NCBI GenBank assembly: GCA_965219455.1
Contig: OZ244744.1
Location: 3,872,001 to 3,936,000 of the forward strand
DNA length: 64,000 nt
From: Candidatus Latescibacterota bacterium
GTDB lineage: Bacteria > Latescibacterota > UBA2968 > GCA-2709665
Direction of reading: 5' to 3'
The notes beneath the pieces are model-generated. The model ran no database searches. It was given only the letters and a program-made list of their open reading frames with translations, and was not told the origin of the DNA. The translations under genes were made by a program, and so were the position numbers. Below, in pieces: positions 1 through 64,000 of the stretch; position 1 is the first letter of the stretch; the number at the start of each line of letters is the position of its first letter.

Positions 1-1275
1 GGCACCTGGAACATGGATCACTGGAAGCGGACCTCGCAGCAGCGCCAGGACGCATGGCGTTACCTTCAAACGGAGAACAAGGCTGACGTTATGCTGCTCC
101 AGGAAAGCGTTGCTCCGTCTGACATCCCCCGCAACCGATTCGTACACCGCGAGATCGCTGGCCGGCGGCCCTGGGGCTCGTCGGTTGTGGCGTTCGCCGA
201 TGACCTGGAAACAGAGGAGATCGATGCCGTGGGTACACGCTACGGCCCAACGAGGTTCAGTATGCTGGGAAGCCTTCCGGGTTCCGTGATTGTTGCTCGA
301 ATCCACGTGCCTGAAGTGGGCCCAATCACCTGTGTGAGTGTGTATGGCGCGATGGATGACGGCTATGCGCAAACAAGGATGTTTCGTGTTATCGCCGACC
401 TGATTCCGCTGTTTGACTCGGATGACGGCAGGCGCGTCATTCTGGGAGGCGACTTCAACGTTACAACTGCGGCAGGTCCGGATACGCTCGAACTGCCTCG
501 ATACCGCGCCCTGTTCGTTGCCATTGAATCACTCGGGCTCGTCAATCTCGTTACGACGGCAAAGGATCGTCCAGACCCCATGCCGGGTTGTCCATGCGGC
601 ACCGTCGACTGCCGCCACGTGCGAACGTTCGGCGACAATCCGGGCACACAGCTGGATTGGCTGTATGCCACGAAGGAACTCGCGCATCGGTGCACGCGGC
701 TGCGAGTCGATCACAACGTCATGGGCACCCGGAGTGACCACGCGCCTCTCATTGCCGAGTTTAAAGTCCCCCCACTCAAGGGCGGCATGGTTGTCGATCC
801 GGACTCATTTGTGCAGGAGTTGGGGGTCCGTGCCGGCTGCAAGTGTACTCGAATTGCCGAAGAACTGATTGCGTGGGCGCACCGGAAACACGTCGAACTC
901 GAAGGATCGGGCCGCAGGGTCGCGTATTTCAATCGAATGCCGACGCGCAATACCGATCCGCCGGAGATCTGGTTCCAACTCGACAGATTGCCATTGGCAG
1001 ACGGTAAGGGATTGTTGCAGTGGACCTTCAGTATCAAGGCTGACGGCCGCGTGGTCGTCCAATTCCAATACATGGCCCCCGCATTCGATACAATGAATGC
1101 TCGCGAAGAACTATGGTCTGATTTGTGCCGGATTGAAGGCGTGACCTTGGACAAGCGTCTGAACGGGCGACCGAGCTTTCCGTTGCAAAACCTCGCGCAA
1201 TCCGAACGCCGCGAGCAGTTTCAACGGGTGTTTTCCAACATGATCGACAAGACGCTGCGCGATAAAGCGGATTGA
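1..1275 (+). CDS. Endonuclease/exonuclease/phosphatase (EEP) family protein with extra C-terminal domain; 5' partial
   Basis: The frame is open from base 1 (GTWNMDHW, the EEP first-strand xTWN motif). Motifs DVMLLQE, GGDFN, QLDWLY and SDHAP are followed by a ~165-aa C-terminal domain (QFQYM...RPSFPL). The stop TGA lies inside GCGGATTGAAAC. Confidence 0.8.
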   Translation, partial: GTWNMDHWKRTSQQRQDAWRYLQTENKADVMLLQESVAPSDIPRNRFVHREIAGRRPWGSSVVAFADDLETEEIDAVGTRYGPTRFSMLGSLPGSVIVARIHVPEVGPITCVSVYGAMDDGYAQTRMFRVIADLIPLFDSDDGRRVILGGDFNVTTAAGPDTLELPRYRALFVAIESLGLVNLVTTAKDRPDPMPGCPCGTVDCRHVRTFGDNPGTQLDWLYATKELAHRCTRLRVDHNVMGTRSDHAPLIAEFKVPPLKGGMVVDPDSFVQELGVRAGCKCTRIAEELIAWAHRKHVELEGSGRRVAYFNRMPTRNTDPPEIWFQLDRLPLADGKGLLQWTFSIKADGRVVVQFQYMAPAFDTMNAREELWSDLCRIEGVTLDKRLNGRPSFPLQNLAQSERREQFQRVFSNMIDKTLRDKAD

Positions 1276-1351
1276 AACTGCGTCTACGAGGGTTTGAATC
1301 TGACCTACAGCCCTTCCCGTGAGAATCTTCCATCAGAACAAGATTTGAAAC
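1267..1351 (+). CRISPR. Degenerate repeat-spacer-repeat unit
   Basis: Repeat 3' end GCGGATTGAAAC (1267-1278), a 36-nt spacer-like segment (1279-1314), then the 37-bp repeat TCCCGTGAGAATCTTCCATCAGAACAAGATTTGAAAC (1315-1351; 33/37 to consensus). Confidence 0.65.
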
Positions 1352-1434
1352 GGCGCCGGCGGCAAAGCAGAGGTCGACGACGCCGTAAGCCTGCTGGCCG
1401 GGCGCCGCCCCGTCCACGAGAGGAGAGAGCGAGC

Positions 1435-2517
1435 ATGGCGCACCTGTTTGGACGCGACTACACGAAGGCGGAGCTGCTGCGGTTGGTCGGCGATATGAGC
1501 CAGCTCGCCGCCGTTCGCCGCGCGGAGCTGACCGAGGGCAACGAGCGCGGCGCCGGATTGATCGAGGTGAGCAACGCCTCCGGACTGAGCTTCTCGGTGC
1601 TGCCCGGACGGGCGCTGGACATCGCCGCCGCCACCTACCAGGGGCGGTCGCTGTGTTTCCGCAGCGCCACCGGCGACGTCGGACCGGCATTCTTCGAGCC
1701 CGCCGGTTACGGCTGGATGCGCAGTTTCTTCGGCGGCCTGCTGATCAGTTGCGGCCTGACCTTCGTCGGCCATCCCGAGACCGACACGGAGGAGGAAGGC
1801 GAGGAACTGGGCCTGCACGGGCGGCTGTCCGCCATCCCGGCGCGCGAGGTGAGCGCCGGCGGAAGCTGGCAGGGAGACCAATACCGCCTGCGCATCGCCG
1901 GCACCATGCGCGAAGCGGTGGCACTTGGCACCACCCTCGAGCTACGCCGCGAAATCACAACGACGCTGGGCGAGCGCCGCATCAGCATCCACGACCGCGT
2001 GGAGAACCTCGGCGGGTTGCGCTCGCCGTTGATGCTGCTGTACCACACCAATCCCGGCTTCCCGCTGCTCGACGAGGGTACCCGGTTCCTGGTCAACAGC
2101 CAGCTCAGCACCGAGTGGCTGCACGATCGCCCGGTCGATGCCGCGGAGTACGAGCGGGCGCGCGCCCCGGAGCCGGGCGCCGGCGACGACGTATACGTGC
2201 ACCGGCCGGTACCGGACGCCAACGGCAACGTGACCGTTGCGTTGATCAACGACCGGCTTGCGTACGGCCTGCAGTGGCGCATGCCGGCTGCCGAGCTACC
2301 GCTGGTCACCCAGTGGCAGCACTTCGCCGCCGCCGGCTATGTGACCGGCGTGGAGCCGGGCAACTGCTCGCCCCTCGGGCGCGCCTGGAACCGCAGGCAC
2401 GACTCCCTGGAGTACCTGGAACCCGGCGCCACACGCGAGTTCCACCTGGAGATCACCGTGCTCGACGGCGCCGCCGACGTCGCCGCCGCAGAGCGCCGCG
2501 TCGCCAACCTGGCTTGA
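1435..2517 (+). CDS. DUF4432 / aldose 1-epimerase-like protein, copy 1
   Basis: RBS-like GAGAGGAGAG before ATG 1435; motifs GRALDI, FFGGLLISCGL, LGLHGR, YHTNPGFPLL, TGVEPGN; near-identical to 15166-16248. Confidence 0.85.
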   Translation: MAHLFGRDYTKAELLRLVGDMSQLAAVRRAELTEGNERGAGLIEVSNASGLSFSVLPGRALDIAAATYQGRSLCFRSATGDVGPAFFEPAGYGWMRSFFGGLLISCGLTFVGHPETDTEEEGEELGLHGRLSAIPAREVSAGGSWQGDQYRLRIAGTMREAVALGTTLELRREITTTLGERRISIHDRVENLGGLRSPLMLLYHTNPGFPLLDEGTRFLVNSQLSTEWLHDRPVDAAEYERARAPEPGAGDDVYVHRPVPDANGNVTVALINDRLAYGLQWRMPAAELPLVTQWQHFAAAGYVTGVEPGNCSPLGRAWNRRHDSLEYLEPGATREFHLEITVLDGAADVAAAERRVANLA

Positions 2518-2598
2518 CCGCGGATAGTGCGTCCCCGCGCCTTAACCGTACACGAGACGCACCCCACAGAACAGCAGTGCCTCGCGTGCGCTCCACAC

Positions 2599-2914
2599 AC
2601 CGTCGGGAATCTTCCATCAGAACAAGGATTGAAACAGCTTATCATAGATCCAGAGTTGGAGTATGGGTCAGGTCGCCCCCCGTGCGGGAGCGGATTGAAA
2701 CAATATCACCGATGCAGAAAAGAACCAGGCGATCCATCTCCCCTCACTTCGGTGGGGGGAGCGGATTGAAACGTTGTTCGTCAAGCGTCCGACGCTGATT
2801 TCGTATTACATCTCCCCTCACTTCGGTGGCCTGCATGCTGCAAGCGGGGGAAGCGGATTGAAACAGGCTGGTGTCGCGCTGTTACCGGCCGGTTTTTTTT
2901 GTCTCCCGTCATTT
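2599..2914 (+). CRISPR. Orphan chimeric CRISPR mini-array (4 spacers, three repeat types)
   Basis: Repeats: 2599-2635 ACCGTCGGGAATCTTCCATCAGAACAAGGATTGAAAC; 2672-2701 GTCGCCCCCCGTGCGGGAGCGGATTGAAAC; 2736-2772 ATCTCCCCTCACTTCGGTGGGGGGAGCGGATTGAAAC; 2810-2864 the same with an 18-nt insertion; 2901-2914 degenerate start GTCTCCCGTCATTT. Spacers are 36, 34, 37 and 36 nt. Confidence 0.85.
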
Positions 2915-2954
2915 ATTTTTCATGTTCAACAACAGTGAATATTCCAGATCGGGA

Positions 2955-2982
2955 TTGAATCCCGCGTTTTCTTCTGTATATT
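2955..2982 (+). promoter_or_regulatory. Putative sigma70 promoter
   Basis: TTGAAT-16nt-TATATT upstream of the 945-aa ORF; homologous to 23055-23083. Confidence 0.45.
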
Positions 2983-3143
2983 CATCTCGACGCGGAGGTG
3001 CGTGTCGACGTGCCGAATAGCGGTTTGCGGAACTCCTCTTTGGCCAAAACGTATCTGCTGGTCATAGTACGAACCGCTATCCTCGGCTCGTCTGGTCCTT
3101 GTAACTGATCTTCTACACAATACACGGTGGGTAATTTGGACGT

Positions 3144-5981
3144 ATGTATGGACGAAACGAGGGTCACATGAATCGGCGCAAAGAATACGTCAGGGGTCAT
3201 CTTCGGCACCTCTGCGACGTGAATCTCCGACAACCATGGAATTCGAAATTCTGGCGGGTTGTTCGCTTTTCTTTTTTTCTTCTGATCGCCCTCCTGTGCG
3301 TGCCACCGTTTCTGCGCGCGCAACCCATCGCCATTGACCCAAATGCGCTCGACTTGGGTGTAGTTGGCGTCGGCGTGGAGACGCGAGCGTCCGTTTCGAT
3401 AGAAAACCTGAAAGACGACGCGCTTGAGGTGATCGTCGGCATTAGCGGCGACGGCTTTAGAGCGTTATCAGATACGCTACGCTTGGACGGCATGGGCGTC
3501 AGCATCGTCGAAGTGAGCTTTAGCGCCACTGCGGCCGGGGAGTATTCGGGCGAACTGACGATGCAAGTTGCCTCCTTATTCATAGACCAGCGCTTAGTCG
3601 TGCCGCTCCAAGCGGCAGCCGTCGTTCCAACCTTCGTGCTTCTACCAGCGGAGGGGCTGGATTTTGGCGCGGTGCCCGTCGGGCAAGTGGCGCTGGCGGT
3701 TGTTATAGTCAGAAATACTGGAACCGTGCCGGTGGCGGCTGGACAGATGGAAGTTGCCGACCTACAAGGCCCCTTTAGCGTTGAGGGCGATGTCGGCCCT
3801 TGGCCAGCTCCCGGCGGTGAAACGGGGATAAACGTTGCGTTTGCACCGACGGGCGCGGGGCTAGTCGCGACTGAGTTCGTCGTCACCGCACCCGACTTTG
3901 GGGATTGGTCCATTCCCCTGCAGGGGAGCGGTTTGGTGCCGGAAGCGGTTTTTTCTCCCCTCCCGGTAGTAGGCCTTGATTTTGGCACCGTCGAAGTGGG
4001 TCGGCGATTAACGCGCGACGTGACTGTTCTAAATCAGGGGCAAGCCGAGTTGCAAGTTGAAAACGTCGCCATCGAGGGTGCAGCATTTACCCTTGGAATA
4101 GGGAACTCATCGGCGACCATTGCTCCCACGGGGCGACATAATCTGAGCGCAGCGTTTGTGCCGCAGAGCGAAGGCGACCAAAGCGGTATCATGCGCCTGT
4201 ACACCAACGATCCGCAAGCTGCAAACGTTGCCATCCCCCTCGCGGGTCGCGGCCAAATCAGCCCGCCGCGCATCGAGATTATTAATGGCGACATTGACTT
4301 CGGCAGCGTGCCTATCGGCGAGAGCGAGCGCAGCCATTTGCTATTGTGGAACAAGGGTGGCCGGCCCGGTGTGGTGGAGGTCGCCGTGACTGCAGGTGAG
4401 GGTGTTGAATTTGGTCTCGAACAGACCTCGGTTCTCGTCCAGCCTAGGGCCAGCGCCCAAGTAGCTTTGAGTTTTTCGCCCAAGGAAGTCGGCTCTCGCC
4501 AAGCTACCCTTCACGTCGAGGCCGAAGCCGAGCGCCAGATTGTGCGCTTGCAGGGCGTAGGCCAGTTTATTGCCCTCAAACCGGCGACCGTGGACTTCGG
4601 TCGCGTCGCCGTCGGCGAAAGCAGCAGCCGAGTCGTCGAAATAGCCAATGTCGGCAACGCCGACTTTGAGATCCACCAGATTCGCTCGACGAGCACCGAA
4701 TTTACCGTTCCCACCCAAATCGACTTCAACAGGAGGTTCCTGCTGCCGCCCAACAGTCAGCGCACTTTGCCGCTGGAAGTGACCTTCATCCCGTCGGCGC
4801 GCGGAGCGATTTCGGGGAACTTGCGGTTGGACGGTTTGGGCGCGAAAGAGATAATGGCTCAAAACTTGTTGCTCAAGGGCCACGGCGTGGCCGCGGAAAT
4901 CGAGTTGAATCCGGAGGGCATCGTTGATTTTGGCTATGCGGTCTTGGGAGAGCAGGCGGAAAGGACCTTCGTGGTCACGAACGTCGGCGATACCGTGCTG
5001 CGAGTTGAGGCGCATCCCCTAAACAACGAAGCCCATATTGCACCGGCGCAATTCGCGCTGGCCGCGGGCAAGTCAGCGGACGTCACGCTCTTTTTTGCGC
5101 CCGATGCTTTAGGCGATCGCCGAGGGCGCGTTTTATTGGTCAGCAACAACGTCAAGGATCGTGCCCGTCCGCTCGAATACAAGGGGCACGGGGTACTCGC
5201 AGACATCGACTTGGCGCAGATTGTCGAGGTCCGGGTCACCCGCGGCGATAAGACCCAACCCTTGGCCGTTGGTTGGAACAATGTCCCCGTTGTGCAAAAA
5301 GACGGCACCAAAGTGGATGTGTCCTTTGCGATTCCCGACTCGCTGCGGCGGGCGCTAATCGGTCGCGAGATGGTCGTCGAGTGGACGCGGCTCGACGAAA
5401 ACTACGCCCCCAAAGGCAATAGCAGTAACCAAAAGCTGAAGGTTAGAATCAACGAATCGAGCGGCGGGCGGGTCTTAGCCGAGGATCTCAATTTGCAGCT
5501 GTCAGAAGACGACAATCGCCGAGTGCGACTCAGAATCACAACCCGAAGTTACCCGGGTGCGGAGTCTCAGAGCGTATCGCAGATTCTGGAAGCAGGGGGC
5601 TGGAAGTGGGAGTTTGAGGCCAAGCCGCTGTTTTCCTTTTTGACGATTCGTCCTGGGCGCGACTATACAGACGCCGATGGCAACGCGGTCCAAGGCAGAA
5701 CTGAGCGCCTGCTTGGCCTGCCCGGACTCGCTTTTGCCGGCTGGCACAACGTCGATAACCCGTCAATTTCCGGCATCCATCTGACCGTTATCGGCAACGT
5801 CCTCGAAGGCCTTTCAACCGAAAAATCGCTAGCCATTTCTCTGGGCGCGGCCGTTTCTTTTTACAAGGATCAGTTTCTCTTCGGCTTCGGGTGGGACATT
5901 TACGACAATCGACCCTTGGCCAGGAAGCAGGGTTCGCAGGACTACATTATGACCTTTAAGTACTCGGGACTGTTCAGGTGA
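3144..5981 (+). CDS. Exported protein with ~6 tandem Ig-like (choice-of-anchor D / ASH-type) domains
   Basis: Signal-peptide-like FFLLIALLCVPPFLRAQ; repeated ~100-aa units LDFGxVxVG...NxG...F-x-P...LxGxG; beta-rich C-terminus. The true start is probably downstream of 3144. Confidence 0.75.
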   Translation: MYGRNEGHMNRRKEYVRGHLRHLCDVNLRQPWNSKFWRVVRFSFFLLIALLCVPPFLRAQPIAIDPNALDLGVVGVGVETRASVSIENLKDDALEVIVGISGDGFRALSDTLRLDGMGVSIVEVSFSATAAGEYSGELTMQVASLFIDQRLVVPLQAAAVVPTFVLLPAEGLDFGAVPVGQVALAVVIVRNTGTVPVAAGQMEVADLQGPFSVEGDVGPWPAPGGETGINVAFAPTGAGLVATEFVVTAPDFGDWSIPLQGSGLVPEAVFSPLPVVGLDFGTVEVGRRLTRDVTVLNQGQAELQVENVAIEGAAFTLGIGNSSATIAPTGRHNLSAAFVPQSEGDQSGIMRLYTNDPQAANVAIPLAGRGQISPPRIEIINGDIDFGSVPIGESERSHLLLWNKGGRPGVVEVAVTAGEGVEFGLEQTSVLVQPRASAQVALSFSPKEVGSRQATLHVEAEAERQIVRLQGVGQFIALKPATVDFGRVAVGESSSRVVEIANVGNADFEIHQIRSTSTEFTVPTQIDFNRRFLLPPNSQRTLPLEVTFIPSARGAISGNLRLDGLGAKEIMAQNLLLKGHGVAAEIELNPEGIVDFGYAVLGEQAERTFVVTNVGDTVLRVEAHPLNNEAHIAPAQFALAAGKSADVTLFFAPDALGDRRGRVLLVSNNVKDRARPLEYKGHGVLADIDLAQIVEVRVTRGDKTQPLAVGWNNVPVVQKDGTKVDVSFAIPDSLRRALIGREMVVEWTRLDENYAPKGNSSNQKLKVRINESSGGRVLAEDLNLQLSEDDNRRVRLRITTRSYPGAESQSVSQILEAGGWKWEFEAKPLFSFLTIRPGRDYTDADGNAVQGRTERLLGLPGLAFAGWHNVDNPSISGIHLTVIGNVLEGLSTEKSLAISLGAAVSFYKDQFLFGFGWDIYDNRPLARKQGSQDYIMTFKYSGLFR

Positions 5982-6082
5982 GCAGGCAGTGGTACGCCAT
6001 GGCCGGGGCTCACAGGAACTTCGCCCCCATCTTCGTCAGATACACGGCGCTTGGCGCAATCCTTCTAAGGTAACCTCAACCG

Positions 6083-6274
6083 ATGAGAGCCCCACATCCA
6101 TTCGCCGGCAATCCTCTCGACCGAGGCGAACGGGAACGCCGGGACGAAGGCTGGATCGAGCTTCGCGAAGTGCTGCTGGCCCTCGACGGCAAGTGCAAAG
6201 TGCTGTCGGTGCCCGGCCCCATCGCCATCGCCCAACACCTGATCAAGGCCAGGGCCACCCGTGAACGGTTCTGA
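6083..6274 (+). pseudogene. Chimeric fragment; N-terminus resembles the start of NudC (NADH pyrophosphatase)
   Basis: MRAPHPFAGNPLDRGERERRDEGW resembles NudC N-termini, then switches to unrelated sequence. Confidence 0.3.
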
Positions 6275-6371
6275 ACTGGCTCAACTGCGGGCCTCGCATT
6301 CGTAGGCGTAAATGCGAAGTCTCGCCTCGTCAGCCCTGTATCCCGACGAATGGATTATAGGAGGTGAAGAA

Positions 6372-7241
6372 TTGAAGGTCATATTCAGTCGCAAGGGATT
6401 CGACTCGGCGAACGGCGGCGTGCCCAGTCCTATTTTTCCGGACGGTACCGCCTTGTCTCTACCCATTCCGTATAAGAGAAGCCCGACGCGCTTCAGGGAC
6501 GTACAATGGCGTGGTGAGTCTCTCGGTCCGATCGTGGAGAATTTGTCCAACCGTCGTGTAAAGGGAGGGGAACGATGCCATCTGGATCCGGATCTGAACG
6601 CCGATGCCCTTGAGCGCTTGCCCGGTTGGCGGCCGGCGTTCGGGCAGGTGGAAAAAGCTCAGAGCCATCTGGAAAACCAGGGTGTTGGGCTCGGCGACCT
6701 CTTTCTGTTCTTCGGGTGGTTCCGCGCCGTGGAACCGGAGAATGGATCCATGTGGCGCTACGTCCCAAACGCACCTGGCGTGCACAGGTTGTTCGGTTGG
6801 CTCCTGGTTTCCGAGGTCGTGCCCGTCGAGGGGAATCTGACGCGCGCCCGCTCCGAGCGTCCATGGCTATCCAAGCATCCGCACCTGAATCGGCATTGGG
6901 ACAACAACACCGTCTATATTGCGAGTGAGAAGCTCAACATCACGGGACTAACCTCTCGAACCGGCGCCGGTCTTTTTGGTGGGAGCGGAGAACGTCTCAC
7001 GTTGACGGCACCGCGATCGGCGAAACGCAGCAGATGGCGGCTGCCGTCGTGGTTTTATCCCCCAGGCAGTCGTCCAATACTCAGCTACCATTACAATAGG
7101 AAACTTTGGCGTCGCCGAAAACCGTGGGCATACGTAAACACGGTCGGCCGGGGGCAGGAGTTCGTGTTCGATGCCGACGGTATTCCCGAGGCAGAATCCT
7201 GGCTGCGCAGCCTGTTCGACAGTTCAATTGGCAGCCATTGA
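6372..7241 (+). CDS. Nucleotide modification-associated domain 3 (Nmad3) protein
   Basis: RBS GGAGGTG before TTG 6372; motifs IFSRKGFDS..GG.PSPI, CHLDPDL, AFGQ...AQSHL.NQGV..GDLFLFFGWF, GRGQEFV. Confidence 0.75.
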   Translation: MKVIFSRKGFDSANGGVPSPIFPDGTALSLPIPYKRSPTRFRDVQWRGESLGPIVENLSNRRVKGGERCHLDPDLNADALERLPGWRPAFGQVEKAQSHLENQGVGLGDLFLFFGWFRAVEPENGSMWRYVPNAPGVHRLFGWLLVSEVVPVEGNLTRARSERPWLSKHPHLNRHWDNNTVYIASEKLNITGLTSRTGAGLFGGSGERLTLTAPRSAKRSRWRLPSWFYPPGSRPILSYHYNRKLWRRRKPWAYVNTVGRGQEFVFDADGIPEAESWLRSLFDSSIGSH

Positions 7242-7581
7242 TCAGAGTACGTGATAGAAACGGAAATGCAGTTGCTTTCCGCCCATTAAATGACATATAT
7301 TTGTAGGACAGTCGTGTCAAGTCTGTTAACAGAGATTCTTGGGTTTTAAACACGAATTGGTGTTTCGTGCATTAATCGAGATTTCCTACGGATAAGGTTC
7401 TTGTCTTGCTTGCCCTTGGCCTCGAAATTAATCGCATCTAAAGCGTTGTTTTCCTACGGTTTGTCCTTTATACCCGGGTGTCTGGCATGCTATCACAATT
7501 ATCCGGCGTGTAGCTTCGATTTTATGTCCTGATTTTCGCCGAAATTGACACTGTGCGGCTGTCTACGTTGAGGATATAATA

Positions 7582-8520
7582 GTGGCAGCGAAAGTTTTCG
7601 CCTTTATCAACTACAAAGGTGGCGTTGCAAAAACAACATCAGCCTACCACGTTGGGTGTTGGTTGGCTGGTATAAAAAACAAGAGAGTCTTGCTGATCGA
7701 TATTGATCCACAGACGAACCTCACCTTTCTGTGCGCGTCAATCGACGACTGGGATAGGCGAAAGTCGAGAGTAGGTACGATTGCCACCATGTATAAGAGA
7801 TATTTGGATGGCAAACCGATAGATGTCAAGAAATATCTGTGGAAAACCCCCATTCGCTTAAGGGATGGTCGCCGCCATCCACGAGTTGATTTGATCCCAT
7901 GCGATATAGATTTGATCGGTGAGGATATTGGCGGCGGCCAAATCGCCGGCGCATACCCAAGTTTGGAAGCGCTAATGACGAACGCGAAGCAGTTTATGCG
8001 TGAACGAGAGTTCCTTTTGAAGGCCATCAATGAAGTGCGAGACAATTACGACTATATCCTAATTGATTGTCCGCCAAACCTTTATTTGATGACACAGAAT
8101 GCGCTTGTAGCTGGTGGTTACTATATTGTCACTGCGATACCAGACCATCTTTCTACTATTGGTTTGAACATCCTTATCGGAAAAGTCAAGAGAATCGGGG
8201 AGCTTGTGACTTCCGCAACAGTCCTGGCCGGTCGACAGGCAGATCGCCAGCGGGTTGCAGAGTTGGGTGCCGTTCTATTCGTGCGGGTACGAATCGGAGG
8301 TGCAATGCTAACAACCGCACATGCCAATAAAATGGACGAGGTTCGATCGTCCCTAGATGTCGGCAAATGCTTCGAGACTCATACAACCGAGTTGATCGGG
8401 TACACTGAAGCCGCCGAAAACAGTCTACCCATATGGTTGCATGATTCTGAAAATGCCAGACGGGCTTCGGAAAAGCAGGAGTATCCAATGATCGTCGACG
8501 AACTGTTGAGGAAGTTCTAA
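7582..8520 (+). CDS. ParA/Soj family ATPase
   Basis: Deviant Walker A NYKGGVAKTT, VLLIDIDPQTNLT, YDYILIDCPPN; visibly AT-richer than the flanks. Confidence 0.85.
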   Translation: MAAKVFAFINYKGGVAKTTSAYHVGCWLAGIKNKRVLLIDIDPQTNLTFLCASIDDWDRRKSRVGTIATMYKRYLDGKPIDVKKYLWKTPIRLRDGRRHPRVDLIPCDIDLIGEDIGGGQIAGAYPSLEALMTNAKQFMREREFLLKAINEVRDNYDYILIDCPPNLYLMTQNALVAGGYYIVTAIPDHLSTIGLNILIGKVKRIGELVTSATVLAGRQADRQRVAELGAVLFVRVRIGGAMLTTAHANKMDEVRSSLDVGKCFETHTTELIGYTEAAENSLPIWLHDSENARRASEKQEYPMIVDELLRKF

Positions 8521-8522
8521 GA

Positions 8523-9101
8523 ATGAGCAATTCAGTAAAGTTGACAGGAAGGAAATTGGACAGCTTCCTTAGCAAGCTGTCTGAGTTGGTTGATGCGTTG
8601 CCTACAGAGGAAACAAAACACCGACTTGATCGAGAATTGGAAGCACTAATTAGGTTTCTACAAGACTTCCAGATCAGGTTAAGGTCGCTTCCGGTGGGAG
8701 AAGACGTACAGGGCGTCACATCAACGATAGAGACGATAAAAGATTGTGTACGGGTGGCGGAGTCCGACCCTGTGCTTTCCACTGTTCTCGGTCTTTCGTC
8801 GGACAGTAAAGCGACGAGGAAGCCTCCGCGCAACGCGTATACGGTACAGAAACGCAAGCACGCAAAGGCAATAGCGGAGGAGTTAAAAGGGTTGTCACCC
8901 CCGGATGTCGAACGTAAGTTGGCGAACAGCAAAGAGTTCAATATTCCAATGTTGAGACAGATTGGCGCAGAACTGGGACTCGATGTGCCATCCAAGGCAA
9001 CCCGTCTATCGATAATTGAAAAAATCGTAAAGAAGACGGCCAATCTACGCGGGTACGATTTTTTAAGGCGTGGTTCAGACAAGAATATTAAGCTATCATA
9101 G
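8523..9101 (+). CDS. Hypothetical protein, coupled to the ParA gene
   Basis: Starts 2 nt after the ParA stop with the same AT-richer composition; helical, basic; C-terminal LRQIGAELGLDVPSKATRLSIIEKI. Confidence 0.7.
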   Translation: MSNSVKLTGRKLDSFLSKLSELVDALPTEETKHRLDRELEALIRFLQDFQIRLRSLPVGEDVQGVTSTIETIKDCVRVAESDPVLSTVLGLSSDSKATRKPPRNAYTVQKRKHAKAIAEELKGLSPPDVERKLANSKEFNIPMLRQIGAELGLDVPSKATRLSIIEKIVKKTANLRGYDFLRRGSDKNIKLS

Positions 9102-9510
9102 GTCGGAATGTGCCGCGTAAATGGACGCCTCTACGTTCGAATTTAGGTAGAGGGTTTCGTATCGCCCCGTAAACCGGTTTGCTCAAATCCCTGCCCTCCG
9201 GGTAGGGATGCTTCTTTTTTATGACAGTAGCTGCATCCGCCAGCAGGGTGCCACCACCGATGCCGGTATCGACCTGGATACGAAGTCGTGGGCCAGGGCG
9301 ACAGGATGCTAACGGTCCTGGTGAGCGGCATAGCCGTATTTGCCGGCTGAGCGGCAACCATTGAGCTCGCCTAACGGCCGATGCGCAGCGATCTTACAAT
9401 CAAGAATGTCCCGACAGGGAAAGGTTTGATATTTGAAAGAGCCGCCATCAAGGCAAAACGCGAGCAAGTCGAGGCGATCACGGCCTCACTACAATAGTTG
9501 AAGAGGAGCT

Positions 9511-12500
9511 ATGAACCATCCTACAACCGAGAAGGGTGCGCCCGCGGAACCCATTCTGTCTCCCGGTATGGCCAAAGCCGTAGACAGCGTCCGGCGTCAA
9601 CTCCTCGACGTCGGGAAACGCAACAAGCTCATCAACGCGCCGATCGGGAAAGAACGGGCTAAGCAGATCACCATAGAGGACGAACTGTCCGACGAGGTTT
9701 TCAGGATTCTGTACCTCCAGGGCAAGAGTATGACCTTTCAGCCGGCGCAGGACGACATCTCCGAAGGCTCGGATAACGAGGGCGATGAGTCGGTTTTTCT
9801 TCCAACTGCAGACATCGGTCATGATGCGACGGTCGCAGCCCGGCACAGCGACAAAAAGCTCCAGACCCGGCTCACGGCAGACCGCCTCCAGAAAAAGCTG
9901 CTTACGTTGTACCGGGACGCCCAGACGCTCGAGGAGGAGCAGGGAATCAGCGTTATGTTTCTGGCCTTGGGTTTTCTCCGGTGGTACGAGAGTGAATCCT
10001 CGCAAGTCGAAAGGTTCTCTCCGCTGATCCTGCTTCCGGTCGATCTCGAGCGCGACAGCGCCCGCGGACGGTTCAGGCTCGTCGTCCGGGACCAGGATCT
10101 GGAGCCGAACCTGTCACTCAGGGCTATGGTGTCCGGGGACTTTGGCCTGACGCTGCCGGATTTCCCCGAAGGCCACGACTGGACGCCGTCAGACTATTTC
10201 GCGCGCGTCCAGTCGGCAGCGTCGTCGCGGACGCGCTGGCGAGTCCGACCGAACACCATCGAACTCAGCTTCTTCTCCTTCGCCAAGTTTCTTATGTGGA
10301 AGGATCTGGCGCCGGACAGTCTGCGGGGAGGAGAGGGCGGAAATGAACTCCTCGAGCGTGTCCTGGTTGGTGGTTTCGAGCCGGGCACCGACGTCTTCGC
10401 CACCGACGAAAACCTGGACGTTCGGTTTCCCGACCCCCGGGATCTCGGGCACATCCTGGATGCCGACACCTCCCAGACCCAGGTGATAGCCGCCGCTCGC
10501 GAGGGCAGGAATCTTGTCGTGCAGGGCCCCCCCGGTACCGGAAAGTCCCAGACGATTGCCAACATGATCGCGGGCGCCGCCACCCAAGGGAAGAATGTGC
10601 TTTTCATTGCCGAAAAGCGCGCCGCTCTGGATGTGGTCCATGACCGGCTTGAAAAATGCGGCCTGGGTCCGCTTTGTCTCGAACTGCATTCACACAAGGC
10701 CAGCCGGAAGCACATCTACACTGAACTCAAGCGCACACTGCAGCTCGGCGAACCCAGGTCCGTCAACGAAGCGCATTACGAACGGGTGCGCGCGGTGCGA
10801 GACGAGTTGAACGAGATGTCCGAGGTGATCCACGGGGTCGACGAGGCATCGGGGGAGACGCCCTACGTTGTGATCGGAAAGATCGCCGAACTGGACGAGG
10901 GGGCCTGCCCGCGGGCGGACTTTCACGTCCCCGGCGCCGATACATGGAACGACGCCGCCTTTGAAGAGCGGGCGAGCGCCGTCAGGGCGCTGGCAGACCT
11001 GACGGCGGAGTACGGGAGCGAGTGGGAGCACGTTTGGCGCGGCGCGCGGAAGCGCCTGACCCAGTTGGACCGCCGCAGACTGGTCGAGCTATTGCGAGGC
11101 GGGCTCGCCCGCCTGGACACACTTCGGGTCGCGCTCCAGGAAGCTGCTAGGGCCTCCGGTGTCGCGGGCGCTGGTACACTGGCGGCGGAGGAGGTGGAGG
11201 AACATCTCGATGCCCTGGACGTGATGCCGGAGCCGGTACCCGCCCTTCTCGATACGGACACTGTTCTCGCGCATCCGGCGCTCGTGCTGGAACTGTTTGA
11301 GACGGTTGCGGCCGCACAGGCGCTTCGATCGAGTCTCGCGTCTAAGGTTGTAGAAGACGCGCTCGATCACGAATGGATCGACGTGAGGATTGAGATCGCC
11401 CGCCGCGGTCGGTCATGGTTCCGGTGGTTGATCGGAAGCTACCGCAGGGCGGTGGAACGTATGAGGTCGGTCCAGAGGCGCGAACTGCCGAAACACGTCG
11501 ACGAGCGGCTCGCAATGCTCGACCGGCTCATCGAGTACCGCAATCGGGTACGCAGAACCGCAAAGGACACACACGTGGGAAGGGAAGTCCTGGGCGTTGC
11601 CTGGAGAGAGGAAGAGACCGACCTCGGTGATGCACTATCGGCCGCGCGATGGATCGCAATCCAAACGGGCAAGCTGGGCTCTGCCGCGGCGGTGAAGCGG
11701 CAGGTTGAATCGGTTCCCCGCGACATGAGACAGGGGTGCAATGGCGGAGGGCCTGCGCCAAACCTGCGCGGCCTGGGCGGGCGTCTGGAACGAGATCGCG
11801 GGGCTCGTCGATCTCGATATGGAAGTCGCGTTCGGCGTTGATCGGATCGGGGATGTGGGCTTCGCCGAATTGAGGGCTCGCCTTGCCTCCTGGAGTTCTG
11901 AGAGCAACGCCATGGAGGGATGGCACCGGCTCGTCGGGGCGGCCCGGATTGTTTCCGAGCATGGCCTGGACGAGATCAGGAACCGGCTCGCGGATGGACG
12001 CCTGAGTACCGATCATGCGCAGGCCACACTCGAATTCGTCCGCGCCGAAGCCATATGGAACCGCATGCGATCCGAGGAGCCGCGCCTTGAGTCGATCGAT
12101 GGCGTGGAAAGAAGCAAAAGGATCGAAGAATTCAAGGATCTGGACAGTCAGCTTCAGGGACTTGCCTCACAGGAAGTCGCGCTACGGCATTTCAGTTCGC
12201 TGCCCGCGGGTTCGGCCGGTCAGGTCGGGATCGTGCGGGGCGAAGTCGCCAAGAAGACGCGTCACATGCGGATACGCCAATTGCTCGACAAAGCCGGTGA
12301 GGCTGTCCAGGCAGTCAAACCGGTCTTTCTGATGAGCCCGCTCTCGGTAGCCCAATACCTCAAGCCCGGAGGTCTGACTTTCGATCTGCTCCTGATTGAC
12401 GAGGCCAGCCAGGTCCCGCCGGCCGACGCGCTTGGCGCGATCATGCGATGCCGCCAGGTCGTCGTAGTTGGAGACCAGAAGCAGTTGCCGCCGACCTCCT

Positions 12501-14269
12501 TTTTCGACCGGCAGATCGGTTCCGAAGAGGATGAGGTTGAATCGGATGACGACGAAGAGATCAAGGGGGGCCAAGTCGGCGACATGGAGAGTATCCTGTC
12601 GCTGTGCGAATCGAGGGCGATGGCGGGCGGTATGCTTCGCTGGCACTACCGTTCCAGGCACCCTTCCCTCATTGCCGTCTCGAACCACGAGTTCTATGAA
12701 AACGGGCTGGTCTGCCCGCCTAGCCCGGACAGGGCCGGCACGCAAACCGGTCTGAGTTTTGTCCACGTTGAAGGCATCTACGAGCGAGGCAAGAGGCGAA
12801 ACAACCCTCCCGAAGCGCAGGAGGTCGCCGAACAGGTGCTCACGCACGCCCGGGAACACCCCGACGAAACGCTAGGCGTGGTCGCTCTCTCGGTCGCTCA
12901 GCGAGACACAATTCGGAACAGGCTCGAATTCATGCGAGCCGAGTACCCGGAACTGGATGCCTTCTGCAAGGAAGGCAAGGACGATGCGTTCTTTGTCAAG
13001 AACCTCGAAAACGTGCAGGGCGACGAACGTGACGTCATATTCATTTCGATCGGATACGGGAAGGACGCCGGCGGATACATGTCGCAAAATTTCGGGCCGG
13101 TTTCCAGCGAAGGCGGGGACCGCCGGCTCAATGTGCTCTTTACGCGAGCCAGGAAGCGGTGTCGTGTGTTCTCTTCGATTCGGCACTCTGAAATAAGGGT
13201 CGACGCGACCAGGCAGGCTGGCCCGAGGGTCTTGAAACGGTACCTGAAGTTCGCGGAAACCGGAGAGTTGGATATTCCGGTGATCACCGGCCGGGGAATG
13301 GACAGTCCGTTCGAGGAAGCGGTCGCGAATGCGCTGCAGAGCCATGGTTACCGTGTTGAGGGGCAGGTCGGATCGTCGGGTTTCCGGATCGACCTCGCCG
13401 TTTACGATCCGGACGACGAGGGCCGGTTTCTTCTGGCGGTCGAATGCGATGGAGCACGGTACCACTCGTCCAGCTGGGCCCGTGAGCGTGACAGGCTGCG
13501 CCAGGTCGTTCTGGAACAGAAGGGCTGGACGTTCCACCGGATCTGGAGCACGGACTGGTTCTATGACCGGGATACGGAGTTGCGGAAGGTTCTGGACACT
13601 ATCGAACGAGCCAGGTCAAACAGAGACATCCACAATGAGCCCAGGGACCTTCCCAAAGCTACTGAAGTCAAACGCATGGTTCCGGTCGAGCCGGAGGCGC
13701 CGCAGGGACCGCAGTACGTTGAAGCGGACTTCCTGATTCCAGGTTGTGAAGCCGTGGAATTGCACGAGGCCGATACCGGTCTTATCGTCGGGTATGTCAC
13801 CCGCGTTGTGGAATCCGAAGGCCCCGTGCACGTAGACGAGGTGGGCCGGCGCCTGAGCCGACTGTGGGGATATCAGCGGGCCGGATCACGAATCCAGAAT
13901 GTCGTGAAGTATGCCGCGGACCGAGCCGTTCGGGGGAAACGCATCCGCCGCGCTGAGGGTGAGGCTGGTGGGTTTCTCGATGTCTGTCATCGAACCGGGA
14001 GGGTGCTCGTCCGGGACAGGAGCGACGTCAAATCACTAACTCTGCGCAACGTTGAAATGCTGTCCCTGGTGGAGATTGGGGAAGGTATCCGGCTGGCTGT
14101 GAAACGGAACATCGGAATCAGTCCCGTCGAATGTGCGAAAGAAGTTTCGCGAATGCTCGGCTACAAGTCGCTCCGAGCGGATCTTCGGAATCGCATTGAA
14201 AGGGTCGCAAAAAAGATGGTGGCGGAGGGAAACCTCCTGCTGTCAGGGGAAGAATTGCGACTTCCATAG
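9511..14269 (+). pseudogene. DUF4011 - SF1 helicase - Vsr-like nuclease - DUF3320 protein (Hhe-type defence gene), frameshifted near 11728
   Basis: ORF 9511-11841: RRQLLD..KRNKL, GISVMFLALGFL, QGPPGTGKSQTI. ORF 11741-14269: MSPLSVAQYL, DEASQV, GDQKQLPPT, WHYRS, NVQGDERD, RRLNVLFTRAR, DSPFE, IDLAV...ECDG..YH, RIWSTDW. The two ORFs are in adjacent frames (+1). Confidence 0.8.
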
Positions 14270-14696
14270 ATCCGGATCGGCACGTTTCACCCGTTTCGAC
14301 AACCGTAAGGGGATGCGCCGTGATGCCGCCCTGGCCTTTCTGCCGTGCCAACTGTTCAGGCATGCGACCCATGGTTTGCCCCGGCAAATGCAACGACGGC
14401 GCTGGTGTCGACTGGTTGGATGTCCGCTTCCATCTGATCGCTGATCGTTGCCCGCGGATGATTTTATCGCACTCCGTCGCAGTCATTGCGACACCTTGAA
14501 TGTATATTCACCCTGTTGCGTGATCCGCATTGGAACGAACCGTAAGTTGTGCGGCGCGTGTCCGTTTTCGCCCTTGAACCCTTGCTTGAGCTCTTTCCGG
14601 ATCACTGGCTTAATGTCGCGGCCGGCAGCTTTGATCCGCTATCAACGGTCGATTGATCTACGTTCCGTATCAAAACCATAATCGGGATGCGCCGAA

Positions 14697-15083
14697 ATGT
14701 ACGTCTTCCTGGACAATATCACGTTTCTATACAGAGGCGCGCAGACGTCCGTCCTCAACGGGCTTACGCTCTTCGTGTGATAGCGGGAGATTGTCGGGAT
14801 AATCGGGTCTGCGGGGGTCGGCAAGACGACGCTGCTACGATACGTTGGCAAGCGCTCGGACCGGCGCGCCTTCATCCATGACCTGCACGCCCTGCGCAAG
14901 ATGCCGCAGCACCGAACGGTGATTTACGCCACGCGCGACGCCGGAGATGCCCTGGCGGTCTCAGACCGGATCGTGGTGCTGCAAGTCGGAACTCTATTGA
15001 TTGAGGCAACGATGGGTGAAGGTTTCGATATGCTGAAGAAGCGATACGCCCCGTTGAAAACCTTCCATCAGAACGTGGATTGA
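14697..15083 (+). pseudogene. ABC transporter ATP-binding relic (two in-frame stops, internal deletion)
   Basis: MYVFLDNITF...LFV**REIVGIIGSAGVGKTTLL joins directly to RTVIYATRDAGDALAVSDRIVVLQ; the frame ends at a TGA inside the repeat at 15050-15086. Confidence 0.7.
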
Positions 15084-15086
15084 AAC
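15050..15086 (+). repeat. Solitary CRISPR-type repeat
   Basis: CCCGTTGAAAACCTTCCATCAGAACGTGGATTGAAAC, 32/37 to consensus. Confidence 0.8.
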
Positions 15087-15165
15087 GGCGCCGGCGGCGA
15101 AGCAGAGGTCGACTACACTGTACGACCGCTGACGGGGCGCCGCCCCGTCCACGAGAGGAGAGAGC

Positions 15166-16248
15166 ATGGCGCATCTGTTTGGACGCGACTACACGAAGGC
15201 GGAGCTGCTGCGGTTGGTCGGCGATATGAGCCAGCTCGCCGCCGTTCGCCGCGCCGAGCTGACCGAGGGCAACGAGCGCGGCGCCGGATTAATCGAGGTG
15301 AGCAACGCCTCCGGACTGAGCTTCTCGGTGCTGCCCGGACGGGCGCTGGACGTCGCCGCCGCCACCTACCAGGGGCGGTCGCTGTGTTTCCGCAGCGCCA
15401 CCGGCGACGTCGGACCGGCATTCTTCGAGCCCGCCGGTTACGGCTGGATGCGCAGTTTCTTCGGCGGCCTGCTGATCAGTTGCGGCCTGACCTTCGTCGG
15501 CCATCCCGAAACCGACCCGGAGGAGGAAGGCGAGGAACTGGGCCTGCACGGGCGGCTGTCCGCCATCCCGGCGCGCGAGGTGAGTGCCGGCGGAAGCTGG
15601 CATGGAGACCAATACCGCCTGCGCATCGCCGGCACCATGCGCGAAGCGGTGGCACTTGGCACGACGCTTGAGCTACGCCGCGAAATCACCACTACGCTGG
15701 GCGAGCGCCGCATCAGCATCCACGACCGCGTGGAGAACCTCGGCGGGTTGCGCTCGCCGTTGATGCTGCTGTACCACACCAATCCCGGCTTCCCCCTGCT
15801 CGACGAGGGTACCCGGTTCCTGGTCAACAGCCAGCTCAGTACCGAGTGGCTGCAGGACCGCCCGGTCGTTGCCGCAGTGTACGAGCGGGCGCGCGCCCCG
15901 GAGCCGGGCGCCGGCGACGATGTATACGTGCACCGGCCGGTACCGGACGCCAACGGCAACGTGACCGTTGCGTTGATCAACGACCGGCTTGCGTACGGCC
16001 TGCAGTGGCGCATGCCGGCTGCCGAGCTGCCGCTGGTCACCCAGTGGCAGCACTTCGCCGCCGGCGGCTACGTGACCGGCGTGGAGCCGGGCAACTGCTC
16101 GCCTCTCGGGCGCGCCTGGAACCGCAGGCACGACTTCCTGGAGTACCTGGAACCCGGCGCCACACGCGAGTTCCACCTGGAGATCACCGTACTCGACGGC
16201 GCCGCCGCCGTCGCCGCCGCCGAGCGCCGCGTCGCCAACCTGGCCTAA
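15166..16248 (+). CDS. DUF4432 / aldose 1-epimerase-like protein, copy 2
   Basis: 360 aa; only a handful of substitutions relative to 1435-2517. Confidence 0.85.
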   Translation: MAHLFGRDYTKAELLRLVGDMSQLAAVRRAELTEGNERGAGLIEVSNASGLSFSVLPGRALDVAAATYQGRSLCFRSATGDVGPAFFEPAGYGWMRSFFGGLLISCGLTFVGHPETDPEEEGEELGLHGRLSAIPAREVSAGGSWHGDQYRLRIAGTMREAVALGTTLELRREITTTLGERRISIHDRVENLGGLRSPLMLLYHTNPGFPLLDEGTRFLVNSQLSTEWLQDRPVVAAVYERARAPEPGAGDDVYVHRPVPDANGNVTVALINDRLAYGLQWRMPAAELPLVTQWQHFAAGGYVTGVEPGNCSPLGRAWNRRHDFLEYLEPGATREFHLEITVLDGAAAVAAAERRVANLA

Positions 16249-16375
16249 CCGGGGACAGTGGGTCCCCGCGTCGATGTGCGCGCGCCTCCTCCTGAGCACG
16301 GATAGTCATCACCTTGCGCGTCTCTCGGAGCGTATGTGCCGACTGTCCATCGAAGGTGCCGTCAGTCGCCCGCCG

Positions 16376-16450
16376 GGCGACCTCTTTCTGTTCTTTGGCT
16401 GGTTTCGCACGTGGAACCGGGGAAGGGGGCCACGTGGCGATACGTCCCGA
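16376..16450 (+). pseudogene. Internal fragment of an Nmad3 gene
   Basis: GGCGACCTCTTTCTGTTCTTTGGCTGGTTTCGCACGTGGAACCGG...TGGCGATACGTCCC aligns to ~6693-6766 (GDLFLFFGWFR). Confidence 0.7.
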
Positions 16451-16635
16451 TTGCTCGTTACGTGCAATGATCGGTTCTTCCCACGGTGTACCTACACACG
16501 TCCCGGTGTGACCACTTGGGGGTGAACCAAAGAACCAGTCCCCGAGCATGCAGAGTCGATTTCCTGGATGAAGTCAGTCCACGTCGAATAAAAACGATCG
16601 CACGTCGTCGGTTCCGTCAGTAAGTAGAGGGTTTC

Positions 16636-16974
16636 GTGCCGAATTTTCCAGAATTAATCGAAAAGGCGCGGTGGCGTGAGGCGACGACATACCGCAACAG
16701 TTGGCCTCACGAATACGTGCTCGTAAAAGAGGATAAGCAGCAGACTTTACTTAAGGCCTTTTGCACTCGCATCAGAAACGGGGAGGGCGTCGAAGGCAGA
16801 TTCTTCGACAGGTCGTTCACGTATCTCTTCATTGGCGAGTTCAAGTATTGGACCTACACACCCTGCATGAAGATTGACCTTTATTCGACCGAACAGGATT
16901 TCGTCCTGAACCGGGCTCGACTATACCGTGACAGACGGGATTTCATCGTTAGGCGTGGAGATAAGGGAGTATGA
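16636..16974 (+). CDS. Hypothetical protein
   Basis: Aromatic-rich 112 aa (WPHEYV, YLFIGEFKYWT, LNRA); overlaps the next gene by ATGA. Confidence 0.65.
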   Translation: MPNFPELIEKARWREATTYRNSWPHEYVLVKEDKQQTLLKAFCTRIRNGEGVEGRFFDRSFTYLFIGEFKYWTYTPCMKIDLYSTEQDFVLNRARLYRDRRDFIVRRGDKGV

Positions 16975-18050
16975 ACAAGAGTCTGTTGGCGCACCTGGCA
17001 GGACGGCTTGCTCCGGCACCGGAAACCATCGCGACGGAATCACTACGATATATCCTCAACGCATCGCCGGGAGTGTGCCAGGCGTTAGTTGATAGGGTGG
17101 CAAGCCGCGCCGGGTTCGAGCCATTCAAGGTCGAGTCTATTGAAAGCGAGACTGAGGTCGAAACAGGCGGCCGCCCGGATATCACGATATATGACGCGGC
17201 CTCTCTGCCCCGTACACATGTCGAGAATAAGTTCTGGGCAGGACTGACGGCGTCGCAGCCGGTTGAATACCTCAACTCCTTCCCCGAAGAACCCGAATCC
17301 GCGTTACTTTTCGTTGTGCCCGAAGCCCGCATCGTCAGCATCTGGCAGGAGTTGAAGGAACGGTGCGTTAAACAGGAGCTTAAGGTCGGAACGGAGACGA
17401 CAAAAGACGAAATGAAGCGGGTTCCCATTGGTTCGGGCCGTAACATGCTTATCTCAAGTTGGGGATCCATTTTGGATACGTTGCAAAGAACTGCAAGTGA
17501 AATTGGAGACACTTCTGAAATGCAGGATATCGTTCAGCTTCGCGGACTCTCGGATCGAATGGATGTAGAAGCCCTTCCGCCCTTGCGCGAGGATGAAACC
17601 ACCGACGTGAATGTACCCCGCCGCATGATTAACTATGCTGATTTATCCGAAGGAATCGCACAAGTACTTAAGAACAAGGGAATTGCGAGCTTTAAGGGCG
17701 TGAAACCTACGAATCGGTATGAAAAGAAGGGACGCTACTTTTCTGTAGGGAAAGGTTTCAAGTTTGGCGTGTGGTTGGGCGTTGACATATTCGCGTGGCG
17801 CGATTGGGGTATAACTCCCATATGGCTTGAAGTACACAAAACGGAATGGGGCGGGCTCGTCGGACACTGGTCAAGCGTGAAAAGGATGCGCCAGGACCAT
17901 CGAGAGTATGCAAATCATCTGTGTTTTCCGATTCGGCTGGCATGTACCGTCGACAAGGATCGAGTCATCGAAGATGCGGTTATTCAAATGCGCGAAATTA
18001 TCGACCTATTCGAACGGGCGACGCTGGAGAATCCGCCGCCCGTCGGATAA
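16971..18050 (+). CDS. PD-(D/E)XK nuclease family protein
   Basis: RPDITIYD...HVENKFWAGLT..QP..Y motif; RBS AAGGGAG. Confidence 0.7.
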   Translation: MNKSLLAHLAGRLAPAPETIATESLRYILNASPGVCQALVDRVASRAGFEPFKVESIESETEVETGGRPDITIYDAASLPRTHVENKFWAGLTASQPVEYLNSFPEEPESALLFVVPEARIVSIWQELKERCVKQELKVGTETTKDEMKRVPIGSGRNMLISSWGSILDTLQRTASEIGDTSEMQDIVQLRGLSDRMDVEALPPLREDETTDVNVPRRMINYADLSEGIAQVLKNKGIASFKGVKPTNRYEKKGRYFSVGKGFKFGVWLGVDIFAWRDWGITPIWLEVHKTEWGGLVGHWSSVKRMRQDHREYANHLCFPIRLACTVDKDRVIEDAVIQMREIIDLFERATLENPPPVG

Positions 18051-18085
18051 CCGTGTGCAGGCATTTCGCACGTCCGTTTCAATGA

Positions 18086-18208
18086 GCAGGGGCGACAGGC
18101 CGGTCGCTCCTGCCGAACGCCGTTTCGGTCACGTCATCGCTTAGCCATAACGCAGCCCACAGCCTGCTGTCCCCCACGATTTGGGCAGCCACAGGGGTTG
18201 TGCCCCTC
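18086..18208. repeat. Pair of REP-like palindromes
   Basis: GCAGGGGCGACAGGCCGGTCGCTCCTGC (18086-18113) and GGGCAGCCACAGGGGTTGTGCCCCTC (18183-18208); homologous pair at 20667-20761. Confidence 0.65.
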
Positions 18209-18359
18209 GAGATACTCCGGATGCGCTGACGTCAAAAGATCGCCTTTTTAGTTTTTGGCTGACTGCTGTCGGCTGAAGCCTGCTTTCTTTGTCGCGGTAA
18301 TTGCGACAACAGGTGTTTATATTTATCCGCGTGATCTCTTCGCACGACGTACAAAACTG

Positions 18360-18442
18360 CAGCGCCGTACGGTGACGTACGCCGCGCGAGACGTCAGCGA
18401 CGCCCTGGCGGTCGCGGACCGGATCGCGGTGCTGCAAGGCGG
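18360..18442 (+). pseudogene. ABC ATP-binding fragment (3' part)
   Basis: RRTVTYAARDVSDALAVADRIAVLQGG; paralogous to ~14910-14989. Confidence 0.65.
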
Positions 18443-18481
18443 TTATTGTCCAGAGCGGGACAGTGGTGGTGGTCCGGAGCG

Positions 18482-18518
18482 CCCGCAAATGTAGATCCAC
18501 CAGAACAAGGATTGAAAC
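18482..18518 (+). repeat. Solitary CRISPR-type repeat (variant)
   Basis: CCCGCAAATGTAGATCCACCAGAACAAGGATTGAAAC; 27/37 to consensus, last 18 nt identical. Confidence 0.75.
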
Positions 18519-18629
18519 CCGAAGCCCGGAAGTTGCCGGGTGGCGAGCGGTCCATTCAGGCTTTTCGCGAAAACCTGCCGGGGGACCACGTTGGCGATAT
18601 CCGGTGGGACTCTATGGGAGAGCTGAACG

Positions 18630-19106
18630 ATGACTATCGATATGCCCAACAAACCGAACAAGATGACCGACACCTTCACCGGCCGGGCCTGGCACGAGGA
18701 CGGCACGCCGTTCGCACCTGTTGACTACAATGAGTCCGGACTGCGTGTCCCCACCCTGTCCCAGTTGGCCCTGTGGGCCAGGGCCGACCGTGAGCACGCT
18801 GCGGAGCCCGGTGAGAATCTCCCATCAGAAAAAGGATTGAAACGGGATGCTCTGGTGGCGATGGACTCGGGCCAGACCGTGCCGGTTGCCGGGGGGAACG
18901 TAGGCGGCGGAACCGGGAGGATCTGCCACCACGTCAACGGCGAGAGCGGGACATCGTTGCGCCCGGCCGAGGCGGCCGATGAAGCAATCATCAACGCGCT
19001 GGTCGCGGCCGGGACCATGATTGGACCGAACGATGTGACGGTGCGAGCGCTACTGCATGACCGGTTGCGGGAGCAGTTGCGGAGTTACAACCGGGAGGAG
19101 GGCTGA
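18630..19106 (+). pseudogene. Chimeric ORF: unknown N-terminus + in-frame repeat + internally deleted DmpA/P1 peptidase fragment
   Basis: After the repeat-encoded PGENLPSEKGLK come GNVGGGTGRICH and EAADEAIINALVAA...HDRL..YNR, both DmpA (peptidase S58) motifs. Confidence 0.6.
18807..18843 (+). repeat. Solitary CRISPR-type repeat
   Basis: CCCGGTGAGAATCTCCCATCAGAAAAAGGATTGAAAC, 35/37 to consensus. Confidence 0.85.
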
Positions 19107-19109
19107 GCG

Positions 19110-19661
19110 ATGCCCAACGGAGGATCTGACTGTTGCGGAACCTGCTGGTTCAATAGAACGAACCGGGGCGAGCGCGACTGGCAGCGGCACGCAGGCGAGA
19201 ACATACCGCCCTATTGCGAGATCAGGGACATCGCGATAGAGGATCCATTCTACACCTATTGTGCGAACCATCCACGTCGCCGGCCCGATCGCGATCGCAT
19301 CCCCATCGGACCGGTGATGCGCCATGGCGGCTGGGAACAGGAACGGCGCGTGCAAGCCGGTCGACCCGACGAGTGGGTGTCCTGGGAAAACCCGCGTTAC
19401 GTCTGGAGACCCTCACCGGATTCGGAGGAGATTCGCCAACACCTGCTGAATTTGCTCGAGAGCGTATTCGAGCACATGGCCAGAGACCGATATCCTTTGG
19501 GCACAGGTCTGGGGGAGACGATCATCCGGCAATTCGGTGAATTTCGAGAGCAACGGGCGGTCAGGTATCTCGAATGGATACGCGAGAATCTTAGGGACTC
19601 TCTGGATTTCATGGCAGACGCTGCGAGCGAGGCGCTGGCCAGGATCCGAGGGGACGAATAA
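19110..19661 (+). CDS. Hypothetical protein with Cys-rich N-terminus and helical C-terminus
   Basis: RBS GGAGGAGG; MPNGGSDCCGTCWFN...YCEIR...YTYCANH. Confidence 0.7.
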   Translation: MPNGGSDCCGTCWFNRTNRGERDWQRHAGENIPPYCEIRDIAIEDPFYTYCANHPRRRPDRDRIPIGPVMRHGGWEQERRVQAGRPDEWVSWENPRYVWRPSPDSEEIRQHLLNLLESVFEHMARDRYPLGTGLGETIIRQFGEFREQRAVRYLEWIRENLRDSLDFMADAASEALARIRGDE

Positions 19662-19672
19662 GAGCGCCGCGG

Positions 19673-19709
19673 CCCGGTGAGAATCTTCCATCAAAACAAG
19701 GGTTCAAAT
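19673..19709 (+). repeat. Solitary CRISPR-type repeat
   Basis: CCCGGTGAGAATCTTCCATCAAAACAAGGGTTCAAAT, 33/37; 11 nt after a stop codon and 27 nt before the next ATG. Confidence 0.8.
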
Positions 19710-19736
19710 TGGAATGAGAAATGAGGAGGGGTTTGG

Positions 19737-20597
19737 ATGATTAAGGTGGTGAGCTGGAACATCGATAAACAGGTTAAGCCGTGGGGCGAACTGGTGCGGA
19801 TGGCGAAGGACAAAAAGGCCGACCTGGCGCTTCTGCAGGAAGCGGGAAGTCCACCCGGAGACCTGGTACATCTGCTCGACTACGAGGACGCCGTATTATG
19901 GAACCGGCACTTGTACGACCGCTGGCCATTGGTCGTGAAGCTGTCCGATCAAATCAAAGTAGAGCCTTACGTGCAGGTGCCGCCGATCAGCGAACTTGGG
20001 AAAGATGATATTGGCGTGAGCGGTATCGGTACCATCGCCGCAGCGAAGGTGATCCCGGTCGACAGCAAGGAAGAAGCATTCGTCGCTATTTCTATGTACG
20101 GGCGATGGCTGAAGCCTCATCCGTCTACCAATAGCAAATGGATCTACGCTGATGCTTCGGCACATCGAATCATCTCGGACCTGTCGGCTTTCATTGGTCA
20201 CACCGACCCGTCCAAACACAGGATTCTGGCGGCGGGCGATCTGAATATGTTCTACGGGGCGACCGGGACGAAGCTGTCACTTCCGGAGCGTGAGCGCACG
20301 GTCTGGAATCGTATGGAGGCGCTCGGGCTGGAATTCCTGGGACCGCAGGCTCCTCACGGTCGGGAAGCGGGAACAGCGCCGGACGACGTGCCGTGCGACA
20401 CGAAAAATGTGCCGACGTACTACAAGAAATACAAGAAAGGAGATGGGCCGGAAGCGGCGGCGAATCAACTGGACTACGCATTCGCGTCGCGAGGCTTCCA
20501 CAAGAGGGTGTCGGTGCGTGCGATGAACGAGATCGATGAATGGGGACCAAGCGACCACTGTCGACTGATCATCGAGGTGGAGACCAATGCCGATTGA
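19737..20597 (+). CDS. EEP family nuclease/phosphatase
   Basis: VVSWNI, DLALLQEA, AAGDLN, QLDYAF, SDHC; RBS GAGGAGG. Confidence 0.85.
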   Translation: MIKVVSWNIDKQVKPWGELVRMAKDKKADLALLQEAGSPPGDLVHLLDYEDAVLWNRHLYDRWPLVVKLSDQIKVEPYVQVPPISELGKDDIGVSGIGTIAAAKVIPVDSKEEAFVAISMYGRWLKPHPSTNSKWIYADASAHRIISDLSAFIGHTDPSKHRILAAGDLNMFYGATGTKLSLPERERTVWNRMEALGLEFLGPQAPHGREAGTAPDDVPCDTKNVPTYYKKYKKGDGPEAAANQLDYAFASRGFHKRVSVRAMNEIDEWGPSDHCRLIIEVETNAD

Positions 20598-20666
20598 GGC
20601 CGCGCGGGTCGCCGGACACCTTGAGCGCATTTTGTAGTCGAATACTTCCGGCTGCTCGACCGAAAC

Positions 20667-20761
20667 GAGGGCGACCGGCCGGTCGCCCCTACAAGACCCA
20701 ATGTCGCTGTCCGCTGCATGCAGTCACCCGCGACCTGGCCAACCACAAGGGTTGCCCCTAC
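20667..20761. repeat. Pair of REP-like palindromes
   Basis: GAGGGCGACCGGCCGGTCGCCCCTAC and GGCCAACCACAAGGGTTGCCCCTAC; both end in CTAC, the complement of the GTAG REP tetranucleotide. Confidence 0.7.
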
Positions 20762-20903
20762 AGATTCTCTAGATGCGCTGACGTCAATGGATCGCCTTTT
20801 CGTTCTTGGCCGACAGCTGTCGACTGATTGCTGCAAGCTTTCTTCTCCTGTCGCAGAGATTGCGACAACATGGACATATATTCACCCGGATGGATGATCC
20901 TCG

Positions 20904-21075
20904 ATGTTCGTTTTCCTCGACAATATCACCTTTCGATACAGAGGCGCAAAGACGCCCGTCCTCGACGGGCTGACGCTTTTTGTACGGTCGGGGGAGATTG
21001 TCGCGATAATCGGGTCTGCGGGCGCCGGCAAGACGACGCTGCTGCGATACGTTGGCAAACGCTCGGACCGGCAGG
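20904..21075 (+). pseudogene. ABC ATP-binding fragment (5' part, Walker A)
   Basis: MFVFLDNITFRY...GEIVAIIGSAGAGKTTLL; paralogous to ~14697-14865, then fused to unrelated sequence. Confidence 0.7.
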
Positions 21076-21163
21076 GCGGCGTGCATATCGGTTCGGATGG
21101 GTACGAAGACGAGACCAGTCCCGGCGTGATCCGCGGCTGGCGTTTCTCCGGGGGTGTCGACGC

Positions 21164-21433
21164 TTACCCGCCCGAGTGGCGATCGGAACGATGGCGGGGG
21201 GTGTGGATCCGGCGCTTTGCGTTCCCGAACATGGCGCTGGACGGATCCGATCGTGAGCCGCCGGGCGGCATGTCCGCAGTGATAAGCAGGGCGCCGATCT
21301 GTTTTGTTCGAAACAACACCGCATCGTCGTCTATACCCGGGTCCATTTCCGCGATATACAACACGGTGCGGCCGTCTGAGCGTAAGCAGTCACCGAAGTC
21401 TTTGTCCACGTTTTCGTCGGCCAGCGAATTCAT
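21164..21433 (-). pseudogene. DUF5615 PIN-like toxin, 3' truncated
   Basis: LADENV...GIDDDAVL....ALLITAD then loss of similarity; directly downstream of DUF433. Confidence 0.65.
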
Positions 21434-21666
21434 GTAATTTGCTCAGCTACCGGATAAACAACGTCGGCTCGAAGCGCCCGTGCTGCAAAACTCAAAGCTG
21501 CCAGAACGTTTTCTCTCGTGAGACGGGGATGCGCTTCAACGACCTCCTCGATCGTGTCGCCAGTAGAGAGTTTATCAAGAATCAATTCAACGGTGATGCG
21601 GGTACCCGCAACAACGGGCTTCCCCATCATTACGGAGGGATCGGATTGAATGAATTTTGCGTCCAC
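21430..21666 (-). CDS. DUF433 antitoxin
   Basis: DPSVMMGKPVVAGTRITVELIL...HPRLTRENVLAALSFA. Confidence 0.9.
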   Translation of the reverse strand: MDAKFIQSDPSVMMGKPVVAGTRITVELILDKLSTGDTIEEVVEAHPRLTRENVLAALSFAARALRADVVYPVAEQIT

Positions 21667-21687
21667 GTTCGTTCTCCTTGTCCGATG

Positions 21688-22356
21688 TTACTCAGCATCC
21701 ACCAGCTTTCCGTCCTTGAATATCAACCTCAAGTCGTCATAAGCGAGAATGGTCTTGTCGCCGAGTTCAACGCGCGTCCTGGGTTTGCCTTTCCGGGCAA
21801 TCACTTCTTCAATGGACATGTTCAATTTAAGCAAAACGGTTTCCTCGGGACCTGCTAACTCCGGTTCGCTTGCTGCAAAGGCGACGTTGAAAAGGCGTTC
21901 AACTTCCGGGATTGTGTACTCTTCTCTATTGACTTTGAGGCGAACGGCATGGCGGGCACCTGACAGTTTGTCGAGTTCAATATATACCTCTTTCTCCCTT
22001 GCCTCGGCTTTTCGGATTTCGACTTTCGCGCCCCTTTGAATAACCCGCACGCTCCACCCCGAGAGCGCATCTCTCGTAATGATATTCCGGACCTCTTCGG
22101 CGAAATCCTCAGCCGACTGAGATTGAGACTGACGAAAACCGCCTATGGTAGCGCGATATGAAACCTCTCCATTTTCCAGGACGTTCGCGGCATCAACGCC
22201 TCGAATCCCGTCATTTACCTCTACAAAGTCAATTTTGATCCAGAACGTCTCGCCTTTAAGCGCCGCAACATGACTTGCAACATCTGCTGTCTGTGCCTGT
22301 GCGGTTTGAATAGAGGCAACAAGCATAGACAAGAATACCACAAAAAAACGCATCAT
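21688..22356 (-). CDS. Hypothetical exported protein
   Basis: Signal peptide MRFFVVFLSMLVASIQTAQA; RBS GGAGG; C-terminal MSIEEV...GKP..YDDLRLIFKDGKL. Confidence 0.75.
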   Translation of the reverse strand: MMRFFVVFLSMLVASIQTAQAQTADVASHVAALKGETFWIKIDFVEVNDGIRGVDAANVLENGEVSYRATIGGFRQSQSQSAEDFAEEVRNIITRDALSGWSVRVIQRGAKVEIRKAEAREKEVYIELDKLSGARHAVRLKVNREEYTIPEVERLFNVAFAASEPELAGPEETVLLKLNMSIEEVIARKGKPRTRVELGDKTILAYDDLRLIFKDGKLVDAE

Positions 22357-22799
22357 ATCCCTCCAATATGTTTAGTTCACGTCACAGCCAGCCACAGTCC
22401 ACAATGGACCGGGACGCGGGAATGGACCATCCAACATACGCTTGCGGTCCGTAATGAGGTGTCCGCCGTAATTCCGGATGGTTTCCGATTCAAAACGACG
22501 CTTGAGATCCGTCTGTTCCGTTAGCGCAAGATCAACCCGAACACTTTCAGCGAGTTCCCGGACAACCCCTAATTCGGTATGCCTGATCGTTTGCTGCGTC
22601 AGTTGCCAGGGTGTGGCATGCGCAATTTCCGAGATTATATGACATTCGGCGGAATGTGTCAAACTAAATGAGACAAATATCCCCAAGAATCAGTGAAATT
22701 TTCCGAGCGGCATGCCTTGGGTTTTTGGATCGTTAATCGAGACGGATTGGGACAAGGCCGGCGGCGTTGTAAGCCCAAGTACATAACGTCCCTGGCGAG

Positions 22800-22980
22800 T
22801 ATACCGGTCTGGCAACGCAACGACTACGACCACGATATAAGAAACGAGCCGACGTTAAGTCCGATCCGGCAATACATCGCGGACAGTCCGGTCAGATGGC
22901 CGGAAGACCCGGAGAATCCTGTCGTAGCGGAAGGCCGGAACCCATCATTTTAGCGTAGGGGCGACCGGCCGGTCCCCTAC
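22800..22980 (+). mobile_element. REP-associated tyrosine transposase (RAYT) 3' relic plus flanking REP
   Basis: VWQRNDYDHDIRNE...IRQYIADSPVRWPEDPENP followed by GTAGGGGCGACCGGCCGGTCCCCTAC (22955-22980). Confidence 0.75.
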
Positions 22981-23054
22981 GCCAGAACTGCCAGAACGAC
23001 CCTGATGATGTCCGGATTGCATCTCACTGACTTCCGAATATAACGGGGAACGGT

Positions 23055-23083
23055 TTGAATCCCGCGCCCTCCTTTCGTATATT
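23055..23083 (+). promoter_or_regulatory. Putative sigma70 promoter
   Basis: TTGAAT-17nt-TATATT. Confidence 0.5.
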
Positions 23084-23267
23084 CATATCGGGAGAGAAGC
23101 ATGTTTCGACACGCCGGAGAACGATTTCAAGGTGCGATCGTTTACCTCTTGAGGTCGAATCAATCCCGCGTTTGCGTTACCGCATCACCCAATCAAAATG
23201 GTCCGGTCTAAAGACGAAATTTCTTTGCAGGTTACGTTCGTACCGTCAAAACAAAACGGAGACCTTC

Positions 23268-23654
23268 ATGCCTAACGGAGATCCCTATCCGGAGTCCCAG
23301 GCCAAGAGGAGTATTGTGGCCGGAATCTTATTGTCTCTTGTCACCTTCGGCATCTATGGACTCTATTGGCAATATAAGCAGATGGCGACGCTCAACGCCT
23401 GGCTTGGGAGAAATGAGTATTCCTTTTGGCTCTGGTTCTTTCTCTCGATTATCACCTGCGGTATTTTCGGCATCTACTATGAGTATAAGATGGCAACGGG
23501 TATCAATGAAGTCCAGGCCGACAATGATCTGGAATACGACTCCAATCTACCGGTCATCTGTGTCCTGTTAGCGATTTTCGGTATCGGTATCGCCTCGCTT
23601 GCTGTTCAGCAGTACCAGATCAACAGACTCTACGGGCGAGCTTACAATGGTTAG
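23268..23654 (+). CDS. DUF4234 membrane protein
   Basis: ILLSLVTFGIYGLYWQYK ... IITCGIFGIYYEYK ... QYQIN. Confidence 0.8.
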   Translation: MPNGDPYPESQAKRSIVAGILLSLVTFGIYGLYWQYKQMATLNAWLGRNEYSFWLWFFLSIITCGIFGIYYEYKMATGINEVQADNDLEYDSNLPVICVLLAIFGIGIASLAVQQYQINRLYGRAYNG

Positions 23655-24021
23655 CGTTACGGCGGTCGCGCGCTTTTTTTTAATTGGGTTGGGTGTGGCG
23701 GGCCTTTGCGTTGCATTGTCTGATGTGTCACTGTCAGAGGTTGCATCGATCCCTTGCGTATTTTTTTTCGTGACAGATATTCCGTGTCCCGGGTGTGGGA
23801 TGATGCGGGCATGCCTCAGCCTGACGCATGGACATATCGCAGACGCGTGGCGGTACCACCCATTCTCTTTAATAATTGTCGGACTGGCGGTTTGGATAGC
23901 ACTGTTACCAACCTGGTTTGGCAACGTCTGGAGCCGTTGTTCACCAGGCAAGCGAGATGGGATATCCGTTTGCGCTATTGTGCTATGTCTCGTCGCCTGG
24001 ATACACAAATTGTGGGCGTAA
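23647..24021 (+). CDS. DUF2752 membrane protein
   Basis: C.F...T.IPCPGCGMMRA......G....AWRYHPF. Confidence 0.8.
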   Translation: MVSVTAVARFFLIGLGVAGLCVALSDVSLSEVASIPCVFFFVTDIPCPGCGMMRACLSLTHGHIADAWRYHPFSLIIVGLAVWIALLPTWFGNVWSRCSPGKRDGISVCAIVLCLVAWIHKLWA

Positions 24022-24124
24022 AGGCAGAGATAAGACGCGACGCATCAATAGTACATCCCAAATGGTATCACAGTACATACGGTCTTCCGCACTGATCGCA
24101 CGAGACAGGAGAGTCCGGATTTTT

Positions 24125-24148
24125 GTAGGGGCGGTTCGCGAACCGCCC
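24125..24148 (+). repeat. REP-like palindrome
   Basis: GTAGGGGCGGTTCGCGAACCGCCC. Confidence 0.65.
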
Positions 24149-24530
24149 GCCGTGTGGCCCCTTAAATTTGTACCTCGGCCACCCGGTGGTTGCGTGGGGG
24201 GTTTTGCCGCGTAATTCCGTCCAGCATTTTAGTACTGGTACATCTGACGGGCACGTAGGGCATCCAATTCCCATTTATGTCTCTGAGGCGATTCGCGGAA
24301 AAACCGGCCCCGCGGCGTTTGAGCGGCGCCCTTCTTTTTCGCCCTTTTTCTTGGGCGAAGCAAGAAAAAGGGCAAGGGAATAGGGGACGTTAGGGGTGGG
24401 GGAGAATCTATTCGTTCCCATGTCGATTATGGCACGAAATTCCCCATCTGGACCGACAGATTAAGCCCGGCATCGTGATTCACGCGTCTACAATTTATCG
24501 GTAATTACAGAAACCATAAGGAGAACGAAA

Positions 24531-24872
24531 ATGGATATCGAACTCGTATACTGCTCCATGTGAGGGTATGAAGACCAGGCCGTCAGTTTGGCGCGCCATC
24601 TGCTGAAAAAATATAAGACGGATATCTCACGCTTCACCCTGGTTCCCTCGGGAAGGGGACGATTTGAACTCACTGTGGACGGGGAACCGATTTTCTCAAA
24701 ATTGAAAGAGGGTCGGTTCCCTGAACACGTGGAGATCGAATCCCGCCTCGCCGCACGAAAAGGAGACAGCGTTTCTCGTTCAGAATCCTGCTGTCAGGAA
24801 GCAGAGCCTGCCCAACGGAGACGAAAGGGGTTCAGATCCCTCTTCGCGATGCTTCTGCGGAAAGCCGGTTAA
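24531..24872 (+). CDS. SelW/SelT/SelH (Rdx) family selenoprotein, in-frame UGA = Sec
   Basis: RBS AAGGAG, ATG 24531; MDIELVYCSM-TGA(24561-24563)-GYEDQAVSLA...LVPSGRGRFELTVDGEPIFSKLKEGRFPE gives the CxxU motif. Confidence 0.85.
24564..24600 (+). promoter_or_regulatory. Candidate bacterial SECIS hairpin
   Basis: CCAGGC-CGTCA-GTTTGG stem-loop begins ~11 nt after the UGA. Confidence 0.45.
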
Positions 24873-25055
24873 CACGCCGGTTTCAGTCGCGTCGTCCGAT
24901 ACCGGGGAAAACATGAACAGGTCCAAACCATTGCAAGCCCGAGTTGGTGTGGGGGTATTGTGCCGACGTCGAATATTGGCTATTTTGTTTGAGGGTGGTG
25001 CAGGGGAGGGATGGCCCGGATGGACTCTCCGATACTCACATCCAGGGAGGCTGCC

Positions 25056-25730
25056 ATGGTGTACCGTATCTGCCTCGTGGTGTCAGGTCTAATTGCATTA
25101 GCCGGTTGTTATACCCAGATACGGCCGCCGGAATTTGAAACGGATGGTCGGGTCGGACCCGGGGCGTCCGCGGATACGGCGTCTGTTGTCGTATACAAAC
25201 AGTATGTGTACAACTATTTCGATCCGTACAATTGGGAGGTGGCGCCGTATTTCGACCCTTATTATCCGGGATATCCCTCTTGGGCCAGACGGGGTTTCAG
25301 ATGGAGAAATTCCTACTGGACGGCCGCATACGGACCGTGGTGGCGGGGGTGGATGCGGCGGATTCTCGCGCGCGGACGGTTATCCGTTCCCACGTTCAGG
25401 TATCGCTCGGCCGAACCTTACCCGATCGATCTTCACGAACCGCGTCTGCGCATCAGACATACCGGATTGCGGGGTGGCGAGCCCGCATCCGCCGGTACGG
25501 TCCGTAAGGGAGGCGGAGTAACAAAGACGACGCGAAGGCGCCGTGGGCCGGCAGCCGGCGCGATCCGCCCAAATCCGAAACCTGAGAGGTCGGGGACCGC
25601 AACGAGAACCGCCTCGAAACCGCGCGATTCGGGCGGCGGTAGTTCATCTTCGAAGAAGGAAGAGAAAAAGCAGGAGGAAAAGCGCGAGGAGAAGCGTGAA
25701 GGCCAGCGGCGGAGAGGGGGGATGAGATGA
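25056..25730 (+). CDS. Putative lipoprotein
   Basis: RBS GGGAGG; lipobox LAGC; Tyr/Trp-rich middle and basic low-complexity tail. Confidence 0.7.
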   Translation: MVYRICLVVSGLIALAGCYTQIRPPEFETDGRVGPGASADTASVVVYKQYVYNYFDPYNWEVAPYFDPYYPGYPSWARRGFRWRNSYWTAAYGPWWRGWMRRILARGRLSVPTFRYRSAEPYPIDLHEPRLRIRHTGLRGGEPASAGTVRKGGGVTKTTRRRRGPAAGAIRPNPKPERSGTATRTASKPRDSGGGSSSSKKEEKKQEEKREEKREGQRRRGGMR

Positions 25731-27010
25731 GGCGGGTCCGCCCAATGGTTCCGATGCTGGCGTTCTGCGCCTGGGCGGCGGCCCTCAACGCGCAGGAGGT
25801 CGCACTGGATGGATTTTCCGGCATCGGCGCGCGCGCCATGGGAATGGGTGGCGCGTATATTACGGTATCGGATGATTTCTCCGGTCTTTTCTGGAACCCG
25901 GCGGGTTTGGCCAGGGTCCAACGCGGGTCTATCTCGTGGGGGATGTCGCACGATCGTTTTCGAAACGATTCGCGTTTTTTCAGCGGTGCTTCGGCCTATG
26001 AATTGAACAGTACGCGCGTCGCGTCGGTGGGCATCGTATACCCGGCTCAGGTCTATCGGGGCAGCCTGGTTTTTGCGGGAGGGTTCGGGCGCAACCGGCA
26101 CTTCGACGGCGGATTGCGGATCGACGCGTACGATGAAATCGCCAATTTTGAAAAGTCGGGTTTTTCGGAAGACAGGGGTACCTTCGGCGCGTGGACCATG
26201 GGCGTTGCAGTCGACCTGGCGCCGCGTCTGTCGGCGGGGGTAACTCTGTTCAAATGGCGGGGAACCAATCGCTTCATGCAGGAATTGACGCTTGAAGACG
26301 TCCGGCAGGTCCACGTGGATACGGTTCGTATTTTCCAGCGTTTCGAATCCGACGACCACTTCTCCGCGTTGGGCGTTCAGGGCGGCATCCGATACTGGCA
26401 TCCGTCCAATTTCCGGCTTGGCATTACGGTTTCCGCGGCGACTCCCATTCGGGTGTCGGCTGATCTGGCGGACGAATTCGAAGATACGTTTGACGATCGG
26501 ACGGATATCTATCCGCGCGACGCCTACGCGGACAGGTACGAGATACGCCAGCCGCTCTCGCTGGGATTCGGTCTTGGATGGTCCTCGGCCGGATTGACCT
26601 TGAGCGGCGACGTGCATTACGGAGATTTACAGGAAGTAACCTACAGCGTCCTGGCTCGGAACATTACGCCGCACGTCGACGATTTCCGCCAGCAATACCG
26701 AAGCGCGGTGCGGTTCCATCTGGGCGGTGAATACGGCATTCCGGGCCGAGGCGTCGCCCTGAGGGGCGGATACTATCGCGATCCGGTTCGGTACGTGGGA
26801 GGCGGCCCCGTACCCGAGGTGCGAATCGAGGCGGACCGCGATGCGTGGACGCTTGGGATCGGCGCTGAATTGGATCGGTATTTTGCGGTGGATCTGGCGG
26901 CTGTGTTTGGCGGGTATCGACAGACGGAAGGCAATCGCGAAGACAGGGTGCGTACAGTACGCGCACTGGTTTCGATGCGTGTGAATTTCGACGCGGACCC
27001 GTATCGGTAG
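25727..27010 (+). CDS. OmpP1/FadL-like outer membrane protein
   Basis: GARAMGMGGAY.....D.SGLFWNPAGL; LGGEY....LRGGY. Confidence 0.8.
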   Translation: MRRVRPMVPMLAFCAWAAALNAQEVALDGFSGIGARAMGMGGAYITVSDDFSGLFWNPAGLARVQRGSISWGMSHDRFRNDSRFFSGASAYELNSTRVASVGIVYPAQVYRGSLVFAGGFGRNRHFDGGLRIDAYDEIANFEKSGFSEDRGTFGAWTMGVAVDLAPRLSAGVTLFKWRGTNRFMQELTLEDVRQVHVDTVRIFQRFESDDHFSALGVQGGIRYWHPSNFRLGITVSAATPIRVSADLADEFEDTFDDRTDIYPRDAYADRYEIRQPLSLGFGLGWSSAGLTLSGDVHYGDLQEVTYSVLARNITPHVDDFRQQYRSAVRFHLGGEYGIPGRGVALRGGYYRDPVRYVGGGPVPEVRIEADRDAWTLGIGAELDRYFAVDLAAVFGGYRQTEGNREDRVRTVRALVSMRVNFDADPYR

Positions 27011-27049
27011 GACGGACTCGCTCCACATCCGAGCGAGGCACAGTATAAT

Positions 27050-27083
27050 ACCGCCGGTTGCGATCAACCGGCGGTTGTTTTTT
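27050..27083 (+). terminator. Intrinsic terminator
   Basis: ACCGCCGGTTG-CGAT-CAACCGGCGGT followed by TGTTTTTT, between convergent genes. Confidence 0.75.
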
Positions 27084-27124
27084 GGTGGTGGCCTGGATAG
27101 ACGCACGTACATCGGCAATCTGGG

Positions 27125-28423
27125 TTACACACCGGCAGCCGCGAGAATATTCGCTCGGGTTCCGCGTATATCGAAGCAGGCGTACTGGTTCTTCCGCATA
27201 ATGCGCGTCGCCACGTCCATCGCCTGTTTTTCCGTCATATATCCTTCCGCAATCTCCGCTTCGAGCCCGCGGCGAATTTCATTTCGCGCCTGGATGGAGT
27301 ACGCGAGCGCGCCCGTCGGCCAACCCGTGTCACCCCCGAATGCAAACAGCTTGTTGGACGGGACCGCATGCAGAAAGCGGCGCAAAAAGTCCCTGGAACT
27401 GTATGGATCGATGCTCCATGCCCAGCAGAGATCCACCCAGATATTGCGGTAGTGCTTGGCAAGCGCCACCAGTTCGTTGTTATACGGATAGGCGATATGC
27501 ATCAGGACAAACCGGGCGTCCGGATAGCGCGCGAATAGGGCGCACATATTTCCGGCGGCAATACGACTCACCGGCATCCTGTCGTTGCCCGCGTAGTATC
27601 CCGTGTGGATTTTGAACGGTAGATTGTGCGCGATTGAGAGTTCCACCCCGCGCGCCCAGCACCAGTCCCCCAGGCACAGGCGCGCCTGCACAGGGACGTC
27701 CTCATCCGGCCCCGCCAATATTTCCTCCAGTGCGGCGGCCGCCTCCGAGTTGTTCCGTTCCTTCCAGTTCAAAGTGCGACTGTAGGCATGCTGTGCCTTC
27801 ACCGCGATGGCGCATCCGGCATATTTCGAGAAGAGCCCTTCCATCGCCTGCCTGAGGGTATCCAGACCGGCCACCTCTACGTCCGTCTCGGCGTGTATTT
27901 GGCCCGGATTGACCTGTCCGTTGCAGAATCCCGCCCAGGAGAGATCGTAGAGGAAAAAATCGAGTCCTGAATCATCGGGCAGACATGCCCATTGGAAATC
28001 GTCCGTCTGAACGTGATCCAGTCTGGCCGCGTCGCGCAGCAGGCGTAATCGTTCGCCGGGGCGCCGCAGTGAATGGGTCTTTTCCTGGGCGCCCGTGAGG
28101 GCTTCCCCGGACAATGTGTCGAGGCCATACACATGCCTGGCAATGAGACGCACAGCCTCACCGTACCCCGTGAACTGCGTTGCTTCCCATGCCTCCCGTA
28201 TGCCCTCGAAGCGCCCCGCGACGTCGGCGTCGGAGCCATCCATCAACCGCTTCATGGCGGCAGGGGAAGCGCCGGCCGTATGAAGATCGGCCGGGACGTA
28301 GTTTCCGAACAGATCCTGCAGAATGTCGGGGCCGTCGTTCAACCAATCCGGTTCCTTGCGTAAATGCTCGTGCGTGTCGACAAGAGCGGTTTCCTGTATA
28401 TGATGGATCAGGTCAGTGTTCAT
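27125..28423 (-). CDS. Amidohydrolase family protein
   Basis: VDTHEH, FKIHTG, FVLMHIAYP, WVDLCW, FGGD. Confidence 0.85.
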   Translation of the reverse strand: MNTDLIHHIQETALVDTHEHLRKEPDWLNDGPDILQDLFGNYVPADLHTAGASPAAMKRLMDGSDADVAGRFEGIREAWEATQFTGYGEAVRLIARHVYGLDTLSGEALTGAQEKTHSLRRPGERLRLLRDAARLDHVQTDDFQWACLPDDSGLDFFLYDLSWAGFCNGQVNPGQIHAETDVEVAGLDTLRQAMEGLFSKYAGCAIAVKAQHAYSRTLNWKERNNSEAAAALEEILAGPDEDVPVQARLCLGDWCWARGVELSIAHNLPFKIHTGYYAGNDRMPVSRIAAGNMCALFARYPDARFVLMHIAYPYNNELVALAKHYRNIWVDLCWAWSIDPYSSRDFLRRFLHAVPSNKLFAFGGDTGWPTGALAYSIQARNEIRRGLEAEIAEGYMTEKQAMDVATRIMRKNQYACFDIRGTRANILAAAGV

Positions 28424-28467
28424 CCGTTCGTCCCCCGTGCCGACCCCGCGCTGCGGCCGACTCGATG

Positions 28468-29076
28468 TTACGTACCGGTCCAGGGCGGAAAGAGTTCGTG
28501 CTCGATGCCCAGCAGATTCAGGATGCGTCCGGCGATGAAATCCGCCAGGTCGTCAAAGGTCTCGGGCTTCTGGTAAAATGCCGGCATGGCCGGCAGGATT
28601 GCGGCCCCCGCCTCGGCCGCGGCGGTCATGTTGCGAAGGTGGATCCGGTTCATCGGCGTTTCCCTGGGGACCAGAATCAGAGGCCGGCGTTCCTTGAGCG
28701 TGACGTCCGCCGCCCGTTCGATCAGGTTTCCCGACGCGCCATGTGCGATATTCGACAGGTATTTCATCGAACACGGCACAACCACCATGCCGCGCAAGCC
28801 CACGGACCCACTCGCGACAGGCGCCGCCATATTGCCAATCGGGTGAACGACCACGTGCCCGTTCGCAATTTCCGCTCCGTACCGATTGGAAAGGAATTCC
28901 TGAAATTTGGATTGCTTTCCCTCGAAACCGCCCTCCTCGCGCAGAAGCATCCAGCCGAACCCGGAGACGATGAGATGCACCTCGTCCCCGTTCATCAGCA
29001 GCGCGCGCAGGGTGCGCAGGGCGTAGATCGCCCCGCTGGCGCCGGTAATCGCAACCGCAATCCGGTTCACCGCCAC
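28468..29076 (-). CDS. ubiX: Flavin prenyltransferase
   Basis: VAITGASGAIY, ASGS, VVPCSM, RAADVTLKERRPLILVPRETP, PAFYQKP. Confidence 0.95.
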   Translation of the reverse strand: MAVNRIAVAITGASGAIYALRTLRALLMNGDEVHLIVSGFGWMLLREEGGFEGKQSKFQEFLSNRYGAEIANGHVVVHPIGNMAAPVASGSVGLRGMVVVPCSMKYLSNIAHGASGNLIERAADVTLKERRPLILVPRETPMNRIHLRNMTAAAEAGAAILPAMPAFYQKPETFDDLADFIAGRILNLLGIEHELFPPWTGT

Positions 29077-29927
29077 AGCACGTCTCCCAGCGTAAAGGCA
29101 AAAAAGACGGCGCTGATCGCGGCATTCGCGTTCATGAACGCCACGCCCAGTTTTGAAAGGTCATCCGGCTTTACCAGTGAATGCTCGTACACCATCAACC
29201 CCGCCACCACGACCAGTCCTGCCGTGTAGATGGTCCCCAACCCGAAACTCACACCCACCGCGGCCATCAGCAGAAAGGAAACGGCGTGCAAAATTCGTGC
29301 GATGGCCAGCCCCCGACGCACGCCGAAGCGTTGCGGTATCGAATAAATCCCGTGGGCGCGGTCGAACGCCACGTCCTGGGAGGCATAGATGATATCGAAT
29401 CCGGAAACCCAGGCCAATACCGCCCCGGCCAGGAGCAGGATCTCCGCATCCAGACGTCCGGTAATCGCGATCCATGCGCCAATGGGCGCAACCGACAGCG
29501 CGAGTCCGAGAAATAACTGTGTGGCCCACGTAAACCGCTTGGTGTACGAATAGAGGAATACAATACCCAGGGCCACCGGCGATAGCGCGAAACACAGCGG
29601 GTTCAGTCGCCAGGCCGCCAGAACCAGCGCCGCGGAAGAAATCGCGATCAACACGCGCACGGCGCCCGGTGAGATCAGGCCACGCGGCAACTCGCGTGCC
29701 GCCGTTCTGGGATTCGCCGCGTCCACGTCGCGGTCTACCAGCCGGTTGAACCCCATTGCGGCGCTCCTGGCGCCGACCATCGCCACGGCGATCCAGAACA
29801 CCTGCGACAGCCTTATGTCCACCGCCAGCGCCGCCAGTGCCGCGCCACTGAAAGCGAACGGAAGGGCGAAGACGCTGTGCGAAAACTTAATCATTCGCCC
29901 GTAGGTTACAATCCGTTCAACGAACAT
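29067..29927 (-). CDS. ubiA: UbiA-like polyprenyltransferase (MqnP-type)
   Basis: IKFSHSVFALPFA, ARSAAMGFNRLVDRDVDAANPRT, YSYTKRFT, FDIIYASQD. Confidence 0.9.
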   Translation of the reverse strand: MFVERIVTYGRMIKFSHSVFALPFAFSGAALAALAVDIRLSQVFWIAVAMVGARSAAMGFNRLVDRDVDAANPRTAARELPRGLISPGAVRVLIAISSAALVLAAWRLNPLCFALSPVALGIVFLYSYTKRFTWATQLFLGLALSVAPIGAWIAITGRLDAEILLLAGAVLAWVSGFDIIYASQDVAFDRAHGIYSIPQRFGVRRGLAIARILHAVSFLLMAAVGVSFGLGTIYTAGLVVVAGLMVYEHSLVKPDDLSKLGVAFMNANAAISAVFFAFTLGDVLWR

Positions 29928-30101
29928 GGCGTGTCGGACCTGACCGAAACATAGCAACAAGAAAAAAGAATGTGCCATCGCGGCCCTGTCCGTGCGTCCG
30001 GACCGGCTACAATCGCGCGGTGCGTCTGACGTACCAGGGCTGCGGGAGAACAAGCGCGGAAATCTGACCGCTTCGGATTGGATTTCTAGTCACGCTCCTG
30101 G

Positions 30102-30261
30102 CAGCCCGTTAAAAAAGTCCATCCGGTCTGCGGCCGGCTCTTGTGGCCGAATTACTGCGTTGCGCTCCCTTCCCGAATCCCCCGATTCGACTCGGTCGCA
30201 CGTCTTGTCTTCGGTCACAATGGCTCGGCCTCGCCTGCAGAGCGACTTTATCAACGGACTG
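30102..30261. mobile_element. ~160-bp MITE, copy 1
   Basis: Terminal inverted repeats CAGCCCGTTAAAAAAGTC / GACTTTATCAACGGACTG; flanks CTGG/CTAG; abuts the aldo/keto reductase stop codon. Confidence 0.8.
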
Positions 30262-31338
30262 CTAGCGCGGCGCGGCTTCCACGATTTCATCGATTCGCGC
30301 CACGTCGTCGTCCGTCAATTCCACGCCGGCCGCATTCACGTTGTCCTCCAGGTGCCCCATTTTCGTTACGCCGGCGATCACGGACGGCACCTGCTCGTTG
30401 GCCAGCAGCCAGGCGATGGCGAGTTGGGCCAGCGAAATGCCCTTTGACTCCGCAACTGAGAGCAGCCCTTCGACGGCCTCCAGGTAGGGTTCGGTCAGAA
30501 ACTCGGCTTCGTCGCCGTCGTCAATGATCCGTCCACTGGCCTCCTGCAGCTTTCCCTTGCGGTACCGGCCTGTGAGGAGACCGCTCGCGAGCGGGTAATA
30601 GGGAATCACCCCCACGCCCGCCTTGGCCGCCGCCTTCAGGACATCCGACGCCCTGCCGCCTTCCTCGACCGCCAGCGCATCCTGCTGTACAAGATTGTAC
30701 CGGTTCTGCACGGCCACGATCCGCCGGGACACGTCCTTGCTCACCTTATCCAGGGCCGCGACCACGTTGGCCATCTGCTTCGCCGAGTGATTGGATACCG
30801 CCAGGTAACGTACTTTTCCCTGCGAGACCAGATCGTCGAACGCGCCCCAGGTTTCCTCAATTGGAACCCGGTAGTTCCCCTCGTCGTCGGTGCCGTTCTG
30901 GTGAAGATAGAGCAGGTCGATGTAATCCGTCTGCAGCCGCTCCAGGCACTTGTCCACGCCAAAATGAATATACGTCCTGGAGGCGCCGAGTTGATTCGGC
31001 GTGAAGTCGGCCTGCATGGCGTGCTCGGCGCGCACCGGGTTGTGAATCTTGGTGGCCATGACGACCTGCTCTCTGACAGACCGCGGACGAGCGGCGAAAT
31101 AACGCCCCAGCAGGCGTTCTGAATTTCCCGATCCCAGGTTGTAGGAACATGCCGTGTCCCAGTGAAAGACCCCCAATTCCAGGGCCCGGTCCAGGACCTC
31201 GAACCCCTCGTGATCCCCTATGCGGGATCCGTCGTATACCGGATCGCCCCATTTCCACATTCCCAGCCCCACAGCGGACACGAACAGACCGGAGTTTCCG
31301 ACCCGACGGCACGGCATCCCTCTGAATTCCTCTCCCAT
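30262..31338 (-). CDS. Aldo/keto reductase
   Basis: GNSGLFVSAVGLG, WDTACSY, ATK, LERLQTDYIDLLYLH, YYPLASGLLTG; RBS GGAGG before MGEEFR. Confidence 0.92.
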   Translation of the reverse strand: MGEEFRGMPCRRVGNSGLFVSAVGLGMWKWGDPVYDGSRIGDHEGFEVLDRALELGVFHWDTACSYNLGSGNSERLLGRYFAARPRSVREQVVMATKIHNPVRAEHAMQADFTPNQLGASRTYIHFGVDKCLERLQTDYIDLLYLHQNGTDDEGNYRVPIEETWGAFDDLVSQGKVRYLAVSNHSAKQMANVVAALDKVSKDVSRRIVAVQNRYNLVQQDALAVEEGGRASDVLKAAAKAGVGVIPYYPLASGLLTGRYRKGKLQEASGRIIDDGDEAEFLTEPYLEAVEGLLSVAESKGISLAQLAIAWLLANEQVPSVIAGVTKMGHLEDNVNAAGVELTDDDVARIDEIVEAAPR

Positions 31339-31497
31339 ATGGCAGACCTCCAATAGTTGATGATGTCGGTACAAGACACGTCGAACGTCGCGTCCGACGA
31401 AAAACCAGAGGTACCCGCCGGGTCACGGGTCCTTTCGCAGTGCGCCTGTATGTTGAAGCCCGGGCCGACATTTCCCGATCGGGCCGAACCGAAACCG

Positions 31498-34317
31498 CTA
31501 ATGTTCCCCCATATTCGGATGCTGATTGTGCCAATCCGAGGCCTGCTCGTACGCCCGGCCGACACTCAGCAGGGTCGCTTCGTCGTAGAGGTTTCCGATC
31601 AGCGTCAGTCCCCTGGGCATCCCGTCTACGAATCCGCACTTCAATGTCAGCGCCGGATGGCCCGTCAGATTGGTAATGCTCAGACTGGCGCCGGCTTTGC
31701 CCGGTGCGAGCAACACGTCCCAATTCGTCATCAATTCCTCGAGATCCCGAATCATCAGGGAACGCACCTGTTGCGCGCGCAGATATTCCACGGCGGGGAC
31801 CATCCGGCCGCTTCGGAAAACCGTGGGCCAGGAACTGCTGTCCGCAGCGGTCATTGAATCCAGTTCGCCCGCCCGCGTCGCGCTGTCGAACGCGGCGGCC
31901 GCTTCCACGCACAGCATCATCGAGACCGCGCCGTGGGGGCACTCCGGTAACGTCACCGGCTCCACCGGCAGTCCGAGATCCGCAAACTTCCGAAACGCGG
32001 CTTCGTAGACCGCCCGCTCCCTGGCATCGTGCAGCGCATCGAATTCCGGCCGTATAAAGCCGATTCGTAAGGCCTTCATATCCGGGATCGCGGGCCAGTT
32101 GAACGGCGCGTCCACCACGGAACGGTCTCTCCCGTCCGGCCCGTGGATGGCGCTGAACACGGCCGCGCAATCTTCAACGCCGCGGCACATCGGACCCAGT
32201 TTGTCCATGGTCCAGGCCAGCGCCATCGCGCCGTATCGGCTCACGCGGCCGTACGTCGGCCGCAGCCCCGCCACCCCGCAGGTATGGCTCGGCGAAACGA
32301 TGGATCCCTGGGTCTCCGAGCCGATGCTGAACCCCACGAGGCCGGCGGCGGTCGCGGCGCCCGGGCCGGCCGATGACCCGCTGGACTGAGTCTCAACATC
32401 CCATGGATTCCGTGTCATTCCGCCGAACCAGTGCGCCCCCATCGCAAGCGCTCCGGTTGAGAGCTTGGCCACCAGGACCGCGCCCGCTTCCCGAAGCCGT
32501 TCCACTACGGCCGCGTCGGTTTCACCGGTCTGTTTCTTGAAGGGGGTGGCGCCCCACGTGGTCCGGATTCCCTTTGTAGCCAGCAGGTCCTTGGCGCCCC
32601 AGGGGATTCCGTGCAGCGGCCCACGGTAATTCCCGGCCATGATCTCCGCCTCCGCGGCCTTCGCCTGCGCTATTGCCAGTTCTTCGGTGAGCGAAACCAC
32701 GCAATGCAATTTCTCGCCGAAGGCTTCCAGACGGTCCAGGTAGAGCCGGGTGAGTTCAACGGGCGATACGTCCCGGGTTTCCACAAGGCGGGCCAGGGCG
32801 CTCACCGGGAGGAAAGCCAGATCGTCCGTGGATGGGGGCCGTTCGACCTCGGAGGCATGTAGCCGGAACGCCCGCTGTTGTCCGGACGGGGGCGGTTTTA
32901 CGCCGGGCAGGAATATCGACGCCGGGGACACGTCGTAGCCCACGTCGACCTCGCGAAGTTCCCGGTACCGGAGTCGATATTGCTCGACGTCCCGCCGCAT
33001 TTTCCCGCGCTGCTCTTCGGTAAATCGGATTCCGCTGAGCCGTTCCGACCCCTCGATCCGTGCGTCTACGACACTTGCTTCCACGTCCGCGATATCGACC
33101 AGCGATACGTGTCGAATCTCCGTATCGATATCCGGGCTGCACCCCTCGCCGATATGTCCATGGGTATAGACAAGACGCGGAACGTCAACCCGGTTGTGTC
33201 CCGTTTGCCGTTCCAGGCTGGGCAACCAGTTCGATACGTCCGGCTCGTTCGAAGATACCCGGTAGCCGGTAAACGTCTCCCCGTCGTCGCGCGACGTAAA
33301 CAGCGCGATCTCGTTACTGGAATCCGCCCAACCGCCGCCTTGTTGACAGACGACGCCGGCTGCGTAGATGACGCCGTCGTCGGCAATGCTGAGCGCGCAA
33401 ACATCGGACATTTCGCAGGGGCCATAGAGCCGCTCTGCCTCGGGCATCAGCGAAACGACCCTCCAGCCACTCTTGCCCCAGGCGTAAAAATACGTCTCCG
33501 CCGCGTCGCCCTCCCGGCGATTCAGCGTAAAGCAGGGTGCTCCCCGGCTTTTGGATACCACGTTGCCCATACGGACGTCCAGGCCTTCGTCGAACTCGAT
33601 AACGCATGGGGAGGCCGGCGTCGCGGGCAGGCACAACGCATTCCCGTCCATGGTTTCCCAATTCCCGCCTCCGTCGCGGGAACGCATCACGCCGAAGCCC
33701 CTGCCTCTTGTTTCGCTGTAATCCGCTTCCGTGGCCCGTACGATATGATAGGCCAGAACCAGCGTTCCGCTCTTGTCGATGTGAATCGCGTTTTCGAATT
33801 GGGTATACGCAGGCGGTCCTTCCGGATCCACGAGCCTGGCCGGATCCGTCCATTGGCCGTCTTTTGCCTTTTTCTGATATACCAGCGACCACGGCCGTTC
33901 TTCGGTGTGAGACCCCCGGTAACAGGCGTGCAACGTATCGTCCTCGTCGCACACCAGGCTCGGATAGGTGGCCGTTTGCCCTCCGAACGAGGGTTGTTCC
34001 ACCCACGAGGTTGCGGTATTGGGGCGTCTGCTCACCACGTGCCGGATCGGATTGTGATGAGGACCGAATACCAGATGCAGGTATCCCCGGGAATCCATCG
34101 CAAACGCCGCCCCGGCGTGGTTGTCGTCCCCGGTTCCGACGTAGACCGGTCTGCCCCAGCGCCCGGACCGGTGATGGTAGGTCCGCACGTAGATCTTGCA
34201 GATCTGATCAAGCCACGCAACGTGGGTCTTTCCCGCGTGGGTCAGGATCTTGTTGCTCATCGTGTACGCGGTTCCCCGCGTTGAACCCGTTATGGAGAGT
34301 ACCTTGTGTTTCATCAT
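31498..34317 (-). CDS. Fusion: BNR/Asp-box beta-propeller domain + amidase signature domain
   Basis: N-terminal half has DNHAG, GPHH, TYPSL and Asp-boxes SRDGGGNW and SRDDGETF; C-terminal half has GPLHGIPWGAKDL and SGSSAG...GSETQGSI. Confidence 0.85.
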   Translation of the reverse strand: MMKHKVLSITGSTRGTAYTMSNKILTHAGKTHVAWLDQICKIYVRTYHHRSGRWGRPVYVGTGDDNHAGAAFAMDSRGYLHLVFGPHHNPIRHVVSRRPNTATSWVEQPSFGGQTATYPSLVCDEDDTLHACYRGSHTEERPWSLVYQKKAKDGQWTDPARLVDPEGPPAYTQFENAIHIDKSGTLVLAYHIVRATEADYSETRGRGFGVMRSRDGGGNWETMDGNALCLPATPASPCVIEFDEGLDVRMGNVVSKSRGAPCFTLNRREGDAAETYFYAWGKSGWRVVSLMPEAERLYGPCEMSDVCALSIADDGVIYAAGVVCQQGGGWADSSNEIALFTSRDDGETFTGYRVSSNEPDVSNWLPSLERQTGHNRVDVPRLVYTHGHIGEGCSPDIDTEIRHVSLVDIADVEASVVDARIEGSERLSGIRFTEEQRGKMRRDVEQYRLRYRELREVDVGYDVSPASIFLPGVKPPPSGQQRAFRLHASEVERPPSTDDLAFLPVSALARLVETRDVSPVELTRLYLDRLEAFGEKLHCVVSLTEELAIAQAKAAEAEIMAGNYRGPLHGIPWGAKDLLATKGIRTTWGATPFKKQTGETDAAVVERLREAGAVLVAKLSTGALAMGAHWFGGMTRNPWDVETQSSGSSAGPGAATAAGLVGFSIGSETQGSIVSPSHTCGVAGLRPTYGRVSRYGAMALAWTMDKLGPMCRGVEDCAAVFSAIHGPDGRDRSVVDAPFNWPAIPDMKALRIGFIRPEFDALHDARERAVYEAAFRKFADLGLPVEPVTLPECPHGAVSMMLCVEAAAAFDSATRAGELDSMTAADSSSWPTVFRSGRMVPAVEYLRAQQVRSLMIRDLEELMTNWDVLLAPGKAGASLSITNLTGHPALTLKCGFVDGMPRGLTLIGNLYDEATLLSVGRAYEQASDWHNQHPNMGEH

Positions 34318-34335
34318 TCCCGATCGTCTCACGCC

Positions 34336-35037
34336 TTACGCGTCCACGTCGATTCTTGTCACCCATCCCGACGTCGCGTCGCAATAGAGAAATCCCGCCT
34401 GGAATGAGGAAAGCCCGTGCGGCTCCGGGTCTGTGGGGGGAACGTCGATCCGATCCATTATGGATCCGGTTTCCACGTCGAGTTTCACGATGGTCCGCTC
34501 CGACGTGTGTACAACCCACACCCCGTCCTCCACGCGCACGACGCCATGCGCCCGTCCGTACGGGAGGGGAATCACCCGCTGAACGGACCAGTCCGAGATC
34601 CGCACCTGGGTCAGCGTCTGGTCCTTCAACGTGGTCAGCCACATCGTTCCCGTTTCATACGAATCGTATTCCAGCCCGTGCGTTCCGCCGCCGCCCGGCA
34701 ACGGCCATCGTCCCCGGGTTTTTCCGGTCTCGGGATCCACGCGCAGGATCTCGCCCGACGCCGCATCGGCGTCACGAGCCGTACGCCACTTCTCCGCCGG
34801 ACCGTTGGCCGCCAGCCAGAGCGATCCGTCGCCCCAGGCGAGCCCGCTCGTGTTGGACGACTCGGTCGACACTTCAGACCGCATCCGCAGCATCCCGTAC
34901 TCGTCCTCCCCCGATACCTCCAATAACGCGGCGCGATCCGTTACCTGGTCGACTACCCAGATGCCGTCGTCGGTTACCTGCACCCCGTTCGGCATAGCGT
35001 ATGGCGCTCTGAACCAGCGTTCGATTTTCATTCCCAT
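34336..35037 (-). CDS. Hypothetical beta-propeller protein
   Basis: Repeated PNG/TSGLAW/THGLEY/AHGV/PHGL blade motifs; RBS GGAGAG. Confidence 0.7.
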   Translation of the reverse strand: MGMKIERWFRAPYAMPNGVQVTDDGIWVVDQVTDRAALLEVSGEDEYGMLRMRSEVSTESSNTSGLAWGDGSLWLAANGPAEKWRTARDADAASGEILRVDPETGKTRGRWPLPGGGGTHGLEYDSYETGTMWLTTLKDQTLTQVRISDWSVQRVIPLPYGRAHGVVRVEDGVWVVHTSERTIVKLDVETGSIMDRIDVPPTDPEPHGLSSFQAGFLYCDATSGWVTRIDVDA

Positions 35038-35155
35038 GGCAAATGTCTCTCCCACGTGCGCCTTGGCCGAGCAGGCGTCCGATAGTTTGCGCATTCCACC
35101 GGGCGGCGCCGGTCCCGCAAGCACGACGGCCCCGGCGGGCACCCAAGGATCGCCA

Positions 35156-36253
35156 TCACGCGACTCGCCGTCCTACGGCCTCGAACAGCCGGTACTCCAC
35201 CCACGCGTGCTCGCAGCAAGGCCCCCGGGAAAACCACACACGCCCATTCGACGGTTCCAGCACAATGCCGCATATTGTCTGCCCGCATCCGGCCACGCTG
35301 TGCCTGCAGATCGAGACGGGACTGTTGACGTGGTCTCTCAGCGCGGACTTGATCGTCTCCGCATCGGGGTCTGCCGATCCCCGCAGGAGCCGCGTGGCCC
35401 GGCCCCATCGCGCGAGGCTCTGTCCTCGCTGATCGTAAGCCCGAGCTTCCAGCGGCTTGAGGCGGTCGGCCAGATAGTGATTCGAGTGAGCCATCGGCCC
35501 GTCGAACGGACAGGTGGCCTCGTAGTCCGCTGCCGTGGTTTCCAGGTTGTAAATTTCACCATTCCGGTCGCACAGGACATAATTCATCCCGGATGCACGT
35601 CGGGAGGAGACCACCGCGTCAATTGCGTCTCCGATCTGTACGGCGGACAGGATCCGTCGAATGACGAATGGGTACGGGACGCCTGGGCCGGCGTCTGTGG
35701 GGACGAGGTTGTTGATCACCACGCCGATGCCTTCGCTGTTCATGCCGGCGCACCCCAGCATCCCCGCCGTCGTGTAAATCAGCGCGTCCGGGCCCTCACC
35801 GGTGATTTTCAATAGCGCCGCCGACGCCTGGAAAATTTCCGCCAGGTCGTAATTCTGCCCGATGGCGGCCCTCACTCCACCCCCACTGTCCGGTACCATC
35901 AACGTCGTACAACCCGCCTCCGCGAAGGTCGGAGACAGGTAGTCGAATATGTCCAGGAACCCGTTCAGCGCCAGGATTTCCTCGTAAGGAACGCCTGCCC
36001 CCATTGCAATTCCCCTTGCTTCGTCCACCAGGTCCGTAGCGTACGCTTCCGCGGGCTTCGCGTAGGTCCGGGTGATCTCAAGTACCCTTGTTTTGCTCAA
36101 CACAGGTACGAGATGTTCGCGGCTCAGGCGCTCCAAATATGCGAAATAGACCGGCAGCAGCGCACATATCTTCTCCCGGAACGCCTCTCCGTGCGCCTGC
36201 CCGCGATTCACGGGCGATCCCGATACCTCGAGGAGCGGAAATCCGTCGTTCAT
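35156..36253 (-). CDS. Peptidase C45 (AAT, Ntn-hydrolase) family
   Basis: RGQAHGE, GCTT cleavage site, GQNYD, GMNSEG, HSNHY. Confidence 0.9.
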   Translation of the reverse strand: MNDGFPLLEVSGSPVNRGQAHGEAFREKICALLPVYFAYLERLSREHLVPVLSKTRVLEITRTYAKPAEAYATDLVDEARGIAMGAGVPYEEILALNGFLDIFDYLSPTFAEAGCTTLMVPDSGGGVRAAIGQNYDLAEIFQASAALLKITGEGPDALIYTTAGMLGCAGMNSEGIGVVINNLVPTDAGPGVPYPFVIRRILSAVQIGDAIDAVVSSRRASGMNYVLCDRNGEIYNLETTAADYEATCPFDGPMAHSNHYLADRLKPLEARAYDQRGQSLARWGRATRLLRGSADPDAETIKSALRDHVNSPVSICRHSVAGCGQTICGIVLEPSNGRVWFSRGPCCEHAWVEYRLFEAVGRRVA

Positions 36254-36302
36254 TGTTTTTCTCCTTCATCGTGCGGACGGCGGTGGATATGCGGCGACTG
36301 AC

Positions 36303-37718
36303 TCAAGACTGACCTACCGATGTTTCCTTGTTTTCCCCTGCATCCCGCGCCTGCAGTTTCTTTGCCGTTTTCGACGAACCGATGTAGAGGGCGTTGGAGG
36401 CCGCTTCGGAACTGGGAAATGGCCCTTCGTGCCGGGTGCCGTGCCACTGCAAATTGGTATACATCGGATTCGTCAGGCCCGTTTCCGCCTCTCGTTTCGC
36501 AATCCACGCGTCCATGCGGTTTCGCAGCATCCGCGCCACCCCGGGTTCCTTTTCTGCAAGATTCACGTTCTCGTCCGGGTCCTCCACCAGGTTGTACAGT
36601 TCCACCTCGGGTTTCCCGTGGAAATCGGGCTCCAGGGCCACAATCAACTTCCATTCGGGGGTGCGCCACCCGTGCTTGCGCATCCAGGTGGCTTCCGTAA
36701 TGTAGAATTCGGACCGGTTCGATGCCCGCGTTCCCTGAATCAGCGGCAACATGCTCGCCCCGTCAAACGCGATCTTTGATTCCATCCCCAGAAACTCCAA
36801 TAGGGTTGGAACGAGATCGGGGTGGCTGGTATATCCCGGAACCCGCAGCCCTTCAGGCAACACGCCGGGCAGGCGTAGAATCAGCGGCACGTGCAGGATG
36901 CAATCGTACATCCCGTGATGATCGAAATAACAATCGTGATCGGCCAGCGTCTCTCCGTGGTCTCCGTTGAATACGACCAGTGTATCTTCGGCCAGACCCA
37001 GTTCCTCCAGGCGCGTGAGGATGCGCTGGATGCAGGCATCCATATACGCGACTTCGCCGTCGTACTGTGCGATTACATAGTCCGCGTCGGTGATGCCTGG
37101 CGGCATCCAGCTGAGATGAAAGTCCCGAAACGGTTTGAAATTCCGCACCGGATCCATTGAAGTTCTGGTCGGGTCGCACGGGTCGCGGCTGTAGAACATC
37201 GTATCGTACGGCGACGGCGGCAGGTACGGCGCGTGGGGATCCATGTGCCGCAGAAACAGGAAGAAGGGCTCGTCAGCCGCCGCAAGGCGCTCCAGTTCCG
37301 GAATCGCAACGTCGTTCAGCCACTCGGCTTTGCGCAGGGGTCGCTGGTCCCAGGACCCCCACGCCTCGTAGTTCAGGTATCTGTCGAACCCCCGAGAACT
37401 GGGGTTGCCCGTGAAACCGACACAGGTGGTATCGTAACCCGCGTCCCGCAGAATCTCGGGCAGACTGGCCACCTCCGGCCTCAAGCCGCCCTGGTGGCGT
37501 AGCGCCACGACCTGGGTTGAAAAACAATCCAGGCCCGTCAGCATCGATGCATAGGCCGACGTTGTTGGAATATGCGGGCTGTAATTTTTCTCGAACAACA
37601 CCCCCTGCGCGGCCAGCCTATCCGCGTAGGGGGTTGTCAGCCGTTCGTAACCGTAACAGCTCATATGGGCCGCCCACAGGCTGTCAACGCCGAAAAACAA
37701 CAGATTGCATTTTCTCAC
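36303..37718 (-). CDS. Sulfatase-like (alkaline phosphatase superfamily) hydrolase
   Basis: DSL...SCYGY.R.TTP, PTTSAYASMLTG, DPHAPY, GDHGE, HVPLI, ELYNL..DPDE. Confidence 0.88.
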   Translation of the reverse strand: MRKCNLLFFGVDSLWAAHMSCYGYERLTTPYADRLAAQGVLFEKNYSPHIPTTSAYASMLTGLDCFSTQVVALRHQGGLRPEVASLPEILRDAGYDTTCVGFTGNPSSRGFDRYLNYEAWGSWDQRPLRKAEWLNDVAIPELERLAAADEPFFLFLRHMDPHAPYLPPSPYDTMFYSRDPCDPTRTSMDPVRNFKPFRDFHLSWMPPGITDADYVIAQYDGEVAYMDACIQRILTRLEELGLAEDTLVVFNGDHGETLADHDCYFDHHGMYDCILHVPLILRLPGVLPEGLRVPGYTSHPDLVPTLLEFLGMESKIAFDGASMLPLIQGTRASNRSEFYITEATWMRKHGWRTPEWKLIVALEPDFHGKPEVELYNLVEDPDENVNLAEKEPGVARMLRNRMDAWIAKREAETGLTNPMYTNLQWHGTRHEGPFPSSEAASNALYIGSSKTAKKLQARDAGENKETSVGQS

Positions 37719-37799
37719 GGTCCTGGAACCCTTTCCGTTTCTGCGAAGAACGGGCCATGGGGATAGGGTAATCCCCCGGTCCCGTCGCCCTGCGAGGAC

Positions 37800-38894
37800 T
37801 CATCCATTCGCCAGAGGGAGTTTCACCGGCTGTCCGGTTTCGTAACACTGCAGTGCCGCAAACGCGATCTCATGCGTTACAATCGCATCGTCCAGGTTGC
37901 AGTGCGATTCGGTGTCTGACTGTATGCATTCCACGAAATGATCCATCTGTCCCTGGAACGGGTGGTGGGACACATCCGCGCTATCCGGCAGAATAGCGGG
38001 GATTTCCACCCAGTCGTTCTGTCCCGGATACTTGTGTGACCAGACCTTGTTGTCCTTTACCGTCCCTTTGCTGCCGAAAATCTCCAAGGGGAACGTATAC
38101 GGCATGATGCACCCGTAGTTCACGGAGACTTTTCCGACGGCGCCGTTGGAGAACTTCACCAGGGCAACTTCCAGGTCGTCGTATTCCAGGGGCAGCCCGT
38201 CGACCCACTTGTTGGCCAGGTAGTCGAATTCCTTCTTGAGTCCCTTCCGATAGCCACCCGAATACGCAAAGACCTCCACGGGTTCGGCCGCCTCGAACTC
38301 ACCCCGGGCGGCGAACCAGCGCAGCGAGTCGATCGCGTGGCAGCCGCCGGTCAGGAAGGCGCTTACGCCCGTGCTTGTTTTTCTGGCCTCGTCCCAGCCC
38401 GTCCACCAGCTTGCGATATCGTGCTGGTAGTCCGTCTCCACGTAGAAGACGTCTCCCAGGGCATCGTCGGCAACCATGGCCTTGACCGTTTCGAACAGCG
38501 GATTCCAGCGCAGCACGAAACTCACCACCGTCCGCACGCCTACCTTGTGCACGGCCTCGCGCATCGCCCTCATCTCGTCCGGACTGTTGGCAATCGGCTT
38601 CTCGATGACGATGTGTTTCCCGGCCTCCGCGGCGGCGATGGTATTCCCGGCGTGAAAGCGCTGTGGGGTGCATACGCACACGATGTCCACCCCGTCGTGC
38701 GACAGGGCCTGCTCATAGTTGTCGTACAGCCCGACGTTCTCCAGGCCGGCCTCTTCGGCCCGCGCTCGAGCGCTCGACAGTTTCCGGCTGGATACCGCCA
38801 CCACCTCTGTATGCGGATTCTTGGTATAGGCCATGACGTGCTGCGTGGAAACCCAGCCCGCGCCATGAACCAGAACCCCCAGTTTATCGGCCAT
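37800..38894 (-). CDS. Gfo/Idh/MocA oxidoreductase
   Basis: GAGWV, CTPQRFH, GKHIVIEKP, GCHAID. Confidence 0.9.
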   Translation of the reverse strand: MADKLGVLVHGAGWVSTQHVMAYTKNPHTEVVAVSSRKLSSARARAEEAGLENVGLYDNYEQALSHDGVDIVCVCTPQRFHAGNTIAAAEAGKHIVIEKPIANSPDEMRAMREAVHKVGVRTVVSFVLRWNPLFETVKAMVADDALGDVFYVETDYQHDIASWWTGWDEARKTSTGVSAFLTGGCHAIDSLRWFAARGEFEAAEPVEVFAYSGGYRKGLKKEFDYLANKWVDGLPLEYDDLEVALVKFSNGAVGKVSVNYGCIMPYTFPLEIFGSKGTVKDNKVWSHKYPGQNDWVEIPAILPDSADVSHHPFQGQMDHFVECIQSDTESHCNLDDAIVTHEIAFAALQCYETGQPVKLPLANG

Positions 38895-38973
38895 TTCAAA
38901 CCTCCTTGGAGTGTTTATTGAGCGGCGGGTAACCGGGCATCTTTTTGGAGTTACCCGCGACCCGGCATTTCGA

Positions 38974-40404
38974 CTACAACCGTGACTGATCGAATAGCGG
39001 TACGTGGGACAACGCCGCGTCGCCCACTTCCAGTGAACCTCCCGTCACCGGTCTGTTCTTCTCAATATACGCCATCAGCAGGTCGTGGTATGCCGACGCC
39101 ACGTCCGGATGGTCTTTCACCACGTTGTTCAATTCCTTGGGATCCGAGTTCAGATCGTACAGCTCCGGCGGCGACAGCGCCGGCTGATTTCCGTCCGCCG
39201 CCCTGGGGTCGTTTTTCACCCAGGGCGTCTGATAATTCCAGTTCCGGCCGCGTATGCCGGCGTAGTTTCCGAATGCGGTAATCACGTGTCCCCGCCCGTC
39301 GTCCTTATCACCCCTCACGTACGACCAGAGATCCTCTCCCAGGCAGCGATCCGGCGAATCGATGTCAATCAGCCCCAGAAGCGTGGGCATCAGGTCCTGG
39401 TGTTGCACGAAGGCATCCACGACGCTTCCGCCAAAGGCGTCCACGTTCGGATGCCGGATGATGAGAGGCACCTGGGTGCATTGCCAGCGGAGCCGGTCGG
39501 GACCCTTATGGAGTTGTCCCTGTTCTCCCATCATCGTGCCGTGATCGGAGAGGAAGACGATGATTGAATTGTCCAGTAGCCCGAGTTTCTCCGCGGTCTC
39601 CATCAGCCGGCCGAACCACCGGTCGATCAACGCGCACAGACCCCGGTAGTGCGCCCGCACCCGATGCACCTGGTTCTCGCTCATCCCGTCGGTGATGGCC
39701 GGAGGAAATATCCACTCCACGCCGTCGTGGTCGTCCCCCTCGTAATGCTGTTCCACCAGTTCGGGCGGCGCAAACCACGGTTCGTGCGGAAAGAAGCACT
39801 CCAGCCAGAGCATGAACGGCTGCTGGCCGGCATTCTCTCTTAAGAAATCGATGCCCTTCCGAAGCACCCGCACGCTGCACCAATCGGTCTCGTCTTTCCA
39901 ATCCCGGCTGTTCATCAGAAACTGCGTCAGCACCGGAGTGGCCCGTCCCGTGGGATCGAACCTTTCAACGGGCACGGCGCTTCGCGGCCCTGCCACCAGG
40001 TAGTCCATTTCCTGGCCGCGTTCCCAGTTGAACTGAACGAACCCCCGGTGGAAGTTCTTGCCGGGTTTGAACTGGTGCGGCAGATCGCTGATCAACCCCG
40101 TGACGTAACCGCGTTCGACCAGCCACTCCGCCAGCGTCACGTCCTCGTAGAACAGCGGATGCCATCCGGGAAGCTGCACGCGGTCCCCCTTCTGCGGCGC
40201 CCACAGAAAGGGGAAAATAGGCCGCCCGGTATAGAGCACCCGGCGCGCGGGCAGCGTGGGCGTGCCCTCGCCGAACGCCGAATTGAACCGCACGCCCTCT
40301 GCCGCCAGGCGGTCGATATTGGGCGTCTTGACCGGCGAGTCATCCCGGTAACAACTCAGATGATCCACTCGGAACGTGTCGCTGCACAGTACAATCAGAT
40401 TCAC
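38974..40404 (-). CDS. Sulfatase-like hydrolase
   Basis: GTG start; DTFRVDHL..Y, TPNIDRLA, PTLPARRVLYTG, PHEPW, SDHG. Confidence 0.88.
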   Translation of the reverse strand: MNLIVLCSDTFRVDHLSCYRDDSPVKTPNIDRLAAEGVRFNSAFGEGTPTLPARRVLYTGRPIFPFLWAPQKGDRVQLPGWHPLFYEDVTLAEWLVERGYVTGLISDLPHQFKPGKNFHRGFVQFNWERGQEMDYLVAGPRSAVPVERFDPTGRATPVLTQFLMNSRDWKDETDWCSVRVLRKGIDFLRENAGQQPFMLWLECFFPHEPWFAPPELVEQHYEGDDHDGVEWIFPPAITDGMSENQVHRVRAHYRGLCALIDRWFGRLMETAEKLGLLDNSIIVFLSDHGTMMGEQGQLHKGPDRLRWQCTQVPLIIRHPNVDAFGGSVVDAFVQHQDLMPTLLGLIDIDSPDRCLGEDLWSYVRGDKDDGRGHVITAFGNYAGIRGRNWNYQTPWVKNDPRAADGNQPALSPPELYDLNSDPKELNNVVKDHPDVASAYHDLLMAYIEKNRPVTGGSLEVGDAALSHVPLFDQSRL

Positions 40405-40489
40405 CGAAACCTCAGTACGACTCGTGAGGAGAGAAGAGAAAAGGCGCCTGGCGGACGGCACCCGGCGCACGTCAGGCTTTCTTGGGCGT

Positions 40490-41092
40490 TCAGTCGAGAA
40501 CGTTCTGGCCGCCGTCGTCGAGGCTATTGGGACGCCGCCAATAGTTGAACTGGGGCGTCCATTCCTCTTCGCCGAGGCCCGCCAGGCCCAGCAGCGTCCA
40601 CATCGCGCAGTAGATGTCTCCGGGCCCGAATGCGCACGCGTTCTTGCGGAGAATGGCGTCGCCATCGCGCTGGTACACCACGGCGCCGGGGAAGTTGTCG
40701 TCCCCGTCCATCACGGACTGCTCCCGGATGTAGTTTCCACCGCCGTGGGAGGCCAGTTGAAACCGCCACCCGCGGGCGTTTGCGAAGCGGCGCTGGGTTT
40801 CCGGAGTGTCTTTCGAAAGCAGTACCACGGAGAGGACGGACTCCAGATGGGGGACCAGGCCGTTGAATCCGTCCGCCCAGAGCGTGCAATAACGGCAGCC
40901 CTGTCCCATGTTGTGGATAGCCAGCAGTCTGTCACCGTCGCCGAAGAGGTCGCGCAGCGTCGTCGTTCCCGACAGGGTGTCAAAAGTGTAATTGCGCACC
41001 GGCGTTCCCGGGCTGGCTTTTTGAAGGGCGTGGAGTTCCGCCATCAATTCGCCTATTTGCTGCTCCAGTTCTACGATTCTATCGCCCGACAT
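40490..41092 (-). CDS. DUF899 thioredoxin-like protein
   Basis: TLRDLFG, HNMGQGCRYCTLWADG, FGPGD.YC..W. Confidence 0.85.
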   Translation of the reverse strand: MSGDRIVELEQQIGELMAELHALQKASPGTPVRNYTFDTLSGTTTLRDLFGDGDRLLAIHNMGQGCRYCTLWADGFNGLVPHLESVLSVVLLSKDTPETQRRFANARGWRFQLASHGGGNYIREQSVMDGDDNFPGAVVYQRDGDAILRKNACAFGPGDIYCAMWTLLGLAGLGEEEWTPQFNYWRRPNSLDDGGQNVLD

Positions 41093-41394
41093 ATCCAGCC
41101 TTTAGCCTTAATGCGACAAAAACAGCAACGCGGTGCCGCGACGAAACCTTCCGAAACGGGCCGAAAAGGTCGTCCGGAAGGACATTTTTTCCGTTCACGT
41201 CCAGTGACCTGAAGTATCCTGGAAATCCGACGTCAAATCGCCTTTATTCACTTGCATATATTCGAATTAACGTCCCCGAAAAATTACGAATCAAGGTTAG
41301 CAATGGTCAAACGTCGATCCCGTCAACGTCCGATGCACCTGCTCATTGCGCCGGCGTCTTTCCGGATCCGGCAGATCAGCAAACGGGCCCTTAA

Positions 41395-41554
41395 CAGCCC
41401 GTTGAAAAAGCCCATCCGGGCTACGGCCGGCTCTCGTAGCCGATTTACTGCGTTGCGCTCCCTCGCCGAATCCGCCGAGTCTACTCGGTCGCGCGCCTTG
41501 TCTTCGGTCACGATAGCTCGGCCTCGCCTGCAGAGCGACTTTATCAACGGACTG
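41395..41554. mobile_element. ~160-bp MITE, copy 2
   Basis: Same terminal inverted repeats; perfect TTAA duplication on both sides. Confidence 0.85.
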
Positions 41555-41559
41555 TTAAC

Positions 41560-41871
41560 CTAATGCCTGAGCCCAGACGCCGCAAGCGGAATAGATATCC
41601 TCGGAGCAAACAAACCGCTATTGGACAGCATCCGGTTCGCTTCCGCGAAGCAGCGCCTCGCCTAACGTTGCCTGAGTTTCACAGACTGCCTGTTTCAGGG
41701 GCTCAATGGGACCGGACCAGCACAATTATAGCCGCTGGAAAAGTTACTTTGTTCTTGGACAGTATTGACCCAAAGAAGGTAACCTGGATTGGCACTACGA
41801 AACGACTTTCATGAAAAACAGGTACTTACGCGTCCAAAATCGTCTTTTCCGAATTATCTTGGACAGCAGTG
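41560..41871 (+). mobile_element. IS4-family right-end relic
   Basis: Three TTGGACAG motifs (41621, 41755, 41859) ending TTGGACAGCAGTG; same as the end of the IS4 relic at 43886-43898. Confidence 0.55.
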
Positions 41872-41908
41872 GGTTTGTGGTCACTCCTGTTGCCACGCCC
41901 ATCAAAAA

Positions 41909-41974
41909 AGAACCCGTCTGAAAACCCCGCAAGCCTCGTACTCAAGGCTTTTCAGGTATTTCCGGACGGGTTCT
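41909..41974. repeat. Short palindromic MITE-like element
   Basis: AGAACCCGTCTGAAAA ... TTTCCGGACGGGTTCT inverted ends. Confidence 0.45.
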
Positions 41975-42113
41975 CAGGCAAACGCTTCGTACCCAACCGT
42001 TCGCGGCGCTACCTGAGGTAGAACAGCCGTCGCGTCTGCGCACCGCCAGTCATGGCTACGCTGTAAACACATTCGACCGCGGGTAGCCGAAAGATAGGGG
42101 CGGGAAACAGCCG

Positions 42114-43196
42114 TTACCGGGATCCGCAGTCGAGTCCGAGGTCCGCGACGATCTTCGCCAGGTCGAAGGCGGCGACGTTGCCGTCGTTGTGCACGGCGTA
42201 GAAGGCACCCCGGCTGAAAGGGCCGAAGTTAAGGCCGGTAAGAGCGACCCCGTCGGTATTAGTGGTGACGGCTCCTGAGAAGGTGCCCCGGATGGCGAGA
42301 TTCTCCCTGTCGAAAACCAGGAAACGGTTTTTCACATGATCCTGGTCGGTGGCGAGCCAGTAGCCGCGGCCTTCTGCGCATTCTAGCAGTACCATGCCTT
42401 CCGGTTTGTGGTAGAAGACCCCGTTCCCCACGAGTTGGCCGGTGAACTGCCCCTCGAGGTCATAGACCTTGAGTACCCCTTCCGTCTCATCAGCAACCAG
42501 CATCCTGCCGTGAAGGGGGTCTATCGCGACCGACTCAACCTTCCTCAGGTAGCTGGCCTCCGTGGTGTCACCAAAGGCGCCGACGTACTCTCCGGTCAAC
42601 TGGATATCCGACACTTGCAGGCGGAATCGGCGCAGACGCTCTCCCATCTCCGAGGCTGGTGCCGAGGAAGAGTTCGGTTCGTAGTTGTCGGTGACCCAGA
42701 CGTCCCAGCCGCCTCTACCGGGGACCGCGGCGATTCCGTACGGCTGCCGCAGCACTTCGGCCCCGAGAAGGGCGACCGGCTCGAAGTCCGGCAGCGACAG
42801 GGCCTGCAGGCGATGGTTCTCGCGCTCGACAACGACGACGAAGTTGCCGATCACGACGATGCCGTTGGGTCGCCCGAACTGGCCCGCCTGGGTACCCGGA
42901 TTGCCGACCCGGCGGATCAGCTTTCCGTTGGCCGCGTCGTGAACGAGCAATTGGTGCGCCGACTTGGCGGTGGAAACAAGCCAGTGGCGGCCTCCGGGGC
43001 CGTGCCAAACCGCCGGAGAGTCAACGTTGTCCACTCTCCTGCGCTCGGTGAGAAAGGTCTCGGCGATGATGACCTCCGCATCGGGCGACGTCCGACGCAA
43101 TGACGACATACGGCCCTGACACTGGCAGAGAAGAAGGGCCATCCCCAGCCAGAGGGAGGCCAAGAAGATCCGCAGCACAGAATTACAACCGGTCAT
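42114..43196 (-). CDS. Beta-propeller phytase (3-phytase) family, exported
   Basis: NVDSPAVW, RPNGI, PEGMVL, NTDGVA, FYAVHNDG; signal peptide; RBS AAAGGAG. Confidence 0.75.
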   Translation of the reverse strand: MTGCNSVLRIFLASLWLGMALLLCQCQGRMSSLRRTSPDAEVIIAETFLTERRRVDNVDSPAVWHGPGGRHWLVSTAKSAHQLLVHDAANGKLIRRVGNPGTQAGQFGRPNGIVVIGNFVVVVERENHRLQALSLPDFEPVALLGAEVLRQPYGIAAVPGRGGWDVWVTDNYEPNSSSAPASEMGERLRRFRLQVSDIQLTGEYVGAFGDTTEASYLRKVESVAIDPLHGRMLVADETEGVLKVYDLEGQFTGQLVGNGVFYHKPEGMVLLECAEGRGYWLATDQDHVKNRFLVFDRENLAIRGTFSGAVTTNTDGVALTGLNFGPFSRGAFYAVHNDGNVAAFDLAKIVADLGLDCGSR

Positions 43197-43404
43197 ATCT
43201 TTCTCCTTTGCAATGGGATTGGTGAGATCCGTTAGGCCACACGGAATTTTATATATTTGCAACCATGAGTCCCCTACGAAAAGTCAAAATCTACTCTAAA
43301 GAGGTCCAAGGTGGTGTTTCATTCAGAAGAAAACCGAAATTATACTTGATATATCACTCTTATATATAATGATTTATGGAAATATAGCTCTTATTGAAAA
43401 ATGG

Positions 43405-43898
43405 CCGTTCCTGATCCAAGTTGGAAGAAAATTACGCGAATCTCACTTTTCGAAGTGGACTCAGGAATCCAGGAACCACAGCCCGGAAGATACCTTTCAT
43501 GGTACGTACAGCCAGTGTGTTCAGTCAACTGTTAGATTTGTTCTCTCGCAATCGGTTTCAGAATGCGGTGAAAGCGCGCCAGGCGGAACGATACGTGAAA
43601 GGGTTCACGCGCTGGGAACAGTTTGTGGCGATGCTGTTCTGCCAGTTGGCGCAAGCGCACTCGTTACGTGAGATCTGCGATGGGCTTTCGTGTTGTGTGG
43701 GCAAGCTGATCCAGGTTCATACGCCGCCGCAACACCCCGTCCCTGTGCAACTCAAATTACGGCTCTGATTCTTGGACAGCATACTCAGGCTACGGCAACC
43801 TGGGTTGCATTATCCGAGTCAAAGCCGTACAAATTCGCCGATTCAAACCGTTTTTCGACCCGGATGTCTCAAGTTCCGACGGTTCTTGGACAGCAATG
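43405..43898 (+). mobile_element. Internally deleted IS4-family element (DUF4372 transposase N-terminus)
   Basis: MVRTASVFSQLL...KGFTRWEQFVAMLFCQLAQAHSLREIC jumps to a short C-terminal tail; end TTGGACAGCAATG. Confidence 0.8.
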
Positions 43899-44287
43899 AT
43901 ACTGAGACGTGATGCCGCCTCAGCGAAATCCGTCACAATTTTTCAGCTTTTCGGAACTGCGTCTCGGGTGGAACCATGCACTGCCTCCTTATCCCCTGTT
44001 CGTTGTCCCGCTGTGTCTTCGTGTCTCCGTGTGAGGCCGGTTTTTTTTGCCTTTCTCCCCCTTCCCTTCAGGAGAGGGGGAAGGGGGGAGAGGTCCGCGT
44101 GCAGGAGGCGCCTGGTTCCGGCATTCGAGGCTGATGGCGAGCGTCGCGTTCTGTACCGCGAACAACCTGGCCCCAACCGTGCAGGTTGTCTCTGTCTGAA
44201 CCTCATTTGACAAAGCAATTCGTACCCGATATCTTGAACGAAGCGATCATTTCCGGATTTTCCGAACCATCTGACAAGGGATCCGCC

Positions 44288-45274
44288 ATGCTCCCCTGCG
44301 TGCTTCCTCTCAAGCCCTATCTCAGAGAGATGATCTGGGGCGGCCGCAGGTTGCAGGATCGGTACGACAAAGCCCTGCCGCGCGGCCGGAATTTCGGCGA
44401 ATCGTGGGAAGTTTCCGCTTATCCGGGGATGGAGAGCGTTGTTGCCGCCGGCCCACTCTCAGGCCGGTCACTTCGCGGTCTGGTCGGAACGTACGGCCGC
44501 GAGTTGCTTGGCGCATCCGTTTTCGACCGTTACGGCGGCGAATTTCCATTGCTGGTCAAACTGCTCGACGCGCACCAGGATCTTTCCATCCAGGTCCACC
44601 CGGACGATGCATACGCCCGGTTGAAACGACTAGGGAATTTCGGAAAAATGGAGGCCTGGTACGTGCTTCAGTCCGAAAACGGGCGGATCGCCTGCGGTCT
44701 GAAACCCGGCGTTGACAAGCCCGCATTTGTAGATGCCATCAACAACAACCGCGTCTCGGACGCCGTCGAATTCTTCGACGCACGGCCCGGCGACGTCGTC
44801 TTCATCCCTCCAGGCACCGTTCACGCCCTCTGTGCCGGAGTCATCGTGTACGAGGTCCAGCAATCCAGCGACATTACCTTCCGCATTTACGACTACAACC
44901 GGCCGGGGGCCGACGGAAAACCCAGGGAATTGCACATTGAAGACGCCCTGACAGTCATCGCTTTTGAAGGACCCCACCCGAAGCCCGTCGCCTCGTCCGG
45001 GCTGTTCGGCTCACGCCCTGGGCAGACCCTGCTGGTTGAATCCGAACACTTCCGCCTGGAGCGTTTCAGTCCCTCTGATAGCAGGACCGAACATCCGCCC
45101 TGCGCTTCCGTCGCAGCGGTCACGTTTATCGAAGGGGACGCCGATGTCCTCGGCGCCAACGAATCTTTCCGCGCCAGGAAAGGCGACACCTTTCTGATTC
45201 CAGCGGGGCGCGACTTCGCGGTCGTCCGTCGCGACGAGTCCGCCGCGGAATACCTGGTTGCGTCAATTCCATGA
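44288..45274 (+). CDS. manA: Mannose-6-phosphate isomerase, class I
   Basis: IWGGRRL, GESWEVS, FPLLVKLLDA..DLSIQVHP, EAW, GTVHAL, EVQQSSDITFRIYDYNR. Confidence 0.92.
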   Translation: MLPCVLPLKPYLREMIWGGRRLQDRYDKALPRGRNFGESWEVSAYPGMESVVAAGPLSGRSLRGLVGTYGRELLGASVFDRYGGEFPLLVKLLDAHQDLSIQVHPDDAYARLKRLGNFGKMEAWYVLQSENGRIACGLKPGVDKPAFVDAINNNRVSDAVEFFDARPGDVVFIPPGTVHALCAGVIVYEVQQSSDITFRIYDYNRPGADGKPRELHIEDALTVIAFEGPHPKPVASSGLFGSRPGQTLLVESEHFRLERFSPSDSRTEHPPCASVAAVTFIEGDADVLGANESFRARKGDTFLIPAGRDFAVVRRDESAAEYLVASIP

Positions 45275-45297
45275 GCCGTCCGCGTTTACGACAAAAC

Positions 45298-45331
45298 AAA
45301 GCCCCGGGGAATCGATTCTCCGGGGCTTTTT
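45298..45331. terminator. Bidirectional intrinsic terminator
   Basis: AAAGCCCCGGGGAATCGATTCTCCGGGGCTTTTT between convergent genes. Confidence 0.8.
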
Positions 45332-45358
45332 GATGAATGTCTTTGTGTGGCCGTCGTC

Positions 45359-45712
45359 CTACAACCGCTCTCTCCCGTATTGCTTCATCATGTCTTCCAA
45401 TCTAGGCATGATTCTTTCCATTTTAGGATGGTCACCAATACCTAAAATAACCACCCTCTTCTCTTTATCACCTTGAACAATAAATGCAATTCGAATACTA
45501 TCGTTTAATCGGTATTTTAAGACGCCGCCTTGTCGCGCGATATTTTTTCCTGTCAGGGGGATCTTTCCAAGACGTAAATCAGCTAAGAATTCGACATATC
45601 GAGTTCGCGTAGGTTTAGTGAATTTCTCTACCTCTTTTTTTACATTAGAGTCAAAGAAATATATCTTTTTTACGACTGGTAGAAATGCAGTTTCACTGCT
45701 ACCCACCGTCAC
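45359..45712 (-). CDS. RelE/ParE-like toxin candidate
   Basis: Small basic protein; KYRLNDSIRIAF...VVILGIGDH; AT-rich. Confidence 0.55.
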   Translation of the reverse strand: MTVGSSETAFLPVVKKIYFFDSNVKKEVEKFTKPTRTRYVEFLADLRLGKIPLTGKNIARQGGVLKYRLNDSIRIAFIVQGDKEKRVVILGIGDHPKMERIMPRLEDMMKQYGRERL

Positions 45713-45725
45713 CTCCTCCCCTTAG

Positions 45726-45886
45726 CAGCCCGTTGAAAAAGTCCATCTGGGCTGCGTCCGGCCCTTGTGGCCGAATTACCGCGTTGCGCTCCCTCCCCGA
45801 ATCCCCCGATTCGACGCGGTCGCGCGCCTTGTCTTCGGCCACAATGACCTCGGCCTCGCCTGCAGAGCGACTTTATCAACGGACTG
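45726..45886. mobile_element. ~160-bp MITE, copy 3
   Basis: Same terminal inverted repeats; perfect TTAG duplication. Confidence 0.85.
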
Positions 45887-45893
45887 TTAGAAA

Positions 45894-46370
45894 CTACTCT
45901 ACCAGTATAAACTGTGTTTCATCAAGATTATCTGCCTTATGCAATATTGATAAACTCCAACTTACCTCACGTAAGAGTGCTTCAAAAGCTATAAGATTAT
46001 CATCCACTATTTTGAATTTTTCATGTAATTCAGGATAATTCCGTTTAGCGTCTTCACCTAGACCAATCCAATTGGGTTTTCGTACGGTTCGTCCAAATTG
46101 CTCCAAACCTCTAATCGTGCGTTCTACATCTCCATTTGGGCACATTTTAACATAATTTTCAGGCTCTTGCTCGAGCAACTCCAGGAATTCATACCATTCA
46201 GCTGTAGTTGCCAATACGACAGCATTAGTCTCCTCCAAGTTACGAAAAGCTTCTTCTTCTGCCGTTTGTTCTTCGTGTTGTTGTATCAGTGCCTTACTTT
46301 GTTCAGCTGAATGAAAAATATAAGTTCCCATCTTTCGCGCAACCGGCACTCCCATAACGGCAATACCCAT
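45894..46370 (-). CDS. Hypothetical acidic protein (possible antitoxin)
   Basis: AT-rich, acidic, directly upstream of the RelE-like gene. Confidence 0.55.
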   Translation of the reverse strand: MGIAVMGVPVARKMGTYIFHSAEQSKALIQQHEEQTAEEEAFRNLEETNAVVLATTAEWYEFLELLEQEPENYVKMCPNGDVERTIRGLEQFGRTVRKPNWIGLGEDAKRNYPELHEKFKIVDDNLIAFEALLREVSWSLSILHKADNLDETQFILVE

Positions 46371-46388
46371 AAACTCATCCTTTGCGAA

Positions 46389-46751
46389 TTATGGAGAAGC
46401 TTCAAGTAGCGTAGACTCGGCCTTGTTCATTGTTCTTTCTTTTACGACAAGAGCAATATATACCCAATCTTCTTCTTCTTTTCCATTCTTGGGCAGAAAG
46501 TAACGTGAAACTACCTCATATATCGTTCGGTTCTTAAAGTCTTTTCGATCAAGACTAGGCAAAACCCAAGGACTAATGATATAATCACCAGTTTTGGGGA
46601 TATCACCAAGCGCGGTTAAAGTGTACTCTTCAACTAAGTCGATTAACTCCTCATCATCGTACATATGCAAACGAAATACAATTTTCTTTTCCAAGAGGTC
46701 TCCCACACCCGACTCTCCTGCTGAAAGATAAAGCAACCAATCGCAGAGCAT
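46389..46751 (-). CDS. Hypothetical protein
   Basis: AT-rich ORF co-oriented with the two downstream genes; start uncertain. Confidence 0.5.
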   Translation of the reverse strand: MLCDWLLYLSAGESGVGDLLEKKIVFRLHMYDDEELIDLVEEYTLTALGDIPKTGDYIISPWVLPSLDRKDFKNRTIYEVVSRYFLPKNGKEEEDWVYIALVVKERTMNKAESTLLEASP

Positions 46752-46943
46752 ACGACAATCGAAGTATAACCGTATAAGACCTCTGACACAATCCGTTTTC
46801 CGTCAGAGTAATAATAAGGACAGAATGCTCAGCAAGGAGTTTCACCGGATTCCAAGCGCTGTCCGCGTTGCCCGACGCAATCACCTCAAGCTCGATCACG
46901 ACTTCCAAGACGTAGTTGCCGCTGATTAAATGCAACTGCTATG

Positions 46944-47381
46944 TCAACCGTAGAAAATACTCGCCCCCGTCAGCTGTACCAGACGATCCAGTTCTTCAGG
47001 CGCATACACGGGGATCATCGCCTGTTTGAAATCGCCCGCGTTTCGGGTGACGATCCCGTCGGCGTTGGCGCTCATGGCCGCCTGATGCAATACCGCGTCC
47101 TCGAAGTCCCTGAATTTCGACTCCAGAACGCCTTCCAGCACACTACCGTCCACGGCCGCGACCTCCAGAAGATCCATCAATTTTCCAATCTCGCGACGCG
47201 CCCGCCGGTCGCCCACCGTCCTGCGCGCGAGATAGTGGACCGTCGTCACGGTCGTCGCACATATTGATCCCGACAAACCGCCGGTTTCGACCCTTGAAAA
47301 AAGCCGCGCGGCGGTATCTGAGAACGGCTTGCGATCCAGCAGAAGATCCAGTACCACGTTGGTATCGAAGAGGATCTTCAC
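46944..47381 (-). CDS. PIN domain (VapC-like) toxin
   Basis: ILFDTNVVLDLLLDR.PF, DFEDA, IVTRN..DF. Confidence 0.9.
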   Translation of the reverse strand: MKILFDTNVVLDLLLDRKPFSDTAARLFSRVETGGLSGSICATTVTTVHYLARRTVGDRRARREIGKLMDLLEVAAVDGSVLEGVLESKFRDFEDAVLHQAAMSANADGIVTRNAGDFKQAMIPVYAPEELDRLVQLTGASIFYG

Positions 47382-47608
47382 AAGTACTTGTCCTCGAGAT
47401 ACCTCCGGTAATCGTCCACGTCGGCGCCTCGAAGGGAGCCTTTCATGGATCGGACCGCGGGACTGATATCAAGTCCATCCCGTCCACGTCCCAGGAGTGC
47501 GAAATAGTCGGCTACGATCCTGGAGACGGATTTCCCGTTGGACCTCGCGAAATCTTTGGCGAGGCGGATGAGTTCCTCGTCCATCCGAAGGGTGAGCTTG
47601 GTCTGCAT
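47378..47608 (-). CDS. DUF6364-type antitoxin
   Basis: TKLTLRMDEELI..AK.FA...GKSVSRIVADYF...YLEDKY; overlaps the PIN gene start. Confidence 0.85.
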   Translation of the reverse strand: MQTKLTLRMDEELIRLAKDFARSNGKSVSRIVADYFALLGRGRDGLDISPAVRSMKGSLRGADVDDYRRYLEDKYL

Positions 47609-47770
47609 GAAGACCTCTCGATAGGTATGACGTATAAATTTTCAAAAAATATACGGCATTCCAACGGCGTTGTCAAGATTGGGGTATTTGAAAAAAAAAG
47701 GCGCCGGCAAAGCAGCGCCCGTCTGAACACGCGATGAGACCGTGCGAACCGAAGTCCGCATGCCATTTCT

Positions 47771-48229
47771 TTACTCTTCTCCATCGTAGTATTCCGCGTC
47801 TGTGATGCGGCCCAGTTTGCCCGGCGGACGGATCGCCCATTTGTCCGAATCGGGATAATAGCACGGATCGCACACGGGATTGTCGGCAATCACATAGTAG
47901 ATCAGGTCCTCATCCGCGTTGGGATTGCGGATATGGTGCGCCGTGCCGGGCGGTTGAACGAACACGTCGCCTGCGTCCACCTCGAACGTGCGGTCGTTCC
48001 GCCGCACGATGCCCCGTCCGCTGACCACGATGTAGAACTCCCACTGGACCTGGTGGGCATGGTATGGGAAGTTGGTCATGCCCGGCTGCAACCGCACCCA
48101 ATCGACCTCGAACGGCTGCCCCTCAGTCTTCAATGCGCCGGAGACGTCCTTCCGCGAAACCTGGAATTTCCGTTTGGGTGAATGGCGGGATATCTCTTCG
48201 ATGTCCGATGTATTGACTTTTTCGATCAT
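47771..48229 (-). CDS. Cupin domain protein
   Basis: PYHAH..QWEFYIV, G.AHHIRN, YPDSDKW. Confidence 0.88.
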   Translation of the reverse strand: MIEKVNTSDIEEISRHSPKRKFQVSRKDVSGALKTEGQPFEVDWVRLQPGMTNFPYHAHQVQWEFYIVVSGRGIVRRNDRTFEVDAGDVFVQPPGTAHHIRNPNADEDLIYYVIADNPVCDPCYYPDSDKWAIRPPGKLGRITDAEYYDGEE

Positions 48230-48280
48230 GTTGCTGTCTCTCCGAATCGTCGTTCGTCGGCGAGCGATAATCTGGATTCT

Positions 48281-48946
48281 TCAAATTCCCTGCATCCAAC
48301 CGTTCGCAACACGTGCCAATTCCTCGAGCACGGGTTCGTCGGTATTCCTTCGTTTCAGCACCTTGAATCCGTGATCCGCCGTATCCACCACGTGCAGCGT
48401 GGCGCGGTCCAGCCCCCCTACAACCGGCTCCAGCAGTGTCATATCCGCCATCTTGTCGCGTTGGCCCGACAGAAACAGCATGGGTACCGTTACATCCTCC
48501 AGATGCGCCGCGCGCTCCGTATTCGGCTTGCCCGCGTGAAGGGGGAAGGCGAAAAACACGATGCCCTTCAATCCCTCTATCGGTTCCCGGGCACAGGCCA
48601 TGGAGAACATGCGCCCGCTCATGGAATGTCCCCCCGCGAACACCGGCAGACCCTTCGCGTCCTTAATCGCCGCTGCAATCGCGGCGCGCACGGTTGCCAG
48701 GCGCACCTTCTCGCCGTCCATGCCGCCGCCCTTCTCGGAATAGGGATAGTTGAAACGAAACGTGGCCACGCCCGCGTCGTTCAACGCATCGCTCAAATTC
48801 TGGATAAACGGGTGACGCATATTGGTGCCCGCTCCATGGCCCAACACCAGTAGCGCCACTGCCCCGCCCGGCCGAGCGTAAAGCGCCGACACCTCGCCCT
48901 TCTCCTCTGTCACCAGAAATTTCAACGCGACGGGTTCAACGTCCAT
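48281..48946 (-). CDS. Alpha/beta hydrolase (KANL3/Tex30-like)
   Basis: HGAG, RFNYPY, GGHSMSGR, FPLH, ADHGF. Confidence 0.88.
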   Translation of the reverse strand: MDVEPVALKFLVTEEKGEVSALYARPGGAVALLVLGHGAGTNMRHPFIQNLSDALNDAGVATFRFNYPYSEKGGGMDGEKVRLATVRAAIAAAIKDAKGLPVFAGGHSMSGRMFSMACAREPIEGLKGIVFFAFPLHAGKPNTERAAHLEDVTVPMLFLSGQRDKMADMTLLEPVVGGLDRATLHVVDTADHGFKVLKRRNTDEPVLEELARVANGWMQGI

Positions 48947-49103
48947 TTTGTTCCCTTCCTGATACACCGCGATTGCGGACTCTGAAACCGCATTGTAAAC
49001 CGTCATTTTCCGCGATCTGCGTACAGACCGTACAGCAAACGGTTAGTTTGCAATACGGCGCTCCCACCCATCCAGATGGATCATGATCGCCAATGCGTCC
49101 GGC

Positions 49104-49283
49104 TCAATTCGCAGATGTCTTGCGTCTCATTCTCACCGCGTCCTGGAACTTCTGCAACAATTCCGTACGTTCCATCCAGAAAGCCGACTGTTCTTTGATC
49201 GTCATGCCTGCGGTCAGACTATGGATTCGTTCAGCGCCGCGGCGTTTCATTTCAACACAATCAAACGTCTTCTTCGTCTTCAT
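49104..49283 (-). CDS. Small antitoxin-like protein (59 aa, not in the ORF track)
   Basis: MKTKKTFDCVEMKRRGAERIHSLTAGMTIKEQSAFWMERTELLQKFQDAVRMRRKTSAN*; overlaps a PIN-toxin-like C-terminal relic (IAIHSPLETIYYEDEEDV*). Confidence 0.6.
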   Translation of the reverse strand: MKTKKTFDCVEMKRRGAERIHSLTAGMTIKEQSAFWMERTELLQKFQDAVRMRRKTSAN

Positions 49284-49338
49284 AGTAGATTGTCTCCAGA
49301 GGGGAATGGATCGCTATATTCGAGTGTCCGGAAAGTGA

Positions 49339-49803
49339 TTAGCGCTCCCACGTAATCCGCGATTCGTCCGGCGTGCCGCACAGCGGGCCGCCACGGTCGT
49401 CGGTTAATTTCAGTCTTAGGACGATCGGTTCATTCAGTTCAAGCGTCTGTTCGACCTGTGGCCATTCCAGGTGTGTAAGGCGGATCTTCAGTCGCCGGAA
49501 CATGTCGAATCGATCGGACTGCTTCACCCCCCAGGACAGATAGAAGAACCGGTCCCTGGGTCTGCCCTGTGCGTACGGGCCCAAGAAATTGGGGGAACCG
49601 TCCCGTTGCTTCCCGATCCGGAATTCAGGATGAAACTCCACTCGATGCCGGTCAGCGGGGATCTGTTCGATTACCTCGGTCCCGCGCTGGATGCCCAGAT
49701 AGACGGGCTCCTTGACCCTGGGTTCATGTTTGTGAGGGTCTTCAAAACGAAGTCCGGGCAATTGCGAACACATGACTTTCAACTTCAATTGTCTATCGGA
49801 CAT
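49339..49803 (-). CDS. DUF5990 family protein
   Basis: LGIQRG, FLGPYAQG...DRFFYLSW, MFRRLKI.L, LTDDRGGPLCG. Confidence 0.8.
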   Translation of the reverse strand: MSDRQLKLKVMCSQLPGLRFEDPHKHEPRVKEPVYLGIQRGTEVIEQIPADRHRVEFHPEFRIGKQRDGSPNFLGPYAQGRPRDRFFYLSWGVKQSDRFDMFRRLKIRLTHLEWPQVEQTLELNEPIVLRLKLTDDRGGPLCGTPDESRITWER

Positions 49804-50164
49804 CGTTCTCCCTTCAACCCTATGACGCCGAGGCAGTCCGCTGGTATCGGCGTTTTACAATAAGCGACTCACGCGGGATTTCCAATCCATTATTCGACCG
49901 CAGCGACTGTCGATGGCTCGCCACAAGCGTGCTCCGGATTCACACGCCGGCAGGAAAAGAAAAAACCCCACGGACCATGAACGGCACGGTCGACGGGCGA
50001 GAAGCAGATTAAGAACAAATATAAATAATTGATATTAAAATAAATATACGCATGATTGCGAAATTACACCCGCCACGAAAAAAAATAAAGCGAACGCCGT
50101 CTCTGCTGGCACACATCTTGATATCTATTCCTATTGCCTGAAATTCATCGTGCGGAGGGACCAG

Positions 50165-50833
50165 ATGCGGCTTGCAATCGGTTTCGCGTTCATTGTGCTG
50201 CTGGCGCCGGGGATGTCAAATGCACAGGAGTTGGGTGCGAGTGTCTTTGGCGGTTACTCCGTACCTGGTGACAGCCGAATTCTTCTGCGGCAAACTGACT
50301 ACCACTACGAGTGGGACATTCTTTCACTCTACGACAGGGGATATTCGATCAGCACCGATTTTCACGGTGCGCAGGGGGGCCTGGTTATCGGAGGGGATTT
50401 TTTCGCCAGATTCGAAGAGGGTGACATCGGTATCGGCTTATTGAGCTTTTCCAGCGGCCGTATATCCGGCGCGTTACTCTCTCCTGAAGCGCGAATGGAA
50501 AACGTCAAATCAGCCGAATTCGAAAGGGTCTTCCGATCGGCTTTCGTATTCATCCGATGCCGTCCTGTTACCGATTCGCCCGTATGGCCCTATCTTGGGG
50601 TCGGTATGGGGATCTATGGTCTCCAAGAGAGCTCTCGGGAGGCGTATTTGAGACAGCAAAAAGGACTCTTGGTGCAGGGCGCAGTCGGTATCGAAGCGGA
50701 CCTGGGGCGATGCCAAACGGGAGTTTTCGCGGAGTTGCGCTTAAATGTCGGCCACTTCGACGACGACCCTGACCCGGTTCCAATGGCCTTCGCAACGTTG
50801 ACCGTCGCCATTGGCCTGAGGTTCGCCTATTAG
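50165..50833 (+). CDS. Outer-membrane beta-barrel domain protein
   Basis: Signal peptide, PYLGVGMG, alternating beta strands, terminal GLRFAY. Confidence 0.7.
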   Translation: MRLAIGFAFIVLLAPGMSNAQELGASVFGGYSVPGDSRILLRQTDYHYEWDILSLYDRGYSISTDFHGAQGGLVIGGDFFARFEEGDIGIGLLSFSSGRISGALLSPEARMENVKSAEFERVFRSAFVFIRCRPVTDSPVWPYLGVGMGIYGLQESSREAYLRQQKGLLVQGAVGIEADLGRCQTGVFAELRLNVGHFDDDPDPVPMAFATLTVAIGLRFAY

Positions 50834-51052
50834 CCTGTATTTGACGTCTATATTCGCTCCGGTCCTCCGGATGCCGAATTGAAAAAATCAACGGATCGAT
50901 CAGAAAAATTACTTGAAAGGTGAAGCCTCGTTGGATATCATTAATTCATTGAAGGATTCCTGAGTCAGGTGGAACAATAGACTGGAAAAAGCAATCCAGG
51001 CGGGGTAGATCAGACGAAAGCAAGATGCCCGAACGTATTACCGGGTACGAAG

Positions 51053-51256
51053 GTGTATTTTGTTGTGGAGGCAATAGACGCAATGGGCGCAATAACGGAA
51101 TGGGTAAAGGCAAGAAATTTGCAAAAGGGCCTGGAAAAGGGTCGTCGGGAAATGCAACAACAGGTCGAAGAATGGATTGCTGAGGAGACGGCAAGGGGGA
51201 CACGATTTCAGACACCTCCCCCTTTCAACAGAAACGGTGAGCCTCCCCCCCAATAA
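51053..51256 (+). CDS. Small hypothetical protein
   Basis: Contains KGLEKGRRE and ...TPPPF; followed by a strong hairpin. Confidence 0.35.
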   Translation: MYFVVEAIDAMGAITEWVKARNLQKGLEKGRREMQQQVEEWIAEETARGTRFQTPPPFNRNGEPPPQ

Positions 51257-51280
51257 GGTCCCTGCATATCTGCCTTTCGC

Positions 51281-51318
51281 CAACCATGCCCGTGCGGTCT
51301 TCCGCACGGGCATGGTTG
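51281..51318. terminator. Perfect 17-bp hairpin downstream of glnS
   Basis: CAACCATGCCCGTGCGG-TCTT-CCGCACGGGCATGGTTG. Confidence 0.6.
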
Positions 51319-51382
51319 TTTCCGTCCACAACATCCATCGATTCAACCGTTCAGCGAATCGCTGGTTCTATCCGAAGGCGCC

Positions 51383-53122
51383 TCAACCACCACGCCTGGC
51401 CCTTGGCGGTTTCCCTCTTTTCTGCATCCTTGCCCAGGTATCGCGCAACGTAATCGTGCGGTTGAATACGAGCTTTTCGGGGGTCGAATCCGGGTCCACG
51501 CAGAAATATCCCAATCGTTCGAATTGAAATTGCGTGCCCGGCTCCGCGCCCTTGACCGTGGACTCCACAAAACAGCTCCGCCGCACCTCCAGGGATTTCG
51601 GGTTCACCGTTTCGCTGATGTCCCCGCCTTCGGCAACCTCCATCGGATTCTTGGCATTGAACAGCCGATCGTACAGGCGAACCTCCGCCTCAACCGCGTG
51701 CGCGGCAGAAACCCAGTGGATGGTACCTCGGACTTTTCGGCCGTCCGGTGTCGACCCGCCCCGGCTTTCAGGGTCAAACGTACACCGCAGTTCCACGATC
51801 TCTCCGTTTTGGTCCTTCATCACGTCTTGGCAGGTGATATAACAGGCCGCGCGGAGCCTGACCTCCCTCCCCGGGGCCAGCCGGCGGAATTTCCCTGGAG
51901 GATCCTCCATGAAATCGCCCTGTTCGATGTAGACTACCCTCGAAAGCGGCACGCTGCGAGTACCAGCGGATGGATCTTCGGGATTCACCTGCGCCTGGAA
52001 CGCTTCCTCCTTGCCCTCGGGGTAGTTTTCGATCACCACCTTCAACGGACTAATCACCCCCATCACGCGGGGCGCATGCCGATTCAGATAGGCCCGGATA
52101 TGAAACTCCAGGAGGTCGATCTCCGCAGTTGTATCTCGTTTGGACATTCCCACGCGGCGGATGAAATTCCGAATCGCCTCGGGGGGCACGCCCCTGCGCC
52201 GAAGTCCCGAGAGCGTGATCAGCCTGGGATCGTCCCATCCGGCAAGCAGACCGTTTTCGATCAATGGCCGCAGATGTCGTTTTCCCACCAACGTATGCGT
52301 GACGAACAGCTTGGGAAATTCGATCTGCCGCGAAGGGAAAATCCCGAGCTCTCGGATATACCAGTCATAAAGGGGGCGGTGGTCTTCGAATTCCTGGGAA
52401 CACAGGGAATGCGAAATCCCCTCGATCGCGTCCGACTGCCCGTGGGTAAAATCGTACATCGGATAGATGCACCATGTATTTCCCCGGCGGTAATGAGACG
52501 CCCGGAGGATGCGAAACATCACTGGATCACGCATGTTCATGTTGGGCGACGCCATATCGATCTTCGCCCTCAGGGTTCGCGTACCATCTGGAAATTCACC
52601 GGCCCTCATCCGCGCAAACAGATCCAGGTTCTCGTCGATGGACCGGTTTCGATACGGGCTTTCTCTTCCCGGCGAGGTCACCGACCCCCGGTATGTCCGG
52701 GTCGCAGCCGTGCTCAAATCGCACACGTAGGCTTTGCGCTTTTTGATCAATTTGACGGCGAATTCGTAGAGTTGTTCGAAATAGTCGGAGGCAAAATAGA
52801 GGCGGTCCTCCCAGTCAAACCCCAGCCATCGGATATCCCGCTGGATACCGTCGACATAGCTGGCCTCTTCCTTGGTGGGGTCGGTGTCATCAAAGCGGAG
52901 ATTGCAGACGCCGCCGAATTCCTCGGCAACCCAAAAATTGAGACAGATCGCCTTGGCGTGGCCGATGTGCAGATGCCCATTCGGCTCGGGTGGAAAGCGG
53001 GTCATCACACCCTCGTACCGGCCGGCCGCCAGGTCCTGTCGAATGGCGTCACGGATGAAATCCGAAGGGGTTTCGTCTTCAACGGCAGCACGGCCAGCGT
53101 CAGTTTTGTTCATCGCAAACAC
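51383..53122 (-). CDS. glnS: Glutamine--tRNA ligase
   Basis: [47 protein letters not shown]. Confidence 0.95.
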
Positions 53123-53216
53123 CTCAAACAGGAGAATCTAAGCGGTTTGATAGCCAATAAAGCAGCTCTTCCCCCGCGCAATGGCTTGTCGAGCCGCGGA
53201 GGAAGCGTCTGAGAAG

Positions 53217-53240
53217 GTGGGGCAGACATTCCTGTCTGCC
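53217..53240 (+). repeat. REP-like palindrome
   Basis: GTGGGGCAGACATTCCTGTCTGCC. Confidence 0.55.
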
Positions 53241-53304
53241 GGAATTCATGTGTTTCATTGAATTGATCCAAATCCGTTGCGATGCCGAATCCGTTGAGGT
53301 CCCT

Positions 53305-54297
53305 TCATCGATCCCCCCCGCGGCTCCCGTTCTCCTCTTCCGTGATCCATTCCGGCTCCACGAACAGGCTGCTGACCGACTCTCCGTTGTGAATTCTGCG
53401 AATGGCTTCCGCGAGCAGGGGCGCCACCGACAACGTCGCCAGTTTCGGGTGCGACTGAATCGCCGCGGGCCGGGGCACCGTATCCGATGTCACCACCTCC
53501 CGCACTTCGTCGAATGTGCAGAAGCGCTCGAGGGCATCGCCCGTAAAGAGGCCGTGGGTGCAGGTGATGGATATGTCGTTGACCTTCTGATCCCGGAGCC
53601 GGCGGATCAATTCGACAATCGTGCCGCCGGTGGCGATCTCATCGTCCAGGACGATCACTCGTTTTCCGCTGACGTCGCCCACTATCGCGTCGATGACGAC
53701 CTTCCGGTCGCTGATCCGGCGCTTGCTGCCCGCGGCCACCGGCAATCCCAGCATCCTGGCGAACTGCGCCGCCTCTTTCGCCCTTCCCAGGTCGGGCGAA
53801 ACCACCACCGTGTTCTCGAGGTTTCGGCCATGAAAGTGGCCTGCCAGTATGTGCAACGCGTTGAGGTGGTCCACGGGCACACTGAAGAAGCCATGCACCT
53901 GGGACGCGTGGAGCGTCATCGTGAGCACACGGCCGGCGCCGGCCGTGACGAGTAGATCCGCGACCAGCCGCGCGGCAATGGAGATCCGAGGCGCGTCCTT
54001 CTTGTCCGAACGGGCATAGCCGAAATAGGGGATCACGGCCGTCGTGCGGGCGGCCGATGCGCCCCTTGCCGCGTCCAGCATCTGCAACAATTCCATCAGG
54101 TGATCGTGAACGGGCATCACGAGCGGCTGTATGAGAAAGACATCGGCTTCCCGGCAGTTGGCATCGAGTTGCACCTGGATACAGCCGTTGCTGAACCGGT
54201 TCACCGTGGTTCGGCTGCGCGCAACGCCCAGGTTTTCGCAGATGCTATCGGCCAGTTCAGGGTGCGCCGTGCCGCCGAACATCACGATATCACGCAT
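53305..54297 (-). CDS. prs: Ribose-phosphate pyrophosphokinase
   Basis: VIPYFGYARSDKK, LHASQ..GFF, VVSPDLG, DDEIATGGT, THGLF. Confidence 0.95.
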   Translation of the reverse strand: MRDIVMFGGTAHPELADSICENLGVARSRTTVNRFSNGCIQVQLDANCREADVFLIQPLVMPVHDHLMELLQMLDAARGASAARTTAVIPYFGYARSDKKDAPRISIAARLVADLLVTAGAGRVLTMTLHASQVHGFFSVPVDHLNALHILAGHFHGRNLENTVVVSPDLGRAKEAAQFARMLGLPVAAGSKRRISDRKVVIDAIVGDVSGKRVIVLDDEIATGGTIVELIRRLRDQKVNDISITCTHGLFTGDALERFCTFDEVREVVTSDTVPRPAAIQSHPKLATLSVAPLLAEAIRRIHNGESVSSLFVEPEWITEEENGSRGGDR

Positions 54298-54407
54298 GGG
54301 TTGGACTCCGTTTCAAGGCTTCACGCTCAATGCAGATCCTCTCTCAAGAGGTCCAACTGAATGTGTCGGCGTAAACAAACTTCCGATTCTGCAAATCGGG
54401 GTGACCG

Positions 54408-55349
54408 TCAGGATTGCATCGACGCGATCCGAATGCCGTCAAGCTCCTCCGCGCTGAAAACTCCGGCTTCGAACAGGTTCAGATATTCTTGCGACACGCT
54501 CTGCCCGAAGATCATCGGATCGTCCGTATTGACGGTCACTTCCACACCTTGATCGAAGAGTGCGCGGATGGGATGTGTCGAAAGCGAGTCCACGGCGCCC
54601 AGCATGACGTTGCCGGACGGGCAGACGTGCAGGCGAATCCGGTTGTCTGACAACCAGCGCGTGACGCTCGGGGATTCCGCTGCGGCGATTCCGTGTTGTA
54701 CTTCGTGCAGCCCGAGTGCTTCCGCGGTCCCCCTCACCCGCTCAGCCCCGCCAAATTCACCCACGTGCGCCTTCAGTTTCATCCCTGCCGATCGCGCATG
54801 TCTGTAGAGCGGAAGCACGTCGTCGAGAGAACACGCGTGTTCGTCTCCGTAGAGGTCGATCGACCGGAACATGCCCGATTCGATGCCCGCGCGCGCGCGA
54901 TTTGCCATCACACTATCGCCGACGATCTCCCGCGGGATACCCAGTTCCGGCCTGAGATCAATCCGGTCGCGATTTCGCTCCACCAGGTCCTGGATGAACG
55001 ACGCAAACCCTGCCAGGCCGGTCTCGAAGTGCCCGGCCGACCGCACGTCGAAACTCATCTCAAGGCGCCGGACGCCGTCTTCTATCGCTTCTTCCACCGC
55101 CGCTCGGGCAGTGAATTCGCACGCTTTCCGGGAGTTGAGATAGGGGTACAGCGCTCTGCCCGCGTAGTCCTCCATTCCCTTGAGCCCGCGCATCGGGACG
55201 ACCGGCCGTTCCAGCGGGCGCCCGAGCCATCGCTCCACGTTCTCGATCCGCGTTCCGAAGTACGCGTGGCGGTGGAATTCGGCTTTCGGCGCTCGCTGAA
55301 TGGATGACAAATCTCCTTCGTCGAGCGCCCGCGCGAACGGTTTCGTCAT
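54408..55349 (-). CDS. Adenosine deaminase family protein
   Basis: PKAEFHRH, KAHVGE, QHGI, VCPSGN, HPI, VNTDDP. Confidence 0.88.
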   Translation of the reverse strand: MTKPFARALDEGDLSSIQRAPKAEFHRHAYFGTRIENVERWLGRPLERPVVPMRGLKGMEDYAGRALYPYLNSRKACEFTARAAVEEAIEDGVRRLEMSFDVRSAGHFETGLAGFASFIQDLVERNRDRIDLRPELGIPREIVGDSVMANRARAGIESGMFRSIDLYGDEHACSLDDVLPLYRHARSAGMKLKAHVGEFGGAERVRGTAEALGLHEVQHGIAAAESPSVTRWLSDNRIRLHVCPSGNVMLGAVDSLSTHPIRALFDQGVEVTVNTDDPMIFGQSVSQEYLNLFEAGVFSAEELDGIRIASMQS

Positions 55350-55961
55350 TCTCGTCTCTTATCGTGCGTAGCTTCCGCCATCGGAGTCAGGGCGTCAAAT
55401 CCGTTTGACGGAAAACCGACTGCGCAACGGATGCTCTCACTGATCCGATTGGCATATGGATGCAATTCCCCATCCACCACATTATTACACCCCTCTGACA
55501 TATGAATCCATTCTCGGTTGGAGAGTTGTCTCGCGATATATCCGCACGTCCGGTTACTCCAAAACCGGATTGAAGGTCTCGAATCCCATATTTCTGCTGG
55601 TATCATCTACGAGTCCAACGCGACGTAGTCTGATCATTGCCAGTGAGGTACCACCGATCCCTTAAAAGACGATTACCTATTCAGAAATATACTTATTTCA
55701 CGGCCGAGCATAAGAAAAATCGCTGCACTCTGTCGCCTGCAGGATTGCACTGACAGAGGTCCCGCGCTGGTCATGGACAAGACCGCAGTTCAGCGAAAGG
55801 TCCGACAGGTGGTCAATGGTCAACAGTTGGCGGCTCAGGACCCGCCGGATCGCGTCTCAGCACCACGTCGTGACTACGGCCTTGTTCCTGGATTGCAAAA
55901 CTCAAGAGGCCGTAAGTCTCGCTGAGTTTCGGCAAGAGCCTACGGCCTGTTGAAAGATATT

Positions 55962-56035
55962 TGGCTGCCCCCCAGGGATTCGAACCCCGATACTACGGTC
56001 CAGAGCCGCATGTCTTGCCATTAGACGAGGGGGCA
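55962..56035 (-). tRNA. tRNA-Gln (CTG)
   Basis: TGCCCCCTCGTCTAATGGCAAGACATGCGG-CTCTGGA-CCGTAGTATCGGGGTTCGAATCCCTGGGGGGCAGCCA. Confidence 0.95.
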
Positions 56036-56062
56036 GCCGCATCGGTTGTACGCATTGTCAGT

Positions 56063-57502
56063 CTATTGGGAAACGGTCTCCTTTTGTCCCAGCCTTTCCA
56101 GGCCGGTTTTCATTCGCCGGATGCAGGTTTCACGACCCAGAACCGACATCATTTCGAACAAGCCCGGACCCATGTTGGTACCGCTGAGCACGAGGCGTGT
56201 GGGGTGGATCAGTTTCCCGGCAGAAATTCCCAGTTGCCCTGAGAGCGTGCGCGTGGCGCCTTCAATCTCCCGTTCGCCGAAATCGGTTAGCGCCTCCAGC
56301 CTCGCGATCAATTCCTCAAGCCGCGAAGGCGTATCGATCTTCCAGTGTTTTTTTCGGGCTCTTTCTTCGTATACGTCCGGATCGTAGAAAAAGTATCCGT
56401 AATTCAAAAAGTCGCGCACGGTATGAATGCGCGGCTGCATCAGTTCCACGGCCTTGAGCAGACTCGCCTTCCGGGTTTTCGCATCTTCGGCCGATATCCA
56501 GCCGGCATCGATCCATTGATTTACAGCCATCTCCAGGAGTTCGGAAGCCGGTTTCGCCCGCAGGTGTTCCCCGTTCAGCCATTCCAGCTTGCGCTCGTCG
56601 AACTCCGCATTCTTCTTGAGCATCCCCTCAACGGAAAACGCCTGGATCAGTTCCTCGCGTGTAAACACCTCCCGGCCGTTTTTCGGTGCCCAGCCCTGAA
56701 GCGCCAGAAAATTGAACAACGCTTCGGGCAGATATCCCTGCTGCCGGTATTCCGTGACGGTCGTTGCGCCCTGGCGTTTGCTCAGCTTCCTGCCATCGGG
56801 CCCCATAAGCAACGTCGTGTGCGCGTACGCGGGTGCGGTCCATCCCAGAGCCTGAAAGAGCATCACCTGCTTGGGCGTATTGGAAAGGTGCTCTGCCCCT
56901 CGAATGACCAGAGTCACACCCAGATCGTGATCGTCGACGACCACCGCCAGGTGGTAAATGGGCGATCCGTCCGCCCGCAGGATGATGAAGTCCTCAACCT
57001 CACGGTTGTTCCATCGCTGGACGCCGCGGATCGGATCCTGCCAGAGCGTTTCGCCGTCAGGAACCTTGAAGCGCACCGTCGTGGGCCGGCCTTCGGCTTC
57101 AAAAGCCTCACGCTGCCCGCGCGCAATGTCCCGGTTGTATCGGACTCGCCGCCCCGCAGCCTGCGCCTGTTGCTGCATGGCGCGGACCTCTTCAGGGGTT
57201 TCGTACGCGTAATACGCGTGTCCGGTGTCCAGAAGCCTGTCTACCGCCTCACGGTGCGCCCTGGCGTTGCGGGATTGAATTATCGCCTCGCCGTCGAACG
57301 CAATGCCCAGCCATTCCAGACTGTCCAGGATCGTATTCAGAGAGGCTTCGGTAGACCGTTCCCTGTCGGTATCTTCAACGCGAAGATGCAGCCTGCCGCC
57401 ATAGCGCCGCGCGTACAGATAGTTGAACAGCGCCGTTCGGGCGTTCCCTACGTGAAACCCGCCCGTGGGCGAAGGCGCAAATCGCAAGATCGTGTTGGAC
57501 AT
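56063..57502 (-). CDS. gltX: Glutamate--tRNA ligase
   Basis: RFAPSPTG..HVGNARTALFN, RVEDTD, VVDDH, KLSKR. Confidence 0.95.
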   Translation of the reverse strand: MSNTILRFAPSPTGGFHVGNARTALFNYLYARRYGGRLHLRVEDTDRERSTEASLNTILDSLEWLGIAFDGEAIIQSRNARAHREAVDRLLDTGHAYYAYETPEEVRAMQQQAQAAGRRVRYNRDIARGQREAFEAEGRPTTVRFKVPDGETLWQDPIRGVQRWNNREVEDFIILRADGSPIYHLAVVVDDHDLGVTLVIRGAEHLSNTPKQVMLFQALGWTAPAYAHTTLLMGPDGRKLSKRQGATTVTEYRQQGYLPEALFNFLALQGWAPKNGREVFTREELIQAFSVEGMLKKNAEFDERKLEWLNGEHLRAKPASELLEMAVNQWIDAGWISAEDAKTRKASLLKAVELMQPRIHTVRDFLNYGYFFYDPDVYEERARKKHWKIDTPSRLEELIARLEALTDFGEREIEGATRTLSGQLGISAGKLIHPTRLVLSGTNMGPGLFEMMSVLGRETCIRRMKTGLERLGQKETVSQ

Positions 57503-57677
57503 GGAAAAAAACGACTGGAAGTTAGAGGTAAGAAGTAAGAATCGAGGCGAGAACACCGTGAATGTCAGCGCAGTTGGTGTATCAGTCGCGGCGAAATCAG
57601 CGAATCGACCACGTGAGCCAACGCAAGTCCGGGGTGGAGTGGCCTTCTCGCCTCTTGCCTCTCACTGCATTCTAAAA

Positions 57678-57772
<95 letters not shown>

Positions 57773-57932
57773 GAATTATAAATTCAGTAACCTACTATAC
57801 TACCAAAACGTGCAGGCAAAATCAAGGAAAAACCTGTGACTCGAGGCCGGTTGCGCCGACCCGCGGGAACGCCGGCGTTTCATTTTCCGGGAGGGCTTGC
57901 CGATAGACGACACACGGGTCCTACCAGAATTC

Positions 57933-58021
57933 TGGCGGTGGGGGTGGGATTCGAACCCACGGATCCGGTTAGGATCAACGGTTTTCAAGACCGCCACGTT
58001 CGACCTCTCCGTCACCCCACC
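57933..58021 (-). tRNA. tRNA-Ser (TGA)
   Basis: GGTGGGG...GCGGT-CTTGAAA-ACCGT, long variable arm, GCCA end. Confidence 0.95.
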
Positions 58022-58355
58022 GTCACAACCGATACAGGCCTGACATCTGCGGCGATCCTACGGGAAAATTACAGAAAACGGGCGTTCTCTGTCAAGACCT
58101 TTGTCTCTCGAAACGGCTGACGCGCGGCCATCCGGACTCGACGGTTTCGGCATTGCGGATCGTCTTTTTTTTCCGGTCTCGCCGGTTCAAAATTGGGGTT
58201 GCGCCGCCCTGGCGATTTCTGTATTATTAGGCAAGTTTGAGGCGTTCTCGTGTGGCACGGATTCCGCACGCTTTTGCAGCCGCCTGCCTTGCCTGCGGCA
58301 GCAGGCAGGCGCGAAGACTGCGGTGGGTTTTAAGACAGATTCTCAAGGAGGCCCG

Positions 58356-59963
58356 GTGCCCCATGTCCATGCCAGGCTCGTAACCGGCGCGCAGATGGCA
58401 CGCATCGACCGCGGAGCCATCGAGCGTGGGGTTTCCGGCGTCCAACTAATGGAATGTGCGGGGCGTGGCGGTGCCCGGGTGCTTGGCGATCTTGTTAATG
58501 AATTCCCGGGAAAACGCATCGTCGTTCTCTGCGGCAAGGCCAACAACGGCGGCGACGGATTCGTTATTGCAGATCTCGCCGCGTCCGCGGGCGCTTCCGT
58601 CTCGGCTTTTCTGTTGGCATCGGAAGACCAGGTAAGGGGCGATGCACGCCACCACCTGGACCGCGCCCGGAAAAACGGCCTCGAGATCGCGGAAATTCGG
58701 GATTTCAATGATCTGGGACGCATCAGCCGCGCACTTTCCGGTGCATCCGCGGCGGTAGATGCCCTCCTCGGAACCGGAATGCGTGGCGGCCCCCGCGGGC
58801 TTGTAGCAGGTGCAATCGAAACGCTTCGGGATGTTTCCTGTCCCATCCTGGCCGTAGACGTCCCCTCCGGTCTGGATGCCGACACCGGCCGGACGGATGG
58901 GCCGTGTGCGGGGGCGACATGTACCGTTACGTTCGGACAGCCCAAAGTCGGCCAGTTTTTTTATCCCGGCCGCGCACTTTGCGGAACCCTGTATTGCGTG
59001 GACATCGGTCTGCCACAGGCAGCCGTCGACGCCGAGAACGTCAATGTGCAGCTTATTGCCGCGCACGGGGGCGCGCCACTTCTGCCCCGAAGACCGCCCG
59101 ACGCCCACAAGGGGGATTGCGGCCGGGTGGTCATTCTCGCCGGCTCAATGGGTTTCACGGGCGCGGCGGCGCTCTCGGCGCAGGGGGCGCTCAGATCCGG
59201 CGCCGGCCTGGTTCGGGTCGGCGTGCCGGAAAGCCTGAACGATATTCTGGAGGTCAAGCTCACGGAGGCGATGACCCATCCGCTTCCGGAGGTCCGAAAA
59301 CCCCGCTGCCTGGCCCTACGCGCCCGCGGTGAAATTCAGAGACTGGTTGCCGACGCCGACTGCGTCGCTCTCGGGCCGGGCCTGGGAACGCACAGGGAAA
59401 CCGTGCAATTGGTCCGACGGATCGTTCACGATATCCAGGCACCGCTCGTTCTGGACGCCGATGGCATCAACGCCCTCGCCGGAGCGGCGGACAACCTGAA
59501 AATGCGGGCCGCGCCAACCGTTGTCACGCCGCACCCGGGGGAATTCGCCCGTCTCACCGGTCTCGGTCACGAGGCCATTCGTTCCGATCCAATCGGTTCG
59601 GCGCAGACGCTGGCCGGGGAGGCTGACGTCATCGTGATCCTCAAAGGTGCGCCTACCGTTGTGGCCGTACCCGGCGGCCGCACGTACGTCAATCCCAGCG
59701 GCAACGCCGGCATGGCCTCGGGCGGCTCCGGAGACGTTCTCACGGGGATCCTCGCCGCCCTCCTGGGGCAGGGCATGGACCCCGAAACGGCGGCCTGCCT
59801 GGGTGTCTACATGCACGGCCTCGCCGGGGACCTGTGCGCGGAACGCAGCTGCGAGGCCGGGCTGATCGCGGGGGACATCGCGGCGGCGCTCCCGCGCGCG
59901 CGCCGCGTTATCGAGACAGGCGCGGATCGAGACCGATACATTCGATTCCATACGTTAAATTGA
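58356..59963 (+). CDS. nnr: Bifunctional NAD(P)H-hydrate epimerase/dehydratase
   Basis: LMECAG, GKANNGGDG, DALLGTG, HKGDCG, GPGLG, TPHPGEF, GGSGDVLTG; RBS AAGGAGG before GTG. Confidence 0.93.
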   Translation: MPHVHARLVTGAQMARIDRGAIERGVSGVQLMECAGRGGARVLGDLVNEFPGKRIVVLCGKANNGGDGFVIADLAASAGASVSAFLLASEDQVRGDARHHLDRARKNGLEIAEIRDFNDLGRISRALSGASAAVDALLGTGMRGGPRGLVAGAIETLRDVSCPILAVDVPSGLDADTGRTDGPCAGATCTVTFGQPKVGQFFYPGRALCGTLYCVDIGLPQAAVDAENVNVQLIAAHGGAPLLPRRPPDAHKGDCGRVVILAGSMGFTGAAALSAQGALRSGAGLVRVGVPESLNDILEVKLTEAMTHPLPEVRKPRCLALRARGEIQRLVADADCVALGPGLGTHRETVQLVRRIVHDIQAPLVLDADGINALAGAADNLKMRAAPTVVTPHPGEFARLTGLGHEAIRSDPIGSAQTLAGEADVIVILKGAPTVVAVPGGRTYVNPSGNAGMASGGSGDVLTGILAALLGQGMDPETAACLGVYMHGLAGDLCAERSCEAGLIAGDIAAALPRARRVIETGADRDRYIRFHTLN

Positions 59964-59974
59964 GAACCGGAACC

Positions 59975-60502
59975 ATGCCGGATATTCGCGAAAGCATCGA
60001 CGAGATGATCGAGGAGTCCTATCTCGTCGGTCTCACTGAAGGTGAAATCAGGGCGGATATGGAACGCTTCGTAAGCATCTGCGGCAGGGTTATCCGGGAG
60101 AATGTCCACGACAAGAAACAGACCCGCAGACTCACCGAACAACTGGCCAGAGCGAGGGCGCTGAGCCTGGTTGAAGACGCTTCCGGATCCAGGGACGACT
60201 CGGACCTTCTCATCCCCGACGCGGAAACGCGCACGTCGCCCCGGGGGCGTTACGCCGAAAAGGCGGCCCGCAACAAGCGTCTCATACTCCGGGTCATCAG
60301 GGAGTGCGATCCAAAACTGGAGCAACTCATCGAACAGGAGCGGTTTTCGGGTTCGATCCCGGAACCTTCCGCCCCGTCTCTACCCATTGACGGCAACACA
60401 CCCCGGAAGGGGGTAAGGGATCTCTTCCTGAAAACCTGTTTTGCCGTCACGCTGCTCTTCATCCTCCTGCTGGTCTACCTGGTTCTGCTGCAAAATGTTT
60501 GA
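59975..60502 (+). CDS. Hypothetical protein with C-terminal membrane anchor
   Basis: Helical charged body; hydrophobic C-terminus. Confidence 0.6.
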   Translation: MPDIRESIDEMIEESYLVGLTEGEIRADMERFVSICGRVIRENVHDKKQTRRLTEQLARARALSLVEDASGSRDDSDLLIPDAETRTSPRGRYAEKAARNKRLILRVIRECDPKLEQLIEQERFSGSIPEPSAPSLPIDGNTPRKGVRDLFLKTCFAVTLLFILLLVYLVLLQNV

Positions 60503-60813
60503 ACCTTGTGTCCTGTCCCAAAAATACCTCACCATTCGTCAGTCGATTCATCCCGTCTCGCTGCGTTGCCCTCGCTCGCCGACCTTGCGCAGGTCGGAGG
60601 CGCCTGCGAGCCGGGCGACTCGGCGGCCGAATTTCGGCAACTTATTTCCGGAACAGGACACTAGACCGCCATACGGTTCCACACTGCCTGCGATCATCCT
60701 CCTTTCTCAAGGACAGCCGCAGGCGTTTTTTTAAATGGAGTCCAGCCCCGTGATACCTGGGCCGGCGAATGATATCCTCATCCTCTATATAGTCGGCGAC
60801 CCCGGTTTAAATT

Positions 60814-62262
60814 ATGCCCCGGCGTAACGACATCCAGAAAATCATGCTCATCGGTTCCGGGCCGATCGTCATCGGCCAGGCCTGTGAGTTCGACTACTCC
60901 GGCGCGCAGGCCTGCAAGGCGCTCAAGGAAGAGGGATATACGGTTGTATTGTTGAACAGCAATCCGGCTACGATTATGACCGATCCGGAAATGGCTGACC
61001 GGACCTACGTGGAACCCGTTGCGCCGGAAGTATGCGCCGCCATCATCGAACGGGAGCGTCCCGACGCGCTTCTTCCCACGCTTGGTGGACAGACGGGCCT
61101 GAACGTGGCCATGGATCTCTACAACAGCGGGGTTCTCGAGAAATTCAACGTGGAGATGATCGGCGCAAAGGCCGAAGCCATCGAGAAGGCCGAAAACAGG
61201 GAACGCTTCCAGGCGGCAATGGCAAGGATCGGCGTTGAATTCCCGAATGGCAGATTCGCGCACAACGCGGAAGAAGCACGGGAAGTGATTGCCGAAATAG
61301 GCTATCCCGCCATCATTCGCCCGTCTTACACGCTCGGAGGTACCGGCGGGGGCACCGCCTATAACGCGGAAGAATACGAACACCTCGCGGTTCGGGGGCT
61401 GGAACTCTCGCCCACCACCGAAATCCTTGTCGAAGAGTCCATCATCGGATGGAAAGAGTTCGAACTGGAGGTCATGCGCGATCTGAAGGACAACGTCGTC
61501 ATTATCTGTTCCATCGAAAACTTCGATCCCATGGGAATCCATACCGGCGACTCCATTACGGTGGCGCCGGCGCAGACTCTTACCGACAAAGAGTACCAGG
61601 CGATGCGGGACGCGTCCATAGCGGTTATCCGGGAGATCGGCGTGGAAACGGGCGGTTCCAATATTCAGTTCGCGCTGAATCCGCGGGATGGACGCATCGT
61701 CATCATCGAAATGAACCCCCGGGTATCCCGGAGTTCCGCACTGGCCTCGAAAGCAACCGGATTCCCCATTGCGAAGATCGCCGCCAAACTCGCCGTGGGA
61801 TACACACTGGATGAAATCCGGAACGACATCACCCGGGAAACGCCCGCCTCATTCGAGCCGACCATCGACTACTGCGTGGTCAAGATTCCACGGTGGACTT
61901 TCGAAAAGTTCCCGCAGACAGAAGACCTGCTGGGTACTCAGATGAAGTCCGTGGGTGAAACCATGGCAATCGGGCGGACGTTTAAAGAGGCCTTTCAGAA
62001 GGGACTGCGTTCCCTCGAAATCGGCCGTGCCGGCTTCGGGGCCGACGGGAAGGACCTGGCAATCCGGGCACTGGACCGCGCCGTCGTTGAACACCGGTTG
62101 CGAGTGCCCAATTCCCAGCGGATCTTCTATCTCAAGGCCGCTCTGGAAATGGGTTGGCCCATATCCGAACTTTTCGACCTGACTGGAATCGACCCCTGGT
62201 TCCTCGAGAACCTGCGACAGATCACCGAATTCGAAAAGGAACTCGCGGGCCTCATCGCGTGA
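60814..62262 (+). CDS. carB: Carbamoyl-phosphate synthase large subunit, N-terminal part
   Basis: [30 protein letters not shown]...IDPWFL; stops after 482 aa. Confidence 0.92.
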
Positions 62263-64000
62263 TGACAGGAGTCCGGACGAGTCCGGTAGGCGCTATGTAC
62301 AAGAGACAACACACGCTCGACGAGCTGCGAGCCCGTATTGGCCGTCGAGATCTTATCAAGGCCAAACGATACGGCTTCAGCGACCGGCAGCTTGCCCACC
62401 TGTGGAAAACCAGTGAATGGACCGTCCGGGCCCTCCGAAAAGAACTGAATGTTCAGGCGGTTTACAAAACCATCGATACGTGCGCCGCCGAGTTCGAAGC
62501 GTATACGCCGTACCACTATTCGACCTACGAAGACGAAAACGAGGCCGTCCGCTCGGATCGATCTAAAATCATGATCCTGGGCGGCGGCCCGAACCGCATC
62601 GGGCAGGGCATCGAGTTCGACTACTGCTGTGTGCACGCGGCTTTCGCGCTCAAGGAAGACGGTTATGAGACCATTATGGTCAACTCGAACCCGGAAACCG
62701 TCAGCACCGATTACGACACCTCCGACAAACTCTATTTCGAGCCGCTCACGGCCGAAGACGTACTCAACATCGCGCATCTCGAACAGCCCGATGGCGTCAT
62801 CGTGCAGCTTGGCGGGCAAACCCCGCTGAACCTCGCACGCGACCTGGAGCGAGGCGGCGTCACCATCATCGGGACCTCTACGGACAGCATCGACCTGGCC
62901 GAAGACCGCAAGCGCTTCGGCGCGCTCATCAGGCAACTCGGCATTTCCCAGCCCGAAAACGGAACCGCCACCAGCGTGGACGAAGCCGTGGCGGTGGCCG
63001 ACGCCATCGGATATCCGGTGCTTGTCCGGCCCTCGTACGTCCTCGGCGGACGCGCCATGGTGATCGTCTACGAACGGAATGCGCTTCTCAGCTATATGGA
63101 GAAGGCTATCCAGGCCTCGCCCGAGCATCCCATCCTCATCGACCGTTTTCTCGAAGATGCTCATGAGTTCGACGTGGACGCCGTGGCGGACGATACCACG
63201 GTGGTGATCGGCGGCATCATGCAGCATATCGAAAGCGCCGGCGTGCATTCGGGCGACAGCGCCTGCGTGCTGCCGCCATACGATATCTCCGCGGAACACC
63301 TCGATGAACTCCGTTCCCACACCCATGCGCTGGCCGGCGCCCTGAACGTGGTGGGGTTGATGAACGCGCAGTTCGCCCTTCAGGACAATCAGGTCTACAT
63401 TATCGAAGTCAACCCGCGGGCCAGCCGAACGGTGCCGTTTGTCTCAAAGACGATCGGCGTTCCCCTGGCCAAAGTGGCCGCGCGGGCCATGGTCGGCCGA
63501 TCCTTGAGGGAACAGGGTCTGACAGGCGAAGTCTCCTTCGATCACATTGCCGTCAAGGAGGCCGTCTTACCTTTCGCCAAGTTCCCGGGCGTGGATACCC
63601 TGCTGGGTCCCGAAATGAAGTCCACGGGTGAAGTGATGGGCATCGACACCGACTTCGGACTGAGCTTCCACAAGGCGCAGTTCGGCGCCGGGGTGCGGCT
63701 GCCCACGTCCGGCGCCGTTTTCATCTCGGTCAACGACCGGGACAAAGATGCCGTGATACCCGTTGCCAGGCGTCTGTCGGAGCTTGGTTTTCGGATTGTC
63801 GCGACCCGTGGCACCCACGCCCGGCTCAAGGCGCACAATATTCCCGCCGAGTCCATTCTCAAAATCCAGCAGGGACGCCCGAATATTTTGGACGCCATAA
63901 AAAACAGGGCGATCGTATTAATGGTCAACACCCCGGCGGGGGAGGCCGCGCAGGCCGACGATCACAAGATTCGTCAGGCAACGCTGCAATACGGCATCCC
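62262..64000 (+). CDS. carB: Carbamoyl-phosphate synthase large subunit, C-terminal part (3' partial)
   Basis: ATG overlaps the upstream stop (TGATG), second ATG at 62295; [40 protein letters not shown]; runs off the window end. Confidence 0.9.

What the first reader, a model, noticed from the sequence alone, without database searches (positions are those of the whole stretch)
1267..19709. Solitary CRISPR-type repeats punctuate a defence island at gene junctions: a candidate 'genes-as-spacers' cassette array
Seen: six 37-bp copies of CCCGGTGAGAATCTTCCATCAGAACAAGGATTGAAAC (1315, 2599, 15050, 18482, 18807, 19673; 27-35/37 identity). All are on the + strand and co-oriented with the cargo genes, and I noticed none after 20 kb. 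The intervals are mostly not 35-nt spacers. They include 1247 bp (a whole DUF4432 gene), 288 bp (a small ORF start) and 829 bp (DmpA fragment + Cys-rich gene), with an EEP nuclease right after the last copy. Several copies sit at clear discontinuities: the left edge of a duplicated gene, a mid-gene junction, the end of an ABC relic. Established: 37-nt repeats ending ATTGAAAC are typical class 1 (type I/III) CRISPR repeats. Inference: the repeats serve as recombination or integration handles that capture and shuffle gene-sized DNA, integron-like but on CRISPR repeats, via Cas1-Cas2 acting in trans or via repeat-repeat recombination. No cas gene or integrase lies in the window.
Basis: partly seen in the sequence, partly recalled or inferred. 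Interest (0 to 1): 0.9.

Follow-up and report, generated by a model that had tools for sequence, protein, structure and literature searches.

The report
Orphan CRISPR repeats scattered among genes
The six repeats are real type I-B CRISPR repeats left scattered through a variable gene island beside a CRISPR locus that now carries a different (type I-C) system; most look like array remnants that recombination reuses, but in related genomes they tightly flank an unknown family of tiny genes.

Summary
The 37-nt repeat (R2) has 9 copies in the 5.84-Mb genome, all on the + strand within 25 kb. A complete type I-C cas operon and its array lie 5-14 kb upstream of the window. That array uses a different repeat, R1, but its last two units are R2. 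In same-genus relatives R2 forms arrays of 38-92 units beside type I-B cas genes including Cas6b. G000 has no Cas6b.

Co-oriented solitary R2 copies occur downstream of the CRISPR site in every genus genome examined. Cargo genes are shared but shuffled. Three R2 junctions in G000 keep one flank and swap the other relative to relatives. Non-repeat junctions are shuffled nearly as often.

I found no integrase and no evidence of capture by Cas1-Cas2. I also found no crlRNA-type promoter matches.

Best reading: remnants of a fragmented I-B array that act as passive recombination handles.

Unexpected result: a ~58-aa gene family lies between R2 copies, with its ATG 2-5 nt after the repeat. The repeat's 3' half is more conserved than the coding sequence.

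The parts
13..1275 (+). EEP (endonuclease/exonuclease/phosphatase) gene, long form. The ORF starts upstream of the window (443 aa, family F8).
   Evidence: Pfam Exo_endo_phos. Same family as 19737-20597. In G002 the 443-aa form is also followed by R2.
1266..1278 (+). 3' fragment of an R1-type (I-C) repeat (..AGCGGATTGAAAC), followed 36 nt later by R2.
1315..1351 (+). R2 copy, 33/37
1435..2517 (+). DUF4432 gene, copy 1. The unit ~1320-2535 is duplicated at ~15055-16265.
   Evidence: Pfam DUF4432, E 1.5e-91. Identity profile.
2599..2864 (+). Hybrid mini-array: R2 (2599-2635), R1' (2671-2701), R1 (2736-2772), and R1'' with an 18-nt insertion (2810-2864). Spacers are 35, 34 and 37 nt.
2885..2900 (+). 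Terminator-like CCGGCCGG + T8 directly after the mini-array.
   Evidence: Sequence read. Inference only.
3144..5981 (+). HYDIN/ASH Ig-repeat protein (F9). In most relatives it lies beyond the island, next to F11.
6312..9101 (+). Cargo block: Nmad3, a ParA-like AAA_31 ATPase and a 192-aa ORF. Also present in G003, G009 and G004.
9511..14269 (+). PDC-S37/Hhe-type helicase-nuclease (DUF4011, AAA_11/12, MTES_1575, DUF3320), split into two overlapping ORFs.
   Evidence: It is a single 1586-aa ORF in G016.
14476..15049 (+). ABC-ATPase relic 1 (promoter-like palindrome, Walker A part, C-terminal part), ending just before R2.
15050..15086 (+). R2 copy, 32/37
15166..16248 (+). DUF4432 gene, copy 2
18201..18481 (+). 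ABC-ATPase relic 2 (promoter-like module plus C-terminal part), ending just before R2.
18482..18518 (+). R2 copy, 27/37. The 3' 22 nt are well kept.
18630..18806 (+). The only G000 member of the small WHxDGTP protein family. Its frame runs on through R2@18807 into the next fragment.
18807..18843 (+). R2 copy, 35/37
18844..19106 (+). Peptidase_S58/DmpA-like fragment
19110..19661 (+). Cys-rich 183-aa ORF (F13) with no known family. It is followed by R2 in G000, G003, G007, G008 and G011.
19673..19709 (+). R2 copy, 33/37
19737..20597 (+). EEP nuclease gene, short form. It is preceded by R2 here and in G016.
20850..21437 (+). Third copy of the promoter-like module plus the ABC-ATPase N-terminal part.
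21688..22356 (-). Conserved distal flank gene (F11) that ends the variable island in relatives.

Best explanation
R2 is the repeat of the type I-B CRISPR-Cas system that is common in this genus. Record titles name the relatives Candidatus Latescibacterota. In G000 the I-B cas module is gone. A type I-C module with its own hairpin repeat R1 now occupies the same chromosomal site. R2 survives in three forms: the two trailer-most units of the I-C array, parts of small hybrid mini-arrays, and solitary units spread through the variable gene island on the trailer side. I infer that an old I-B array was fragmented by insertions, with IS insertions seen directly. I also infer that the co-oriented 37-bp repeats, plus other illegitimate events, have since served as passive substrates for homologous recombination that duplicates, deletes and re-pairs the gene-sized intervals. 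That produces the 'genes as spacers' appearance without a dedicated capture machine. Shown: repeat identity, cas context, distribution, orientation, shared and shuffled cargo, and partner swaps at R2. Inferred: the order of events and recombination as the cause.
For: There are 9 R2 copies, all on the + strand within 25 kb, and none elsewhere in 5.84 Mb. 24 of the 41 exact GGATTGAAAC sites in the genome lie in this locus, all on +. An I-C operon (cas5d, csd1, cas7, cas3, cas4, cas1, cas2) is followed by an array of 13 R1 units, a degenerate unit and 2 R2 units. R2 forms arrays of 38-92 units in G003, G006, G009, G011 and G015, next to Cas6b, Cas8b-like, Cas7, Cas5, Cas3, Cas1 and Cas4 in G009. 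G000 has no Cas6b_C, and only 3 of 15 genus genomes have it. Solitary co-oriented R2 copies lie downstream of the CRISPR site in all 13 genus loci first fetched, and degenerate ones in G004 and G005. In G003 a perfect R2 array is cut into 26+4+7 units by segments encoding rve/Mu-type and DDE transposases. In G000 an R2 copy is truncated after 24 nt next to an ORF fragment homologous to that IS21-like transposase. Cargo is shared but reordered among genomes. EEP443-R2, DUF4432-R2 and Cys-rich-R2 keep their left flank in G002, in G011/G013 and in G003/G007/G008/G011 respectively, but have different right partners. R2-EEP keeps its right flank in G016. The DUF4432 duplication starts at R2. Both ABC relics end at an R2 that has a different right flank. 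Junctions are bridged by independent contigs.
Against: Neutral relics should decay, but the 3' 24 nt of R2 upstream of the small genes show 0.80 mean pairwise identity. The coding core shows 0.66 and third codon positions 0.48, and synonymous sites are near saturation with pS 0.68. This points to selection or continual gene conversion on at least part of the copies. 20 of 21 repeat-linked small genes keep a 2-5 nt gap between repeat and ATG, which a passive scar does not predict. The breakpoint excess at repeats is modest: both flanks are conserved in 3 of 30 repeat-junction pairs against 31 of 125 control pairs. The pairs are not independent and no test was made. No recombination intermediate or empty site was seen.
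Confidence: 0.58

Rival explanations
1. Functional array-embedded genes. At least the R2 + small-gene units, and perhaps R2 + DUF4432 and R2 + EEP, are maintained expression units. They would be read through from the array promoter and cut by Cas6b 8 nt before the repeat end. The resulting mRNA would begin with a crRNA 5' handle a few nt before the ATG, so translation could be coupled to Cascade loading. This could work as a sentinel or as a regulator.
For: 21 of 28 small genes have a repeat ending 2-13 nt before the ATG, and 20 of those have a 2-5 nt gap. The R2 3' half is better conserved than the coding sequence. The protein is under purifying selection, with pN 0.27 against pS 0.68. All 36 genus matches to the family lie in this locus, in 13 of 15 genomes. 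The two genomes without the gene have only badly decayed R2 copies, with 8 and 11 mismatches. Genes directly after R2 are on the repeat strand.
Against: Only 3 of 15 genus genomes have Cas6b, and R2 is no better kept in those (listing). G000 has no Cas6b, and its single copy is atypical: 112 nt after a 27/37 repeat, with no stop before the next R2. Homologues in Chloroflexota and Binatia are not flanked by CRISPR-type repeats, in 9 true homologue loci examined. One ancestral juxtaposition followed by repeat-mediated tandem duplication and gene conversion could give the same picture. There is no expression evidence.
Confidence: 0.25
2. crlRNA / CRISIS-type regulators. Each solitary repeat would make a crRNA-like RNA whose spacer-like part pairs partially with a nearby promoter, so that Cascade represses the adjacent defence gene.
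For: Solitary repeats next to defence-type genes beside a type I-C locus is the published architecture (passages of bioRxiv 10.1101/2024.12.27.630466, and 10.1101/2023.03.03.530964). R2 shares the 3' GGATTGAAAC with R1.
Against: No post-repeat sequence in G000 has a seed match of >=11 paired positions within the 44-kb locus. Relatives give only 11-12-position hits without a common PAM, apart from paralogous copies. For 12 G000 spacer-like sequences the genome-wide >=10-position hits are scattered far from the locus, as chance predicts. R2 lacks the hairpin that I-C Cas5c uses.
Confidence: 0.05
3. Gene-sized spacer capture. Cas1-Cas2, or a casposase-like activity, would integrate whole genes at repeats, as in an integron built on CRISPR repeats.
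For: Several intervals are bounded by repeats on both sides: DUF4432 in G000, G011 and G013, and the small genes. Cas1, Cas2 and Cas4 are encoded nearby.
Against: The nearby Cas1-Cas2 belongs to the I-C module with repeat R1, not R2. Bona fide arrays in all relatives have only 33-40 nt spacers, giving periods of about 71-77 nt with a few up to 90. The same genes also occur without flanking repeats, e.g. DUF4432 in G003 and G007 and Nmad3 in G012 and G013. Housekeeping metH lies between R2 copies in G003 and G007. No circular or empty-site joints were seen.
Confidence: 0.05
4. Assembly artefact: contigs collapsed or chimeric at repeats.
For: Repeats can mislead assemblers.
Against: The genome is one 5.84-Mb contig. 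Contigs of runs from two studies bridge R2@15050, 18482, 18807 and 19673 with 0-1 differences. The same architecture recurs in 14 other genomes.
Confidence: 0.01

Closest known systems
Standalone repeat-like sequences / solitary repeat units and mini-arrays in and near CRISPR-cas loci (Shmakov et al., bioRxiv 10.1101/2023.03.03.530964; passages read)
   Same: These are degenerate copies of a CRISPR repeat outside the array, often as two-repeat mini-arrays, and conserved among related loci. That paper also suggests a remnant repeat as a recombination target.
   Different: Here there are many copies spread over ~25 kb of a trailer-side gene island. They belong to a subtype (I-B) whose cas genes are absent from this genome. 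They show no promoter complementarity, and they flank protein-coding genes at a fixed short distance.
CRISPR-supervised immune systems (CRISIS) and CreTA/CreP crlRNAs (bioRxiv 10.1101/2024.12.27.630466, outline and first part of Main read; 10.1101/2024.01.05.574328, passages)
   Same: Solitary repeats lie next to defence-type genes at a type I locus.
   Different: The defining partial spacer-promoter match with a PAM was sought and not found. The units lie outside the cas operon.
RNA anti-CRISPRs (Racr) encoded by solitary repeat units of phages (PMC10651486; search listing and start of abstract only)
   Same: These are single repeat mimics outside arrays.
   Different: The units here are chromosomal, at a conserved site in every genome of the genus. 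The 10 island/locus proteins scanned had no PHROG match.
Integron gene-cassette arrays (from general knowledge)
   Same: Co-oriented genes are separated by a recurring short site, and content varies between strains.
   Different: No integrase was found. R2 has no attC-like fold. Shuffling is not confined to the repeats.
CRISPR arrays interrupted by insertion sequences (general knowledge; seen here in G003)
   Same: Arrays are split into blocks by kb-sized inserts.
   Different: Most G000 intervals carry non-IS cargo, and the repeats are single and partly decayed.

Membership tests
CRISPR repeat, type I-B | The same sequence forms regular arrays with unique ~35-nt spacers. | tested here: met
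   Arrays of 26-76 consecutive units at periods of about 71-77 nt (a few up to 90) in G003, G009 and G011. G000 has one R2-spacer-R2 unit at the end of its array.
CRISPR repeat, type I-B | Adjacent cognate cas genes including Cas6b. | tested here: met
   Met in relatives only: Cas6b_N/C, CXXC_CXXC (Cas8b-like), DevR/Cas7, Cas5, Cas3, Cas1 and Cas4 next to the G009 array. Not met in G000, which has no Cas6b_C hit.
CRISPR repeat, type I-B | 37 nt, unstructured, ending ATTGAAAC (the 8-nt handle; this attribute is recalled). | tested here: met
   Sequence. MFE -3.2 to -3.4 kcal/mol, no better than shuffles.
CRISPR repeat, type I-B | Match to an Rfam CRISPR-DR family. | tested here: inconclusive
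   No match at gathering score, but the bona fide R1 array gave none either.
Integron cassette array | Tyrosine-recombinase integrase next to the array. | tested here: not met
   Pfam, NCBIfam and PADLOC scans of the island and flank ORFs found none. Window 22-64 kb was not scanned.
Integron cassette array | attC-type imperfect palindrome at each junction. | tested here: not met
   R2 does not fold.
crlRNA / CRISIS / CreTA solitary repeat unit | The spacer-like sequence pairs from its 5' seed with a nearby promoter next to a PAM. | tested here: not met
   No local hit with >=11 paired positions in G000. Genome-wide hits are at chance level and distant.
crlRNA / CRISIS / CreTA solitary repeat unit | Cas-dependent processing into a crRNA-like RNA. 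| not testable with these tools
   The only RNA run held a few low-depth contigs, none across a repeat.
Racr (phage RNA anti-CRISPR) | Encoded on a virus or mobile element. | tested here: not met
   No PHROG hits for the 10 island/locus proteins scanned. The position is a conserved chromosomal site between the same flanks in the genus.

The most novel reading that the evidence does not exclude
In this genus the CRISPR repeat has been co-opted as a gene-expression signal. A family of ~58-aa proteins, and possibly DUF4432 and EEP genes, are carried as 'giant spacers' between type I-B repeats, with the start codon 2-5 nt after the repeat. The mRNAs would be released by Cas6b with a crRNA 5' handle, and their translation would depend on whether Cascade loads onto them. 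The repeat-bounded units can also be swapped by repeat-repeat recombination. This would be a natural array of protein-coding cassettes built on CRISPR repeats.
Probability: 0.22. Interest if true: 0.85.

Novelty: new variant of a known kind. Interest (0 to 1): 0.55.

Why it matters
Standalone CRISPR repeats are known as regulators (crlRNAs), as phage decoys (Racr) and as decay products. This locus shows a fourth situation. Repeats of a lost subtype persist for a long time inside the neighbouring gene island, they mark places where gene blocks change partners, and in 13 of 15 genomes of the genus they bracket a private family of tiny conserved genes at a fixed 2-5 nt distance. If that linkage is functional, it would be the first natural case I could find of protein genes expressed as units of a CRISPR array. 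My searches found none, but they cover open-access text only. If it is not functional, the locus is still a clear example of cas-module swapping (I-B, I-C or none at one site) and of CRISPR repeats acting as recombination substrates that remodel a defence island.

Tried and rejected
1. crlRNA targeting. I scanned the 36 nt after every solitary repeat in 14 loci for seed matches. I also scanned 12 G000 spacer-like sequences genome-wide. Both gave only chance-level hits.

2. Function of the small protein. There was no Pfam hit at E<=1, and no PHROGs or NCBIfam hit at the E thresholds used (0.01, 0.001). The HMM search of 1.84 billion representatives gave 81 hits at E<=1e-3. About 45 are small proteins. 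The long multi-stretch hits look like PAS-type motif matches, as in L089. The AlphaFold model has mean pLDDT 70.7 with two helices, and Foldseek against PDB gave nothing at E<=0.001. The ESM Atlas gave no usable hit.

3. Distant homologues. I checked 10 loci from other phyla (L076, L079, L080, L082, L084-L089) for flanking CRISPR-type repeats. One of them (L089) is a spurious PAS-type kinase hit. None had such repeats. L088 has a plain 69-bp tandem repeat and L080 a local duplication.

4. Array spacers against island cargo. I compared 280 spacers from all fetched arrays with all loci and the G000 genome. There were no hits to cargo. The only hits were shared or duplicated spacers, plus one 26/29 match between a G000 R1 spacer and a G003 spacer.

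5. Structural variants in reads. The joints reported have sides of <=32 nt at repeats, or carry the spacer of the upstream R2-R2 unit. I read them as repeat cross-mapping, not deletions. Run X9, a related strain, has high summed depth only over some bins (DUF4432, mini-array, Cys-rich, EEP). Bin-level contig depth cannot place breakpoints. RNA run X19 gave 22 low-depth contigs, none across a repeat, and the tool warns that DNA may be present. It therefore tells nothing about transcription or processing.

6. Rfam at gathering score gave only three tRNAs.

7. Junction test. It is crude: flanks of 300 nt, my own greedy ORF calls, related genomes not independent, and 121 of 151 repeat-junction pairs dropped because the matching flank was a small-gene paralogue. 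I give it as a description, not a statistic.

8. The first impression that R2 and the small gene are both absent from G004 and G005 was corrected. Both genomes have one badly decayed R2 in the locus.

Supplementary files of the papers were not opened, and the locus tables of the crlRNA papers might list similar cases.

Full report
**What is in the sequence.** A scan of the whole 5,844,228-bp genome on both strands at up to 11 mismatches returns nine hits. These are the six copies plus three just upstream of the window, at window positions -4987, -4915 and -1124. The last keeps only its 5' 24 nt. All nine are on the + strand within 25 kb and none lies elsewhere. Shuffled sequence gives none. 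The 10-nt repeat tail GGATTGAAAC occurs 41 times in the genome. 24 of these are in this locus, all on the + strand.

A 3' fragment of a second repeat type lies at 1266-1278, 36 nt before R2@1315. At 2599-2864 there is a four-unit hybrid mini-array: R2, then three R1-type units, with spacers of 35, 34 and 37 nt. It is followed by a GC hairpin and T8.

**The surroundings.** A complete type I-C operon lies 6-14 kb upstream of the window: Cas5d, Csd1/Cas8c, Cas7, Cas3, Cas4, Cas1 and Cas2. It is preceded by a WYL-domain regulator. It is followed by a CRISPR array of 13 units of a different 37-nt repeat, R1, one degenerate unit, and finally two R2 units separated by a 35-nt spacer. R1 folds into a 10-bp hairpin with an 11-nt tail, as expected for type I-C. 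R2 does not fold. R2 is therefore the trailer-end repeat of this array. Every other R2 copy lies further downstream in the same orientation.

**What R2 is.** Its 23-nt 3' part, at up to 3 mismatches, occurs in 30 of 61 related genomes including G000, and in 12 of 14 other genomes of the genus. The reversed control pattern gives zero. In G003, G006, G009, G011 and G015 it forms arrays of 38-92 units with periods of about 71-77 nt. Next to the G009 array lie Cas6b, a CXXC_CXXC (Cas8b-like) protein, DevR-type Cas7, Cas5, Cas3, Cas1 and Cas4, which is a type I-B system. G000 has no Cas6b_C match. Only G003, G006 and G009 of the 15 genus genomes do. The chromosomal site is the same in all of them, with shared left-flank genes. 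It holds I-B, I-C, another type I variant or no cas genes at all. R2 in G000 is thus an orphan repeat of a subtype that this genome no longer encodes.

**The pattern recurs.** In all 13 genus loci first fetched, co-oriented solitary R2 copies follow the CRISPR site at spacings from about 200 bp to 19 kb. None is on the other strand. Hybrid R1/R2 two-unit arrays occur in G000, G001, G010 and G011, and G016 has an R1 and an R2 119 nt apart. G004 and G005 looked empty in the strict search, but each has one decayed copy in the locus, with 8 and 11 mismatches. The stretch between the array and a conserved distal gene (window 21688-22356, minus strand) is a variable island.

The island's genes are shared among genomes in different orders and numbers:
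- DUF4432
- two forms of an EEP nuclease
- a Cys-rich 183-aa protein
- Nmad3 with a ParA-like ATPase
- a PDC-S37/Hhe helicase-nuclease
- GmrSD
- ordinary genes such as metH and a PEMT-like methyltransferase

**How genes come to lie between repeats.** One route is seen directly. In G003 a perfect R2 array is cut into blocks of 26, 4 and 7 units by 5.5-kb and 1.7-kb segments that encode an IS21-like (rve plus Mu-transposase C) transposase, a DDE_Tnp_1 transposase and another rve transposase. In G000 the R2 at -1124 is cut after 24 nt, next to an ORF fragment homologous to that IS21-like transposase (family F68).

A second route is suggested by partner swaps at the repeat:
- The long EEP gene is followed by R2 in G000 and G002, but the next gene differs.
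- DUF4432 is followed by R2 in G000, G011 and G013, with different continuations. The G000 and G011 copies even share the same R2 variant followed by an R1 unit, but with different spacers.
- The Cys-rich gene is followed by R2 in G000, G003, G007, G008 and G011. A small gene comes next in the others, and EEP in G000.
- R2-EEP is shared with G016.
- Within G000, the ~1.2-kb DUF4432 duplication begins at the repeat.
- Both ABC-ATPase relics end at an R2 with different right flanks.

These observations fit homologous recombination between co-oriented repeats. The island is also reshuffled elsewhere, however. Among pairs of junctions from different genomes that share at least one flank, both flanks are conserved in 3 of 30 repeat-junction pairs. 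That figure is after dropping 121 of 151 pairs whose matching flank was a small-gene paralogue. The control is 31 of 125 junction pairs without repeats. The difference goes in the expected direction but is modest, and the pairs are not independent.

**Tests of more specific models.** The published role for solitary repeats beside type I loci is a crRNA-like RNA that pairs with a nearby promoter. I found no seed match of 11 or more paired positions for any post-repeat sequence within the G000 locus. Relatives gave only 11-12-position hits with no shared PAM. Genome-wide hits for 12 G000 sequences are scattered as chance predicts.

For an integron-like system, no integrase was found among the ORFs scanned, and R2 has no attC-like fold. 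For capture by Cas1-Cas2 there is no positive evidence. The local adaptation genes belong to the R1 system. Real arrays in the genus hold only normal-sized spacers. The same cargo genes also occur without repeats.

Misassembly is excluded for the junctions tested. Contigs of runs from two studies cross R2@15050, 18482, 18807 and 19673 with 0-1 differences.

**The unexpected part.** The recurrent ~203-258-bp R2-to-R2 intervals in relatives are homologous to each other. They encode a conserved small protein of about 58 aa with the motif WHxDGTP...Y...PVPT...W. Of 28 copies with a start codon, 21 have a repeat ending 2-13 nt before the ATG, and 20 of those have a gap of 2-5 nt. Most are followed closely by the next R2.

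The protein is under purifying selection. The uncorrected pN is 0.27 and pS is 0.68 over 375 pairs, which is near saturation. Yet the 3' 24 nt of the upstream repeat show 0.80 mean pairwise identity, against 0.66 for the coding core and 0.48 for third positions.

In the genus, all 36 matches to the family lie in this locus, in 13 of 15 genomes. The two genomes without it are the ones with only decayed R2. The family is rare, with 81 representatives at E<=1e-3 among 1.84 billion, about 45 of them small proteins. It matches nothing in Pfam, PHROGs or NCBIfam and has no fold match. Homologues in Chloroflexota and Binatia are not flanked by CRISPR-type repeats, so the linkage is specific to this lineage. 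G000 has one atypical copy at 18630-18806. It lies 112 nt after a 27/37 repeat, and its frame runs through R2@18807 into a DmpA-like fragment.

**Weighing.** The simplest account of G000 is a fragmented, orphaned I-B array whose repeats persist in the trailer-side island and are reused by recombination. I give this 0.58. It does not explain the conserved repeat 3' half or the fixed repeat-to-ATG distance at the small genes. Those features suggest either selection on the repeat as part of an expression unit, or one ancestral juxtaposition spread by repeat-mediated tandem duplication and kept uniform by gene conversion. Against a Cas6b-dependent function, most genomes that keep these units lack Cas6b. 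I give a functional embedded-gene reading about 0.22-0.25. The two readings are not exclusive: some units may be functional while most G000 copies are relics.

**Comparison and novelty.** The feature belongs with the standalone repeat units and mini-arrays already catalogued around CRISPR-cas loci. It differs in scale, with many units over 25 kb, and in belonging to a lost subtype. It fails the defining crlRNA test, and it brackets protein genes. Three literature searches turned up no description of protein genes carried between CRISPR repeats. They cover only open-access full text, and I did not see supplements. I rate it a new variant of a known kind with moderate interest.

Noticed in passing
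window 9511-14269 (overlap 11741-11841): The PDC-S37/Hhe-type helicase-nuclease is split into two overlapping ORFs in G000 but is one 1586-aa ORF in G016. Contigs of runs X7 and X9 lack one base at 11728 relative to the window, while X1 agrees with the window. This is probably a strain-specific frameshift.
   Followed up: partly
L008 18876-19703 (window about -1124 to -300): An R2 copy is truncated after 24 nt. Next to it lies a short ORF fragment (183 aa) homologous to the 524-aa IS21-like transposase that splits the G003 array.
   Followed up: partly
L008 15179-18568: Directly after the last array repeat (58 nt) lie a 493-aa SdpB/HTTM-like membrane protein and a 632-aa asparagine-synthase (AsnB)-like protein. 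The pair was not seen in the relatives' loci.
   Followed up: no
window 14476-14526, 18291-18341, 20850-20900: There are three copies of a module with the palindrome GTCGCnnnnATTGCGAC followed by TATATTcACCC, upstream of ABC-ATPase gene starts or relics. It looks like an operator plus promoter.
   Followed up: no
L008 2625-3593: A WYL/WCX-domain HTH regulator is conserved upstream of the CRISPR site in nearly all genus loci fetched, whichever cas type follows (degraded to fragments in G004).
   Followed up: no
L045/L046 (G003), L044 (G007): A full-length B12-dependent methionine synthase gene (1283 aa, minus strand) lies between R2 copies in the island, so the island is not purely defence cargo.
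   Followed up: no
relatives: G010a 6061-6084 and 8922-8945; G007 10075-10109; G008 20931-20951; G009 after 20940: A CAGTGGCCGGTG-like motif recurs in the short spacers or trailers just before or after several R2 copies.
   Followed up: no
L008 14036 region vs G003 array: One G000 R1-array spacer matches a G003 R2-array spacer at 26 of 29 positions, possibly because both target the same invader.
   Followed up: no
window 55965-58021 (minus strand): Three tRNA genes (Rfam tRNA, 52-58 bits).
   Followed up: no
L039 17992-19257 (G001): A 421-aa ORF with a weak NucS_C-like match carries the small-protein domain in frame at its C-terminus and runs into an R2 copy. It may be a fusion or a chance read-through.
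   Followed up: no

Follow-up and report, generated by a model that had tools for sequence, protein, structure and literature searches.

Repeats at the far, old end of a CRISPR array decay, and arrays can outlast their cas genes. Degenerate terminal repeats and orphan arrays have been described already, as have ectopic regulatory repeats and prophage integration into repeats. In type I-C systems, the Cas5 nuclease cuts a repeat composed of a hairpin and an 11-nt tail (bioRxiv 10.1101/2024.12.27.630466), and in Streptococcus pyogenes the integration of prophages into CRISPR repeats has been reported (bioRxiv 10.1101/2020.10.09.333658). Among the literature matches listed, there is no array that mixes repeats of different subtypes, no trailer stratified by three systems and no repeats that punctuate genes. 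The locus described here differs from degenerate trailers and orphan arrays in two respects: its unlike repeats represent three lineages, each with full arrays in congeners, rather than drifted copies, and all three families are found a second time within the locus, with their order inverted.

The window, i.e. the whole stretch of 64,000 nt analysed here, corresponds to positions 3872001-3936000 of a Candidatus Latescibacterota genome. The initial annotation had proposed a mini CRISPR array with three repeat families, and direct reading of window positions 2300-3300 confirms it. Five co-oriented repeat units, all on the + strand, and four unique spacers of 34-37 nt lie at 2599-2911, and the spacer lengths of 36, 34, 37 and 36 nt are borne out as well. 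The first unit, F1 (2599-2635), is the dispersed 37-mer, an unstructured repeat of a type I-B family, and is followed by spacer 1 (2636-2671, 36 nt). F2 (2672-2701) is a 30-mer, GTCGCCCCCCGTGCGGGAGCGGATTGAAAC, a degenerate repeat of the classical I-C lineage that starts with GTCGCC and precedes spacer 2 (2702-2735, 34 nt). F3, defined as ATCTCCCCTCACTTCGGTGGGGGGAGCGGATTGAAAC, occupies 2736-2772 (37 nt) and departs from the resident repeat by a single change in the loop, which is TTCG instead of TCCG. Spacer 3 (2773-2809, 37 nt) is flanked by an F3-type repeat on either side, the second of which (2810-2864, 55 nt) carries an insertion of 16-18 nt after GGTGG and retains an intact tail. Spacer 4 (2865-2900, 36 nt) leads to a truncated fifth repeat, GTCTCCCGTCA (2901-2911), an 11-nt stump located at the expected distance, in which 10 of the first 12 bases of F3 are matched. 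The locus therefore possesses the features by which an array is recognised, at least three regularly spaced direct repeats and unique spacers of uniform length (each spacer is unique within its own genome by blastn-short), and it lacks near-identical repeats within the array.

The three families share GATTGAAAC as their common end, and only the last 10 nt are common to all of them. F2 had been read as an I-C 5' part joined to the 3' part of F3, and this holds, in that the last 16 nt of F2 are also the last 16 nt of F3. The 5' part of F2 is closest to the trailer repeat of the main array described below, and F2 also partly matches an I-C array carried by a plasmid of Nitratidesulfovibrio vulgaris. 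The window contains 8 occurrences of GGATTGAAAC, where 0.15 are expected, a count that none of 100 shuffles reaches, and the 5.84-Mb genome contains 41, of which 24 lie within 26 kb around the mini-array locus. The start of the F1 core, ATCTTCCATCAG (2609-2620), and the start of F3, ATCTCCCCTCAC (2736-2747), are identical at 9 of 12 positions; because these positions lie in different registers of the two repeats, the likeness may reflect deep kinship or chance.

The families are also distinguished by their predicted folds. The TTCG form of F3 in the mini-array folds into a 10-bp stem with 11 unpaired nt (-19.1 kcal/mol, z -3.7), and F3 folds overall range from -19 to -20 kcal/mol with z about -3.5, so that F3 displays the stable hairpin and the 11-nt tail ending in ATTGAAAC that characterise type I-C repeats. 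F2 forms a weak hairpin (-9.4 kcal/mol, z -0.8), and F1 has no stem (-3.2 kcal/mol, z +1.15). Rfam gave sub-threshold hits only, the best being CRISPR-DR9 for F3 (31.1 bits, gathering threshold 45) and CRISPR-DR7 for F1 (23.5 bits, gathering threshold 37). Spacer 4 contains a hairpin at 2866-2890 and eight T at 2893-2900 (-12.7 kcal/mol, z -2.2); the hairpin at 2866-2900 is not listed by the consensus terminator scan, which accepts loops of 3-8 nt, and its loop is 9 nt.

The main array is located just upstream of the window and comprises 13 identical F3 copies with a TCCG loop, directly after the cas operon. The mini-array starts ~7.7 kb after this F3 block, and cas2 lies ~9 kb upstream of it. 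The resident operon has the order cas5-cas8-cas7-cas3-cas4-cas1-cas2, with cas3 after cas7 and not at the operon head. Cas1c scores 418.9 bits, above its cut-off of 385; three further family matches fall below their cut-offs, i.e. the cas5 gene against Cas5d (40.3 bits, cut-off 85), the cas7 gene against Csd2 (115.7 bits, cut-off 182) and the cas8 gene against Csd1 (23.6 bits, cut-off 27), and Cas3, Cas4 and Cas2 are present. Judged from sequence, we class the resident system as a probable, divergent type I-C. At the start of cas2 (L002:517-531, genome ~3865517-3865531), 14 nt match the F3 tail, GAGCGGATTGAAAC, and overlap the ribosome-binding site and the likely start of cas2; this match is kept in the congener G013, at the same distance of 498 nt from the first repeat.

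Beyond its 13 F3 copies, the main array ends in a trailer composed of a 31-nt spacer, a 32-nt F2-like repeat, GTCGCTCTCCGTGAGGGAGCGTGAATTGAAAC, and two F1 copies at normal spacing. The main array thus reads F3 (13 copies), F2-like, F1, F1, and the mini-array reads F1, F2, F3. The possibility that the three repeats are drifted variants of a single array elsewhere in the genome, raised in the initial annotation, stands in one part, namely that all three families are present in one main array nearby, and falls in the other, in that they are distinct lineages and not drifted copies of one repeat. No further array was found in the genome by a k-mer scan. Other periodic repeats in the genome were rejected as CRISPR candidates, being coding tandem repeats that resemble leucine-rich repeats and have exact periods of 66 or 72 nt. 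Cognate cas genes are present for F3 and were not found for F1: tblastn with seven type I-B proteins of the congener G009 matched only the resident cas1 and cas4 in this genome, and no Cas6 family match was obtained there. The suggestion of a guide or decoy cassette serving several systems finds no support in these data, given a single cas system and no other array in the genome, where neither Cas6b nor any further I-B gene was found.

Each of the three families forms full arrays in related genomes. The F1 core, with up to 3 mismatches, was found in 21 of the 61 genomes searched, including 12 of the 14 congeners, and many of the F1-bearing genomes have F1 arrays of 37-140 copies with a period of 72-76 nt. 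In G009 the F1 array adjoins cas6b, a cas8b-like gene, cas7, cas5b, cas3, cas1 and cas4, where cas6b carries the Pfam domains Cas6b_N and Cas6b_C and cas7 belongs to Cst2/DevR (221 bits). By these profiles the system beside the F1 array is of type I-B, and F1 arrays standing beside a cas6b-cas8b-cas7-cas5-cas3 operon, as expected of a type I-B repeat, are thus found in G009. Cas6b is encoded in 3 of the 15 genus genomes (G003, G006 and G009), all three of which have F1 arrays; the query used gave no match in the other 12, the genome of the window included. G011 has an F1-type array and no Cas6b match.

The two I-C lineages are distributed differently. The classical I-C repeat, GTCGCCCCCCACGCGGGGGCGTGGATTGAAAC, to whose lineage F2 belongs, forms an array in G014, an assignment made at the array level only. 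The F2 30-mer itself, with up to 3 mismatches, was found in 1 of the 61 genomes, its own. F3 was found in 6 of the 61, with arrays in G010, G011, G013 and the more distant G057, and the TTCG form seen in the mini-array is the array repeat of G010 and G013. Across the genus, then, the locus holds one of three systems by species: I-B with Cas6b (F1), a classical I-C array (F2 lineage) or the variant I-C (F3). The Cas8 of the window's genome has no match in G013, which carries a 37-repeat F3 array, and is ~30% identical to its counterparts in G010 and G011, each with one in-frame stop. In a neighbouring family, the F1-type arrays of L017/G030, L019/G046 and L022/G039 contain at least two repeat variants each, with different 5' halves and identical 3' halves.

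The site of the mini-array itself varies between close relatives. G011 and G013 retain the 3' end of the DUF4432 gene together with F1 (window 2400-2636) at 95-97% identity. After F1, G013 has no further repeat and nothing array-like, and in G011 another spacer, also of 36 nt, leads to a single F3-like repeat. From ~2924 onwards, ahead of a large Ig-like gene, the sequence is again homologous to G013 and G010; the mini-array therefore lies at the right edge of a variable zone. Similar variation exists between strains. In contig X15, position 2688 is joined to 2852 via 13 shared bases, with flanks ~95% identical, and spacer 1, F2 and spacer 4 are retained in this ~5%-diverged strain; X15 is an RNA-library contig with a variant of the locus and has no bearing on transcription or RNA ends. 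In contig X7, 2685 is joined to 2757 via 16 shared bases. Both junctions fall within the tail common to F2 and F3. A form found in X1 reads F1, a different 33-nt spacer and then F3. Mixed neighbours, i.e. an F2- or F3-type repeat, a short spacer and F1, recur in G001, G010 and G014, and G001 carries an F3-like repeat with a 33-nt insertion (starting with CCTGC) at the same site as the insertion of the mini-array F3, at the head of a three-repeat mini-array. Among the 150 matches listed, out of ~1,280, no spacer is in common with the arrays of relatives.

Direct observation covers the three families, the synteny and the variants found in the population. These data lead us to regard as probable that the locus is a mosaic orphan mini-array, which arose by serial replacement of CRISPR-Cas modules and by recombination via the shared tail. 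The proposal of the initial annotation that arrays of different subtypes recombined via a common 3' tail gains support from the separate full-array lineages of congeners, from the strain joints inside the 13- and 16-nt tail and from the hybrid nature of F2. In the proposed course of events, successive CRISPR-Cas modules would have displaced each other at the locus, where old trailer repeats stayed in place; pieces of different ages would then have been joined via the tail of 10-16 nt by unequal crossing-over, deletion and gene conversion. A crossover or gene conversion may have placed the younger repeats behind the old F1, with the order F1, F2, F3, F3 with insertion and stump as the presumed outcome. 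Because arrays grow at the leader end, the trailer order F3, F2, F1 fits type I-B as the oldest and the variant I-C as the newest system. The family order of the mini-array is opposite to that of the main-array trailer, which counts against this reading; leader-end growth cannot by itself give the mini-array, whose order requires one or more duplications or crossovers.

Some guides of this mosaic may have outlived the rest. A stable hairpin and an 11-nt tail that type I-C Cas5 could cut would be provided by the F3-type repeats only, and for this reason at most spacers 2-4 could mature into guides for the resident Cascade. No processing enzyme for F1 was found in its own genome. Because F1 is left without such an enzyme and only F3-type units appear cuttable, the array is presumably for the most part a fossil, with one to three old guides perhaps still in use. 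The persistence of spacer 1, F2 and spacer 4 in the diverged strain, together with the G001 counterpart of the F3 insertion, could mean selection.

The mini-array is one part of a larger field of F1 copies. All eight F1 copies of this genome are on the + strand and lie within 24.7 kb downstream of the main array. A two-repeat remnant at 1266-1351 (+) comprises a tail-only repeat, AGCGGATTGAAAC (1266-1278), 36 nt and an F1 copy at 1315-1351. The tail-only remnant supplies the last codons and the stop of an Exo_endo_phos-like ORF (13-1275). Another copy, at 15050-15086 (+), stands ahead of DUF4432 copy B and does end in the I-C-like CGTGGATTGAAAC, as had been noticed before; the segments 1316-2539 and 15050-16270 are 95.6% identical over 1225 nt. 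Solitary copies are located at 18482-18518 (+), with an orthologous copy in G013, at 18807-18843 (+) and, in degenerate form, at 19673-19709 (+), upstream of an Exo_endo_phos gene whose ATG lies 27 nt further on. In 12 of the 14 congeners, solitary F1 copies punctuate a gene island next to the array, and the F1 copies of any one locus are all on the same strand.

These copies allow a different reading, which we hold to be unlikely: the mini-array might be a segment of a repeat-punctuated gene island in which solitary I-B repeats act as functional 5' or intercistronic elements (RNA processing, translation signals or cassette entry sites), and the F1 at 2599 would be one such element followed by short spacers by chance. 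Among 59 distinct solitary F1 copies from the genus loci fetched, conservation is confined to positions -36 to 0, with unrelated flanks on both sides; the search pattern excluded the 14 bases from -36 to -23, yet these are conserved too. This, like the single strand used by all copies of a locus, would suit functional elements, but any array in decay should show repeats with sharp boundaries. In 21 of the 59 copies, an ORF that starts with ATG and encodes at least 40 aa begins within 8 nt of the repeat end, against 4.4% at random positions, and 16 of these 21 ORFs belong to one family of ~58-aa proteins. The family occurs in 12 of the 14 congeners, with or without Cas6b, in one sister-genus genome and in none of 31 genomes of the neighbouring family. 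Its breadth irrespective of Cas6b favours the punctuated island, as does the fact that F1 also precedes unrelated genes, namely DUF4432 (twice), the Exo_endo_phos gene and a 493-aa membrane-protein-like ORF. The ATG enrichment, however, is driven by paralogues duplicated together with their repeat, many solitary F1 copies have mutated tails even in the Cas6b-bearing G009, and 12 of the 15 genus genomes are without Cas6b by the query used. The dispersed F1 copies could simply be what is left of an old, decaying I-B array that received gene insertions, with the genes later duplicated along with their repeats; alternatively, F1 may have been kept as an intercistronic signal.

The small proteins deserve a description of their own. 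A member at 18630-18815 (+) carries the motif WHxDGTP...DY...G..VPT..Q...WA (E 6e-28). Tandem units composed of a solitary I-B repeat, 1-8 nt and a ~58-aa ORF are present in window 18482-19709 and in loci L047, L048, L050 and L051, and the ORF motif in these units is WHPDGTP..DY..AG.PVPT..Q...WAE. The family has no match in Pfam, PHROG or the Atlas. Its AlphaFold model (pLDDT 77) shows two helices and has no PDB match at E <= 0.001.

In each congener that has the island, exact 37-nt units stand among co-directional genes downstream of whichever array is present, all of them oriented like that array. A related proposal, to which we likewise give little credence, regards the island as an array with gene-sized spacers. 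Cassettes would have entered at repeats, multiplied by repeat-to-repeat crossover, and been expressed from or cut out of the pre-crRNA, and the mini-array would be the part in which normal spacers survive. Fragments of an ABC-transporter ATPase gene are found three times in the island (14697-15040, 18359-18442 and 20904-21072), two of them just upstream of F1, and their recurrence points to segmental duplication and decay there. At 24113-24427 lies a dispersed repeat of ~230 nt, which looks like a miniature mobile element; dozens of copies, 72-93% identical, are spread over both strands of the genome.

Returning to the mosaic, the question of its guides leads to a further alternative, a regulatory mini-array of the crRNA-like, CreA or SRU kind. 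According to this reading, for which the probability is low, unlike repeats would stabilise a few fixed guides, one of which, most likely spacer 4, would steer the resident Cascade to repress a host promoter. The last unit, in which a hairpin repeat with an 11-nt tail is followed by a guide-like stretch, a 3' hairpin and a U run, is indeed built like an I-C crlRNA (bioRxiv 10.1101/2024.12.27.630466), and degenerate repeats resist recombination in CreTA (PMC9458426). The retention of spacers 1 and 4 in the ~95% related strain and a candidate defence gene, PDC-S37/Hhe-like, at the border of the array point in the same direction. The search for targets does not. Seed searches with positions 6 and 12 left free, both genome-wide and from -30 to +64 kb, gave chance-level matches only, so that partial promoter complementarity next to a PAM, the hallmark of crRNA-like regulators (SRU, CreA, crlRNA), was not seen there. 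The best match with a TTC PAM, 13 of 14 bases of spacer 4, lies 1.6 Mb away inside an ORF that we take to be rbfA from the sizes of neighbouring ORFs. Moreover, the content after F1 differs among G000, G011 and G013, the truncated fifth repeat is the mark of a broken array, and the locus lies outside the cas operon, ~9 kb beyond cas2.

Conventional targets were sought as well. With blastn-short, 20 spacers gave chance-level matches only in the genome, and no protospacer turned up among 50,697 phage and 72,556 plasmid records; plasmid matches were rejected as protospacers, as they reflect repeat similarity to other arrays. The large helicase-nuclease at window 9511-14269 matches PDC-S37 and Hhe in PADLOC and DUF4011, AAA_11/12, MTES_1575 and DUF3320 in Pfam. 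Its gene is broken into two ORFs that overlap and span positions 6-703 and 726-1542 of the profile, and is probably frameshifted for this reason.

That the assembly of this metagenome-derived genome collapsed or mis-joined repeats from separate strains or arrays is extremely improbable: several related strains with differing versions of the locus do occur in the same runs, and none of the contig pieces listed bridges 2711-2742, but the genome is one 5.84-Mb contig, contigs of X1, which may be the source sample, are identical to the assembly over 2449-2710 and 2743-3300, the X7 and X15 variants have the same flanks, and comparable mixed arrays exist in five other genomes.

If the mosaic origin is right, the locus would be a readable record of CRISPR-Cas turnover, in which I-B, classical I-C and divergent I-C systems occupied one site in turn and left their old trailers in place. 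The strain variants offer population-level examples of repeat recombination across subtypes via a tail of 13-16 nt, a possible route by which spacers are shuffled or lost across systems. In practice, such loci would be overlooked or broken up by array finders that assume a single repeat for each array. Were the solitary repeats to prove functional punctuation of the gene island, they would represent a new use of CRISPR repeats.

Several described systems come close to the locus, each in a different trait. With the CRISIS I-C crRNA-like RNAs (bioRxiv 10.1101/2024.12.27.630466) and CreA (PMC9458426) it shares ectopic, degenerate hairpin repeats, an 11-nt tail, a 3' hairpin and a position near an I-C system and defence genes. 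It differs from them in that no partial promoter target with a PAM was found, and in its four spacers and five repeats, its place outside the cas operon and a content that varies between close relatives. RNA anti-CRISPRs (PMC10651486) are likewise single CRISPR repeats outside arrays; those are reported to be viral and to mimic the active repeat of the host, whereas the F1 copies lie on the chromosome in the orientation of the array and mimic a system absent from the genome. An RNA anti-CRISPR (Racr) would be carried by a virus or plasmid; no phage or plasmid record searched matches the locus, a ParA-like gene and the split defence helicase lie nearby, and no mobile element was delimited. As in the S. 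pyogenes case (bioRxiv 10.1101/2020.10.09.333658), entry of DNA at a repeat would leave repeat-flanked genes and the loss or transfer of spacers; unlike that case, no integrase or phage gene was identified between the repeats here, and the insertion route is hypothetical. Finally, the locus resembles virus-borne mini-CRISPR arrays (PMC6858448) in its very short array and the I-B arrays of Leptospira interrogans serovar Lai (PMC9372919) in having several small arrays at one cas locus, and it is distinguished from both by its three repeat families, those arrays being reported with a single repeat type each.
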